DNA of 64,000 nucleotides, taken from NCBI RefSeq assembly GCF_030028105.1, contig NC_092374.1:171516432-171580431 (forward strand). The letters are read 5' to 3'. This stretch comes from Mobula birostris (lineage: Eukaryota). Positions 1 through 64,000 of the stretch are shown here, piece by piece. The notes beneath the pieces were generated by a model that was not told where the DNA came from, made no database searches, and was given only the letters and a program-made list of their open reading frames with translations. The stretch's first letter is position 1. Every line of letters begins with the position of its first letter. A program made the translations under genes and the position numbers.

Positions 1-99
1 GATAAAGGTAGATCTGTAAAATGGTCAGAGGCAGCAGATGGAATTCAACTTCTATGATTAAAGAACACAGAGAGGCAATATACGCTCAGTGACCACTTC

Positions 100-1860
100 A
101 CAGTTCAGAGTACATTCATTATCAAAGTACATGTTGTATATGCCACCATACGTAACTCTGAGATTCATTTTCTTGGGGTCATTCACAGTAAATACAAGAA
201 ACACAATAGAATCAATGAAAGACTGCACCCAATAGGATTGTCAAACAATCAATGTGCAAAGGAGAGCAAACTGTGGAATTATGAAAGAGAGAAAGAATAA
301 ATAAATAAATAAATAGATAGATAGATAGATAGATAAACAAACAAACAAACAAACAAACCAACAAGCAAGCAAGCAATAACAAGATATGAAGAGTCCTTAA
401 AAGTGACTCCATACTTGTGGGAACAGTTCAGTGATAGGGCGAGTGAAGTTATCCCCTCTGGTTCAAGAGCCTGATGGTTGAGGGGTATTAACTGTTCCTG
501 AACGTAGCAGTGTGGGTCTTGGGGCTCCTGTACCTTCTTCCTGATGGCAGAAGTGAGAAGAGAGCCTGCTGGATGATGGGAGTCCTTGGTAATGGATGCT
601 GCTTTCCTGTGACAGCTCTCCATGTAGATAAGCTCAGGAATGCTTTACCCATGATGGACTGGGCCAAATCAACTACTTTTTGTGGGATTTTCAATTCAAA
701 GGCACTGGTGTTTCCATAAAAGGTCATGATGCAACCAGTCAGTAAAGTCTCCACCACACATCTATAGAAGTTTGTCAAAGTTTTAAATGTCACGTTGAAT
801 CTTCGCAAACTTCTAAGGAAGTAGAGATACTGCTGTCCTTTCTTCATAATGGCACTTAAGTGTTGGATCCAGGACAAGTCCTCCAAAATGATAACACTGA
901 GAAATTTAGATTTTCCATCTCTGATCCCCCGATGAGGGGCATCCCTCATGGGCATCCAGTTTCCTCCTCCTGAACTCAACAATCAGCTCCTTGCTCTTGC
1001 TGACATCGAGTGAGAGGTTGTTGTTGTGGCACCACTCAGCCAGATTTCCAGTCTCCCTCCTATATGCTGACTTGTCACTACTTTGATATGGCCAACGACA
1101 ATGGTGTCATCAGCAAATTTAAACACGTACTTGGCTTCACAGTCCTTAACTATAAGTAAGTAGAGCAGGGGGGTTAAATACACAGCCCTGTGGTGCACCT
1201 ATGCTGCTAGAGGGGATATTGTTGCCAATCCAAACTGACTGGGGTCTGCAAGTGAGGAAATCAAGGATCCAATTGCACAAGGAGGTATTGAGGCCAAGGT
1301 CTTGAAGCTTATTGATTAGTTTTAAGGGGACGATAGTGTTGAATGATGAGCTGTAGTCAATAAAAGGCATCTCAATTTATGCGTTTTTGCTGTCTAGGTG
1401 TTCCAGGGTTGAGCGAAGAGCCAATGAAATGGCATCTGCTGCTGACATGCTGAGCTGGTAGGCAAATTGGAGAGGTTCCAAGTCACTTCTCAGGCAGGAG
1501 TTGATACGTTTCATAACCACCTCTCAAAGCACTTCATCACAGTGGATGCACGTAAGTGCGACTGGACAATAGTCATTGAGGCTGGTTATCACATTCTCCT
1601 TAGGCACCGATATAAATTGAAGCCTGGTCGAAGTAGGTCAGTATCTCATACTGCCGACGTGAGAGGTTAAAGATATCGGAGAACACTGCAGCCAGTGGAT
1701 CAGCACAGGTCTTCAGTGGTCGGCCAGGTACCCCGTCTGCACGGGAAGCTTTCCATGGCTTCATGTTGGCCTCAGAGACTGAAATCACAGGTCATCGGGG
1801 ATATGGGAGTTTGTGAAGGTTCCTCAGTGTTTTCTTTTGAACCACAGTGACATGTTGCGG
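100..1860 (-). mobile_element. Rex1/Babar-type LINE, 5'-truncated and frameshifted (RT plus 3' UTR)
   Basis: Consecutive minus-strand ORFs with [55 protein letters not shown]; 3' UTR ends near 100. Confidence 0.9.
296..375. repeat. Compound tetranucleotide microsatellite (AAAT)(AGAT)(AAAC)(AAGC)
   Basis: Visible directly, inside the Rex1 3' UTR. Confidence 0.95.
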
Positions 1861-2559
1861 GCTGCTTACTCTCTATTCGGCACACCTGTACACCTGCTCG
1901 TTAATGCAAATATCCGATCAGCCAATTGTGTGGCAGTAACTCAATGCACAAAAGCATGCAGACAAGGTCAAGAGGCTCAGTTGCTGTTCAGACTAAACAT
2001 CAGAATGGGGAAGAAATGTGATCTAAGTGACTGTGACGGTGGAGTGATTGTTGGTGCCAGATGGAATGGTTTAAATATCTCAGAAACTGCTGATCTCCTG
2101 AGTATTTCACGCACGACTGTCTACAAAGTTTACAGAGAATAGTGTGAAAAACAAAATAACACCCGGTAAGCAGCAGTTCTGAGGGTGAAGATGCCTTATT
2201 AATGAGTGAGGTCAGACTCGCTCAAGCTGACAGGAAGGCGACAGTGACCGTGTGTTGGAACAACGATGTGCAGAAGAGCAACTCTGAATGCCCGACTCGG
2301 CGAAGCTTGAAGTGGGTGGGCTACAACAGCAGACAACCACACCAGATTCCACCCCCAACTTAATAAAGTGGCCACTGAGTGCAGTTTACTGCTCAAAGTG
2401 GTACAGCACGAAAGTGTGCATTGAACCCAGGCAGGTGCCTGAACACAAGCTTTGTGGGTGGAAAACAGACATTTGTAAAGGATTTTGATGCTGGGCTCCG
2501 TAAACAGGAGCACAGAAAACAAACACAGGGACGTTCTGAGGAACCAGTATAAACCACTG

Positions 2560-3610
2560 GAACATTAGACATAAAACATTACAACACAGTTCACAATGTT
2601 GTGCCAACTTTTTAACTTACTCTAAGATCAATCTAACCCTTCCCTCCTACATAGCACTCCAGTTTTTGTATCACCCATGTGCTTATCTGAGAGTCTCTTA
2701 AAGGCTTCTAATGTATCAGCCTCTGCCACCGTTTCTGGCAGTGTGTTCCACACACCCACCACTCTGTGTGGTCACAAGAACACACAAGAACACAAGAAAT
2801 AAGAGCAGGAATAGGCCATCCAGCCCATCAAGCCTGCCCCACCATTCAATAAGATCATGGCTGATCTGTCCGCAAACTCAGCTCTATCTACCTGCCCTTT
2901 CCCCATAACCCTTAATTCCCCTACTATGTAAAAATCTATCTAAATGTATCTTAAATATATTTAGTGAAGAAGCCTCAACTGCTTCCCTGGGCCACAGATT
3001 TACCACTCTCTGGGGAAAACAGTTTCTCCTCATCTTCATCCTAAATCTTCTCCCCTGAATCTTGAGGCAATGTCCCCTAGTTCTAGTCTCACCTACCAAT
3101 GGAAACAACTTTCCCACTTCTATCTTAGCTATCCCTTTCAAAATTTTCTATGTTTCTATAAGATCCCTCTCATTCTTCTGAATTTCAGAGAGTATAGTCC
3201 CAGGCGACTCAATCTCTCCTCATAGGTTAACCCCTTCATCTCTGGATGAACTTACAAACTTACTTCTGGCATTCACCACCACCCCCCCAAAATTTCCTCC
3301 AATCGTCTTAAAATTATTCCCCTCATATTAGCCATTTCCATCCTGGGGGAGAAAAGTTTCTGGCTGTGCATTCAATCTATGCTCTTATCATCTCGTACAC
3401 CTCTGTCACCTCTCACCCTTCTTCACTCCAAGGAGGAAACCCCTTGCTCGTTCATCCTATCCTCATAAAATGTACCCTCTAATCCAGGGATCATCCCGGT
3501 AAATTGCCTCTGCACCCTCTCTAAAACTTCCACATCCTTTGTACAATGAGGTGACCAGAATTGAAGTGTGGTCTAACTGGGCTTTTATAGAGCTGAAACA
3601 ATGCTTTGAA
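2560..3610 (-). mobile_element. Old CR1 LINE 3' end with a younger CR1 3' end (~2774-3250) nested in it
   Basis: ORF 2884..3141 LFPLVGETRTRGH..FPQRVVNLW; short tandem tail (aagaacac)n at ~2775. Confidence 0.85.
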
Positions 3611-3739
3611 TGTTGTTCACCACACCAGGTGGGCGTCGGGAGGTTTGCTGGGATGGTTTCTGGGATGTGGGAAGACTGCAGCGGAGAAAAACCTTTAGAT
3701 GTACTTTCAGAAGTATCCTGACCGATTGCAGTGTGGCCT

Positions 3740-4245
3740 AGTACAGCAATCCCAATGCAACGGAACACAGGTGACTGCAGAGTAGTGAACGCAGCCCAGT
3801 CTATCTCCTCACCACTAACAGCATCTACAGGAGGCGCTGCCTCAAGGTGCCACCTCTCATCGATGTTCCCCACCATCCCTGCCCTCTCCTCACTGCTATT
3901 GTTGGTCAGGAGGTACAGAAGCCTGAAGTCCCACGCCATCCAGTTCAGGAACAGTAACTTTTCCATGATCATCAGATTTCACACCTCTGACCCTAGCTCA
4001 GCAACAGAACACTACAGATCACCTCTTACACCACCATGGAGCTGTCTCTGATTGTGTCTTTTGCACTAATGTTCCGTTTTGCAGTCTTTTCATTGTTCAC
4101 TGTCTTGTATAATTTATGTATATGTTATGCTCTGTTGTGTTGCCTGAACCTCTGTGCCTGTGACGCTGCAGTAAGCAAGATTTTCCTTGTACCCGTACCT
4201 CACCGTACTTGTGCACAATAAACTCAACTTGACCTGATTTGACCT
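3740..4245 (+). mobile_element. Rex1/Babar LINE 3' end
   Basis: RRYRSLKSHAIQFRNS motif; aataaa followed by a ttgac(c/t) repeat tail. Confidence 0.8.
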
Positions 4246-4869
4246 CAGCATGGGAAGAACCTTCCTCATGGTAGGTGGTACATAGAGGTACAAGAGGAAT
4301 CTGAGGAAAACTGATTTATCTGTGCCGAGGGTGCTTTGAATCGGAAATTTGCTGCTTGTCAGAGGGTGGAAACGGACAGTCTGGGCACTGCAGGGCAGTG
4401 GGCAATCCCAGCAAAGACCCGACGGGCCGAACAGTCCCACATTACAGCATGACACAGAGCACAGAGACACTTCGGATTGATGGCAGGTGACTTTCACATT
4501 CAGACAGAGATCAAACAGCAGGGGAGATCAGTAGTTTCCACAGGTAGCAGGTAGCAACAGAAACCAGGACAGCCAGCTTCACACTGTGACGTCTTTTCCC
4601 TGATTGTACTAGTTTAAGAAAGCCCCGGTAAGATCCAATTATAAAAGTAATTAGTAGTTATCTGTTGTCCCTCTTAGCCTCTGTCAGCTTCTATTAATAG
4701 ATTCCATAATAGGCTTCTGACGTCGCTGTGGTAACTGCGGACGCCACATTGACAGACAGTTTTTAATGAGGTGGGACTCCTAGTTAGCCTTTCAGGAGCA
4801 CTACTTTCAGTTTTCCCCACAACCCTAGTGCCAAAAAAACAGCTATGTACACTTTATGGCAGCCTTAAG

Positions 4870-5685
4870 AGTAAGACAGCAGAACGTTATTTAAAGGAAG
4901 GGACGTTACAGTGCAGCGGGATCTGGGTGAACTTGTAGGTGAAGCCGTCAGTGTCCAGTCCTGGCAAGTAATTCCGAAGGCAAATGAAACATCAGGAGCG
5001 GGAGAGTACGGAAGTTGGGGAGGCCTTACCAGACTGGTACCGGGCCATAATGAGACCATTACTGAAGAAGGGTTGTGTCTGCACTGAAGGCAGTGCAGGG
5101 AAGATTTATTGGCTCCACTCCTGGGTTGTGGGGATTAATGTGCGGAGAGAAGCTGAGCATCTTAGGCCTTTATTTGTGGGAGTTTAGTAGACTGAAATGT
5201 GTAAGGCTCCGGGGACAACACACAATCTGCTGTCAGAACTCAGTGGGTCGAGCAGAGGAAAGAGATGATTGATATTTTGTGTTGAAATCCTGATGCAGAT
5301 GTTCCTAATTCCTTCCCCTCCCCACATCCCAACAGATGCTGCTCCACCCACTGAGTTCTTCTAGAGTCTGTGTTGTGCTTCAGCTTCCAGTATCTAAAGT
5401 CCCTTACGTCTCCAAGGTTCTGCAGGGAATTGGCCGGGTGGGTGCTTTCCCCTCATGATCTAGAACCTTTTCAACGCCATGGACCGATACCATTAAGCAA
5501 TGGGTCCACGAACCCCAGGTTGGGAACCCCCAATCTAGAACATGGAGACTCGCTTCAGAATAAGGGGCTGGCTTTTAAAATAGGGTGAGGGACTTCCTTC
5601 TCACACCCTCCCCCACCCCGCCGAGGCTGAAGAATCTTTGGAATTTTCTACCTCAGGAAGTTGTGGAGGTCTGTCACTGCATTTA
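4870..5685 (+). mobile_element. Decayed CR1 fragments hosting an old PLE fold-back (~5213-5410) and a hAT MITE
   Basis: Degenerate QRDLG, VQGRF, LGLYLWEF and NLWNFLPQ motifs. Confidence 0.65.
5466..5532. mobile_element. hAT (Charlie/Buster-like) MITE with deleted left TIR
   Basis: Right end aggttgggaacccc; 8-bp TSD atctagaa at 5458-5465 and 5533-5540 matches the NTCTAGAN target preference. Confidence 0.65.
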
Positions 5686-6231
5686 CTCAAAGTTCAAAGT
5701 AAATGTCACTACTTCCTACCCTGAGATTGATTTTCTTGTGGTCATTTGCAGTAGACCAAAGACATTCAATAGAGTCAGTGAGAAACCACACACAAAGAGT
5801 GACGGCCAAGGTGTAAAGGAAGATAAACTGTGACAAAAAATAATATTGTGAACGCAAGTTGTAGAATCTTTGAAAGTGAGTCAATAGGTCGTGGAATTAT
5901 CTACAGTTTATCCCACAGTTTACCTCAAGGCTGCGATAGAGTCGATAATCAACAGCGGGGGATCAGGGCGAAAGGGCACATGGTCTTACTAATTGATCGA
6001 AGAGGTTAGAGGAGTGAATGCCAGTCTCCTGCTTCTGACTCTTGCGGTCTGATCCCAATGCAGCAAAACATCCAGCAGCATCTCAAAGGACCAAGCTCAG
6101 AAAAAGGTTGATTCGCAGGGAATGCTCAGGCAAGATTTCAAAACCTTTTTTTTGTTTAAACACAGTTGTTGATACCTGGGACTTGCCACCTGAGAGGGTA
6201 GTGGGGTCCGACACAAATACTACGTTCAAGA

Positions 6232-6378
6232 AACACACATAAAAATTGCTGGTGAACGCAGCAGGCCAGGCAGCATCTATAGGAAGAGGTACCTCCCATA
6301 GATGCTGCCTGGCCTGCTGTGTTCACCAGCAATTCTTATGTGCGTTGCTTGAAATTCCAGCATCTGCAGATCTCCTCG
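6232..6378. mobile_element. Penelope-like pLTR-derived fold-back insertion
   Basis: Near-perfect inverted arms (tgctggtgaacgcagcaggccaggcagcatctat) plus a 3' tail; 14-bp TSD tactacgttcaaga/tactacatgcaaga (6218-6231, 6379-6392). Confidence 0.85.
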
Positions 6379-6829
6379 TACTACATGCAAGAGGTTTTTT
6401 TTTAGGTAGACTGTCTCTCTTTCTGCCCTTTGCTCTTTTACAATGCTTCTTAAGATCAATTTTCTTGGTAAAGTCAGAGTGATGCAGCACAGAAACAAGC
6501 TCATGGCTTGTAACTGTGGAACGGAACATCAGAGAAAGCACGTTTGAAGAAATCCCTAATGCACATAATCCTCTAAAAGCAATGCTACTACAGAGGGGAA
6601 AAAAAAAATTCCCATTCTGATACAAGAAGTGCACAGGTCTAGCTCTAATTGCAGCTTTTAGTACACTACATCCCAATTCATTCAAACCTTCCAAAGAATT
6701 TTACATCATCTGACTGAATTTGAAGCAAAGACACAGTGGGCAGTTGTGCAATAGTCCTGTCATGGAGGGGGGATTTGAGGAGGGTCAAGTGATGAAGGAG
6801 GGGCAGAGATTTAGGGAAGCAATTGTGCA

Positions 6830-7710
6830 TCATCCCTATCCCTCCGTTCCCCTCATACTCATGTGTCTATCTAAAAGCACCTTAAGCTCCACCAAGCTGC
6901 TTGCTTCCACTACTACTCACAGTAACCCATTCTGGACACCCGCCTGGAAAACGAACCTGCCCCCTCTAACCTTAAAAGCATGCCCACTAGTGTTTGACAT
7001 TTCTACCCCGGGAAAAGATTCTAATTGTCTATCTTATCGAAGCCTCTCACAAGGTTAAGCACCTTTATCGGGCCTCCTCTCAGCCTCCAATGCTGTAGAG
7101 AGAGCAACGCAAGTTTGACCCGCCTCTCCTTCCAGCTCATGAAAGCAGCATCCTGGTAAACCTCTTCAGCACCCTCTCCACGGTCTCCACATCATTCCTA
7201 GAGTGGCCTGAGCAGAATGCACACAATGCCATAAATGCGGTCTAACTAAAGTTTTATACAGTTACCGCATGACTTCCTTACTCTTATACGCCTACCAACG
7301 AACGCTACCAACACCCCTACGTACGCCTACGTACGCCTACGTACCCCAACGTACGCCTACCAACACCCCTACCAACGAAGACCAGTAATCCATACCACTT
7401 TATCCACCTGTGTAACCACTTTCAGTAAACCTTTGCTCCAGGAACCCACAGATCCACCTGTACCTCGACGCTATAAGGGTCTACCATTAACTAAATATTT
7501 TCTCCTTTCTTTTGATGTCCCAAAGTGCAACATCTCACACTTGCCCATGTTAAACCCGATCAGCCATATCACTAACAGATCTATATCCTGATGTATTCTT
7601 TTGATAGTTCTTGACACTGTCCACAACTCCTCCAATTTGGTGTCATCTACAAACTTACTAATCCACCCATTTACATTTTCATCCAAATCATTAATATGAT
7701 TTATAAAGCA
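6830..7710 (-). mobile_element. CR1 LINE RT/3' fragment
   Basis: INDLDENVNGWISKFVDDTKL and FNMGKCEMLHFG (ORF 7471..7836). Confidence 0.85.
7287..7380. repeat. Scrambled short tandem duplication (cctac/gtacg/caac units) inside CR1
   Basis: acgcctaccaac, acccctac and gtacgcctac repeated. Confidence 0.8.
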
Positions 7711-7899
7711 GCTCCTGGAGTCAACACCGAGGATTGAGGCCCGGGGGATTAACTGGAAGGCCAGAAATTGAGGCCTGTTGGCCAGAGCCTGAATCTGCAA
7801 ATCTCTATAAGTCTGCAGGGGTAGTCGAAAGCCCATTGTCTGCTTATCCCAGTCTGCTGTTTGCTAGAGGCTGAAGAAGATGGCTTGTCCTGGGGTTCG

Positions 7900-8213
7900 T
7901 GTCAGGAAATATAGAGGAGGAGTGACACAAAAGTAGAACAGCAGAGGCAATTTAGCGGTGAGCAACAACTTTAATAATAAACTGCAAAATAACAGGACAC
8001 AAGGAGCCACAAGACAAGAGAGAACAGATGCTTAGCACAAGGCAACACGGTAACTGAAGGCTAGCAGCAACTGGTTGAGGCTGGCTAGTTCGAATGACTG
8101 AACAAAGATTATGGATGAGAGCTGCATTTAAATAGGTTGCAGGTATGAGTTGGAAGTAAGTGGCAGGTGATTCCTGTATAGATTGAGAGGTGCCTGCCTG
8201 TGCTGGAATGACA
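7900..8213 (-). repeat. 3' LTR of the chromovirus (314 bp)
   Basis: TGTCA...TGACA inverted ends; purine tract just upstream on the minus strand; TATA-like and attaaa signals. Confidence 0.8.
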
Positions 8214-8859
8214 GGACACCTCCCTCATACAGTCAGCCTAGGGTGATCTGGATGGGTCCAGTGGAACACCTCGATGATCAATGGATCCAAGATGACACTA
8301 GGTGGCAGCCAAAACTTCTCCGGGCTGTGCGCTTCCCGGTCAACTGGATACTGCACACCCCATCCCTGATGATATGAATCCATCAACCAGCGGACTGTGA
8401 ACACTGTCTGGAGATACAGGCTCAGATGATTTGAGTGGTCCATGAACAATGGACTTGAGGCAGGGCTCATGGAAGGCAGGTGTGATCTTGGGGGACAGTG
8501 GCAGCTGGAGATGGTAAGTAACTGGACTGATGGAGTCGGGAATTTTGAAGGAACAGTAAAATGGGGTGAGAGTTCATGAGAGCAGGGGCAGATCTAGGGT
8601 GGACAGCTAGTCATGGGCCCTGGGCAAATAGTCTGTCTGGGTATTGCCGTTGATTTGCCAGGTGGCAGTAGGCACAGTTTGCAGCTAGAATGGCTCACCG
8701 TGCCCTCTTCCAAGCATAACAGCAGCAGTGGACCAGGGCACTGGTGGAAAGGACCTCCACTGCTAGTTCTTCTACAGGGAATAACTGGAGTTAGTAGCTA
8801 TCGAGCACTTCAAAGGCTGACATATCCGAGGTTCAGGAGGTGTGTAGATTCTGGAACAT

Positions 8860-9822
8860 GGCAGAGTTGACTGGCAGAGGCAAAGAGTTGGGATAAAGAG
8901 GGTCTTTTCCGATTAGCTCTGGTGACTAATAGTGTTCCACAGGGGTTGGTGTTGGGACTGCTTCTCTTCATGTTATATGTCAATGATTTGGATTACTGAA
9001 TTGATGGCTTTGTGGTCAAGTTTGTGGACCATACAAAGATTGGTGGAGGAAAAAGTAGTGTCGAGGAAGCAGGGAGTCTTCAGAAGGATTTAGAGAGATT
9101 GGGAAAATGGGCAAAGAAGTGGCAGATGGTATAATGTGTAGAGAAGTGTATGGGCATGAACTTTGGTAGAAGGAATCAAGGCATAGACTATTTTCTAGAT
9201 GGAGAGAAATTCAAAAATCAGAAAAGTCAATGGACTTTGAATCCTTGTGCAGGATGCCGTAAAGGTAAACTTATGGGTTATGTTGGTGGTAAGGAAGATA
9301 AAACTCAAAACTCTGTTGCCTTGCAGCTATACCCATTCATTAGGAAGACTTGAGAGTAAACCCAAGGAAAAATCCAGAGCTGGAGTCTTTTAGTTAGTCC
9401 TTTGTTGAGTTCAATGCTCACTGGCAACTCCTGCAACACCACTGGTGCCAAGCTGTACTAATCTCTGCCGTTCCTTTGGATTCATCAGATGCATGAAGTC
9501 TCCCCTTCATATCATATCATATCATACTGCCCTGGGTGCATATCATATAGACATCTGGGACACAACATCCATGGTCAATCCCAACCAACCGAGGGCCTCA
9601 AGTGAATCTGTGGAATTCATTGCCATAGACAGCTATGATGGCCAAGCCTCTGAGTGTATTTAAAGCAGAGGTTGATAGGCTTCTGATTAGACAAGGTGTC
9701 AAAGGTTACGGGGAGAAGGCAGGAGAATGGGGTTGCCAGGGATAATGAATCAGTCATGATGGAATGGCAGAGCAGATTCGATAGGCCGAAAGGGCTAATT
9801 CTGCTCCTATGTGTTATGGTCT
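8860..9822 (+). mobile_element. CR1 LINE (RT and 3' end) inserted in the Gypsy element
   Basis: VPQG..LG, YVNDLD, KFVDHTKIGG, WAKKWQM; typical CR1 3' UTR. Confidence 0.85.
9311..9600 (-). mobile_element. RTE-clade 5'UTR-like fragment
   Basis: Shares ggtgccaagctgta and atccatggtc blocks with 41592-41795; resembles RTE 5' regions from memory. Confidence 0.45.
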
Positions 9823-10897
9823 CGGCTCTTTCTGGCTGTTTTTTTGTTCTGCGGATGATAGTCAGACTTCAGACTCAATGAGGTTCAGAAGAGGGAGCAG
9901 ATGGCTCGCCAGAAGCGTGGAAAAACTGTGGGCTCCGATCCAACTGAATGTCCTGGGGGAAGCCATGGAGGCACACTAAGTATTGCAGAACTTGGTCCGC
10001 TGGTTCAGTGGCTCACGTTAGTTTATAGGCTGCCTTGAGGCCCTGTCGTGGTCACCATGGCCCCATCGGAATGTGGCAAATCCACGATGAGATTCATGGT
10101 GATGGGGGACCATGAGTGTCGAGGGACCAGGAACGTGGCAGGAGCCCCCAGAGAGTCACTGGTTGGAGGAATTGGACTTAGCACATTGAGGGAAGGCAGT
10201 GACGAAATGACGTATATCTGCAGTCATAGTGGGCCACCAGAAAGCAGCATTGCAGAAAATCCAGGATCCATGGTGTGCCTGGATGACTGGAGAGGGGTGA
10301 GGTACGGGCCCACAGGCACGCCTCACACTGCATGGCCGTCGGCATGTACCTCCACTGGTTGATGTGTCAGCCAGAGCAGGCTCGTGCTGTAGGGCCTAGC
10401 GGATCTGGTTCTCACTGGGAGGATGGAATGATGGGCTGAGGGTCAATCTCCATTCCAGTCGGGTCACTGGGAAATGCATGACAGGGGAATCCGCCCTTGT
10501 GCTCTTGAAGCCAGGTTGGTAGGAGCTAATGAAGCTGAATTGATCGAAGAAGAGGGCCCAGCGAGCCTCGGGCCTGTGGACTGGGTAGGGGGTTCTGGTG
10601 GTGAGTCCAGATCAGGTAGGGCTTGGTTTTCCTCTCAGCCAACGCCTCCATTCCTCCAAGGCCTATCTGATGGTGAGCAGACAATGAGGGTGGACATACC
10701 TGTGCAGTGTGGCTCAGAGGTTCTTGTCGATGAAGATGGTTGGACGGTTGGAAGGTCTGAAAGGCTTCGCTGAGTATTCGTAGTGGCCAGTGGGTGTTAG
10801 GAACACCCATTCCCTGGCAGATGCAGATCAAGTTGAACCACTCCATAGATCCAGTTCAGTGAAGATCCGGCAGAGTGTTTCAAATACAGGCCTGACA

Positions 10898-11145
10898 GTT
10901 AGAGGGCTGTACATAGGAGTGGGTGGGATGGAGAAATGGGGCTTGATTGGCTGCTGCTATTTTGTTGCATGTTGCCCTCTGTGTTGTTCTGCAGACCACT
11001 GTGGGCATGCTGGAATTTATGGTGACACTTGTGGGCTGCTGCCAGCACGCCTTGGGTGTGTTGGCCGTTAACACAAATATCACATTTCTCTATATGTTTT
11101 GATGCACCCATGATAAATAAATTTGAGTCTTTAATCTTGAATATT
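10898..11145 (+). mobile_element. Rex1-type 3' UTR/tail (5' part at ~7715-7899), split by the Gypsy insertion
   Basis: Joined halves are collinear with the copy at ~55740-56260; aataaa plus (tcttgaa)-like tail. Confidence 0.65.
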
Positions 11146-11999
11146 ATAACAAACAACAGAAGTGCCAGCTCTAGTTCCTGAGGAACACCACTGGCCACAG
11201 ATCTCCAGCTAGACCATCAGCCTTCCACCTTACAATGTTACTAACGATTCCTCTCCCTCTTCCCTCACCGCAGATTACAGTTCCTGTCTCAGCTGTTGTT
11301 CTGCTTCTATTTATCTCCCTCCCTCTCTCATTTCAGCACTCTATTTCACTCCCTGCAACTATCTCTTCCTTCTTCTTGTCCCAACGACGCCCCGTGTGTG
11401 CACATCTGCAGCCTGTCTGGTTATTGCATAGATTCCGACTCTGTCTATAGAAATATCCATGATTCACAATATTTACACTGTCTACATTTGTTCTCCAACA
11501 CCCCCATCCCCCTCCCCAGAACCTCAATTGACTTCAACAGCCCAGCTGATGATTAGACTCAAGGGAGGCCAGGTCAGCACCATGAAGCTACTCACTGTTT
11601 GTTCAGTAAATGGCCATGAAAAGACACCAACACCTTCAGTCCTGAATCAGAGGCAGCTGGTAAATGGAATTAAAATGTTCCAACAATTACAGAAGACAGG
11701 TAATTGGCAGTAGTAACACCTATCACCTTGTGACAATGGCAACCTATTGTTTAGCATGATTCTAGCAAACATGAAATCTTGTGCTTTAGCTTGTGATTTA
11801 ATTTAAAAGGACTTCAAAAACGGGAGGTGGATGAGGCCATTCAGCCCTTTGGCTGATTCTATGCTTCATCTTCCATCCTGCCCAATTCCCAGATCCTCTG
11901 AATGTCCCTGAGTTGAATACACCCAGCCATGGCAATACTGTTGAGAGGTTGCACCCAGTCAGGCGAATGCGCAGAGATGTAAGAAGCAATGGTGAGAGG

Positions 12000-12319
12000 T
12001 GAACTTAGCACCACACAACACAGGTGCATCCCTTCCCATCATTGAAAGTATCCATACGAGGTGCTGCCTCTATCACCAAAGATCCCCACCGTGCAGGTCA
12101 TGCTATCTTCTCCCAATTACCATCGGGCAGGAGGTACAGAAGCCTGAAGTCCCACACCACCAGCTTCAGGAACAAGCCTTTTCTGAAACACCTGCACAAC
12201 CTCATCACTGCCTCAGCATAGCAACAGTATGACCGCTTTGCTCTACTGTGGACTTAATTTTTTTTTTGTTCTAATTATGTTCTTGCTTGTATGATTTATG
12301 TTTAATTGATGTTTTTTTC
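12000..12319 (+). mobile_element. Rex1/Babar 3' fragment
   Basis: AASITKDPH..QLPSGRRYRSLKSHTTSFRN. Confidence 0.85.
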
Positions 12320-12487
12320 TCAGAATGGGGAAGAAATGTGATCTAAGTGACTTTGACCGTGAAATGATTATTAGTGCCAGACAGGGTGGTTTAACTATTT
12401 TTGAAACTGCTGATCTCCTGGGATTTTCACACAGAACAGTCTCTAAGTTTACAGAGTGGTGCGAAACACACAAAAGAAATCCAGTGC
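12320..12487 (+). mobile_element. Tc1 transposase N-terminal fragment
   Basis: MGKKCDLSDFDREMIISARQGGLTIFETADLLGFSH. Confidence 0.85.
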
Positions 12488-12894
12488 TCCGGGTGTTATT
12501 ATCCCTCGCAGTAAAAGACAGCATGCCATTTGGGTTCTGACTACCTACAGCCACACACAAGTTTCTAGGTTTTCTATCCGAAGATATTGACATTTAATGT
12601 TTCAGTTCTGTCTCATAATAAATTTCTAATTCACACATGAATTTCCCTCTGCCAATCCCTGTCTCTACTTCCATATTCCCACTATTGTCTGTCCCCCTGG
12701 AAGCTGATGTTCCCTCTTGCTTTATATTAACAGCTGATCTGGCCACATGGCGATAGATCCTTTCACTAATACTGATCTGTAGCTGAGGCCTGAACACTGA
12801 GCGGACCCACGAGTCACTGTCAGCCACCATGAACCTAATCTGCTCTTTGCTACAACAAGTTATCAGCCACGGTGTCACAGCAAGAGATTCAGCA

Positions 12895-13525
12895 TAGAAC
12901 GAACACCTTGGGGTACTGAGCCTGTGCCAATTATCACCTTCCCATTTGCATTGATCCCTAATTATTCTCCCCACATTCCCATCAACACCCCCCTCCCCGA
13001 ACCTACCCCTCATCTACACACTAGGGGCAATTTACAGCAGCCAATTAACACACCAACCCACATATCTTTAAGATAACGGAGGAAGTATTTCCTATAATGG
13101 GGAAGTCCAGGACAAGAGGGTACAGATTCAGAATACAAGTATGTTCCTTTAGATCAGGAGAAATTTCTTTATCTGTGGAATTCATTGCCAGTCGGCTGCG
13201 GAGGCGAAGTCATTGGGTATCTTTAACGGGGAAACTGATAGGTTCTTGCTTAGTAAGGGCATCAAAAGTTACAAGGAGAAGGCAGGAGAATGGGGTTGAG
13301 AGGGTTAATAAATCAGCTATGATGGAATGATGGAGCAAACCCGATTGGCCAATTGGTCTAATTCTGCTCCTGTGTCTTATGGTATTATAGGGGGAAAACA
13401 CTGGAGAACCCAGAGAAAGCCCACACAGTCACAAGGAGAACGTGCAAACTCCACACAGTCACCACCAGAGGCCAGGGAGGAGTCCAGATCTCTGAAAAGG
13501 TAAGGCAGCCAAAATACTACCTGTG
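12895..13525 (-). mobile_element. V-SINE/HE1-like SINE interrupted by a CR1 3' end (~13075-13385, +)
   Basis: ggagaacgtgcaaactccacacag and ggggcaatttacagcagccaattaac blocks; CR1 SRTRGYR motif and tail. Confidence 0.75.
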
Positions 13526-14785
13526 CCCCCATCCCCCACCCGTCCTTCAGCCAACCATTTATTCTTGTGGAGTATTATCTACAAACCAGTGAAGCTTCAA
13601 CATCACTATGAAACCTCACAGAATCCTCTTTAAAATCCAGAAGTTATTCTGAGCAACTGTGCACCTGCCACTATTTTCCATATCACTCTCCTCATGTCAT
13701 CTACACCCACTCATGAAAAACTAACAGAGATTATATAAGATTAGGCTCTTCTACACAAAGCCATAAAGCATTACAGGCTAAAGGATCAATATTCCTTTTG
13801 GGTCAGATTCGCTCTTTATTCCATTGTTGCTAACTTTCTGGTCTTGCTGGCAAGATCCACTGACACCGGTCCACAGTAGACTCCAAATATCAGCTTACTA
13901 AAACTATGCTTCTGGTAAGGGCAGAGCCAATAACGATCACCCTAATTGGAAACACGGAGTAAAAGTTGAGGCAGAATGGTCTGCTACTCCTGTGTGATGG
14001 AAGCTTGCTGCAATGTTGATGTCATAAAATACGTTCCCTGTTGCTAAGATACTGCAGTTCATGAAATATTGCTTATCTGCACTTCTTACAACCCCTGTGC
14101 TGTGTGATTCTGACTAGCGGCCAAGTGAAGTTACGTGAATGCCAATGATTTCAGGTTTATTTTCACAGTGTTGTCATTCTCTGCAGTTTGCTTAAGTATT
14201 CTGATACTGTACTGTCCATCTCACAATTGGACATCCGTTCCCCTCAATGCAGCACAAGGAGCTTGAAAATCACAAGGGCTAGCTCTAGCCTTTGTGGGCT
14301 CACGAGCTTGGGCCACAGGAGCCGGACACTGGCCGTCTGGGAAGCATGTTGGAAGAACTCGGCTGAATCAGAGACGTCGACCGACCCTCGTTGTCCCACG
14401 GGAGACTGGAAGCCGGACAGCTCCAGAGTTCATTAACAAAGCAAGAGGGAAGTTCCAGCTCTCCAGCCCCAGTGTGTCTTTTGGCACCCGATCACCTGCT
14501 CCTGCTCTTTTGTAGAGCCTTAGAGCAACACAATGTAGATGCAGGCCCTTCAGCCCAACTAGTCCATGCTAACCATTTGCTGATCTAAGCTAGTCCCATT
14601 TGCCTGTATTTGGCCCATGTCCTCTCGTCCTTTCCAATCACGTTAAATGTTGTTAATATACCTGTCTCAACCACCTCCTGTGACAACTTGTTCCATATAG
14701 TGACTATATAGTAATATACAATATTATATCATATTTTTAAATATCTTGCACTATACTGCTGCCACAAACAATAAATTTCATGACA

Positions 14786-15307
14786 CACACTCACACACCT
14801 CCTGCACCTACTAAAGTGGCCACTAAGTGTATGCCCATGGTCTTTTGTTGCTGCAGCCCATCCATTTCAAGTTTCGACATGTTGTGTGTTCAGAGATGCT
14901 GTTCTGCACACCACTGTTGTGTCACATGATTATATGGGTTACTGTCACCTTCCTGTCAGCTTGAACCAATTTGGCCATTCTCCCCTGACCTCGCTCATTA
15001 ACAAGGCATTTTCGCCCTCAGAAATGTCGCTCACTGAATGTTTTTCTTTTGTTTTTCTCATCATTCTCTGTAAACTCTGGAGACTGTTGTGCATGAAAAT
15101 CCCAGGCGATCAGCAGCTTCTGAGATACTCAAACCACCCCGTCTGGCACCAACAATCATTCCACGGCCAAAGTCATTTAGATCATACTTCTTCCCCATTC
15201 TGATGTTTGGGCTGAACAACAAATGAACCTCTTGACCATATCTGCACGTGATCGGCTGATTAATTATTTGCTTTAACAAGGTGTACTTAATAAAGTGGCC
15301 ACTGACC
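14786..15307 (-). mobile_element. Tc1 non-autonomous element inserted into a Rex1 tail
   Basis: MGKKYDLNDFGRGMIVGARRGGLSISEAAD; TIR taataaagtggccactga at ~15288-15305. Confidence 0.85.
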
Positions 15308-15499
15308 GCATGTCATAATAATAAATGATTCTGATTCAGATCACCCTCTGAGATATTGCCCCTCAGTTCCCTTGTAAATCTTTCCCCTCTCACCTTAAAC
15401 GCATTGTCCCTAGTTTTTGATGTCCCTTCCCTGGACTTGACATAGCGGCAGCAACCTTGCACCAGGTCATGGTGAGGCTCAGAACTCCCAGCACCTTCG

Positions 15500-15955
15500 C
15501 TGCACAGCTCTCGAGTGTGATGGAATTCTCTCCTTTTACTTGGCTGAGTGAGGGTCAAGAGGCCCGGCCCCATTCAGAGTGAAGCATCTCACCCGCTCAA
15601 TCCGCCATTCCCTTTGCTATTTGCGCACGGCAGCTGCGGTGTGCACCATCCACAGACTGCACTGCAGTTACTCACCCAGGCTACCTCCAACAGCTCCTCC
15701 CAAACCCACCAGCTCTCCCACTGAGAAGGTCGAGGGCTGCAGGTAAACAGGAACTCCAGCAGCCCCATGTTCCAAACCCCACTCTCTAACCTGGAAATAT
15801 ATCACCGGCCCTTCATCATCCCCGAGGAACAACCTTCACCTTAGGGATTGCAAGTTTCAAAAGAGAAGCTAACCACCATCTCCTCGAGGGTGATTAATGG
15901 TGGCGATTAGAGGGTGTCTTTGGCCTCAGCAGTGATGCCCACATCACAAGAATTA
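15500..15955 (+). mobile_element. Ancient LINE (CR1/L2 group) 3' end; related copy at ~43335-43565
   Basis: gtgtgcaccatccacagactgcactgcag...ctggaaatatatcacc...gatgcccacatc pattern recalled from shark LINE 3' ends. Confidence 0.55.
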
Positions 15956-16159
15956 ACTTTAGAGCAGTGCTTTGTCTTGTTCTCAATATCCAACGTGTAC
16001 ATTAAACCACAAGCAGGAAATATTTGTCCAGGCGAAGGGTTTCTACCTGAAATGTAGACTATCCAGTTCCCTCCATGGATGATTCCTGACCCACTGAGTC
16101 CCCCGCAGAGCTTTTAGTTGTGCTCCAGTCTCCAACGTCTGCAGTCTCCTGACATTCCA

Positions 16160-17584
16160 AGCAACACACACTGGAGGAACTCAGCAGGTCAGGCAGCATC
16201 TATGGAAAAGAGTACAGTCAACATTTCGGGCTGAAACCCTTCGGCAGGACTGGAGAAAAAAATGAGGAGTCAGAGCTGGAAGTCGGGGGGAGTGGAGGAA
16301 GAAACACAAGGTGATAGGTGAAACCGGGGGGGGGGGGGGGGAGTGGTGTAGTAGAGAGCTGGGAAGTTGATTGAAAGAGATACAGGGCTGGAGAAGGGGG
16401 AGTCTGATAGGAGAGGACAGAAGGCCTTGGAAGAAAGAGAAGGTGGAGGAGCACCAGAGGGAGGCAATGGCCAGGTAAGGAGATAAGGTGAGAGAGGGGA
16501 AAAGGGATGGGGAATAGAGAAGGGGGGCCATTACCGGAAGTTAGAGAAATCGATGTTCATGCCATCAGGTTGAAGGCTACCCAGACGAAATATAAGGTGT
16601 TGTTCATCCAACCTGAGTGTGGCCTCATCGTGGCAGTGGAGGAGGCTATGGATACTCATGGTGGAATGGGAATGGGAATGGGAAGTGGAATTATAATGGG
16701 TAGCCACTGGGAGATCCCGCTTTTCCTGGTGGATGGAGCATAGATGCTCAGCGAAGCGGTCTCCCAATCTACGTTGGGCCTCACCGATATATAGGAGGCC
16801 GCACCTGGAGCACGGATACAGTAGATGACCCCAACAGACTCACAAGTGAAGTGTCGCCTCACCTGGAAGGACTATTTGGGGCCCTGAATGGTAGTGAGGG
16901 AAGAGGTGTAGGGGCAGGTGTAGCACTTGTTCCACTTGCAAGGATAAGTGCCAGGAGGGAGATCAGTGGGGAAGGATGAATAGACAAGGGGAGTTGCGTA
17001 GGGAGCAATCCCTGCAGAAAGTAGGTAGCCTCCAACCTGATGGCATGAACATCAATTTCTCAAACATCTGGTAATGCTCCCTCTTTCTCTATTCCCCATC
17101 CCTTTCTCCCTCTTTCACCATATCTCCTTGTCTGCCCATCGCCTCCCTCTGGTGCTCCTCCCCCTTTTTCTTTCTTCCATGGCCTTCTGTCCCCTCCTAT
17201 CAGACTCCCCCTTCTCCAACACACATCAAAGTTGCTGGTGAACGCAGCAGGCCAGGCAGCATCTGTAGGAAGAGGTGCAGTCGACGTTTCGGGCCGAGAC
17301 CCTTCGTCAGGACTAACTTCTCCAGCCCTGTATCTCTTTCACAAATCAACTTCCTATCTCTTTACTTCACCCCTCCCCACCTCCCAGTCTCACCTATCAC
17401 CTTGTGTTTCTTCCTCTCCTCCCCCCACTCCTCGTCCTTTTTTTTCTCCAGTCCTGATGAAAGGTCTCGGCCCAAAGCGTCGACTGTATTCTTTTCCATT
17501 GATGCTCTGCCTGGTCTGCCGAGCTCCTCCAATATTTTGTGTGAGTGTTGCTTGGATTTCCAGCATCTGCAGATTTCCTTTTGT
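16160..17584 (-). mobile_element. Penelope-like element: GIY-YIG endonuclease C-terminus plus pLTR (16160-~17020, minus) and inverted pLTR (~17021-17584, plus)
   Basis: FTCESVGVIYCI, GDRFAEHL..LPVATHYNS..EQHLIFRLGSLQPDGMNIDF; 13-bp TSD tcctgacattcca/tcctgacgttcca (16147-16159, 17585-17597); hammerhead motif in each pLTR. Confidence 0.9.
17278..17315 (-). ncRNA. Minimal type I hammerhead ribozyme with intact core
   Basis: Minus strand: uaguc-CUGACGA-a-gggucucggccc-GAAA-c-GUC^gacug; stem I and stem II pair; stem III reduced to the palindrome ACGU. Confidence 0.8.
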
Positions 17585-18439
17585 TCCTGACGTTCCATGA
17601 AGTGTTTGAAAATACCACACATTTTGCTGTGAAGGATGAGATACTGAAGTAGTCCTGTCTTCTCTCTGTAAAAGTGGACAACTTTGCCCTGTGACCTTGA
17701 GCATCATTTGACCTCCAACCTACTGACTGCAGTAACACAGTTGATCTAGTCCTTGTTGTTGGCGGGAGAGAGCTGTGCGCAAATTGGCTGTCGTGGGACA
17801 GCAGCGAAGGCACGTCACGGGTATTTTGCTGGTTCTGGGACCCCCCCTTGACGTTGTCAAAGGCATTGTTGATACAGAATTTCGTGTATAACAACACAAG
17901 GCTGCTGCTGTACAAGCTACTAGCTGTAACCTTTGGGGACCATGTGACAGGAATAACAATCTGCAGCCAGCCCTGCTGCTTTATCACAAAGCTCTTTGCA
18001 TGAGTGTTAACCGTACAGAGTTCGTGCATTATTCTTACCACCACGTCATTACTCCCAGTCCTCTGGTTCCTCCCCCAGAACAAACGTGTATAGATTGGAC
18101 AGTTAATTGCCTGCTGTAATTTATTACCACTTTAGTTAAGTTGTAAAACAATCTATCATGGAAGAGTTTCAGGGCCACAGGAAAAGAGGCAGGCGAAAGC
18201 CATTACGGGCCAAATAGCTTCAATCTGTCATACAGTACTTCAGCACTGAAAACACACCCTTCAGCCCATCTCATTGGAGGAGGATATCATTTTAAGGAGG
18301 TTGGGAGAAGTTATGGGGGATGTCCGAGCTAGGTTTTTTACAGAGAGTGGTGGGTACATGGAACGCACTGCCAGAGCTGGTAGGAGAGGCAGATACACTA
18401 GGGCATTTCAGAAAATCTTACATAGGCACATGAATGATA

Positions 18440-19020
18440 GAACACTGAGGCTGTCTACAAGAAGGGTCAGAGCAGTCTCTATTTCCTGAGGAGACTGAGG
18501 TCCTTTAACATCTGTCGGATGATGCTGAAGAGGTTCTACGAGTCTGTGGTGGCCAGTGCGATCATGTTTGCTGTTGGTGTGCTGGGCAGCAGACACCAAC
18601 AGAATCAACAAACTCATTCATAAGGCCAGTGATGTTGTGGGGATGGAACTGGACTCTCTGACGGTGGTGTCTGAAAAGAGGATGCTGTCCAAGTTGCATG
18701 CCATCTTGGACAATGTCTCCCATCCACTACATAATGTACAGGTTGGGCACAGTAGTACATTCAGCCAGAGACTCATTCCACCGAGATACAACACAGAGCG
18801 TCATAGGAAGTCATTTCTGCCAGTGGCCATCAAACTTTACAATTCCTCCCTTGGAGGGTCAGACACCCTGAGCAACAGGCTGGCCCTGGACTTATTTCCT
18901 GGCATAATTTACATATTACTATTTAACTATTTATGACTTTATTACTATTTAATTATTTATGGTGCAACTGTAATGAAAACCAATTTCCCTCGGGATCAAT
19001 AAAGTATGACTATGATTATG
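18440..19020 (+). mobile_element. Rex1/Babar 3' end (second subfamily; tail also at ~22933-22975)
   Basis: YKKGQSSLYFLRRLRSFNI..FYESVVASAI; RHRKSFLPVAIKLYN; tail caataaagtatgactatgattatg. Confidence 0.85.
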
Positions 19021-19669
19021 TTAGGTAGAAGGGGAAATTTATTTATTTATTTGTTTATTTGTTTTGAATTACAGTACAGAGTAAGCCCTTCACCCCAGCC
19101 ACCCCAATTATCAAACTAAAAAGATAGTTTGATCCTAGGGCAGGTCAAAAGGTCGACATAACACTGTGGGCCAAAAGGCCGACACTGTGCTGTTCTATTC
19201 TATGCCCTACATCCCAGTCTGTGCTGAACTGATCTCCTGTCCAGACCTGTCTACCTGCCCAAGCCCACTTTCCTCCAAAACCCTGCCATCCAAACTTCCC
19301 TTCATTGTTATAATTTTAACCCGCGCCCACCACTTCCACTGACAGCTCATTCCACACTCGCGCTACCCTCTGAGTGAAGAAGTTTCCCTCAGACTCACCT
19401 TTCCACCCTAAACCTGTGACCTCTGGTTCGGGTCTCACCCAACACGAGGGTAAAAGTTTGCATGCGTTCACCATTTCTATACCCCTCATAATTTCCTACA
19501 CCTCGATAAGATCTCCGCTCATTCTTCTGTACGCCAGGGAATAAAATCCTGACATTCAACCCTTCCCTTTTGCTGTGCATAAATGAGTAAACTACCCCTG
19601 TCAATTATCATTGATTATCCCATGTATGACCTGTCAATCAGCAAGGGGTGAAATGGCAGTTCAAAACAG

Positions 19670-20440
19670 TTCAAGATGTTCAAAGATCAAACTTCAAAGT
19701 AAACCTGGTATCGAAATACTTATATGTCACCATATACTACTTTGAGATTCATTTTCTCACGGGCATTTACGGTGCAAAGAAAAGAAATTCAGTAGAATTT
19801 AGAATACCAGCACCACAGTAGCGAGGCAGTTAGCGTAAAAGCATAGTAGCGTCCTGCCGAAGGGTTTCGGCCTGAAATGTCAACTGTGCTTTTCCATAGA
19901 TGCTGCCTGGCCTGCTGAGCTCCTCCAGCATTTTGTGTGTGCTGCTCGGATTCCCAGCATCTGCAGATTTTCTCTTTTGTAATGCTATTACAGCATGGGC
20001 ACTCTGGAATCCAGAGTTTAGATCTGGTGCTGTTCTGTATGGAGTCTCTGTACGTCCTCCCCGTGGAATGCCTGGGTTTGTTCCCTGTTTCCTCCACAGT
20101 CCAAAGGCGTACCGGATAGGTCAACTGGTCATGGTAAGTTGTCCTGTGATTAGGTTAGGGTTAATTGGGATTGTAGGGTTGTTGGGGCAGCAGGGCTTAA
20201 AGGGCGGGAAGGGCCTACAACGAGCTGAATCACTAAATAAATGAATAAATTTATGAAAAACTGTATTTAACAAAGTCTGAAAAGCATTCAATATGCAAAA
20301 GAGAACAAATCATGCAAATAATACATTTTTAAAAAGTAATGATTAATACTGAGTTGTAGAGTCCTTGAAAGTAAGCGTGGAATCAGTTCAGCATTGAGGT
20401 GAGTGAAGTTATTCATGCTGATTCAGGAGCTTGATGGTTG
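19670..20440 (-). mobile_element. Rex1 3' UTR containing a V-SINE (~19808-20250, +), which itself contains a PLE hammerhead insert (19851-19978, +)
   Basis: Similar to 100-480; SINE head and V-domain; gtc-ctgccga-agggtttcggcct-gaaa-tgtc. Confidence 0.8.
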
Positions 20441-21335
20441 TAGGTGGCCAGGTTTGGGGATGATACAAAGATAGGTGAAGGGGCAGGTAGTGTTGAAGGA
20501 GAAGGGAGGCTGCAGAAGGAGTCAGATGGACTTGGAGAATGGGCAAAGAAGTGGCAGATAGAATACAGTGTAGGAAGTGTATGGACATGTACTTTGGTAG
20601 AATGAATAAAGGCATAGACTATTTTCCCTATGGGGGACAAACTTGGAAATCAGAAATGCAATGGGACTTGGGACTCCTAGTGTAGGATATCCTAAAGGTT
20701 AACTTGCAGGTTGAGTCGGTGATAAGGAAGCCAAATGAAATATTAGCATTCATTTCAAGAGGACGAGAATATAAAAGCAAGGATATAATGTCGAGGATTT
20801 ACAGGGCATTGGCCTGACAAGACAGAATGTGCTGACATTGCAGGAGGCTCCAGAGCAGAATCACAAAAATGAATCCCAGAATGAAAGGGTTAACTTATGA
20901 GGAGCGTTTGATAGCTCTGGGCTTCTATTCACTGGAGTTTAGAAGAATGAGGGGGGAATCGCATTGAAATCTATCTAATCTTGAAAGGTCTAGATAGAGT
21001 GGATTAGGAGAGGGTATTTCCCATAGCGGGTGTATCTGGGACCAGAGGGCACAGCCTCAGAATACAAGGACGTCCCTTTAGAACAGAGATGAGGACAAAT
21101 TTTAGTTAGAACGTAGTGAATCTATGGAATTCACTGCCACAGGTGGCTGTGGAGGACAAGTCATTGAGTATATTTAAAAACAGAGGTTGATAAGTTCTTG
21201 ATTAGTCAGGGCATCAAGGGCTATGAGAAGAGAAGGGAGAATGGGCTTTAGAGGGATCATAAAATACCCAGGATGGAATGGCAGAGCAGACTCGACGGGC
21301 CGAATGGCCTAATTCTTTTCCGCTATCTTCTGGTT
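20432..21335 (+). mobile_element. CR1 LINE, 5'-truncated at the RT
   Basis: FGDDTKIG, WAKKWQ, LGFYSLEFRRMRG, VVNLWNSLPQ, 3' UTR. Confidence 0.9.
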
Positions 21336-21689
21336 TTAGGGTCTTATTTTGATAGAGACGGCAGTTCTGAGGTACACTGCAGTCTCTGTATGACCTTCTG
21401 ATCAAACAGGAAAGACATGTACATGAAAGTACAAAATCTTTACCCCTCCACACATGTACAGAGCTCGACTCACCAGTGCCAGATGGAGAGTGAGTCACTC
21501 ACTAAACTGGTTACATTAAATTATTGAAGGAGAATTCTGCAAGGATGGTCAGCTCTCTTGGCATCTGAAAACTGGGATGAATTGTTTGTAATCGGCCTTT
21601 TGAATCGACTGCCCGGAGAGAAAGTTCCATTTTCTTACAGCAATGCTTTCTTTTCAACTGATGCAAAAGAAAACGCCTGGCTGTCTCAG

Positions 21690-21830
21690 GGACAAGAGAT
21701 TCTGTGGATACTGGAAATCTTGAGCAATGAGCACAAAATGCTGGAGACACTCAGCGGGTCAGGCTGTTGGCTGATTATTCCCCTCCATGGATGTTGCTGA
21801 GTTCCTCCAGCATCTTATGTGTATTGCTCC
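21690..21830. mobile_element. Old PLE pLTR fold-back remnant
   Basis: cacaaaatgctggag...ctcagc and gctgagttcctccagcatc inverted arms. Confidence 0.7.
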
Positions 21831-22754
21831 TGAGTGTCTCAGTCAGGTCACCCATCAGCCTTCTCTTTCCCAGGAAAGAAGCTACAGCCCATTCCATCCT
21901 TCCTGATCGGTTCAGCATCTCAGTCCTGGAATGCTGTCACGCATGGCCCCTGGGATTCTGGCTGTGACCCAAGCCTTTATGTTGCTGTACAGTGCCTCAC
22001 GCTTCTTCGTTGTCGAAACCTAAGCAACCACGCGTACATCAAGTTTTATTGATCTGTGTACGTTGATTAATTTCAGTTCCCTGCCCTGATCAATGGCAGT
22101 AATGCAACACCATCAGCAATTCCCTCAATAACCACAATATCCCCTGGCTGACTGTCCTGTTTAAAGCTATTTACCACACAAAATCAAACCTGATCCCTCC
22201 GAAGGGAATAGCACCAGCCTGATTGCTTCCCAGTGCTTAACACAGCCAGGTGGCAGCTCAGCTGGTGAAGGGAAGAAGCAGGAAAACAAGTCAAATGCAC
22301 TTCCTTCAAGTTAGGATTTAGGATATCCCAAACCTCTTCACACCAGGTGAGATTTTTAATTTTTGCAGTGTGCAATTTATAGGGGGCACAGATAAGGTGG
22401 AGATTTTTTCACAGGATAGGTAATCCAAAACTAAGAGGCGTAAATTCAGGGTGAGAGGGGAGAGATTTAAAAGTGACCTGAGGAGTGATGTTTTCATGCC
22501 GAGGATGCGTAGTGTCTGGAAGTAGTTCAGGCAGATACAATAGTATGATTTAAGGAGCATTTAGATGGGTGTATGGAGGGGCAACAATGGGCCAAATGCA
22601 GGAAATTGGGACTGGCTGTGGTCAGTATGGACGGGTCAGGCTGAAGGGCCTGAACACCTGCTGCATTGCTGTGTGACCCTATGTTGGTGAGCTGGGACCA
22701 GAAGGCAGTTTCTGCACAGCTGGCACCTACTGATGTGACAGTGGGCAAATATCT

Positions 22755-22895
22755 TCTGTGTTGACTAGGGGATGAAAATATTGGCCAGATACTGAGACAG
22801 CCGCAATTGATCTTATTGGATCAGCTTTATGGAACCTTGTCATGACCATCTGGGAGTGGAGATAGGACCTTGGTCCGAAGTCTCATGCATGGAGA
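22755..22895 (-). mobile_element. DeuSINE (SacSINE1/AmnSINE1-like) central-domain relic
   Basis: ggatgaaaatattggccag...ccatctgggagtggagataggaccttggtccgaagtctcat resembles the Deu-domain consensus from memory. Confidence 0.5.
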
Positions 22896-23809
22896 GAAGA
22901 TCATCCCATTGCTCCCATAAGATGCTGGAGGAAACCAGTTCCCCCCAGGATCAATAAAGCATGACTATGACTATGCGCAAGGCACTGCAGTGGTACATAG
23001 CTTCATAGAGTCTATGTATGGAAACTGGCCCTTCAGCTTGGCCAAATCGTCCATGCAGACTGCGTGGCACAGTGAGCTATTTCCACCTGCCCACTTTTGG
23101 CCCATTGTCCTAGATAACTTTTAAAGGTTGCTAATGTGACCACCTCACCCATTATTCCTGGCGGCTCATTCCAAATGTACACAACCCTCAGCCTGAAGAA
23201 GCTGCCCCTGACATCCCATTTAAATCTCTCACCTCTGATCTTAAACCTATGTCCTTTTTGTTTTTGAACCTCTCCCTGGGAAGAACACTATGTACTTCCA
23301 TCCTTTCTAAGACTATCACTATCTTATATACCTCTATCAGGTTACCTGTCAATCTCCTATATCTACCCAACCTCTCTTCCCAAGTCCAGACAACATCCTG
23401 GTAAATCTACCTGGCACTCTTTCTAGTTTAGAATATAGAAAATAGAATGTGGAATGTCCAACATAGAACGGAACAGGACAGTACATGCCTTTCAGCCCAA
23501 GATGTTGTACTGATATTTTAACCTACACCAAGATCAATTTAATCCTTCCCTCCCACATAGTCCTCCATTTTTCTTTCATCTATGTGCCTATCTAAGAGTC
23601 TCTTAAATGTCCTTAATGTATTTGCCTCTACCACCACCCCTGTCAGTGCATTGCCCCCTATACTTTTCTCCAATCATCTTAAAATTAAGCCTTCTCATAT
23701 TAGTCATGTCCACCCTGGCAAAAAATGCACCCTGGCAGGTCATGTCTGCTCTATCTATGCCTCTTATCATCCTATACACTTCTCTTAAGTCAGCTCTCGT
23801 CCTCCCTGA

Positions 23810-24544
23810 AAGATGGCGGTGCACTTGATCACAGCGGCGACTCCGTGCCCAACAAAGGTGTAATTGTTCATCCTTCATGTCTATTTTCTATGATCACAAG
23901 GCACTGCTGATTATCAAGAACATCAGGGTCCTGCAGGTCTAACCCATTGCTCTATAGTGATGGAGCCAGATTTAATATGTGCCATTGTTGTGCCAATGTT
24001 GCCTGGACTAGCTGCGTACCATTGTGCTGAGGTGGTGCGCAGTCAAAAGAACAGCGCAAGTGATTATCTTGGATATTGTCTTGTTATTGCAAGACTCTGT
24101 TGCCCATTGGTAATATAGAGTACTGAAAGTCCAGTTCACAGGTTCAGTGGTGAGGTCGATGGTGACGGAGCTGCGTTGCCCTGGTTGTGGCACAGACGAG
24201 GTCCTCAGGCTGTGGTGCAGTCAGTTGCAGACGCTGAGACGGCATGGGAGAGAGCTGAGGCCTCTGTGGTAGCGCTGGAGTCCGTGCTGGGGGCTGACCC
24301 CTCCCATCAGTGCTGCCCTCTAGTGTTCACTCGGTGATAGAACAAGCTGGGCCAGGACATCATCCCACGCACCATCATTTTACAGGCCATGCCATTCAGG
24401 GTCTTTTGTGATTGTATGTATTTTGTTATCATAACCATATGTGCAAGGTGGTGTTGGTAATGTGATTTGCACCGTGGCACTGGAGGAACGCTGTTTTGTT
24501 TGGTTATACTCATATATGGTTGAATGACAATTGACCTTGAACTT
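23810..24544 (+). mobile_element. Non-coding Rex1-tail retroposon; related copy at ~59551-60320 (-)
   Basis: Starts aagatggcgg, ends gttgaatgacaattgaccttgaact; no RT ORF; shares ggggctgacccctccca with 59884-59900. Confidence 0.6.
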
Positions 24545-26123
24545 TTGCGCAAAAGAGAAAAATGCTAGCTTATTTAACCTATCCTCAAAAGACGTGCTCT
24601 CCACGTCAGGCAGCATCCTGGTAAATCTCTTCTGCACTCCCTCTAAAGCTTCCACATCCTCCCTATAATGAGGCAACACTATACTCCAGGTGTGGTCTAG
24701 CCAGAGTTTGATGGAGCTGCGACATTACCTCTTGGTTCTGGAGCTCAACCCTCCAATTAACAAAGGCCACCACACACACACCTTCTTAACACCCTATCAA
24801 CTTTTGTGACAACTTTGAAGGATCCACGGGCGTGTTTAATAACATTTTTCCTGCAACAGCGTGGCCAAAAACTGTCATGTCTGTGGAACGTAAAGCCACA
24901 AAGTTCTGCCAGCTGAGCTGTGGATGAGACAGTGATAGTGCACCCTGCTCTCTTCAGTTCAAATACCACAACACTGCAGGGCACCATCCTCATAACTACT
25001 GGTGAATAGGTAGGATCGGTGGCTGCCCTCCAATTACTAGTGCACCGGGGACTCCATGGGAATGGACTCTACATGGGAAGTCTCCTGGGAACATTGACAA
25101 CTACAAAAGAAACAAATCATAATGTCTTAAAACCCAACTGTGGTAACAAGTGAGCAACTGACCGATTTATTCCACTGTTCTTAACACTATTTCTACAAAA
25201 TAGCGTTCAACAAATTGTTCAACAAATTCAAGAAGGGCTTGAAATTAATGAATTTTGTGTCATTTCAGAGTATATCCAAGGAAGACCCCAGAAGGACAGA
25301 TAAAAGGTGGGAGTGAATACAAATTTTACACTGGATAAAACTGAATCATATTTATGTTACACCAGTCCATTTAAACAGGGGCACACCTGTCACTGACATA
25401 AATAATGGACTAATATTTGCATTGCTGGATTACACACAGGACTTAGGTAGATTGTTTCTTTTGTCAAATAAAATACAGATCATAGAACATCGAATACTAC
25501 AACACAGGAATAGATCCTTCAGCCCAACATGTCAGTGCCGACCACGATACTGATTTAAACTGATCCTGTCTGCCCACACATGGTCCGTTTCCCTCCATTC
25601 CCTACATGCTCATGTGTCTGTCTAGACGTCTGTTAAACATTACTGGTATATCTGCTTCTACCAACCCACCTGGCAGTGTGTCCAGTCAGCCATCACTTTC
25701 TGTGTAGCATAGAACATAGTACACTACAGGACCTTTGGCCCAGAATGTCATGCAGATCTTTTAACCTACTCCAAGATCAATCTAACCCTTCTTTCCCACA
25801 TAGTCCTCCATTTTTCTTTCATCTATATATCTATCTAAGAGTCTCTTAAATACTCCTAATGTGTCTGCCTCTAATGCAATCCCTGGCAACTCATTCCACT
25901 CACCCATGTTTGTCTGTGTAAAGAAAGCCTCTGACGTCCCCCATACACTTTCCTCCAACCACCTTAAAATTATGCCATCTCACATTAGCAACTTCCACAC
26001 CAGGAAAAGGCACAGGCTGTCCACTCTATCTGTGTCTCGTCACCATATACTCTTCTATCAAGACACCACTCACCTTCCTTCACTCCAAAGAGAAAAGCCC
26101 TAGTTCACTCAACCTGTCCTCAT

Positions 26124-26219
26124 AACCCTCGAAGGGTTTCAGCCCAAAACATCGACTGTACTTTTTCCATAGAGGCTGCCTGGCTTGCTGAGTTCCTCCA
26201 GTATTTTGTGTGTGTGTGT
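26124..26219 (+). mobile_element. 96-bp PLE hammerhead-region insert in CR1
   Basis: cgaagggtttcagcccaaaacatcgactg...gtgtgtgt; 9-bp TSD tgtcctcat (26115-26123, 26220-26228). Confidence 0.8.
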
Positions 26220-26454
26220 TGTCCTCATCTTCTCTACTCCAAGCAACATCCTGGTAAATCTCCTCTGCACCCCCTCTAAAGCTTCCAAATTTTTCCTATA
26301 ATGAGGCAACTAGAACTGAACACAAAAGTGTTGTCTAAGAGGGTTTTATAGAGCTCCATTAGCTTCCCGCCCCTGACCAATAAATACACCATGCACCTGC
26401 TTAACCACCTATTAGCTTGACAATTCTGAGGGATCTACGGACTTTGACCTGAGC

Positions 26455-26665
26455 AGAGAGAGAGGAGAGAGGGGTGAAGGGGCAGGGAGGAGACAGAGGG
26501 AACAGAATGGGGAGAGGAGGCAGAGGAAGGATGAGGTGGTAAAGGGGTAGAAGGGGTGAGAGGAGAGGACTGAGGTGAGAGAGGTGAGAGAGGGAGAGAG
26601 GGAAGAGAAGTAGGGGGTGGAGAGGAGCAAGTGGGGGATAATAGAGAGGGGAGAGGGGAGAGAAT
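26455..26665. repeat. Polypurine (GA-rich) low-complexity tract
   Basis: About 200 bp dominated by G and A on the plus strand. Confidence 0.9.
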
Positions 26666-27107
26666 CTGTAGGTAGACATATACACCCGTGAGAGTCTCAC
26701 AAACTTGCTCACTTGTGAGAGGCAGGAATATATAAGCCCATATAGAAGCCATTCAGTGGGTCATTAGCAAACACTCACACTCCTAGTAGTAAGGGAGAGG
26801 AACAGTTTGGAAGCCCTTGGTCCACAGGCTGGAGCACTCAGACACTCCCTGGCCCTACATTTGTTGTCAAGAAGCCAGGAGCGTCAGCTCAGACACAGCA
26901 CTGGGAAACATTACTCTTAGGTAAATGTCAGAGGTGGTTTAAGGTGGTGTGGCGTAATTAGCAGTATTCTGCTAGGCCATCAGTTGTTTAATTATTCAAC
27001 TCTTCAATGAACGGAAAAGAAAGGATTCAGAATTTTAGCAAGAGTGAGTCAAATACGTGGCAATGTGAGCAGATATAATTTGCTCAATTAATTTAGATGT
27101 GACTCAC

Positions 27108-27186
27108 CTCTTCATCTTTAATGTGTTTATTAAAAAGTGCAATTCTCTTCTGGTCTGAAGTAGCACCATTTGTAGTTTGACAATCA
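27108..27186 (-). other. Candidate 79-nt exon of an unidentified transcript
   Basis: Acceptor tgtttcaatttag, donor GAG|gtgagt, two open frames, unique sequence; no recognisable homology. Confidence 0.25.
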
Positions 27187-27629
27187 CTAAATTGAAACAT
27201 CCACCAAAAGTGAACAAACATTGGGAAATTAAAATTGCTAATGTTTCTGTTCTTTAAAGAGGTTCTTGTACTAATCATCACAATGTCACAATCGTGATTT
27301 TTTTTCCCCTCTATAAAAGCTCGGCCAAATAATCTCTCTGCGTACAGACACATCTTGTGAAATATCAGTCAGCAATTTCCATTTCTTTCAACACTCCAAA
27401 TGAAAAGCTCAGCACATCACTGATGCATGTGAGTTTTTGTGGCTCCTATAAATGATGATGGGATCAAATTCGCTTCTATTGGGAAAAAAACAGTATCTTG
27501 TCAGTCATGCAAGATTTCCGGTCTATTGATATCCAAAATGAACTACAAATTAATAATATCAGAGACATAGAACATAGAATATTACAGCACCTGCCAGGCC
27601 CTTCAGCCCACAATGTTGTGCTGACATTA

Positions 27630-27875
27630 TTTTTAATGATTTAGGAACACAGTGCGCTTACAGGGCCCTTTTGGCCCAATGTGCCTGCACCACCCAGTTA
27701 CACCCATGTGACCGACTAACCTACTAACCCATACATCTTTGGAATGTGAGAGGGAGCTGGAGGACCCAGAATAAACCCATGCTGTCACAGGGAGAATGTA
27801 TAAACTCCTCACCGACAGTGGGGGAATTGAACCCGCCTCGCTGGCGCTATAATAGTGGTACGTGTCACCGTGCCA
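27630..27875 (-). mobile_element. V-SINE/HE1-like tRNA SINE
   Basis: B-box ggaattgaaccc on the reverse strand, V-domain gggagaatgtataaactcc. Confidence 0.8.
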
Positions 27876-28329
27876 GTTTTAACCAACTCAGTTCACAATG
27901 TTGTGCCAACCTTTGAGCCTACAGTAAGATCAATCTAACCCTTCCCTCCTACATAGCCCTCCAATTCTCTTTTACCCATATACCTAACTAAGAGTTTCTT
28001 AAGACTTTCAGTGATGGAGGACGTTTGGAACTTCGGATTGGCACTAACTCACTGAAGGAGTCGCCGGTGGGTCCCACTGCCCTGCTGTCGCCCCACTGCC
28101 ATGCTACCTTTCCCTCACTACTAATCCCATTTTGAGAAGTCCCCTTGAATCTGCTTCCACTGCTCCTCCACATCAGGTAATGTAGATCACCACTGTTCGC
28201 TGGCCTAAGCTCCTCCCATCCGTTCTGGCCCACCTGAGACATGAGCCAGCACACTCACCGTTGGTTGGTGCCACTCTTCCAGTGGAGCTGTTGACTCCTT
28301 ATCCATCCCACCAAATCCCTTTCCATTGA

Positions 28330-29057
28330 CACTCAGTGGCCACTCTATTAAGTACAGGAGGTACCTAATAAGCTGGCTACTGAGTGGATGTTCGCGGCCT
28401 TCTGCTGCAATAGCCCATCCACTTCAAAGTTTGACATGTTGGGTGCCGAGAGTGCTCTTCTCCACACTGCTGTTGTAACGCGTGGTTATTTGAGTTACTG
28501 TCTCCTTCCAGTCAGTTTGAATCAGTCTGGCCATTCCCCACTGACCTCTCTCATCAATAAGGCATTTTCGTCCACAGAACTGCCACTCACTAGAGGCTTT
28601 GGGGTTTTTTTGGCACTATTCTCTGTAAATTCTAGAGACTGCTGTTCGTGGAAATCCCATGAGATCAGCAGTTTCTGAGATACTCAAACCAGCCCATCTG
28701 GCACCAAGACACACACAATGCTGGAGGAACTCAGCAGGCAGCAGGACCGTCCTGCAGAAGGGTTTTGGCCTGAAATGTTGACTGTACTCTTTTCCCAGAT
28801 GCTCCTCCAACATTTTGTGTGTGTTGCTTGGATTTCCAGCATCCGCAGATTTTCTGTTGTCCACGTGGCTCCAACAATCATTCCACATCATTTACACTTC
28901 TTCCCCATTCTGCTGTTCGATCTGAACAACAGCTGAACCTCTTGACCATGCCTGCGTGCTTTTATGCATTCAGTTGCCGCTCTGAATGGCTGATTAGGTA
29001 TTTGCATTAATGAGCAGGTGCACAGGTGTACCTAATAAAGCAGCCACCATAAGTCTA
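28330..29057 (-). mobile_element. Tc1 non-autonomous element with a doubled TIR, containing a PLE insert (28708-28865)
   Basis: TIR cactcagtggccactctattaagtac; GARWAGLSISETADLMGF; PLE insert has TSD tggcaccaa/tggctccaa. Confidence 0.85.
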
Positions 29058-30403
29058 TGCATGCTTCCAAACACCATCTCACACTGTTAAAGGAACTTTC
29101 AGTGCTGGATTAATGCCAGTTTTATTAGTATTCCCTTCGAGTAATCAGTAACTCCTCTCCCAGAATTGAAAAGGACTGACAAAGAGCAGATTACATGGTT
29201 TCAGAAAAAGGTTATTGCAAAGATTTGATGCTTCACTGACAATTTTCTGTTACGGCTTTTTCTTTAGTACGTCCTCGAAATACTGATGTATGCAATGATC
29301 TGAATGGATAGCACACCAAGTTTTCACTGTATCTCAGAATGTGTGACAATAGTGAACCAAATTACCAATTACCCAGATCTCTGGTGCTGTGAGACAGCAG
29401 CTGTCACAGCTGCACCTCTGTGCTGCCCCAGTTGAGGCAAATTCAGGTGGCATTACAAGGAGGGGAAGTAGATACTTCAAATTCCTGTTATTCAGAATGA
29501 TCCCTAGAAGATCTTCCTCCCATGCTGAGAAGTGAGAATATTTCAAGAAAAAAGTACCAAAATGGAGATGAATGAGTCAAGGTTTAAAAGGGAGGTGTAG
29601 AAGATACAAGGCAACTTGGGCGCCATCTCCTGTCTTGACCCATTCATCAGAAAGTAAGTGTACAGCACACACACTTCAGCAAACACAGATAGTAATGCCT
29701 GAAATCCAGAGGGAGGTCAGATAACGGCAGTAACAGAAGGGCAAAGAGTATCTGCGGAGAGAGAAACCACTATGGTTTAAGGTGGATGGCCTTCTCCCAG
29801 CACTGGTTCAATGAGCAGAGACATTAACTCTGCTGGAGCACTGAAAACCTTTTCACACCTGCTCCCTTCCCTTCCACATCTTGCAAACATCACAACCACT
29901 AAGTTGCTCTGATTACTTGTGACTTCCCAGTATTTGAATGTCAATTGGATTTAACATTGAGGGAAGCCAGAGAGTAGTAGTAGTGGTTGCCATGGTTACC
30001 ACGGTTGCCTCATCCTCCCTTTAGAATACTTCTTCTTTGGAATGAATTGATCCTGCATCTTCTGAATTACTTCCAGAAACTCCAGCCACTGCTACTCTAC
30101 CATCATCTCTGCTAGTGTCCCCTTCCAATCCACGTTGGACAGATGCTCTCTCATGCCTCTCGAGTTACCTTAACTAAGCTGTAATACTGATACATCTAGT
30201 GCCATGTTAAAGTTGTGTAGGATGTTGGTGTGGCCAGATTTTGGAGCACAGTTCTGCTCACACACCTACAGGAAAGATATGTATAAGTCTGAAAGAGTGC
30301 AAAGAAAATTTATGTGAATGTAGCCAGGACTTGAGATCCTGAGTTACAGGGATAGATTGATAGGTTAGGACATTATTCCTTGATGTGGAAGAGATCATAG
30401 AGG

Positions 30404-32607
30404 TGTAATGCCCTGGTTAAGATTTTCACTGCTATGCTGTAGGTATTTCATTTTAACAGTTATGTAAGAGCAGACTGCTCTCAGCTTGTTTGGGTTTGAG
30501 CTAAGATAAGAGGCTGGCTAATCAACTTAGGATTTGCTGTCAGCCAATCAGGATAGTGGAATTGGGAGAAGGTTCTGGAGAACACTGGGTTGAAGATCTT
30601 TGTTGGCGGGAGCTGGAAGGAGACAGGGAAAAAAAATGGCTGAGGATGCCGACCCTGTTGCACGTGTGCTTAGTGCAGATGAATGGCTTCAAGAAGGAAC
30701 AGCCAGTACTCCCATGACAGAACCATTAGTTTGAGATAGATTTCGAGCGACACTCTGAAGGTTCTGTGCTTTCATGCAGACCAAGGGTCCAGCACGTGAG
30801 TCACAGACAAGTTCAAGATGAGCTCTAACTTAAGTGCACACTTGACTGTTTAAGATTAATGGGCCTTTTTTGTTCCTTTCTTTCATTCTTTTAAAACTGT
30901 TTGCTTAAATTAACATTCTTAAATATACTTCTGTTTAATTATAAGACTATAAGACCATAAGATATAGGAGCAGAAGTAGGCCACTTGGCCCATTAGGTCT
31001 GCTCCGCCATTCAATCATGGGCTGATCCAATTCTTCCAGTCATCCCCACTCCCCTGCCTTCACTCCATTCCCTTTGATGCCCTGGCTAATCAAGAACTTA
31101 TCTACCTCTGCCTTAAATATACTCAATGACTTGGCCTCCACAGCCGCTCGTGGCAACAAATTCCGTAGATTTACCACCCTCTGATGAAAGTAATTTCTCC
31201 GCATCTCAGTTCTAAATGGATGTTCTTCAATCATGAAATCATGCCCTCTTGTCCTAGAATCCCCTACCAGGGGAAACAACGTTGCCATATCTAATCTGTT
31301 CAGGCATTTTAACATTCGGAATGTTTCTATAAGATCCCCTCTCATTCTCCTGAACTCCAGGGAGTACAGCACAAGAGCTGCCAGACATTCCTCATACAGT
31401 AACCCTTTCATTCCTTGAATCATTCTTGTGAATCTTCTCGGAACCCTCTCCAATGTCAGTATATCCTTTCTAAAATAAGGAACCCAAAACTGCACACGAT
31501 ATTCCAAGTGTGGTCTCACGAGTGCCTTATAGAGCCTCAACATCACATCCCTGCTCTTATATTTTATACCTCTAGAAATGAATGCCAACATTGCATTCAC
31601 CTTCTTCACAACCGACTCAACCTGGAGGTTAATCTTTAGGGTATCTTGCACAAGGACTCCCAAGTCCCTTTGCATCTCTGCATTTTGAATTCTCTCCCCA
31701 TCTAAATAATAGTCTTCCCATTTATTTCTTCCACCAAAATGACCATACACTTTCCAACATTGTATTTCATTTGCCACTTCTTTGTCCATTCCCCTAAACT
31801 ATCTAAGTCTCTCTGCAGGCTCTCTGTTTCCTCAACACTACCTGCTCCTTCGCCTATCTTTGTATCATCAGCAAATTTAGCCACAAATCCGTTAATACCG
31901 TAATCCAAATCATTGACATACATCGTAAAAAGCAGCGATCCCAACCCCGACCCCTGTGGAACTCCACTGGTAACCGGCAGCCAGCCAGAATAGGATCCCT
32001 TTATTCCCAGTCTCTGTTTTCTGTCGACCAGCTGATGCTCCACCCATGCTAGTAACTTCTCTGTAATTCCATGGGCTCTTATCTTGCTAAGCAGCTTTAT
32101 GTGTGGCACCTTGTCAAAGGCCTTCTGAAAATCCAAGTACACCATGACTACTACATCTCCTTTGTCTACCCTGCTTGTAATTTCCTCAAAGAATTGTAGT
32201 AGCTTTGTCAGGCAGGATTTTCCTTTCAGGAAACCTTGCTGGCTTTGGTCTACCTTGTCATGTGCCTCCACGTACTCCGTAATCTCATCCCTAACAATCG
32301 ATTCCAACAACTTTCCAACCACTGATATCAGGCTAACAGGTCTATAGTTTCCTTTCTGCTGCCTCCCACCCTTCTTAAATTGTATGTAGTTATTTCCTGC
32401 TGGGGGCAGTAAATCACACAGCATTCACACAAACCAGGGTTTGCGTAGGCAAGGCATCCCAACGTCATGGATTTGGCAGGACCAAAGTTATACACACCTG
32501 AGACATACGAAGCTGGAGAAAAGTGAGTTTGTTGCCATGGAATTCAGTGGCTATTAGTACAGAGCTAATGAGCTGGTTTTCCACAGATGCCCAGTATGAG
32601 GGTTTCA
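30404..32607. mobile_element. Solo LTR (~765 bp net) inserted in an old CR1 and interrupted by a younger CR1
   Basis: tgtaatgccct...agggtttca inverted termini; 4-bp TSD gagg (30400-30403, 32608-32611); host CR1 rejoins as atagagg|tatagaaaattatgaggg. Confidence 0.75.
30941..32380 (-). mobile_element. CR1 LINE RT region, frameshifted
   Basis: ORFs 31702..32424 and 31040..31789: GNYRPVSL, YLDFQKAFDKVPH, GVPQGS, KFADDTK. Confidence 0.95.
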
Positions 32608-32669
32608 GAGGTATAGAAAAATTATGAGGGTTAGTGACAGGGTGAATGCATGGAGGTTTTTCCCCTCAG

Positions 32670-33603
32670 AGAAACATAGAAAACCTACAGCACAGTACAG
32701 GCCCTTCGGCCCATGAAGTTGTGCCAAACATGTCCCTACCTTGGAAATTTCTAGGCTTACGTATAGCCCTCTATTTTTCTAAGCTCCATGTACCTATCCA
32801 AAAGACTCTTAAAAGACCCTATCGTATCCACCTCCACCACCGTTGCCAGCAGCCCATTCCATGCACTCACCGCTCTCTAAGTAAAAAACTTACCCCTGAC
32901 ATCTCCTCTGTACCTACTCCCCAGCACCTTAAACCTGTGTCCTCTTGTGGCAACCATTTCAGCCCTGGGAAAAAGCCTCTGACTATCCACATGATCAATG
33001 CCTCTCATCATCTTATACACCTCCATCAGGTCTCCTCTCATCCTCTGTCGCTCCGAGGAGAAAAGGCCGAGTTCACTCAACCTGTTCTCATAAGGCATGC
33101 TCCCTAATCCAGGAAACATCCTTGTAAATCTCCTCTGCACCCTTTCTAGGGCTTCCACATCCTTCCTGTAGCGAGGCGACCAGAACTGAGCACAGTACTC
33201 CAAGTGGGGTCTGACCAGGGTCCTATATAGCTGCAACATTACCTCTCGGCTCCTAAACTCAATTCCACAATTGATGAAGGCCAATACACCGTAAGCCTTC
33301 TTAACTACAGAGTCAACCTGCGCAGTTGCTTTGAGTGTCCTATGGACTCAGACACCAAGATCCTCCACACTGCCAAGAGTCTTACCATTAATACTATATT
33401 CTGCCATCATATTTGACCTACCAAAATGAACCACTTCACACTTATCTGGGTTGAACTCCATCTGCCACTTCTCAGCCCAGTTTTGCATCCTATTAATGTC
33501 CCACTGTAACCTCTGACAGCCCTCCACACTATCCACAACACCCCTAACCTTTGTGTCATCGGCAAACTTATTAACCCATCCCTTCACTTCCTCATCCAGG
33601 CCA
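32670..33603 (-). mobile_element. CR1 LINE 3' part (same subfamily as 35730-36931 and 38085-40823)
   Basis: KFADDTK, LVRPHLEYCAQFWSP, tail agaaacatagaaaacc. Confidence 0.95.
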
Positions 33604-34915
33604 TCTTGAGATGAGAAATGGAGATCATAGTTAAGGATGAAGGTGAAATATTTAAGGGGAGCCTCCTCGCTCAGATGGTGCTGTGAGTGTGGAACAAGTT
33701 GCCAGGAGAGGTCATGGATGTGGGTTCAATAGTAATATTTAAGAGAACTTTGGATAGTTACATGGATGAGGGGTGTATGGATGACTATTCTCCTGGTGCA
33801 AGTAGATGGGAATAGGCAGAAACAAGGCTAGCATGGACTAGATGGGACAAAAGGCCTGTTTCTATGCTGTAGTTCTCTGTGACCCTGACTCCTGCTCACT
33901 TTATGGTGTTCTTCCTTCTTGGTTCCTCATCAAACACCACCCCGAACAAAGAGACGTGCAAGACAGATATTTGGTAATGGTCATCTGGTGCTTCCATCTT
34001 ATTTCCTTAGGCAATCCCTTAGGATCAGAGATCAGAGATGACCTGCTTCCACTTCTATTGTGTGGGATTGGAGGTGGTTGATGAGGCCGCTAGGGGACAC
34101 ACAGAAATGGGTGAGCAATCTGAGAGGTGACCCACTCCATCTTACTCTGGCCTTCCACATGCTCCCAACACATGGACTCATGGCCCTTGATCCACTTGGT
34201 CAAGAAGACTTTGAACACATACGTGAATCTTTTCCTCTGTCATCCCAATATTTCTTCCCTGAAATAGTGTCTGGGGAATTGGTATTGATACTGGTTTTGA
34301 TTAATGTTTTCACTTGGAGCAAGATACAGTGAAAAGTTTGTATTGCATCTTGTTTATACAGATTAAACCATCACCCATTTCATTGAGCTAGGATTAGGTA
34401 AAACAAGACATACCGGTGGGAGGTTAGTTGGTCATTGTAAATTGTCCTGTGAGTAGACTAGGGTTAAATTGGGGATTGTTGGGTGTTGTGGCTTGAATGG
34501 CCGGAAGGGCCTATTGTGCATTGTATTTCAATCAATCAATCAATCAGTCAATAAATAGGTAGATAGATAGATAAAATGCAAAATAATATGTAAAAGCTAC
34601 CAATAAAACGTGCAGTGCAGGTAAACGATAAAATGCAAAGTCATAATGGGGTAGATTGTGAAGCCAAGAGTCCATCGTATCATACACGAGGTCCATTCAG
34701 GAGTCTGATAACAGTGGGATAGAATTTATCCTTGAGCCTGCTGCAATGTGCTTTCAGATTTTCATATTCTCTGCCTAATAGGGGAGGAGAGAAGAGTGAA
34801 TGATGAGAGCTTTTCCACCCATTATTAACCCTCCCTAAACTCGGTTCATTGACTTTACTGTCCAAAGAAAGGTTGCTGCTCAGTCACTCAGTTCCGGTGA
34901 CCAAAATAGCTAACT

Positions 34916-35564
34916 GCGGCCACTTCGGTGATGATGCCTGTTATCTGTCAAGTAGGAGACCGTGCACAATTCTGATTTGATGGAGACAGACGTGAGAGCA
35001 CAGCAGAACATCTGGAAAACTTCTGAAATGCCCGCTTCGCTGCCGCTGCTACTGTGTGGTAGCCGGAATCTCCAGAGCTGAAGGCCCCGAAATCCTCAGC
35101 TTTGCATCTTTCAGCAGCCGGGGAGAGGTCGAAGGCACTTGGCAGAGTATGGCGCTCGGGAGGCTGTATCGGAGAGGCTGCTCGGAAACTCGAAGTTTTC
35201 GGACGGATGGACTCAGTGTCGGCTGGGGTCAGCTGCTTCCAAGGTATCGGCAAGTTGACGGTGCCTGGAGGCTTATGGCAGGGAGTTTCTCCCTTTTGCT
35301 GCCTGCTCTCGGGGACTCGGGAGTCAATCAACTCGGGACTTTGAGACTTTTTTTTACTGTGCCCATGGTCTGTTCTTTATCAAATTATGCTATTGCTTTG
35401 CACTGCTGTAACTATATGTTATAATTATGTGGTTCTGTCAGTGTTAGTCTTTGGTCTGTCACTGTTTTCTGTGCTATCACTCCGGAGAAACATTGTATCA
35501 TTTCTTAATGCATGTATGCATTTCTAAATGACAATAAAAGAGGACTGAGTGTACTCAATCTAAT
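34916..35564 (+). mobile_element. CpG-rich non-coding retroposon with (aatct)n tail; the same 3' end occurs at ~57890-58042 (+) and ~62101-62240 (-)
   Basis: Shared tail gcatttctaaatgacaataaa..gactgagtgt; TSD ctaact (34910-34915, 35565-35570). Confidence 0.7.
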
Positions 35565-35729
35565 CTAACTATCCAAACACTCAGTACCAATGACCAAGGG
35601 ACACTTAACTACCCAGCACTCGGTATTAGTAACCAAGGGACATTTATCTACCCAGCAATCAGTACCAGTGACCAAAAGACATTGAACTACCCAGCACTCG
35701 GTACTGATGACCAAAAGGACACTTAACTA

Positions 35730-36931
35730 AACACATTGATGAAGGAAGAGCAAGATGTAGCGTATATGGATCTCAGCAAGGCATTTGATAAGGTACCCCA
35801 TGCAAGGCTTATTGAGAAAGTAAAGAGGCATGGGATTCAAGGGGACATTGCTTTGTGGATCTTGCACTGGCTTGTCCACAGAAGGCAAAGAGTGGTTGTA
35901 GACGGGTCATATTCTGCATAGAGGTCGGTCACTAGTGGGGTGCCTCAGGGATCTGTTCTGAGACCCTTACAACTTCATGATTTTTATAAATGACCTGCAT
36001 GAGGAAGTGGAGGGATGTTTAGTAAATTTGCTGATGACACAAAGGTCGGAGGTGTTGTGGATAGTGTGGAGGGCTGTCAGAGATTACAGCAGGACATTGA
36101 TGGGACGCAAAACTGGGCTGAGAAGTGGCAGATGGAGTTCAACCCACACAAGTGTGAAGTGGTTCAATTTGGTAGGTCAAATATGATGGCAGAATATAGT
36201 ATTAATGGTAAGACTCTTGGCAGTGTGGAGGATCAGAGGGATCTTGGGGTCTGAGCCCATAGGACACTCAAAGCAGCTGCACAGGTTGACTCTGTGGTTA
36301 AGAAGGCATATGGTATATTGGCCTCCATCAATCGTGGCATTGGATTCAGAAGCCGAGAGATAATGTTGCAGCTATATAGGACTCTGGTCAGACCCCGTTT
36401 GGAGTACTGTGCTCAGTTCTGGTCGCCTCACTACAGGAAGGATGTGGAAGCCATAGAAAGGGTGCAGAGGAGATTTACAAGGATGTTGCCTGGTTTGGGG
36501 AGCATGCCTTATGAGAACAGGTTGAGTGAACTCGGCCTTTTCTCTTTGGAGTGGCAGAGGATGAGAGGTGACCTGATAGAGATGTATAAGATGATGAGAG
36601 GCATTGATCGTGTGGATAGTCAGAGGCTTTTTCCCAGGGCTGAAATGGTTGCCACAAGAGGACACAGGTTTAAGGTGCTGGGTAATAGGTACAGAGGGGA
36701 TGTCAGGGGTAAGTTTTTTACTCAGAGAGTGGTGCATAGAATGGGCTGCCAGCAACAGTGGTGGTGGCAGATACGATAGGGTCTTTTAAGAGACATTTAA
36801 ATAGGTACATGGAGCTTAGAAAAATAGAGGGCTATAGGTAAGCCTAGTAATTTCTAAGGCGGTGACATGTTCAGCACAACTCTGTGGCCCAAATGGCCTA
36901 TATTGTGCTGTAGGTTTTCTATGTTTCTATG
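35730..36931 (+). mobile_element. CR1 LINE, 5'-truncated
   Basis: YMDLSKAFDKVPH, KFADDTK, (tttctatg)n tail; TSD taacta (35724-35729, 36932-36937). Confidence 0.95.
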
Positions 36932-38084
36932 TAACTACCCAGCACTCGGTACTAGTAACCAAGGGACACTTAACTACTCAACAATCGGTACTAGTGACCA
37001 AAAGACATTTAACTACCCAGCAATCGGTATCAGTGACTGAGGGATACGTTACTAACCAAACACTTGGTACCAATATCCAAAGACTACTGAAGTACCCAAA
37101 TACTCCCAAATACTTAGTACCAGTGACTGAAGGAACCTTAACCACCTAACTCTCAACACCAATGATCGAGGGACACTTAACTCCCCGACACTAACAGTAA
37201 TTGCGGGACACTTTGCTCACAGCACTGAGTCAGCACACCAGGGTGTGTTCACCACATCTACATCCAGTGTTATTTTTAGCTGGCTTGTTCTTGTTGTGCC
37301 ACTGACTGATGATAATTGGCTCCCACTTGAGGAACATGTCGGTGGCGAGTGTGCAGCCTAACCTGCACAAATTGGCATCCTGCCGCGGCGAAAAACTGGG
37401 ATAGGTATCACAGGGACTAAAATCCCGATCACTGCTTCCTAACGAGGAGGAGGCCTCACATTTTTGTAGCACCCTTCACAGCCTCAGGACAGCCCATGGG
37501 AACAGAGGTGCTCGGTGAATCTTGCAATACCGGTCTTCCTCTCCTGCCTCGCTTTGTAAGAGGAGGTGAGACCAGCCCAGAGTCACACAGGATGTACACA
37601 GCATCTTCAGCCCATCGACTGTGTGCTGGCCACCCTTATACACCAGTCCTATCAGGACTTCTCAGCTCCAGCTCAGGGTTAATTAAAAGTGGCCAAATTG
37701 ACCTACCAAACTTCAGTAACCACCATGGATGAGACCCCAGGCCGGGATCAGACTGAGAAAATAAAAATGTGCGCCTGAGCAAAATGACATTGAAGTGATA
37801 CTCTGAGGTGATGAACAAGGACAAGGGGGAAGAACCTCCCACTATCAACTAACTGACAGCCCAACCTAACCTTACAGACACTGTAGTGACATTCAACATG
37901 CAATGGCCGATATGTAAAGGGTTTCAGTAACAAGGATAGCAGACTAGTGAGTGCCGCCATTCTGGTCAGTACAGTTACCGCGAACATCACGTGTACAGTT
38001 ACCATGGTGAGTACAGTCTCCCTGTGAACACCACATGATGTGGTGGCCAGTACAGAAACTTGGATGGTACAGGGGTAGGTACGG

Positions 38085-40823
38085 CTACATCAAGTGCCGG
38101 GCTTTAGATGTTTCAGAAAGGACAGGGAGGGAGGCAAAAGAGATGGGGGCATGGCACTGTTGATCAGAGATAGTGTCACGGCTGCAGAAAAGGAAGAAGT
38201 CATGGAGGGATTGTCTATGGAGTCTCTGTGGGTGGAAGTTAGAAAAGGAAGGGGTCAATAACTCTACTGGGTGTTTTTTATAGACCACCCAATAGTAACG
38301 GGGACACCACGGAGCAGATAGGGAGACAGATTCTGGAAAGGTGTAATAATAACAGAGTTGTCGTGGTGGGAGATTTTAATTTCCCAAATATCGATTGGCA
38401 TGTCCCTGGAGCGAGGGCTTTAGATGGGGTGGAGTTTGTTAGGTGTGTTCAGAAAGGTTTCTTGACACAATATGTAGATATGCCTACAAGAGGAGAGGCT
38501 GAACTTGATCTGGTATTGGGAAATGAACTTGATCAGGTGTCAGGTCTCTCAGTGGGAGAGCATTTTGGGGATAGTGATCACAATTCTATCTCCTTACCAT
38601 AGCATTGGAAAGGCATAGGAACAGACAGGTTAGGGAAACATTTAATTGGAGTAAGTGGAAATATGAGGCTATCAGGCAGGAACTTGGAAGCATAAATTGG
38701 AAACAGATGTTCTCAGGGAAACGTACAGAAGAAATATGGCAAATGTTCAGGGGATATTTGCATGCGGTTCTGCGTAGGTACATTCCAATGAGACAGGGAA
38801 AGAATGGTAGGGTACAGGAACCATGTTGTACAAAGGTTGTTGTAAATCTAGTCAAGAAGGAAAGTAGAGCTTACGAAAGGTTAAAAAAAACTAGGTAATG
38901 ATAGAAATCTAGAAGATTTTAAGGCTAACAGGAAGGAGCTTAAGAATAAAATTAGGAAAGCCATAAGGGGCCATGAGAAGGCCTTGGCAAGCAGGATTAA
39001 GGAAAACCCCAAGGCATTCTACAAGTATGCTAAGAGCAAGAGGATAAGACGTGAGAGAATAGGACCAATCAAGTGTGACAGTGGGAAAGTGTGTATGGAA
39101 CCGGAGGAGATAGCAGAGGTACTTAATGAATACTTTGCTTCAGTTTTCGCTATGGAAAAGGAGCTTGGCCATTGTAGGGATGACTTGCAGCAGACTGAAA
39201 AGCTTGAGCATGTAGATATTAAGGAAGAGGATATGCTGGAGCTTTTGGAAAGTATCAAGTTGGATAAGTCACCGGGACAGGATGGGATGTACCCCAGGCT
39301 ACTATGGGAAGCGAGGGAGGAGATTGCTGAGCCTCTGGAGATGACCTTTGCATCAACAATGGAGACAGGAGAGGTTCCGGAGGATTGGAAGGTTGCGGAT
39401 GTTGTTCCTTTATTCAAGAAAGGGAGTAGAGATAGCCCAGGAAATTATAGACCAGTGAGTCTTACTTCAGTGGTTGGTAAGTTGATGGAGAAGATCCTGA
39501 AAGACAAGATTTATGAACATTTGGAAAGGCAAAATATGATTAGGAATAGTCAGCATGGCTTTGTCAAAGACAGGTCATGCCTTATGAGCCTGATTGAATT
39601 TTTTGAGGATGTGACTAAACACATTGATGAAGGTAGAGCAGTAGATGTAGTGTATATGGATTTTAGCAAGGCATTTGATAAGGTACCCCATACAAGGTTT
39701 ATTGAGAAAGTAAGGAGGCATAGAATCCAAGGGGACATTGCTTTGTAGATCCAGCATTGGCTTGCCCACAGAAAGCAAAGGGTGGTTGTAGATGGGTCAT
39801 ATTCTGCATGGAGGTCAGTGACCAGTGGTGTGCCTCAGGGATCCGTTCTGGGACCCCTACTCTTCGTGATTTTTATAAATGACATGGATGAAGAAGTGGA
39901 GGGATGGTTAGTAAATTTGCTGATGACATAAAGGTTGGGGGTGTTGTGGACAGTGTGGAGGGCTGTCAGAGGTTACAGCGGGACATTGATAGGATGCAAA
40001 ACTGGGCTGAGAAGTAGCAGGTGGAGTTCAACACAGATAAGTGTGAGGTGGTTCATTTTGGTAGGTCAAATATGATGGCAGAATATAGTATTAATGGTAA
40101 GACTCTTGGCAGTGTGGAGGACCAGCGGGGGTCTTGGTGTCTGAGTCCATAGGACACTCAAAACTGCTGCGCAGGTTGACTCTGTGGTTAAGAAAGCATA
40201 TGGTGCATTGGCCTTCATCAATCATGGGACTGAGTTTAAGAGCCAAGAGGTAATGTTGCAGCTATATAGGACCCTGGTCAGACACCACTTGGAGTACTGT
40301 GCTCATTTCTGGTCACTTCACTACAGGAAGGATGTGGAAGCCATAGAAAGGGTGCAGAGGAGATTTACAAGGATGTTGCCTGGATTGGGGAGCATGCCTT
40401 ATGAGAATAGGTTGAGTGAGCTCGCCTTTACTCCTTGGAGTGACGAAGATTGAGAGGTGACCTGATAGAGGTGTATAAGATGATGAGAGGAAACGATTGT
40501 GTGGATAGTCAGAGGCTTTTTCCCAGGGCTGAAATGGCTAGCATGAGAGGGTATAGTTTGAAGGTGCTTGGAAGCAGGTACAGAGGAGATGTCAGGAGTA
40601 AGTTTTTTTTCGCAGAGAGTGGTGAGTGCGTGGAATGGGCTGCCGGCAACAGTGGTGGAGGCGGATACGATAGGGTCTTTTAAGAGACTCCTGGACAGGT
40701 ACATGGAGCTTAGAAGAATAGAGGGCTATGGGTAAGCCTAGTAAATCTAAGGTAAGGACATGTTCAGCACAGTATTGTGGGCCGAAGGGCCTGTATTGTG
40801 CTGTAGGTTTTCTATGTTTCTAT
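38085..40823 (+). mobile_element. CR1 LINE ORF2 (APE endonuclease plus RT), multiply disrupted
   Basis: VGDFNFPNIDW, GDSDHNSI, KSPGQDGMYPRLL, GNYRPVSLTS, DFSKAFDKVPH; 3' tail. Confidence 0.95.
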
Positions 40824-41591
40824 ATCAGGCTGAAATCTCAACCCCTGCACTCACAGGGACTATCAGTGAGAGAGTGCCTGTAACTGCTGGGAGCCTTGGC
40901 AGGCCCCTCTCACAGGTGAGACCTCAGTGGAGTTGCCATGTTTGATTGGACACGGCCTGGGTGTTTCATCACACAGGGTTATACAGCCCGGAAACAGGCC
41001 CTTCAGCCCAACTTCTCCATACTGACCAACATTGCCTCTCAGCTAGTCTCATTTGCCTCTAAACTAGTCCCATTCATCTAATTGGCAAGTGTTTTTTAAA
41101 TATTGTTCGTGTACCTGCCTAAAACTACTTCTTCTGGCAACTCATTCCATATACTCACCTCCCTCTGGGTGAAGAAGCTTTTGCTCCTCAGGTTCCCCCT
41201 CATCTTTAAGCTTTGCCCTCTAGTTCTTCATTACCTAACTCCGGTAAAAATGCTGAGGGCATTCACTCAATCTACACCCCTCATGATTACATATAACTCT
41301 ACAACTTCACCCCTCAGGTCTCCCATGCTCGAAGGAGTAAAGTCCCAACCAACCTGTCCAACCTGTCTGTCTAACTGAGGCCCTTGTGTGCTGGCAACAT
41401 CCTCATAAATCTTTGTATTCTTTCCATTATCTCATCACTGCCTGCCTTGAAACACTCAGTAAAACAAGAGGGTGATTTTCATAACCCCTTCCCGTTCAAA
41501 TATAGCTTTAATTGACAGGAAACAATATAGATTGAGTAAATATCAACTGGAAAATCTCTGGCATGTGATATTGGCTTGTGTAAATGGTCTT

Positions 41592-41795
41592 ACACACAAT
41601 GCTCTGCGACGACACCGGTGCCAAGCTGTATGGGTCCTAATGCCCTTCCTTTAGACAACATTGGTGTTGTGGAGAGGGGAGACTTGCAGCATGGGCAACT
41701 GCTGGTCTTCCATACAACCTTGCCCAGGCCTGCGCCCTGGAGAGTGAAGACTTTCCAGGGGCAGATCCATGGTCTCGCAAGACTAACGGATGCCT
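41592..41795 (-). mobile_element. RTE-clade 5'-terminal fragment
   Basis: Minus strand starts aggcatccgttagtcttgcgagaccatggatc, similar to RTE 5' ends from memory; homologous blocks with 9311-9600. Confidence 0.5.
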
Positions 41796-42469
41796 TTAAT
41801 TAATTAAAATTGGTCTTAAAGGGTGAGGCTCAATCTTCAACTGTGTCGAAAACATCACCCACAGCCAATAAAATGACCATTCTTTCACACTCATCAACTG
41901 CTGCATAGGTAGACATAAAGGGGCCGAAAGGTCCGAGAGAAGACCTAGGAACATGGGGAGGGGATGGTTGGTAGCCAGGTGGTTTGGGTTGTGGAGAGGA
42001 AGGGGACTGGAGATCCTGGGGAGAAGATCTGCAGAGGATGGGGTAAGATCCAAGATGTTATGGTGGAAATTGTCAGGTTTTGGAAGGTGGAATTAGCAAT
42101 CTCCATGACTGAGAAGGGAAACACAAGCCCAAAAGATGGCCAACATCTCAGATACATGTGGGGTCTGGCTTTTTAACTGACAGTGCAGCACTTAAGACCA
42201 AATCCTTGGACAAACAGGAAGAGCTGCCAGAGGAAATGGGAGAAGCAGGTACTGTTACAAGGTTTAAAAGACATTTGGGCAGGTACACGGACAGGAAAGG
42301 TTTAGAGTTACAGTATATGGACCAAATGACACTTGCTCAGACAGACATCAGACGATTTGGCACGAATGACCCGTTCTCTGTAATGCACCATTAAAAGTTG
42401 CAAGACAGGATATACACCAGATTCTCCAAAGAGGACCAGCCCAGACTCCTAGAGGGCCCTGAACAAATA

Positions 42470-42802
42470 TAGAGGGGATGCTTCCAGTAATGGGAAAGTC
42501 TAAAACCAGAGGAAACAGCATCAGAACAGAAGGATATCCTTTTAGAACAAATATAAGGAGGAATTTCTTTAGCCGGGGTGATGAATTTGTGGAATTCATT
42601 GCCACAGATGGCTATGGAGGCCAAGTTATTGGGTATATTTAATGCAGAGGTTGATAGGTTCTTGATTAGTGAGGTGTCAAAGTTTACAGGGAGAAGGCAG
42701 GAGGATGGATTTGAAAGGGAAAAATAAATTAGCCAAGATTGAATGGCAGAGCAGACCTGAAGGGCCAAATGACATAATTCTGCTCCTTTATCCTGTGGTC
42801 TT
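42470..42802 (+). mobile_element. CR1 3' end
   Basis: GKSKTRG, NLWNSLPQ and typical 3' UTR. Confidence 0.85.
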
Positions 42803-43764
42803 AGCACTTTGGTGATTGTCCACCATGTCTGACGATGACAGGGAACCTGTGCGGTAGAGTACATGAACGGGGTGGGGGGTGGTTCCACTCTCTCAAACTC
42901 AGAAGTCCAGGTCCAGTGATACCAGAATTACCCAAAATGTTAACGGTGTCTCTTCCCACAGAGTTCAAAGTTCAAATAAATTTTATTATCAGAGTACATA
43001 TTCAGTATGTACTTACATATAACCCTGAGAATCATATTTCCTGCAGGCATACTCAGCAAATCTATAGAATAGTAACTATAACAGGATCAATGAAAGATCA
43101 ACCAGCGTGCAGAAGACAACAAACAGTGTAAATGTAAATAAATAGCAATAAGTAATGAGAACATAAGATAAGATAAAGAGGCTTTACAGTGAGATCATTG
43201 GTTGCAGGAAAATCTCATTGGAGCGAAGGTAAGGGAGTGTAGTTATCCCCTTTTGTTCAAGGGCCTGATAGTTATGGGGTCTGCGTGATCTGCTGTTTTC
43301 TGTTTTCATTTCAGATTTCTACCATCTGCAGTCCACTTCCCCCACCATGAAGGACAAAGGCAGCAGCAGGTACACAGGACCGCCACCCCTTGCAGGTCAC
43401 ATACCATCCTGATTTGGAAATATCATAGCTGGATCAAAACAACTTTGACTATGGGGGCTGCTTCCCAACACTGGTTGCATGATTTATGGAGGCGGATCAC
43501 CACCTCCTTCCCAAGTTAGGGCCGAACAATAAACACTAGCTTCCCCAGCAATGACCAGAGCCCCAAAACATTCAGACTATTTCAGGACATACAAGACTCT
43601 CTTGGATTGAAAAGAACCCTCCATCTCAATAATAGCAACCAACACTTGAGAAAACGCCATGCAGCAATGTTGGCCTAACAACAGCAATTGTGGCAAGTCT
43701 GTATCACCTTTGAAAAGAACTCTCAGTGGCAACAACATAATGACGTGCATAAAGTGACATGCAA

Positions 43765-44522
43765 ACTGCCCATAAAAAGTATTCACCTGCCCTACCCCCC
43801 GGAAGTTACAATGTTTTATCGTTTTACAACATTGAATCACAGTGGATTTAATTTGGCTTTTATTGACACTGATCAACAGAATAAGACTTTCGTGCCAAAG
43901 TAAAAACAGATCTCTTCAAATTGATCTAAATTAATTGCAAATTTAAAACACAAAATAATTGATTTAATAAGTATTCACCCTCTTTAATACACCAAATCAT
44001 CACTGATGCAGACAATTGGTTTTAGAAGTCACATAATTAGTGAAATAGAGATCATTGTGTGTAGTCAAGGTGTTTCAATTGATTGTAGTAAAAAGTACAC
44101 CTGTATCTGGGAGGTCCAACTGCTAGTGAGTGCTGGCAACAACTACACTATGAAGACAAAAGAACACTCCAAGCAACTTTGCAAAAAGGTTATTGAAAAG
44201 CACAAGTCAGGAGATGGATACAAAAAAATTTGCAAGTCACTGAATATCCTTTGGAGTACAGTTAAATTAATCATCAAGAATAGAGCACAGCTGTAAATCT
44301 GCCTAGAACAGGCCATCCTCAAAAACTGAGTGACCATGCAAGAAGGGGACTAGTGAGGGAGGCCACCAAGAGACCTATGACAACTCTGGAGGAATTACAA
44401 GCTTCAGTGGTTGAGGTGGGAGAGACTGCGTGTACAACAACTGTTATCCGGGTGATTCACCAGTCGCAGCTTTATGGGAGAGTGGCAAAGAGAAAGTCAC
44501 CATTGAAAAAAGCTCACATGAG
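43765..44522 (+). mobile_element. Tc1 (IR/DR type) left arm with truncated transposase
   Basis: Direct repeat aagtattcacc at ~43777 and ~43969; MKTKEHSKQLCKKVIEKHKSGDGYKKI; REATKRPMTTLEELQ. Confidence 0.9.
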
Positions 44523-44882
44523 CCAAAAGCCAAATGACAAACAGCAGGTCAATCAGAGTACAGCTCAGTCCGGGTCTGTCTGACAGGTGAAAGACATCTC
44601 CTTCTGCCCTGCTTCTGAGGTTATCTCCATGCCTGGTTGTCTTTGGAGAGAGAGCGTGTGGTATCTATGGGCAGATTAGGGGAATTCTGGAAAAGGACGG
44701 AGCCTCAGAGCTAAAATGTGTTGGAGATAGCAATAATCATATTTTAATCTGAACTGTAAATAGTTTATGAAACCCTGATTATTGTTTAGTGTTCTATTGG
44801 TGAATAAACCTTTGCTTAAAAAAAAGACATCTCCTCTGGACATCACCAACATCTGTCAATGTTTTAACATGAATTCTCACAG

Positions 44883-44986
44883 CAGCCAGCATCAGAACTT
44901 CTATAGCCAGATTAACGACAGAAGCAAAAAGACCGTGCGGCAGAACTCCGGCCTCTGGGGATAATATCGCGGTCGAAGTCACCAAG
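44883..44986 (+). other. Candidate 104-nt exon of an unidentified transcript
   Basis: Acceptor ttctcacag, donor AAG|gtaaat, one open frame, high CpG retention; no recognisable homology. Confidence 0.25.
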
Positions 44987-45277
44987 GTAAATTATTTGCA
45001 ACATGTCCCTTCGGGCTATGCTTCCCCGCAAGTTTATGCTGATTTTTTGATAGAGTATCCAATATGTCCCACTCCCCTGTTCCCTCCTCACAGCCATGGA
45101 TTTACAGCATGGAAACAGGCCCTTCTGCCCATCTGGTCCATGCTGAACAAGATACCCCATCCAAGCTAATCCCATTTTCCAGTGTTTGGCACATAACTTT
45201 TTAAATGTTTCCTACCTATTTACCTATCCAGCTGTCCTTGAAAAGTTATTATTCTACCTGTCTCCACACTTCCTCTG

Positions 45278-47347
45278 GAATAAATCAAGGAAGGTAGTGC
45301 ACCCGTGGCTGACAAGAGAAATTAGGGATAGTATCAATTCCAAAGAAGAAGCATACAAATTAGCCAGAAAAAGTGGCTCACCTGAGGACTGGGAGAAATT
45401 CAGAGTTCAGCAGAGGAGGACAAAGGGCTTAATTAGGAAGGGGAAAAAAGATTATGAGAGAAAACTGGCAGGGAACATAAAAACGGACTGTAAAAGCTTT
45501 TATAGATATGTAAAAAGGAAAAGACTGGTAAAGACAAATGTAGGTCCCCTGCAGACAGAAACAGGTGAATTGATTATGGGGAGCAAGGACATGGCAGACC
45601 AACTGAATAATTACTTTGGTTCTGTCTTCACTAAGGAGGACATGAATAATCTTCCAGAAATAGTAGGGGACAGAGGGTCCAGTGAGATGGAGGAACTGAG
45701 CGAAATACATGTTAGTAGGGAAGTGGTGTTAGGTAAATTGAAGGGATTGAAGGCAGATAAATCCCCAGGGCCAGATGGTCTGCATCCCAGAGTGCTTAAG
45801 GAAGTAGCCCAAGAAATAGTGGATGCATTAGTGATAATTTTTCAAAATTCGTTAGATTCTGGACTAGTTCCTGAGGATTAGAGGGTGGCTAATGTAACTC
45901 CACTTTTTAAAAAAGGAGGAAGAGAGAAACCGGGGAATTATAGACCGGTTAGCCTAACGTCGGTGGTGGGGAAACTGCTGGAGTCAGTTATCAAGGATGT
46001 GATAACAGCACATTTGGAAAGCGGTGAAATGATTGGACAAAGTCAGCATGGATTTGTGAAAGGAAAATCACGTCTGACGAATCTCATAGAATTTTTTGAG
46101 GATGTAACTAGTAGAGTGGATAGGGGAGAACCAGTGGATGTGGTATATTTGGACTTTCAAAAGGCTTTTGACAAGGTCCCACACAGGAGATTAGTGTGCA
46201 AACTTAAAGCACACGGTATTGGGGGTAAGGTATTGGTGTGGGTGGAGAATTGGTTAGCAGACAGGAAGCAAAGAGTGGGAATAAACGGGACCTTTTCAGA
46301 ATGGCAGGTGGTGACTAGTGGGGTACCGCAAGGCTCAGTGCTGGGACCCCAGTTGTTTACAAAATATATTAATGACTTGGATGAGGGAATTAAATGCAGC
46401 ATCTCCAAGTTTGCGGATGACACGAAGCTGGGTGGCAGTGTTAGCTGTGAGGAGGATGCTAAGAGGATGCAGGGTGACTTGGATAGGTTGGGTGAGTGGG
46501 CAAGTTCATGGCAGATGCAATTTAATGTGGATAAATGTGAAGTTATCCACTTTGGTGGCAAAAATAGGAAAACAGATTATTATCTGAATGGTGGCCGATT
46601 AGGAAAAGGGGAGGTGCAACGAGACCTGGGTGTCATTATACACCAGTCATTGAAAGTGGGCATGCAGGTACAGCAGGCGGTGAAAAAGGCGAATGGTATG
46701 CTGGCATTTATAGCGAGAGGATTCGAGTACAGGAGCAGGGAGGTACTACTGCAGTTGTACAAGGCTTTGGTGAGACCACACCTGGAGTATTGTGTGCAGT
46801 TTTGGTCCCCTAATCTGAGGAAAGACATCCTTGCCATAGAGGGAGTACAAAGAAGGTTCACCAGATTGATTCCTGGGATGGCAGGACTTTCATATGAAGA
46901 GAGACTGGATGAACTGGGCTTGTACTCGTTGGAATTTAGAAGATTGAGGGGGGATCTGATTGAAACGGATAAGATCCTAAAGGGATTGGACAGGCTAGAT
47001 GCAGGAAGATTATTCCCGATGTTGGGGAAGTCCAGAACAAGGGGCCACAGTTTGAGGATAGAGGGGAAGCCTTTTAGGACCGAGATTAGGAAAAACTTCT
47101 TCACACAGAGAGTGGTGAATCTGTGGAATTCTCTGCCACAGGAAACAGTTGAGGCCAGTTCATTGGCTATATCTAAGAGGGAGTTAGATATGGCCCTTGT
47201 GGCTACGGGGGTCAGGGGGTATAGAGGGAGGGCTGGGGCGGGGTTCTGAGTTGGATGATCAGCCATGATCATAATGAATGGCGGTGCAGGCTCGAAGGGC
47301 CGAATGGCCTACTCCTGCACCTATTTTCTATGTTTCTATGTTTCTAT
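45278..47347 (+). mobile_element. Young 5'-truncated CR1 LINE; ORF2 intact except for one nonsense codon
   Basis: ORFs 45186..45881 and 45885..47249 are in frame, separated by TAG 45879-45881 where PEDW is expected; full RT motifs; (tttctatg)n tail. Confidence 0.97.
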
Positions 47348-49059
47348 CCCTTTCCACATACTGTATATACCACCCTTTGTGTAAAAACGTTGGCCATCAA
47401 GTTCCTCTTAAAATTTTTACCTTCCACCTAAACCTATGCCCTCAAGTTCTTAATTCCTCAACTGTGGACAATGGACTAAGTACATTCACCCTATCTGTTT
47501 TTATACACCTTTATAAGATCACTTCTTATCCAACTTCTCCCGACAACTCTTTCCAGTTTAGTAACATCTTCCTATTACAGGACAACCAACACTGAACAGA
47601 ATGCTCCAAGTACCACCTCACCAGTATCCTGTACAACTACACTCTGACCTCTCAACTTTTATATTCAGTACCCTGACTTATGAAAGGCAAGACAACAAAA
47701 GCATTCTTCACCGCCCTTTTGGCCTCTTCAATTTGTTTAACTCTTCTCCTATCAAAACCAGTTCCACAGCCCTCAGTGTAATATCACTCCCATCCTCTTC
47801 CCTCTGGTTCTCCTACTAATCCCTTCACTCCATGTTCCCTGACACCGACCCTCCTGCCTCTGGAAACAGCTTCTCTTTTCCGATTTTGAACTCATGTCAA
47901 ATCCTCACTTCGCGTCTGAACAGATATATTAAACTTGTATCTTTACCCAGTGTAGCATGTAAAGATCCATCACAATGCACCCAAAGATAATTAAAACTTG
48001 ATCACTTTGCTGCATAAATCTTGAACAGCAGTCTCTTTTCCATAAGGAAAGGAGTTAAGATGTCTTTAATGTTGAAGCATTACATCATTTAACAAGAGCA
48101 TGACCAGATCTGAAGTTCTCTGCTTTCCACCACATTACACAGAGATAAATTTAGAACATCAGCCTTACTGACTTCAGATGTTCTTAAAAATTTAGCAACA
48201 AGTCATATTAACATTCTTCACTGGCTAAACGAATAACCCACTAATGCTTCTAAATGGTTTGCAAATCTATTTTTAATAAACACACATTGGTAAAGTAAGA
48301 ACATATAATGCTCTTTATTCTTACCACTCCTTGGGCTCTGCACTAATTAAAGTAACAAAGTGTTCACAGAACGATATTCAACTACTGGTTTTGTTTTACC
48401 ATTTTTAGATCTCCAGATTTCTGCACTAATACATATTTAAATAATCTGAGTCATGGTCTTTCTCTCTGCTTTTCCCTAGATAAAGTGGAAAACAGTACAG
48501 ATCTAAACAAAGTTTACGGATGCCAGCCCTGGATAACAATGGAACCTACTGGTTAATTACATGATGCATATGGAGACAGAATCTGTTAACCATTGTGTCA
48601 GCAAGGGAAACCAGAATGAGTGTGGATTACAGCCCAGGGTAGAACCACCTCTTGGAGTTAATGGCAGAACAGTAGTGTGAATTCTGTGAGGACCTTGCAG
48701 CACCCACTGGGAGTTTGCCACAACACTTTCCACCAAGTCTCCCTCAGTTATAAAATAAACTCTTGGAGCCTATGTCATTTCCTCCAAATCCAACAGAAAA
48801 TCATTTCGCACCAAAAACCAACATTCACGGATACATCTGCTCCACTCTGTTCAATACTGAACCCCAACAGAACTATATAGATTCAATTCCTGGCACTTTT
48901 ACAGTGGGTTGGCTCTACTCAGTGGTTTCACATTGTGGAGCTTACGGATTTAAAAAAACACAAATCTGAAAGGGCAGAGTAAGTAAACAGGATGCTTGCA
49001 TTCGTTTGCTGGGGAAAATATTATAAAAGCAGGAAGTTATGGTAAGCTGGTAAATTACT

Positions 49060-49310
49060 TTTCCTTCGAGGTACAGAGTGTTGAAAGTTTCATCTTTCTA
49101 GGTATGAACATCACCAATAGTCTGTCTTGGTCCAGTCAAGTTGATGTCACGGCCAAGAAAGCTCACCAACACCTCTATTTCCTCTAAAGAAATCTGACAC
49201 ATCCCCACCAATTCATACCAGTGAGATAGAATCTGAAGCCATTATGGCTTGGTATGACAACTGCTCTGCACATGTCTGTAAAAAACTGCACGGAGTTATG
49301 GACACAGCCC
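49060..49310 (+). mobile_element. Rex1/Babar fragment
   Basis: VESFIFLGMNITNSLSWSSQVDVTAKKAHQHLYFL. Confidence 0.8.
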
Positions 49311-49433
49311 TGTACCCTGTTATCACTTCCTTCAGAATCGATTCCAACAGCTACTCAACTGGCCAATATTTTCTCTCTCCCTCTCTCCTTATCTGGTGGA
49401 GTTACATTTTCTACCTTCCATTCTGTGGGAATG

Positions 49434-49507
49434 TTCTGGGACCCATGAAATGTTGGAGACATTATATCCTTTAATATAATGTCTCCAACATTTCATGAGT
49501 CCCAAAA
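49434..49507. repeat. Near-perfect inverted repeat (34-bp arms, 2 mismatches, 6-nt loop)
   Basis: ttctgggacccatgaaatgttggagacattatat-ccttta-atataatgtctccaacatttcatgagtcccaaaa. Confidence 0.9.
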
Positions 49508-49621
49508 CTCCATTATTCAGGTAATCAGATTCTGATGAGTTATGACCTTCAGGCCTATTAATTTCTCCAATTTCAGATTTTTTCCAACTAATACCAATTT
49601 TTTTGACTCCTCACTCACTCA

Positions 49622-50412
49622 AGAACACAAGAAATTCTGCAGATGCTGGAAATCCAGAGTAACAATGGCAAAATGTTGGAAGAACCCAGCAGGTCAGGCA
49701 GCGTCGATATAAAGGAATAACCAGACAATGTTTCTGGCGGAGACCCTTCATCAGGACTCCACACCTATTTTATTTACACCAGACCTGTTGTCCTTCACGA
49801 TTAACCAAAATAATCAGTGGGTCTTCATCCAAGAAGACTGGAGCAAAATCTTTGATTTCTCTGCCGTATTCTTAATCCCTATCACAACACACAAAATGCT
49901 GGAGGAACTCAGTAAGTCAGGTATCATCTGCAGAGGAGACTGGACAGTTGATGTTTTGGGTCGAGACCCTTCATGAGGGCTAGAAAGAAGGAAGACAGCC
50001 AATGTGAAAAGGTTAGCCGGGTGTGGCACAAGAACCAGTGGGTGATAGGTGGATCCAGGTGAGGGGGAGACCATAAAACCATAGGGCATAGGAGCAGAAT
50101 TAGGCCATTTGGCCCATTGAGTCTTTTCTGTCATTTCGCCACGGCTTATTTGTTGATGGGAGAATGGGAATGATGTCAGAAGCCAGGAGGTGAGGGGTGG
50201 AAGTGATAAAGGAATAAAGAAGCTAAAATCTGATAGCAAGGACAGTGGACTATGGAGGTGAGGAGAAGAATTGGAAGGAGAGAGGTATGGGTGATGGGCA
50301 GATCAAACTGGTGGGGTAGGGAAAGAGATGGAGTGATGTGCCTGGTGGGATAAGGGATAAAATGGGGGGACAGAGCAGAGTGGTTACTAGAGAAATCAAT
50401 GTTCACGCCATC
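49622..50412 (-). mobile_element. Two PLE pLTR copies (49622-49758; 49885-50412) with degenerate hammerheads
   Basis: Minus strand gtc-ctgatga-agggtctccgcca-gaaa; ctcatga-agggtctcgaccc-aaaa; ORF end MNIDFS. Confidence 0.8.
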
Positions 50413-51033
50413 TACTTATTCCTCATACACTTCTGTTTCAGTTGAGGGAGATTCCAAAACCACGTGATACATTGCAACAAGAAAGTAGCCACTAAATCAA
50501 TCCAGGTTGTTTTCCATGGGTAGCTGGGAGAATGTGGAATGCACTGTCTGCAGGAGAGTTCATGGTGAGGAACATTTAACAGCAAGCTGGATATACCCAT
50601 GGAATAGAGGGAGCAGCTGATGGAGAAGGGTGGTAAGAAGTTAGGTGCATGACAGGAATTTCAGTACGAAGCAGAGGTGTAGAATGGCCCATTTCTACTT
50701 AATACTGTTGGAAACTATGAGTCTACTTCAGCAAACACACTTGATTGTTTTATCTAGAGGCCAGGGTCCTGCATATATTCAGCTCATTCGTCCTCATAAG
50801 CAATTCTTTTAAGCAAGGCCACAAATTCCTCTCAAATCAGAATCTAATCATTTTGAAGGTTCCATAGAGTGAGATCAGCAATTGGCTGACTGATTGATTC
50901 ACTGATAAATTGCTTAAGGGAGGCACCATTTACTTCTTCTGGCAACTGACAAAAAGCTGACTTGTGCACTACAAACTATCTTAGCCACTCTAACATTGCA
51001 AAGGAGGTGAGCAATGTCCTTTCTAGCAGGAGA

Positions 51034-51462
51034 TGCCACCATGGTTCGGGTATGGCCCAAGTGCGGGGAGAGAGACACTGAAGCAGGTCGATAGTTCGCA
51101 GACTTTAATACGAACCGTGTTAAAGGAAAATTAAAACAATAAATGCTAGGCCAGACAGGGCCATTAACTAAAACTCTCAAAAGGAAAATGAAGCCTACAC
51201 TGTGGCTGAAAAGAACATCTAAAACATTAAACGAATACCACTAGTCTTCAGAGTCAGTTGATTTGAAAGTCCAATATCTCGGGGAAGACTGAATACAAAA
51301 CAGCAGCGAAGTGTTGCTATGCTCTGTCCAAGTGTCGACAAGCACTACGACGACCAGAATGGAGTTAAATACTATCGCGATTTAATAATAATTACCTGAC
51401 ACGTGCAAATTCACAAACGCAATTGCCGTATCTACTGCGCTGCCGAATCCATGATTGTGACA
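51034..51462 (-). mobile_element. Gypsy-type solo LTR (429 bp)
   Basis: TG...CA with inverted termini tgccaccatggttcgg / ccgaatccatgattgtgaca; perfect 5-bp TSD ggaga (51029-51033, 51463-51467). Confidence 0.85.
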
Positions 51463-51549
51463 GGAGATACTCCGAGTTACTGGAACCAGCAGTGTAACAG
51501 GGCTGACAAGTCTGTCACCCATCCAATTACCCAGCACACGCATACAATC

Positions 51550-51960
51550 GCAGAATCCCTCATCTTCAGCTTCTGGTGTTCTTCCCTCCCTGCCTCACCA
51601 TCTCCCTTTCTCCCCTCGGTTACTTTTGTCTCTGTTGGCTCCCCTCTCTGTTTCTCTGCCCCCTATCACTCGAAATTCCTCCAGTTCTACAACCCCCTAA
51701 TTCTGCTTTCTTAATACCACCCCACTCCCCGCTCTGATTCCCATCACGTCACCACAACCAGTTGTCCAGGCCCCAAGGTCTGGAACTTCCTCCATCTCTT
51801 CTTCCCTCCCTGAAGGATCCTTTTTAGAAACTATTTCTGGTGAAGCTTGTGATCATGTCCAAATGTCTTCCTATGAGTCTTAATGGTGCAAAATCCTTCT
51901 TCGATGGACCTTGGTTCACTTTATGTCAGTTACAGCATTACGAAGATGCACGTGAGTAAG
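51550..51960 (+). mobile_element. Ancient L2 LINE 3' end
   Basis: cctccagttctacaaccc and aggccccaaggtctggaacttcctcc resemble the L2 consensus from memory. Confidence 0.55.
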
Positions 51961-52094
51961 CAGAGTGGTGATAAACAGGGTGAACAACAGCAACAGGTCA
52001 GAGGTGGGAACCAGTGTGAAGACAGGCCCTCAACAGTTGGCTTCCTGCCCTCTCCACCAGCCATGTGCCATTCCCCCAACACTTAATTCTCATA

Positions 52095-52438
52095 GTTAGT
52101 CATAGAGAAGCACAGCACAGCAACAGTCCCATCAGCCCATTGAGTCTGCGCTGACCATCAAAAGGCCATTTACACTCCGAATGAGGTTTAACTGGAATCC
52201 TACAGTGATCCCTTTTTATCCTCCCCACCACCCAGATACTACCACTCACCCGTACATTAGGGGTCATTTATAGCAGCCAACTAACCCACCAAACCACGTG
52301 GCTTTGGAATGTTGGAGGAAACGGGAGTAGCCCGGGGAAACCTGCACCGTCACAGGGATAACGTGCAAACTCCACACAGACAGTGCCCAAGATAAGGACT
52401 GAAGCTGAGATGCTTTAACAATAAGGAAGCCGCTCTAC
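52095..52438 (-). mobile_element. V-SINE/HE1-like SINE
   Basis: acgtgcaaactccacacagacag; gggaaacctgcaccgtcacaggg. Confidence 0.8.
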
Positions 52439-53860
52439 TTGCTGATGGTACTAAAGTAGGGGGTCTTGATGATAGTGAAGCAGGTTACCATGAACTACAA
52501 ACAGATCTTTATCAATTAGGGAGGTCAGCTGAGGGATGGCAGATGGATTTCAACTTAGGTAAGTGTGAGGTGATCCATTTTGGACAGTCAGTCGGGTAGG
52601 ATCTACACAGTGAATGGCAGGGCATTGACAAGTGTTGTGGAACAGAGGGACCTGGGAGTACTAGTACACAGTGCACTGTAAGCAGCCGTCGCAAGTAGGC
52701 AGGGTGGTGACGAAGGTGTTTAGCATGCTGGCCTCCATGCCTTCAGCCAGGGCACTGAGCTTAAGAGCTGGGACATTGTACTACCGTTACAGTTCATAAG
52801 TTGTTGGTGAGGCCGCACTTTGAGTATTGTGTATAATTTTGGTCCCTCTACTATAGGAGAAACATTGTCAAGCTGAACATGGTGCAGAAGAGATTTCTAT
52901 GAGGATGCTGTCTGGATTGCAAGGCCTAGATTAATCATAAGAGAAAAGAAAGAATAGCCTTAACTCGGCAGTGGAGTTATCGGGGCACCGTCATGACGGT
53001 GTTTCCGTAGCAAGCTATTCTTGTTTTTACGAGGCCGAGTTGCTAGCTCGATGCTCAGCCCGACTTCGATTCAAACTCCAAAACCTTCGCTCTGGGGTCC
53101 GGCACTGATATTATTGTGCCACCAAGCATACTGGATTAATCATACCGGATCTTTATTTCTTGGACCACAGGAGAATAAGAGATGACCTCATTGAAGTTTA
53201 TAAAATCATGAGGGGTTTAGATAAAGTGGACAATGTTTGTCTTTTCCTCAGGGTTGGTGAGTTCAGAACTAGAGGGCACAGATAGAAGAGAAGGGGCACC
53301 ACAGTAATGCGGGAGTTAGTGCAACGCTATTCCAGCTCGGGATGTCAAGAGTTCAGAGTTCAATGCCAACGCCATCTGTAAAAGGTTTGTACGTCCTTCC
53401 TGTGAGTGCATGGGTTTCTTCCAGGACTCCAGTGTCCTCCCATATTACAAAGACAGACCAGTTAGTCGGTAAATTGGTCACTGTAAATTGTCCTGTGATT
53501 AGGCCAGGGTTAAGCAGCTGGGTTACTGGGCACTGAAGCTCATAGGGCCAGACAGGTCTGTCCTTATTACTAAATAAAGTATATAAAAATAAGAAAGGGC
53601 AGATTTAAAAGAGACTCTTTAGGCTGAGAGGTAGCTTCTTTACACAGAGGACAGTGAGTACCTGGAATGAGGGGCCAGAAGACAAGTTGAGCCGGGTGCA
53701 ATTGTAACATTTAAGAGACATTTGGATAGTTACATGGAGGTGAGGAGCTTGGAGGATAATGGGCCAAACATGGGCAATTAGGCCTAGCAGGGAGGACGTT
53801 GTGGTCAGCATGGACCAGTTGGGCCAAAGGACCTGTACCATGTTGTATTACTCTATGGTA
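52439..53860 (+). mobile_element. Old CR1 RT/3' end hosting two SINEs (52940-53133 and ~53292-53580)
   Basis: WQMDFNLGKCEVIHFG, LVRPHFEYCV, DLIEVYKIMRG. Confidence 0.85.
52940..53133 (-). mobile_element. tRNA-headed SINE of a different family, with 11-bp TSD
   Basis: A-box-like tggcacaata, B-box-like gtttgaatc; TSD gattaatcata (52929-52939, 53134-53144). Confidence 0.75.
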
Positions 53861-54429
53861 CTATAAATTACCTTCATTCCCACAAAATCCCAGCAACAAC
53901 CTTAGGAATACTCAACAACAGAAAGGTAACCCACTAGCCCCTGAAGAAAGTAACTCCTACTCCATTTCCTCCTTGCAACAAATCTGAAGTCATGTGATCT
54001 GTGTTGGCTCCATTACCTTTCCCAAATGTAAAGTGAGGGCATCTTAAGTCTTTCTTAGACCAGCATTTCTTGCCCATCTCAATAGTGAACATGAGGATGA
54101 GCGGGATTCTTGAACCATTCTGGTCCCCAAGGTGTTGGTGGGGCAGCAGTTCCAGAACAAGATCTAGAGACAATGAAGTACCGGTGATCTGTTTCTAAGT
54201 CAGAGAAGAACCCATTGGTGGAGGTGCAGCCCATTGTCAATTGTCACCATTCCACCCCCAACATCCTCAAAAAAATCTTAGGATGTGTTCCAGACACATT
54301 CACTTACACTGGGGAAAAGCCAGGAGATGTGCTCCCCTCCCCAAAATTTAGAAAATAACATCCTGAGATTTGTTTTTTTCCACCTCAAAGCCCTGAATGC
54401 AATATATTTTTCTGCTGCCCACACCACAA

Positions 54430-54796
54430 TACAGAAGGTCCTAAGAACAGAAGATTCCTCTCATCTCTGAATCCTCCACACCATCGAGGACATCTTCAAG
54501 AGGCAGTGCTTCAAAAAGGCAGCATCCATTTCTAAAGATCTTCACCATCCGGGACATACCCTCTTCTCATTATTACCAGTAGGGAGGAGATACCTGGGCC
54601 TGACAGCACACACTCAATGATTCAGAAACAGCGTCTTCTCCGCTATCAAATTTCTGAATGGTCCATGAACACTTCCTTGCTATTCCAATTTTTTACAGTA
54701 TCTATTTCGTAAATTATAGTAATTTTATGCACTGTATTGCTATTGTAAAACAAATTTCACATAAGCTAGGTCAGTGACAATAAATCTGATTCTGAA
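54430..54796 (+). mobile_element. Rex1/Babar 3' end
   Basis: aaggcagcatccatttctaaagatcttcaccatcc; tail aataaatctgattctga. Confidence 0.8.
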
Positions 54797-55995
54797 TTAC
54801 AGTGAACTAAGTCAGTCAGTCAGGAATGGACGCCTTGAGGTGAGGGATTGAAAGTGTGTTGAGTTTACCAGTTGCAAAAGGTAAAAATTACTCTCTCCCA
54901 CAATGATAATGTTTAACACATTTTCCCCACGTTATGCACACAATGATGAACAACTGAGAGGCATACAGTTTAGGAGCGGCTGTCAATTGTATCTGCCTCT
55001 CATAGACTAAAAACAATAATACAAGCAATTGCAGGATTCACCAGGTTGAGGCACAACATTGAGTCATAATTTGGAAGGCATCGTCACTACAACAAACTGC
55101 AGCCTTTTTTAGGCAGCTTCAGGTTCCTATGCTTAACTAAATATGGAAACAGGATGAACAGCAATGAAGGGTGTGCATGTTCTATGCAGTCAAAAGTTCT
55201 CTCGTGGAGAGGGTGTCAAGCCATGGATAGAGAGCTCCGCCTTGGAAAGATCCCAAGAAACTCTGGAGGAAGAACATCAACAACTGCCCTGGTGACTTGA
55301 GCCAATACTTACAATAACATTGTTGGATTGGGTGTGTATAATTGTTGTGTTTCTTGTAGTTTAACCTTATATAATCACCTCTATGCATGTGAGTTTTCCA
55401 CTGGTTATAGCTGCCTCTGTATTTTTGTGGAAACTTCTTGATTTCGTTTGCGAATGTCACATTACTTGAATCTGGCTATCTTAATGGTTAACTGCGATCA
55501 ATGGAATTTCTGTTACCTTTGCTCTGGTATGAGTAGACTGCACTATTTTTTAATCTCTCTCTTTCCTTTGTCTCTTGTCCTGCTTCTTCATCTCTCACAC
55601 ACAAAATGCTGGAGGAGCTCAGCAGTTCAGGCTGTATCTATTGAAATGAATGAACTGTCAACGTTTTGGCGGAGAACTCGATGAATCTCAGGGTAGGATA
55701 TGGTGATACATATGTAGTTTGATAATAGATTTACTTTGGACATTGAGTCTGCTGGGTTAGTCCAAGTCCGAATCCAAGTCTGCTGGAGGCTGGACGGTGA
55801 AGAAGGTGGCCTTTCTTGGGGTTGGAGGACTGGACATGGGTGGGAAGGAGGAACAGGGCTTGTTTTGCTGTTGTTGTTTACTTGCTTGTGTTCTGCCGAA
55901 CATTGTTGGCACCAGAATGAGTGGCGATACTCGTGAGCTGCCCCCAGCAAACCCTCAGTTTACTTTGGTTGTTATTGCAATCAATGCATTTAACT

Positions 55996-56205
55996 AACAC
56001 ACAGTAAATGCTGGAGGAACTCAGCAGACCAAGCAGCACCTATGGAAAAAAGTGCAGTCAACATTTCGGGCTGAGACCCTTTGGCAGGACTCTGTCCCAA
56101 ACCATCGACTGTACTTTTTTCATTAGATGCTGCCTGCTGAGTTCCTTCAGCATTTTATGTGTGTTGCTTAGATTTCCAGTATCTGCAGATTTTCTTTTCT
56201 TTGTG
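55996..56205. mobile_element. PLE pLTR fold-back insertion with hammerhead motif
   Basis: Inverted arms; perfect 13-bp TSD aatgcatttaact (55983-55995, 56206-56218). Confidence 0.9.
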
Positions 56206-58504
56206 AATGCATTTAACTGTATATTTCAATGTACACTTGATACATAAACATGAACTTTTAATCTTCTGTATACCACCAAACACTCAGTGAAAAACATACC
56301 CCTCAGATCCTTTTTGAATTCTTTCCCTTCTTACTTCAAACCTACGCTCTTCAGTTTTAGACTCCCTACCCTGGGACTAAGACTATGACCATCCACCAGA
56401 TCTATGCCTTTATCCTCAGTGACTGTTCAACACCTTGCAACACCCAAAGCTGGGAATGGTGATTGGCTTCCTTCACTTTGAAGAGTGCAGACAAAACCAA
56501 GGGAACCACTCTTAATTCTCATCAGTATTTCATATGCCTATTTGTAGAAGCATAAAGCCTGGCTCAGTGTGCACCAAGTTCAACAATACCAGCAACAATG
56601 GCATACCTGCACGAATCTCTCAAGCACACTTTCTCAGCCAAGTGATTCCAATGCAGTTAACCTATCATGACCTCAACAGAGGGTAGTGAGTACCAGGAGG
56701 AGCTAACAAAGATAGTGGTCAAGAAAGGTACAATTTCAACATTTAAAAGGCATTTGGATAGATACGTGGAGGGGGAGGGCTTCGAGGGTTATGAATTGAA
56801 CATGGACAACTGGGAATAGCAGGTCTGATGCAGTGGTCAACATGGACCAGTGGGCTGAAGAACTTGTTTGCATACTATATCATTCTGTGCTCTAAGGCTC
56901 TGCTTTCCACTGGCTTTCTGAACTTCACAAACTTCATTTCATCCAAATTACTGAGGCTGAAACCCCCAGCACCAACAATTCCCTGCTTCCTGGGTTTATA
57001 AACCCAACCACGTCACTTTCACCTCCAGTTCATCCAGGACTGAAGTGAGAAAGGTTGTGAGTCCTTACAAGTCTCTTCCCTAGATGTTACAAAGGCTTCA
57101 GTCATCCTACCTGGTATCATGAAGGTGATATAGAAATGCAGGGATTTCTTGCATTTTGGTAAGTTCAAGTGACACCATGGCCAAGAATGACCCTGCTTCC
57201 ATTTCTTATATTCCTGTTAAACATGTGCAAATGTAGGTGTCCCTTTCTCTGGTCACCTCTTTTGTCCTTTACCACCCGTCCCCCAGCTGTGGAGGCCAAC
57301 TTTTTAAAGTTGATGTTAATAGGTTCTTAATTGGTAAGGATGTCAAAGGTTATGAGGAAAAGGCAGCAGAGTAGGGTTGAGGAGGGAAGATAAATAAACC
57401 ATGACGTAATAGCAGAGGATATTCAATGGACCAAATGGCCTAATTCTGCTCCTATACCTTATGGTCTTATGGTTACCTAGATTCACCACCTCCTCCATTG
57501 GCTCATCTAGTTCCATCTACCATCTACTCGCACCCCACCCTCTCCTCTTAATACTGGCTAGCTTCCTCCAGCGCTCTTGCAGAGTCCCATCCTGAGCCAC
57601 CCTTTTGCCTTCACAGATGCTAACTGACCCATTGAGTTCCTCCAGTGGCGTGTTCTTGCTCCAGGTTCCAGTGGCTGCAGTTTCTTGTGTCTCCAGCGAG
57701 AGACGGCCTCTCAATGGAAGATCCCAAGATTCAGGATAGAAGGGTGCCATTGGGAGGAAAGCCAATCACCAGGGGACAAGTTGAACACCTGAATTTCCAG
57801 TAACAGCTTGGCCTGTGCCAGAAATTATCATTATAGCGTCCATTTTCCAGGAGGAATTTATTTAATGGTGATCACTAATTACTCTTACACAATAATATGT
57901 AATAATTATGTGGTTTTGTCAGTTTTAGTCTTGGTTTGTCCTGTTTTTTTTGTGATATCATTCTGGAGAAACGTATCATTTTTAATGCATGCATTTCTAA
58001 ATGACAATAAATGAAGACTGAGTGTCCTCATAATCTAATCTAAAAAATTTAATAAAATTCAAATTCAAAGCTGTAAACAAATACAACCTCAAAACCATGC
58101 ACCTTTAACCATGATCTGAAGACATTCATTCCCATTATTGGTGTAAGGATAGTACAAAGTAGCTACAGAACATTGGGATGAAATGCCTGGACTTTAAACC
58201 AGAGGTTCTGGAGAGCCACCAGTTAACCGAGTATGCTGTAGCTACTCAATGACTGAAAGGTGGAGTGCAGGCGTACACTTCTGAGGGGCAAATATACATT
58301 ATGCGCCAGAGATCAATAGGATCTGCAAACAAGCCCAGTCAGTGCCAAAGATTACAAAAGGCAACATAGAGGTCAACCCAGTGATTCTCAGAGTAGCTGA
58401 GCTACACTGCAGAAACGGGTTGTAAGGATGGTATGGCTCAAAGGCCAGAAGGGCCACACCATGCTTTAGCGCTAAATAAATAATAAATAAAAAACTAAAT
58501 AAAC

Positions 58505-58895
58505 AATGGTTCTGGGCCTTTACTCACTGGACTTCAGAAAAGTGAGGAGGGATCTCATTGAAACCTACAGAATATTGAAAGGCCTGGACAGAGTGGATGT
58601 GGAGAGGATGCTTCCTACAGTGGGGAAGTCCAGGACCAAAGGCCAAAGCCTCACTCAGAACAGAGATGAGAAGGAATTCCTTTTGCCAGAGGGTAGTGAA
58701 TCTGTGGAATTCATTGCCACAGATGGCTGTAGAGGCAAAGTCATCAGGTATATTTAAAGCAGAGTTTGATAGCTTCTTGATTAGTCAGGGTGTCAAAGGT
58801 TTCGGGGAAAAGGCAGGAAAATGGGGTTGAGAGGGACAATAAAACAGACATGATGGAATGGCGGAGCAGTCTTGATGGCCTATGTCTTATGTTCT
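58505..58895 (+). mobile_element. CR1 3' end
   Basis: LGLYSLDFRKVRRDLIETYRILKGLDR; QRVVNLWNSLPQ. Confidence 0.9.
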
Positions 58896-61027
58896 AATGG
58901 GCTTTACCAACACTACATTGCAAGGAATAGCATCACCAAGCCTAGCTCTCGGTGGTGAGTTTAGTGGGGGACACTGTGCAGTTACACAAGGGTGGGGCAG
59001 TGATGGTAAAGCTAGCATGTACTGTAGAGTCACACAACACACAAAAAGCCTCCTCATTCCATTAACCAAAGTGACCATCCAAGCTTGCGTTTGACCCACC
59101 TCCCTCTAACCCTTTCTTATCCATGTACGTGTCTGCCCCACTGTCTTTTAATTGTTCTTATTGTACTCAATCACTTCCTCTGGAATCCTGTTCCATATAC
59201 TCACCACCCCCTGTGGGGAAAATCTTTCTCCTCTCACTTTAAACCTCTGCCTTCTAGTTCTTGATCCCCAACACTGAGACAAAGACTGATGCATTCACCC
59301 TGTCTATGCCCCTCATGATTTTATACACCTCTACAAGATCACCTGACAATCTCATACACACTAAGATACAAAGAGAAACATTAGAGTTCAGCACTTGACT
59401 CCCTGAAAGTAGCATCAGGTGGGCAGGGTGGTGAAGAAGGAATGAAGTCTAACGTGTCCAATATCTCTCTAGAACTCAGTTTGTCAAGTCCTGGAGCACC
59501 TTTGTAAACCTTTTTTGCATTCTTTGCAGTTAAACTTGTCAAAAAATGACAAGTTTAAGTTTAATTCAAGTTTAATAGTCATTCAACCGTACATGAATAT
59601 AGGCAAATGAAACAGCATTCCACAGGGGTCAAAGTGCAAAACATATTACCAATAGCACACAGCACACTGCACATAGCACAAATAGCATATATGGTTACAA
59701 TTACAAAAAAAACATACAATCTCAGAGAAAAGAATATATAGCCCAAGTCCCTGAATGGCATGACTGTAGATTGATAGTGAGTTGTCCTGGTCCTGCTTGT
59801 TCTTCCACTGAGCAAACACTGGAGAGCAGCACCGAGTGAACCACAGAGAGAAGCACTGAGCACACACTGGAGAGCAGCACCAATGGGAGGGGTCAGCCCC
59901 CACACCCAATACGGATTCCAGTGCACCTACAGAGACCTCTGCTCTCTTCCACACTGCCTCTTTCATCGCCTCCCCTAGGTGACTGCAGCAGACGATCCTG
60001 TGGTGGAGACCTAGTCCTCATAACAGCCAAAGCACCGCAGCTCCTCCACCATCAGTCTCGCCAATGAACCAGTGAAATGGACTTGCAATATTCTATGTTA
60101 CCGATGCAATCACAATTAAAAACATCTGAGACAGTCACCGGCACTGCACATCACCTTGGCACAACAATGATACACACCAAGTCCAGGTGACAACACAACA
60201 CCAGTGTGCAACGCCCAGCTCCATGGCTTCCAAGCGACTCGCTGATGGGATAGTTCCTCAGCATCATGTTCTTAGCATCTACAATGGACTTGCAATTGTA
60301 AAAACAAATACACATTTGATTGGACCCGGTGTGGATACTGTGTTCAGGTATGCCACCAGCTTACCGGAAGAACATCTTCCCAGCTGACAAAAACTAAATA
60401 CAGAATTCCAAATGCAGCTTTGCCAACGTCTTGCCAACTGTAACATAACCTCCCACCTTCTATACTCAGCAGCCTGACTGATGAAGCCAGTGTGCCCAAA
60501 GCCTTCTGCATCATCCTGTCCACATGCGACTCCACCTTCAGGGAATCACGTACCTGAACTCCAAGGTCACTCTGTTCTACATCACTCTCTACAGGTAGTG
60601 TAAAAGTCCAACATTGATTTGACTTTCAAAGTTTGTCACTTTGCACTTCTCCAAATTAAACTCCGTTTGCCATTCCTTGGCCCAGTTACCCATCTAGTGA
60701 AAATCCCCTGCTATTCTTGACAACTTTCTTCACTGTCTATGACATCACTTATTCTAGTGTCATCTGCAAACTCACCATGCCTTGTTCAGACTCGTCCTTG
60801 AGTTTCAAGTACTGCACTTTTTGGCATCCCATACATGCGATCAAGTGGTCGGAGACCCGTGGGATGGATGTTGGTGGGGGGGGGGGGTGGATTTTCTAGC
60901 TGCTGAGAGACCCGCGGCCTTCAGAAACAATAAGCGATCTCTTCCTCGCTATGAGTTGCTGTAGGATTTGTTCATTGGCAGAGCGTGGAGTCATCATTAA
61001 CTGCAGCAACCTCAATTCGAGGTGGCA

Positions 61028-61258
61028 GGGGAGCATTATGGTTAGCATAATGCTGTCATAGAACCAGCGACCTGGGTTCAATTCCAATCGCTGCCGGTAT
61101 GTTCTCCCCATAATTGCATGGATTTCCTCTGGACACTCTGGTTTCCCCCCACATTCCAAAGAAATATGGATTAGTAGGTTAATTGGTTACATGAGTGCAA
61201 TTGGACAGCACGGACTCACTGGGCCGGAAAGGCCAACCATGCGGCAAGTATCTAAATC
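61028..61258 (+). mobile_element. V-SINE/HE1-like SINE
   Basis: ggttagc A-box, gggttcaattcc B-box, V-domain. Confidence 0.8.
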
Positions 61259-62949
61259 TTAAAATTATTTCTTGGCAGTAACTCTGGCCCAAAGCTCTTA
61301 GGGCACTGTCCAGCTGAACCTCTGATCTACATGAGCCAAACAGCCCAGCATCCCTCTCGGTCCCACAGCCTCGACAGGCAATAAGGAACATGTTTGTGCC
61401 AAGAGCAAGCACAGCTCCCTGCAGAAAGTTACTGTTAAATATGCCTTCCACCCGCCCTCTCAGACAGGGTATTCTTACCAAATGTCATACTTGCATAATT
61501 ATCTGGTGCATCCAATTAAAACAATCCAGTAAAATAATGCAATACAATTCAAGTTAATTGAGCATCTGCCACTATGAAAGTACACAATAGAAAAATAAGC
61601 AGTGTGAGCATAAGAAGTCTCCATATCATTACACAATAAAGCTACTGTCAGAGACTTTAAAGAGTAACACCTCCTTGAATTACATTCTTTCTCAGTGTTA
61701 AGGTCGGTTCCCAAGTGTGATTTATGTTAGTGGTGAAGCACTCCACTTTATTATTTGTTACAGGCGATATCACATAAATTAATTCAACATGCTCCAATAA
61801 TTGCTTCAGATCGCCAATTACTACTTTGATAAACTTATAACAGAATTTTTGAAAGAGGGTGTTAATGCAGCTTAATTGCTAATTGGCAGTGGGTTTGTCT
61901 AACAATGATCGGCCACATCGGCAGCTTTCCCAGTGCTGGTGGGGATACAACATACATTTCAGGCCAATGCGTTGTTCCAATTAACATTTCTCACCGGCTT
62001 TAGGTGAACCCATCGTCGGTCACCATGGATGATTAGGGCTGAAGGGCCTGCTTGTATACTATGATTCTTCAACTGCTCTGGGGGAATCAAACTTTCCAAT
62101 AGATTATGAGAACACTCAGTCCTCTTTTATTGTCATTTAGAAATGCATACATGCATTAAGAAATGATACAATGTTTCTCCGGAGTGATACCACGGAAAAC
62201 AGGACAAATCAAAGACTAACACTGACAGAACCACATAATAGTCAAGGAGTCAAGCAGCACTTCAGCCCATCAATCCTATACTGGCCCCTATTTATTCTCC
62301 CACATTTTTACAACAGCAAGTTACGGGATAGAGGGTGGTCATTTAAAACTGAGGTGCTTAGGAAAGTCCTCTCACAGAGGTTGGTAAATCTCTGTCATTT
62401 TCTGTCCTGGAGGCTGGATCACTGGGATACTTAAGGAAGAATCAGATACATTCCGGAAAGGTCGTAGGGTTGAGGGCAGATCTGGCACAGAGAAGGAGCT
62501 GATGCCTGGCGTAGACTGGCCATGATCGCACTGACTGGCGGGGTAGGCTTGAGCAGCTGGGTGGCCTGCGCCTGCTCTTATTTTGTTGGGTTCTTCAGCA
62601 GTACACGACAACTAAAGCAACAACTGGAATTTATTTACTTCCTTCAACATTATAAAAATGTCCCAAGCTCATAGAGTCATAGATCACTACTCCACAGAAA
62701 CAGGCCCTTCAGCCCATCTAGTCCAGGCCAAACTGTTATTCTACTTAGTACAGCAGAAATGGGAAACAAGCTCACAACCAAGGCCAGAAGTGCATAAAAC
62801 TGGGAACTAGACTTACAATTTCAAAAGCGTCTGTCTTTATCCTTGGCCTCGCTGTTAATGTTCAAGCCAGGGATCATTTGCAACATGGTGGGGTGTTAGG
62901 AACGTGCTGTCTATGCTCCCCACTGCCTCAGGAAACCCTCCCAGCCTAG

Positions 62950-63525
62950 AGGGGTGGAGCTTGCACACTCTCCCTCTGTGTGTTTACCCCAGGTGCTCTG
63001 GTGCCCTCCCATATCCCAAACTCATGGGTTAACTGGCCACAGTAAGTCGCCTCCAGTGGGGGGGTTGAATCTGGGTTGGGGGGGGGGAGTTGATGGGAAC
63101 GTTGGGCGCTATGGTAGCATAGCAGTTAGCATGATGCCATTACAGCTCGTGGCACCAGAGTTCAGAGTTCAATGCCAATGTCACCTGAAAGGAGTCTGTT
63201 CATCCTCCCCGCAGAATACGTGGGTTTTCTTCAGGTGCTCAGCTTCCCTCTCATAGTCCAAAGATACAGCAGTTGGTAGGTTAATTAGCCATTGTAAGTT
63301 GTCCTGTGATAGGGCCCGGGTTAAATCGAGGGTAGCTGCACTGGCACAGCTTAGCGGGCCAGAAGGGCCAACTCTGCTTTGTATTTTTAACTAACTAACT
63401 AATTAAATAAATAAACAAACAAAATAAATAGATAGATAGATGCAATTAGTGCAGGTGTAAATGGGTGCCTGATGCTTAGCACAGACTTAACAGGCTGAAG
63501 GGCCAGTTTTAATCCGTATGATTGT
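62950..63525 (+). mobile_element. Nested V-SINEs with microsatellite tail (63389-63441)
   Basis: A second SINE head at ~63105 lies inside the first; V-domain motifs. Confidence 0.75.
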
Positions 63526-63552
63526 GGAGGCTCAGGCAGAGTGCATTCCATA

Positions 63553-64000
63553 AACCCAGAAGACATAGGAGCAGAATTAGGCCATTCAGTCCATTGGGGC
63601 TACTCCATCACTCGATCATGGCTGATTTATTTTCCCTCTCAACGCATTCTCCTGCCTTCTCCCTGTAACTATTGAGGCCTTTATGACTTACAAAACTATC
63701 AACTTCTGCTCTGTATACTCAATAACTTGGCCGCCACAGCCATCCCTGGCGATGAATTCCAGAGATTCACACTGTACCTTCTGGCTAAATAAATTCCTCT
63801 TTATCTCTGTTGTAAGGGACGTACCATCTGGTACTAGACTCTCCAATTACTGGAAACCTCCTCTCCATTTCCATTTACCAGACCTTTCAATATTCGGTAG
63901 GTTTCAATGAGCTCCTCCCTCATTCTTCTAAATGAGTACTGACCAAGGCTTGAAATGCTCCTGATATGTTAACCCTTTCATTCCCGGGTTCATTTTTGTA
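63553..64000 (-). mobile_element. CR1 3' end running off the window
   Basis: cataggagcagaattaggccattc 3' UTR followed by RT C-terminal sequence. Confidence 0.85.

What the first reader, a model, noticed from the sequence alone, without database searches (positions are those of the whole stretch)
5213..57695. Dense family of short Penelope-derived hammerhead inserts with 8-14-bp TSDs
Seen: at least 12 related inserts (about 5213, 6232, 16030, 16160, 17219, 19851, 21690, 26124, 28708, 49622, 49885, 55596, 55996, 57600). Six have clear TSDs of 14, 13, 8, 9, 9 and 13 bp. Several begin at or within a few bases of the hammerhead (17316, 19851, ~26130, 28749, 49758, 56091), and only one retains substantial GIY-YIG coding sequence. 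Inference: the ribozyme fold defines a preferred boundary (RT stall, template-jump site or RNA end), generating a SINE-like non-coding population.
Basis: partly seen in the sequence, partly recalled or inferred. Interest (0 to 1): 0.7.

Follow-up and report, generated by a model that had tools for sequence, protein, structure and literature searches.

The report
Penelope stubs ending at splice acceptor
This ray-like genome window holds 14 mostly short insertions of the end of a Penelope-type jumping gene, a known kind, and many of them stop at one spot at the upstream edge of its small ribozyme motif, a spot that is likely also a splice site and likely the cause of the stop.

Summary
Observation confirmed. 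There are 14 insertion events (20 arms) of a Penelope-like element's terminal repeat, from several subfamilies, in a ray-like genome. The six reported TSDs are real, three with empty sites in window paralogs; a seventh was found. 5' ends cluster in an 8-nt window at the upstream edge of hammerhead stem I (9 of 20 by eye, 7 of 20 automated; p about 1e-4 corrected), not at the cleavage site 30 nt downstream.

The ribozyme is a poor cause: it folds weakly, and a stall would fall at its other edge. The cluster sits on a strong splice-acceptor motif closing a predicted 285-nt intron whose ends are used in ray gene models.

These are ordinary Penelope insertion products (inverted arm, 35-nt tail, TSD), not SINEs or retrozymes. 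Not found in my searches: the splice-site link, one tail in all 6 two-armed events, and TSDs of 13-14 bp (two-armed) versus 8-10 bp (single-armed). The genome-wide test could not be run. The scan noted the same clustering earlier in another shark-like genome.

The parts
5213..5412 (.). E1: old two-armed insertion; minus arm about 5213-5298 (no tail, 5' end near the boundary, uncertain), plus arm about 5300-5412 (tailed)
   Evidence: no significant TSD
6232..6378 (.). E2: two-armed insertion, subfamily 2; junction about 5 nt past the hammerhead cleavage site; TSD 6218-6231 / 6379-6392
16026..16148 (+). E3: old single-armed tailed copy, 5' end at -1
16161..17023 (-). E4 long arm (no tail): GIY-YIG C-terminal coding piece, predicted intron, hammerhead; left TSD copy 16147-16159
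16533..17023 (-). Decayed linker and GIY-YIG endonuclease coding sequence (CX4CxxC linker, CxxC inside the GIY-YIG core); last 93 codons open
16250..16534 (-). Predicted 285-nt GT-AG intron, 80% pyrimidine: donor at the ORF stop codon, branch-point-like motif at -24, acceptor abutting hammerhead stem I
   Evidence: gene-model support from relatives
16215..16252 (-). Hammerhead motif of the E4 long arm (core variant with C at position 6); predicted cleavage site after +30
17024..17584 (+). E4 tailed arm; starts 47 nt upstream of the predicted donor; right TSD copy 17585-17597
17219..17316 (-). E5: 98-bp single-armed tail-less copy, subfamily 2, nested in E4; the only intact canonical minimal hammerhead; 5' end at -4; exact TSD 17211-17218 / 17317-17324
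   Evidence: (empty site at 16389-16396)
19851..19979 (+). E6: single-armed tailed copy, 5' end at -1, about 12 unexplained bases upstream, no clear TSD
21692..21828 (.). E7: two-armed insertion, tailed arm on minus strand; TSD 21676-21689 / 21829-21842
26126..26219 (+). E8: single-armed tail-less copy inside a LINE-like repeat, 5' end at +1 to +7; exact TSD 26115-26123 / 26220-26228
28708..28860 (.). E9: two-armed insertion; tailed plus arm starts at 28749 (-1); TSD 28694-28707 / 28861-28874
   Evidence: three empty paralogs
49622..49758 (-). E10: single-armed tailed copy, 5' end at -2 with 4-nt overlap into a weak TSD
49885..50416 (-). E11: old long tail-less copy crossing the predicted intron, ending about 30 nt upstream of the donor; carries a piece of another repeat
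55596..55680 (-). E12: single-armed tail-less copy ending inside stem II, no clear TSD
55996..56205 (.). E13: two-armed insertion; minus arm ends at 56091 (-2), plus arm starts in stem II; exact TSD 55983-55995 / 56206-56218
57574..57693 (+). E14: old single-armed tailed copy, 5' end between -9 and +6 (uncertain)

Best explanation
The inserts are short, TSD-flanked copies of the terminal repeat of a Penelope-like retrotransposon, likely made by the element's own enzyme, and their 5' ends pile up at a predicted splice acceptor beside the hammerhead, likely because reverse transcription of unspliced RNA halts there rather than at the ribozyme. Steps: (1) Inferred: the GIY-YIG endonuclease cuts both target strands about 13-14 nt apart. 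(2) Inferred from the fixed 3' ends and Frangieh 2024: reverse transcription starts at one of two sites flanking the 35-nt tail. (3) Shown: 3' ends fall in two classes, and every two-armed event has one of each. (4) Inferred: when both target ends prime, the two cDNAs join head to head and the full 13-14 bp TSD is kept; when one primes, its end is joined by microhomology and the TSD is 8-10 bp. (5) Shown: 5' ends cluster at -4..+3 and none lies deep in the predicted intron. (6) Inferred: the barrier lies upstream of the ribozyme, most likely splicing factors bound to the pyrimidine tract and AG, or a cut made at that site. The class assignment is about 0.9 sure; the stated confidence is for the splice-site cause.
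For: Cluster: 9 of 20 arms in -4..+3, hazard 0.15 per nt against 0.009 downstream, p 2e-7; 7 of 18 without two uncertain ends, p 1.6e-5 (1.3e-4 after x8); 5 of 16 without two further unanchored ends, p 8e-4. The AG at the boundary ranks in the top 0.03-0.1% of 9,207 AGs in three copies by a crude score, with a branch-point-like motif at -24. Three ray gene models (P0018, P0019, P0020; 3 of 4 hits) enter the terminal-repeat frame at the same residue after unrelated host sequence; E5 matches P0018 at 31 of 32 residues and begins at that entry point. Two isoforms of one locus (P0004, P0024) and P0017 leave the element's ORF exactly at its stop codon, where the GT donor lies. In D. virilis Penelope the intron also ends at the 5' end of helix I (PMC4209133) and transcription starts 45 nt upstream of the donor (PMC2377424); two of the three long arms here end 47 and about 30 nt upstream of the donor. 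The 121 nt upstream of the boundary have no stable fold (-2.6 kcal/mol), so a block there would be protein or an RNA end.
Against: Only 20 arms from one window; the 8-nt window was chosen after looking, and arms of one event are not independent. Splice acceptor, stem I 5' strand and an initiator-like motif overlap within 5 nt, so these copies cannot separate them. Gene models are automatic predictions seen only as proteins; no spliced RNA or spliced genomic copy was seen. The subfamily-2 intron is not in the window, so its AG is inferred. The acceptor score rewards any pyrimidine-rich stretch, and the donor matches consensus at only 4 of 7 scored positions. No protein roadblock to a Penelope reverse transcriptase was found in the papers read. 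The read-laying run did not resolve the boundary. Eight arms end downstream of the boundary for other reasons.
Confidence: 0.45

Rival explanations
1. The boundary is a transcription start. A Pol II initiator overlapping the AG makes short RNAs that begin at the hammerhead, and reverse transcriptase runs off their 5' end. Any solo terminal repeat could then seed new copies, which would be SINE-like in life cycle.
For: A YYANWYY match lies at -4..+3 with its A at -2 (consensus recalled). Two arms start at that A. A sharp edge with no ends just beyond is what an RNA end gives. Penelope promoters are internal to the terminal repeat. An earlier scan note read the pattern this way (a lead only).
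Against: Such a motif falls in any 8-nt window 8% of the time. The three least ambiguous starts (E3, E6, E9) lack the A. The A in E10 and E13 is shared with target or partner-arm letters. In D. virilis and Chlamys-3 the start lies upstream of the intron.
Confidence: 0.25
2. The hammerhead itself sets the boundary, by stalling the enzyme, by closure of stem I in the RNA or cDNA once it has been copied, or by self-cleavage.
For: The ends coincide with the 5' strand of stem I in two subfamilies. Four arms end at +27..+38, near the cleavage site. The Anolis ribozyme folds with help from the element's protein.
Against: Cleavage would give ends at +31, and that window is not enriched (4 of 20, p 0.08). 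A stall would sit at the 3' edge of the fold. The fold is weak (-13.6 kcal/mol, z -1.0). In Anolis, ribozyme mutants did not change insertion products and no RNA ends mapped at the cleavage site.
Confidence: 0.12
3. Reverse transcriptase slips off on entering the U-rich pyrimidine tract, where the RNA-DNA hybrid is weak, and end joining trims the cDNA back to the boundary.
For: A run of 7-8 U lies at about -7..-14, and the predicted intron is 80% pyrimidine.
Against: None of the seven clear ends keeps any of the U run or the letters between it and the AG, and none of three arms that passed the boundary ended within the 285-nt tract.
Confidence: 0.1
4. The cluster is a small-sample or alignment artefact: longer copies from subfamilies with different upstream sequence look as if they ended there.
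For: Upstream sequence differs between subfamilies, and the largest loose-end piles in the read-laying run reflect such divergence. E3 and E6 have no TSD to anchor the end.
Against: E5 and E8 have a TSD at the end, E9 and E13 run straight into the opposite arm, and the cluster survives dropping unanchored ends (5 of 16, p 8e-4).
Confidence: 0.08

Closest known systems
Insertion units of endonuclease-positive Penelope-like elements (PMC3846280, PMC8557442, passages; PMC2377424, parts 1-3 of 4)
   Same: 5' truncation, adjacent inverted copy, 30-40 bp tail on one end only, TSDs of 8-10 bp in rotifer examples, intron and promoter in the terminal repeat.
   Different: Here most copies are only 85-210 bp and very abundant. 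The passages read do not report a pile-up of 5' ends at the intron end or a TSD length that depends on one-armed versus two-armed structure.
Poseidon element of Anolis, PAc (PMC11167929, parts 1-2 of 4)
   Same: Two reverse-transcription start sites flanking the tail, both target strands cut and extended, minimal hammerhead not needed for insertion.
   Different: Different clade (no CX2-5CxxC linker); its ORF starts inside the hammerhead. No full ORF start was found for this family.
Minimal hammerheads of Penelope-like elements (PMC4209133, parts 1-2 of 4)
   Same: Type I motif without a stable stem III, mostly dispersed single copies from truncated elements, pairs on opposite strands 100-700 bp apart, D. 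virilis intron ending at helix I.
   Different: That paper does not map insertion ends. One subfamily here carries C at core position 6.
Non-LTR retrozymes (PMC7229834, passages; bioRxiv 10.64898/2026.07.22.740005, parts 1-3 of 5)
   Same: Short, non-coding, hammerhead-bearing, related to Penelope terminal repeats.
   Different: Retrozymes are head-to-tail tandem units cut at the ribozyme; these are single or head-to-head copies whose ends do not follow the cleavage site.

Membership tests
EN+ Penelope-like element (Neptune/Nematis type) | C-terminal GIY-YIG endonuclease with two cysteines inside the core | tested here: met
   Translation. The 93-aa window piece alone gave no Pfam hit; relatives P0002 and P0004 hit GIY-YIG weakly (E 5e-4 and 8e-4, below the curated cut-off).
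EN+ Penelope-like element (Neptune/Nematis type) | CX2-5CxxC linker upstream of the endonuclease | tested here: met
   CX4CxxC in the E4 long arm; feature as described in PMC8557442.
EN+ Penelope-like element (Neptune/Nematis type) | Telomerase-like reverse transcriptase in the same ORF, clade by phylogeny | not tested
   No RT sequence of this family in the window. Relatives carry RT-like sequence upstream. No tree was built, so Neptune versus Nematis is not settled.
EN+ Penelope-like element (Neptune/Nematis type) | Minimal hammerhead in the terminal repeat | tested here: met
   1 of 10 spanning arms fits a canonical descriptor, 2 with a relaxed core; 0 in the reversed control. Rfam gave no hammerhead match. 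Activity untested.
EN+ Penelope-like element (Neptune/Nematis type) | 30-40 bp tail, inverted 5'-truncated copy, TSD | tested here: met
   Tail on one arm in 6 of 6 two-armed events; TSDs in 7 of 14 events, 2 more ambiguous.
EN+ Penelope-like element (Neptune/Nematis type) | Retained spliceosomal intron in the terminal repeat | tested here: inconclusive
   GT-AG motifs and gene-model junctions in relatives; no spliced RNA seen.
SINE | Internal Pol III promoter or tRNA/7SL/5S-derived head | tested here: not met
   No B-box match inside any insert (6 matches elsewhere in the window); no tRNA or Rfam hit.
SINE | One master sequence with fixed ends amplifying on its own | tested here: not met
   Pairwise identity 42-93% across several subfamilies; variable ends; 6 of 14 events two-armed.
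Non-LTR retrozyme | Head-to-tail tandem units each with a hammerhead | tested here: not met
   None of 12 tandem-repeat rows overlaps the family; paired arms are head to head.
Non-LTR retrozyme | Unit ends at the cleavage site | tested here: not met
   4 of 20 ends at +27..+38, p 0.08.
Non-LTR retrozyme | Expressed circular RNA | not testable with these tools
   Only contigs of runs guessed to be RNA were available.

The most novel reading that the evidence does not exclude
The Penelope enzyme copies its RNA while the spliceosome is still parked on the terminal-repeat intron, so the 3' splice site acts as a built-in stop that sheds very many short hammerhead-headed cDNAs. This would tie intron retention, the stub population and the two-primer insertion (one tail, 13-14 nt stagger) into one mechanism readable from genome sequence.
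Probability: 0.3. Interest if true: 0.7.

Novelty: new variant of a known kind. Interest (0 to 1): 0.4.

Why it matters
How Penelope-like elements keep introns while moving through RNA, and how they make inverted arms and tails, are open questions (PMC3846280, PMC8557442, PMC11167929). Ray genomes carry this family in very large numbers (134,602 and 158,644 contigs laid on a 600-bp piece in two runs). A sharp stop at the intron end and a TSD length that depends on structure could therefore be tested by counting alone. The elements themselves are an ordinary, described kind. The stubs also appear to donate splice sites to host gene models.

Tried and rejected
No whole genome is held, so the genome-wide breakpoint count was not possible. 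Rfam found no hammerhead at gathering score or at E <= 10 over 16000-20100. Pattern scans gave 0 hits in viral and prokaryote contigs; 114 metagenome hits were chance matches, with 1 of 114 aligning over 28 nt or more and none extending as an element.

Laying four runs on 16151-16750: depth fell across the boundary (278,577, 80,716, 16,149) but rose again to 140,997 in the next bin. The 24 loose ends shown mostly mark this copy's private deletion and subfamily divergence; 2,884 were not shown. Joints from 16208 to 16544/16545 appeared in the two runs guessed to be RNA (2 and 4 contigs) against 0 and 1 in the DNA runs, but what lies between is unknown and counting in the DNA runs was incomplete. 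None of this is used as evidence. No RNA holder was listed as on record.

No full-length ray ORF was recovered; the longest full-length relatives are 30-43% identical, so the autonomous partner is known only by its C-terminal half. Extra G from an RNA cap: rejected, since the G before E10 and E13 is explained by target or partner-arm letters. Simple fold-back of one cDNA: cannot make E1, E4, E7 or E13, where the tail-less arm reaches further 5' than the tailed arm. Spliced template: no copy carries more than 3 letters matching the upstream exon. Stop at a lariat branch point: would lie near -21, where no clear end falls.
Full report
Setting. The window is eukaryotic and rich in LINE-like repeats. 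The closest proteins to the element's coding piece come from Mobula and Hypanus, at 72-83% identity for the top five hits, so the host is probably a stingray or devil-ray relative. No whole genome is held. Positions below use +1 for the base after the AG at window 16251-16250 on the minus strand; the predicted hammerhead cleavage site follows +30.

What is there. A profile of the copies finds 20 strong segments in 14 events and nothing in a reversed control. They cover about 3.5 kb, 5.5% of the window. The one long copy (16161-17023, minus) reads: CX4CxxC linker, GIY-YIG endonuclease, stop codon, 285 pyrimidine-rich bases, minimal hammerhead, about 60 more bases. This is the 3' end of an endonuclease-positive Penelope-like element of Neptune or Nematis type (features from PMC8557442, passages). 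The arms are 42-93% identical to each other and belong to several subfamilies and ages; 1 of 10 arms that span the hammerhead keeps a full canonical motif.

3' ends and TSDs. Arms end either just before or just after a 35-nt extension, the known tail, which in the Anolis element lies between two reverse-transcription start sites (PMC11167929). All 6 two-armed events have the tail on exactly one arm; single-armed events split 4 and 4. Three have empty sites in window paralogs. TSDs are 13-14 bp in the 5 two-armed events that show one, and 8-10 bp in single-armed events (2 solid, 2 ambiguous; Fisher p 0.048 or 0.008; noticed after the fact). The 28708 TSD counts as 14 by position, while the automated search kept only its last 9. 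In 5 of 6 two-armed events the tail-less arm reaches further 5' (by 3 nt only in E2; p 0.11). That rules out simple fold-back for four events and fits two primings, one from each cut strand. This last step is inference.

5' ends. By eye: -4, -3?, -2, -2, -1, -1, -1, +1, +3? (nine arms); +10, +15, +27, +33, +36, +38, +52, +56 (eight); about -320, -332, -773 (three). Automated alignment moves E8 to +7, E14 to -9 and E1 to +3, leaving 7 of 20 in -4..+3. The end rate in that window is over ten times the rate downstream: p 2e-7 for all, 1.6e-5 without two uncertain ends, 8e-4 without two more that lack an anchor; multiply by 8 for the choice of window. The cleavage-site window is not enriched (p 0.08).

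Why there. Reverse transcriptase moves from tail to hammerhead. It meets the 3' strand of stem I first and the 5' strand last, so a stop at -1 needs a barrier upstream of the motif or the end of the RNA. The hammerhead folds no better than shuffles, and the 121 nt upstream are unstructured. What lies there is a pyrimidine tract and AG, ranked in the top 0.1% of the window's AGs in three copies, with a branch-point-like motif. A GT overlaps the ORF's stop codon 285 nt upstream. Gene models from rays use both sites: three enter the terminal-repeat frame at one residue after different host sequence, and two isoforms of one locus plus a third gene leave the ORF at the stop codon. A fourth model enters at a second AG near +50, close to two further ends (+52, +56). 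These are automatic models seen as proteins only. D. virilis Penelope has the same layout, with the intron ending at helix I (PMC4209133) and a 45-nt first exon (PMC2377424). I therefore favour a stop at the 3' splice site on unspliced RNA (0.45), ahead of a start site at the overlapping initiator-like motif (0.25), the ribozyme (0.12), slippage on the U run (0.10) and artefact (0.08). The three candidate signals overlap within 5 nt, and 20 arms cannot separate them.

SINE or retrozyme. Neither test is met: no Pol III box, no single master, no tandem units, no ends at the cleavage site. The stubs are best read as by-products of successive autonomous subfamilies. Whether stubs can be copied again is untested.

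What could not be done. The read-laying run showed great abundance in two related organisms but cut its loose-end table and did not resolve the boundary. No full ORF of the family was recovered.

Literature. Eight searches and the texts read showed the inverted arm, tail, TSD, hammerhead and intron as known. They showed no report of 5' ends piling up at the intron end or of TSD length tied to structure. Seen: PMC4209133 and PMC11167929 parts 1-2 of 4; PMC2377424 parts 1-3 of 4; the 2026 retrozyme preprint parts 1-3 of 5; passages of PMC8557442, PMC3846280, PMC6765202 and PMC7229834; no supplements. Not seen: Arkhipova 2003, 2006 and 2017, Evgen'ev and Arkhipova 2005, Lunse 2016, Repbase and Dfam, any of which may already describe this family or boundary. 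Splice, initiator and B-box consensus motifs and hammerhead numbering are recalled. Earlier scan notes report the same clustering in another shark-like genome and about 90 related findings; they are leads, not support.

Verdict. Real and correctly located. The elements are a known kind; the boundary is real in this window but probably not set by the ribozyme. Interest 0.4.

Noticed in passing
events E2, E4, E7, E9, E13 versus E5, E8, E10, E14: TSD length splits by structure: 13-14 bp for two-armed insertions, 8-10 bp for single-armed ones.
   Followed up: partly
16026-17597: Three nested or abutting insertions: E4 landed at the tail end of the older E3, and E5 landed inside E4's predicted intron next to an internal AG.
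   Followed up: partly
16201 (minus) and 19898 (plus): A second acceptor-like AG about 50 nt downstream of the first; one ray gene model (P0021) enters the repeat there, and two arms end 1 and 5 nt after it.
   Followed up: partly
16245, 19856, 28754, 56085: One subfamily has C in place of the conserved A at hammerhead core position 6 in several copies, so the change looks inherited rather than decay.
   Followed up: no
19839-19850: About 12 bases between the apparent target and the start of E6 match neither the element nor the right flank clearly.
   Followed up: no
proteins P0004, P0017, P0018, P0019, P0020, P0021, P0023, P0024: Pieces of this element appear as exons in predicted isoforms of several ray genes (STARD3NL, SIRT3, LRRC43-like, GEMIN8, ABHD14A, DIPK1C).
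   Followed up: partly
32667-33576, 35753-36931, 39643-40744: Three young LINE-like copies 85-94% alike, one inverted relative to the other two.
   Followed up: no
45147-47249: A LINE-like reverse transcriptase frame of about 700 codons broken by a single stop.
   Followed up: no
35566-35729 and 36932-37192: Two arrays of a 39-bp repeat flanking a LINE-like copy.
   Followed up: no

Follow-up and report, generated by a model that had tools for sequence, protein, structure and literature searches.

A 98-nt hammerhead-plus-tail insert in a Mobula birostris Penelope-like element and a probable preferred 5′ end among its relatives

Here we analyse a 64,000-nt stretch of Mobula birostris DNA (the window), in which a 98-nt insert carrying a minimal hammerhead ribozyme interrupts the remains of an older Penelope-like element (PLE). 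The locus raises the question of whether so small a unit is mobile in its own right or is the end of something larger, and of how its 5′ boundary came to lie at the edge of the ribozyme. A preliminary description had taken it for a recent insertion mobilised by PLE machinery, either retrozyme-like or an extreme 5′ truncation. We conclude that the insert is very probably the hammerhead-plus-tail end module of a Neptune-like PLE, a by-product of such an element that forms no separate family.

The insert, its target site and its hammerhead

The insert lies on the minus strand at 17219..17316, as defined from sequence and alignment, and comprises a minimal hammerhead followed by a short PLE tail. 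A repeat search places the same 8 bp, CTTCTCCA, on the plus strand at both 17211..17218 and 17317..17324; the two copies are identical, the repeat does not extend leftward, and, given the local composition, an exact 8-mer would match at a fixed position by chance with a probability of 7.9e-5. The last 2 nt of the left copy also fit the family tail, a microhomology at the 3′ junction of the element (loose ends before 17217), and the first 2 nt of the right copy also fit the upstream pseudo-LTR of the subfamily, a microhomology at the 5′ junction. Because two letters at each end of the duplication match the family continuation (loose ends 17217 and 17318), the insert measures 98-102 nt and the pure-target duplication 4-8 bp. 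Taking out the insert and one copy of the duplication leaves a site whose alignment to 16485-16285 passes through the join, at 86% over 205 columns. The joined form (17210 directly followed by 17317, skipping 106 letters, with 8 letters fitting both sides) occurs in 16, 16, 12 and 1 contigs of four public runs, contigs that represent paralogous copies of the host family and are not identified as the orthologous site.

Six CpGs are kept in the insert, as against 0-4 in the other nine copies scored and a CpG observed/expected ratio of 0.29 for the window, and the strict core pattern survives in 2 of the 10 module copies scored; the insert is therefore young. Its unique right flank shows 0 differences in 168 nt in run X1 and 4 in 189 nt in run X5, and among the pieces listed for these two runs no contig spans the insertion site. 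The 98-nt insert with its 8-bp duplication, the restoration of the host pseudo-LTR on removal and the intact CpGs are thus as the preliminary description had them, and recent insertion by PLE machinery is supported, as is the second of its two options, an extremely 5′-shortened PLE end. Its label “ribozyme-only” is too narrow, as 59 nt (17219..17277, minus strand) are PLE tail, ending in a UG-rich run and delimited by alignment and by loose ends at 17217 and 17585.

The hammerhead (17278..17315, minus strand) was read from the sequence and agrees with the earlier reading of its anatomy; it is of minimal type I and fits the min-HHR consensus in the text of PMC4209133. Stem I pairs UAGUC (17315-17311) with GACUG (17282-17278) and includes a terminal U-G pair. 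It is followed by CUGACGA (17310-17304), an extra A (17303), a 4-bp stem II with a tetraloop (17302-17291), GAAA (17290-17287) and an ACGU without a loop, and the predicted cut falls at 17283/17282. The core (CUGANGA, GAAA and NUH) is present together with stems I and II, as are the min-HHR traits of an extra nucleotide between 9 and 10.1, a palindromic 15.2-16.2 and the lack of a helix III loop; an Rfam scan gave 0 matches at the gathering score.

Folding energy alone does not exceed that of shuffled sequences (z +0.98). The best fold of the monomer is a single hairpin with its base at the 5′ edge, in which the core pairs with the ACGUC segment, and the ~38-nt hammerhead hairpin is of modest stability (z -1.32, with 34 of 300 shuffles equally stable; -4.2 kcal/mol in DNA form). 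For a tandem dimer the double-hammerhead fold is predicted at -35.0 kcal/mol, 18.8 above the best fold at -53.8 kcal/mol, in a model that omits tertiary contacts. The nearest hammerhead motif on the same strand is ~1 kb away and has a mutated core. According to the text of PMC4209133, min-HHR monomers do not cleave and dimers cleave at a low level. On this modelling the ribozyme is most likely silent in place, because it would need a partner copy and because the monomer hairpin would sequester its core. The core GACG can pair with CGUC (17283-17286 with 17305-17308), giving an inactive hairpin as the best fold; older copies have GAUG and CAUC at these positions, which could be covariation or simply CpG decay.

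The host element and the module family

The arm of the host that holds the insert (17024..17590, plus strand; alignment and translation) is an older, 5′-truncated PLE oriented opposite to the insert, and contains the last codons of an ORF, a pyrimidine-rich pseudo-LTR, a decayed hammerhead (17450-17486) and a long tail. Its inverted partner (16161..17025, minus strand; alignment, translation and tblastn) carries a decayed hammerhead (16251-16216), a pseudo-LTR and the broken 3′ end of the ORF, in which 16525-17025 encodes a Cys linker and a GIY-YIG-like region. The ORF remnant P0001 (102 residues) is 83% and 78% identical to proteins of Mobula and Hypanus, the best two of 14 matches. By eye, these relatives have an RT-type YIDD motif and a Cys linker; they match the Pfam GIY-YIG family below cutoff (E 4.6e-4 and 2e-3), and the P0001 fragment itself matches 0 Pfam families. 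A CX2-5CxxC linker between RT and GIY-YIG was recognised by eye in the host translation and in the relatives, and since the text of PMC8557442 gives this linker as a mark of the Neptune clade, the host would be Neptune-like.

A tblastn search of the window with the PLE relatives gave matches at 16525-17095 only and found no PLE RT. Three RVT_1 ORFs among 11 scanned were considered as PLE sequence and rejected, as they have no tblastn match with the PLE relatives and belong to other retroelements; the RVT_1 remnants at 31040-33725, 38885-39748 and 45147-47249 are probably LINEs. In both host arms a donor-like GTAATG overlaps the ORF stop (16570-16578, minus strand; 17068-17076, plus strand), and in the minus arm a branch-point-like CTGAC, a pyrimidine tract and an AG precede stem I, so that a possible intron of about 285 nt would extend from the end of the ORF to the ribozyme.

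The insert and the host subfamily are 79-84% alike. A module located in the pseudo-LTR downstream of an RT/GIY-YIG ORF is seen for the related host subfamily; the link of the insert's own subfamily to PLEs is its pseudo-LTR continuation, without an ORF seen. Among the loose ends listed for run X15, 41 contigs run past 17318 with a common sequence (agreement 0.64), which in the sense of the ribozyme is an upstream pyrimidine tract ending in a CAG that adjoins the first base of the insert; the subfamily therefore has a longer pseudo-LTR. Runs X15 and X17 are presumed RNA runs, and the depth profile over the insert mirrors that of the DNA runs.

A profile search of the window found 20 hammerhead/tail modules, compared with 0 across five shuffles. 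The 3′ end of the insert is the shorter of two family ends, other copies being ~35-45 nt longer. Some part of the 801-nt stretch compared is fitted at 80% likeness by 7,467 to 125,229 contigs per run, and pattern scans of metagenome, viral and genome contig sets returned 0 loci.

Several other arrangements were observed in the window. At 6233-6375 a tail-outward inverted pair of the young subfamily of the insert (95% over 58 nt) is joined by a short palindrome downstream of the cut site, has an 8-bp duplication with 1 mismatch and lacks the hammerhead core. A module copy inside a LINE-like 3′ end (26124-26137, with a 9-bp duplication) opens with 6 bp of its own stem II sequence folded back, which points to the cDNA end having snapped back. 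An old read-through PLE end at 49885-50420 is split by ~90 nt of another repeat and has a second module of the same strand 130 nt away. Two copies of a tandem repeat with a 39-bp period (35566-35729 and 36932-37081) are ~1.4 kb apart.

The 5′ ends of module copies

The preliminary description had asked whether 5′ ends are scattered along the pseudo-LTR, as simple truncation would have it, or mark a discrete unit, and the outcome is mixed. Among the 20 copies, 11 begin inside the module at scattered positions (9-57), whereas six of the nine that reach stem I stop within ~4 nt of its 5′ edge; the other three read through into the pyrimidine-rich pseudo-LTR. A preferred 5′ end exists, and it does not by itself prove a self-propagating unit.

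Besides the insert, the copies that start at stem I include a second short copy at 19851..19978 (plus strand), which interrupts another repeat, and a third at 49615..49758 (minus strand), whose 10-bp duplication has 1 mismatch and overlaps stem I. Two further edges belong to the longer arms of head-to-head inverted pairs, at 28709..28863 (9-bp duplication with 1 mismatch, interrupting a repeat) and 55997..56203 (15-bp duplication with 1 mismatch), and the last to an old copy at 16026..16140 (plus strand), whose junction has no confirming duplication. The two arms of the 28709-28863 pair seem to terminate on identical stem I letters, so that a short palindrome forms where they join; in the shorter arm, a stretch has been lost internally through a 4-nt microhomology. 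At 19837-19850 a filler of ~13 nt separates the interrupted repeat from stem I. The six edges vary by up to 3 nt, the copies come from different subfamilies, and their upstream flanks share at most 7 of 15 letters. In the contigs, at least two further inverted junctions lie at 17313 (run X17, among the rows listed). Loose ends at 17314 agree at 0.39 (566 contigs, X1) and 0.46, among the loose ends listed, where true tail ends agree at 0.41-0.43 and family continuations at 0.63-0.78. This low agreement resembles that of true ends; it could equally be a mix of the pseudo-LTRs of several subfamilies, and the loose-end consensus is purine-rich, as such a mix would be. In searches of the open-access literature (text without figures), no account of a clustering of 5′ ends at helix I was found.

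We prefer to read the insert as a dead-end by-product left by a Neptune-like, endonuclease-positive PLE. From what a Poseidon PLE does in vitro, we infer that the PLE protein would bind RNA around the hammerhead and tail, that its GIY-YIG domain would nick genomic DNA and that reverse transcription would begin on uncleaved RNA from either of two internal sites in the tail. As the sequence of the insert shows, the cDNA went past the predicted cut site and took in the hammerhead in its entirety, so that its template was uncleaved or re-ligated. The cDNA would have ended 1-2 nt past stem I where the template RNA itself ended, either at its start site or after nuclease trimming up to a protein-bound hairpin, and so be a run-off copy of the 5′-proximal module of the transcript, comparable to strong-stop DNA. 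Joining, as read from the junctions, proceeded through the 2-nt microhomology and left the 8-bp duplication. We advance the full chain, including run-off at an RNA 5′ end by the ribozyme edge, as tentative, its chances falling somewhat short of even.

Internal initiation at two tail sites, extension of both target strands, uncleaved RNA as the main substrate and shorter products from 5′-truncated templates have all been reported (PMC11167929). Extension of both strands also explains why inverted pairs with outward-facing tails occur in the window. Contigs are of a kind that cannot show RNA 5′ ends, and the contig comparison lists no position at which molecules start or stop in numbers. The initiator consensus is YYANWYY. 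An initiator-like match to it lies at stem I in two of the three read-through copies and in the insert, the third read-through copy being without one, and is weak evidence at a frequency of 10.8 per kb. Against run-off counts the D. virilis Penelope element, in which transcription starts 46 nt before a 75-nt intron (text of PMC2377424) whose end maps to helix I (text of PMC4209133), placing the start ~120 nt upstream of helix I.

A broader proposal, which we hold still more loosely, is that chondrichthyan Neptune-like PLEs make a defined run-off cDNA that begins at the 5′-proximal initiation site of the tail and stops at an RNA 5′ end by the upstream edge of the hammerhead. This strong-stop-like intermediate would normally jump templates in building pseudo-LTRs and would often integrate alone, leaving very many hammerhead-headed units of 100-140 bp that record the RNA 5′ end.

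Four alternatives to run-off were weighed. The RT may have fallen off at the base of the ~38-nt hairpin or at the pyrimidine tract, with AG or AGTC microhomology fixing the junction, which we consider unlikely. The monomer hairpin is indeed based at the 5′ edge, a pyrimidine tract lies directly upstream in all three read-through copies, and microhomology amounts to 2 nt at the insert and 4 nt at 49758; the copy at 19851, however, has filler and no microhomology, and the hairpin is modest by comparison with shuffles. Polymerases usually stop on entering a structure and not after leaving it, whereas here the stop would come after exit from the hairpin. Microhomology joins are otherwise known for PLEs, according to the text of PMC3846280.

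Slightly less probable again is ordinary random 5′ truncation, with the clustering due to chance or to a sharp drop in conservation upstream of stem I. Heavy 5′ truncation is normal for PLEs (texts of PMC8557442 and PMC4209133), and the 11 scattered ends speak for it. We compared the edge with a constant-hazard null in a test that was post hoc and small, on a profile that itself begins at stem I and that misses very short copies, which lowers the null hazard: a 5-nt window is expected to hold 0.62 of 9 ends and holds 6 (P 7.8e-6), and P per copy is 0.005 at 17 nt and 0.054 at 30 nt, the widest window thus agreeing with random truncation while those of 5-17 nt argue against it. Scored by event and not by copy (14 events), 6 of 8 give P 2e-4 at 17 nt. 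Also against it, the six flanks are not pyrimidine-rich (pyrimidine share 0.30-0.43, versus 0.83-0.93 in the read-through copies), and for five of the six edges the event is delimited by a duplication or by a repeat that it interrupts.

That short masters produce transcripts of their own which the PLE protein copies again, as an independent non-autonomous unit of SINE or retrozyme kind, strikes us as improbable. The unit size recurs, the module probably holds cis signals (PMC11167929 finds the first 172 nt of the PAc ORF sufficient), and animal retrozymes derive from pseudo-LTRs and are often monomers, as described in the text of bioRxiv 10.64898/2026.07.22.740005. Yet no tandem array occurs in the window (none of the 12 tandem-repeat rows for the 64 kb is of the module), the edge copies come from different subfamilies with no common upstream sequence, a longer form of the insert's subfamily exists, and the unit does not have cleavage sites as its boundaries, which would be expected of a cleavage product or a monomer derived from a circle. 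Such an origin, as cleavage product or circle monomer, was rejected, since the cut site (model position 33) is the start of 0 of the 20 copies and the nearest starts are at 30 and 37.

Least credible is that the edge is a 3′ splice site, produced by spliced RNA or by a stop at a splice complex: a tract and AG adjoin stem I in all three read-through copies, GTAATG lies at the ORF stop in both host arms, the insert begins exactly after the tract and CAG of its subfamily and the D. virilis Penelope intron ends at helix I (text of PMC4209133), but the entire pseudo-LTR is pyrimidine-rich, the AG is also needed for stem I pairing, no donor-to-acceptor joint is present among the 15 of 1153 joints listed, PLE copies usually retain introns (texts of PMC8557442 and PMC2377424), and the limited sharing among the upstream flanks of the six copies led us to reject a common first exon.

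Significance and comparison with known systems

The insert alone matters little: Cervera and De la Pena had already described single minimal hammerheads from truncated PLEs in 2014. The preferred 5′ end weighs more, and may mark the start of the template RNA. How PLEs build their pseudo-LTRs and what role their hammerheads play are given as open questions in the texts of PMC8557442 and PMC11167929. A genome-wide peak of 5′ ends at the ribozyme edge with none at the cut site, if true, would show uncleaved RNA to be the template in vivo, would define a testable RNA 5′ end or replication intermediate, and would offer a way for retrozymes to be seeded by pseudo-LTR pieces of a fixed size.

Compared with the min-HHR motifs of metazoan PLE pseudo-LTRs, as the text of PMC4209133 presents them, the hammerhead is likewise of type I without a helix III loop, with a palindromic 15.2-16.2, an unpaired nucleotide between 9 and 10.1, a G10.1-C11.1 pair and a helix I of 4-5 bp. 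Its stem II has 4 bp, in contrast to 7-8 bp in Schistosoma families. As the extra A and the loop-less stem III are hallmarks of PLE hammerheads in that account, the motif is of an already published kind. The same text counts min-HHR motifs in the thousands per genome, most of them, like the one here, single and probably left by truncated PLEs, and it mentions neither cartilaginous fish nor a preferred 5′ end at helix I.

Truncated endonuclease-positive PLEs (Neptune and Poseidon), in so far as they are covered in the texts of PMC8557442, PMC3846280 and PMC11167929, share with the copies in the window two 3′ ends ~35-45 nt apart, duplications of 8-15 bp, head-to-head inverted pairs, 5′ microhomology and insertion into another PLE in the opposite orientation. 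The insert has the traits of this class in its 3′ end at one of the two tail sites and its short duplication. For PLEs, the text of PMC3846280 reports duplications of 8-9 bp, solo pseudo-LTRs and palindromic inverted junctions, and puts forward the idea of an antisense template. The difference from these accounts is that here the 5′ ends pile up at the upstream edge of the ribozyme.

Non-LTR retrozymes, as characterised in the texts of PMC7229834 and bioRxiv 10.64898/2026.07.22.740005, are similarly non-coding and derived from pseudo-LTRs, carry type I hammerheads and have duplications of more than 4 bp, and dispersed monomers are known. They are defined by tandem repeats with at least two hammerheads and by circular RNA, with mostly canonical motifs in units of 150-450 bp, whereas the insert is a 98-nt monomer with a minimal motif, from a subfamily that runs on into the pseudo-LTR of a PLE. 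Among the 15 of 1153 joints listed (contigs of the presumed RNA runs), none links the module head to tail. In place of the closed, ORF-independent unit of a retrozyme we found an upstream continuation in 41 contigs and a cut site that is spanned, and the retrozyme-like option of the preliminary description is not upheld. The insert is instead the kind of pseudo-LTR piece from which retrozymes, on these published accounts, are thought to arise.
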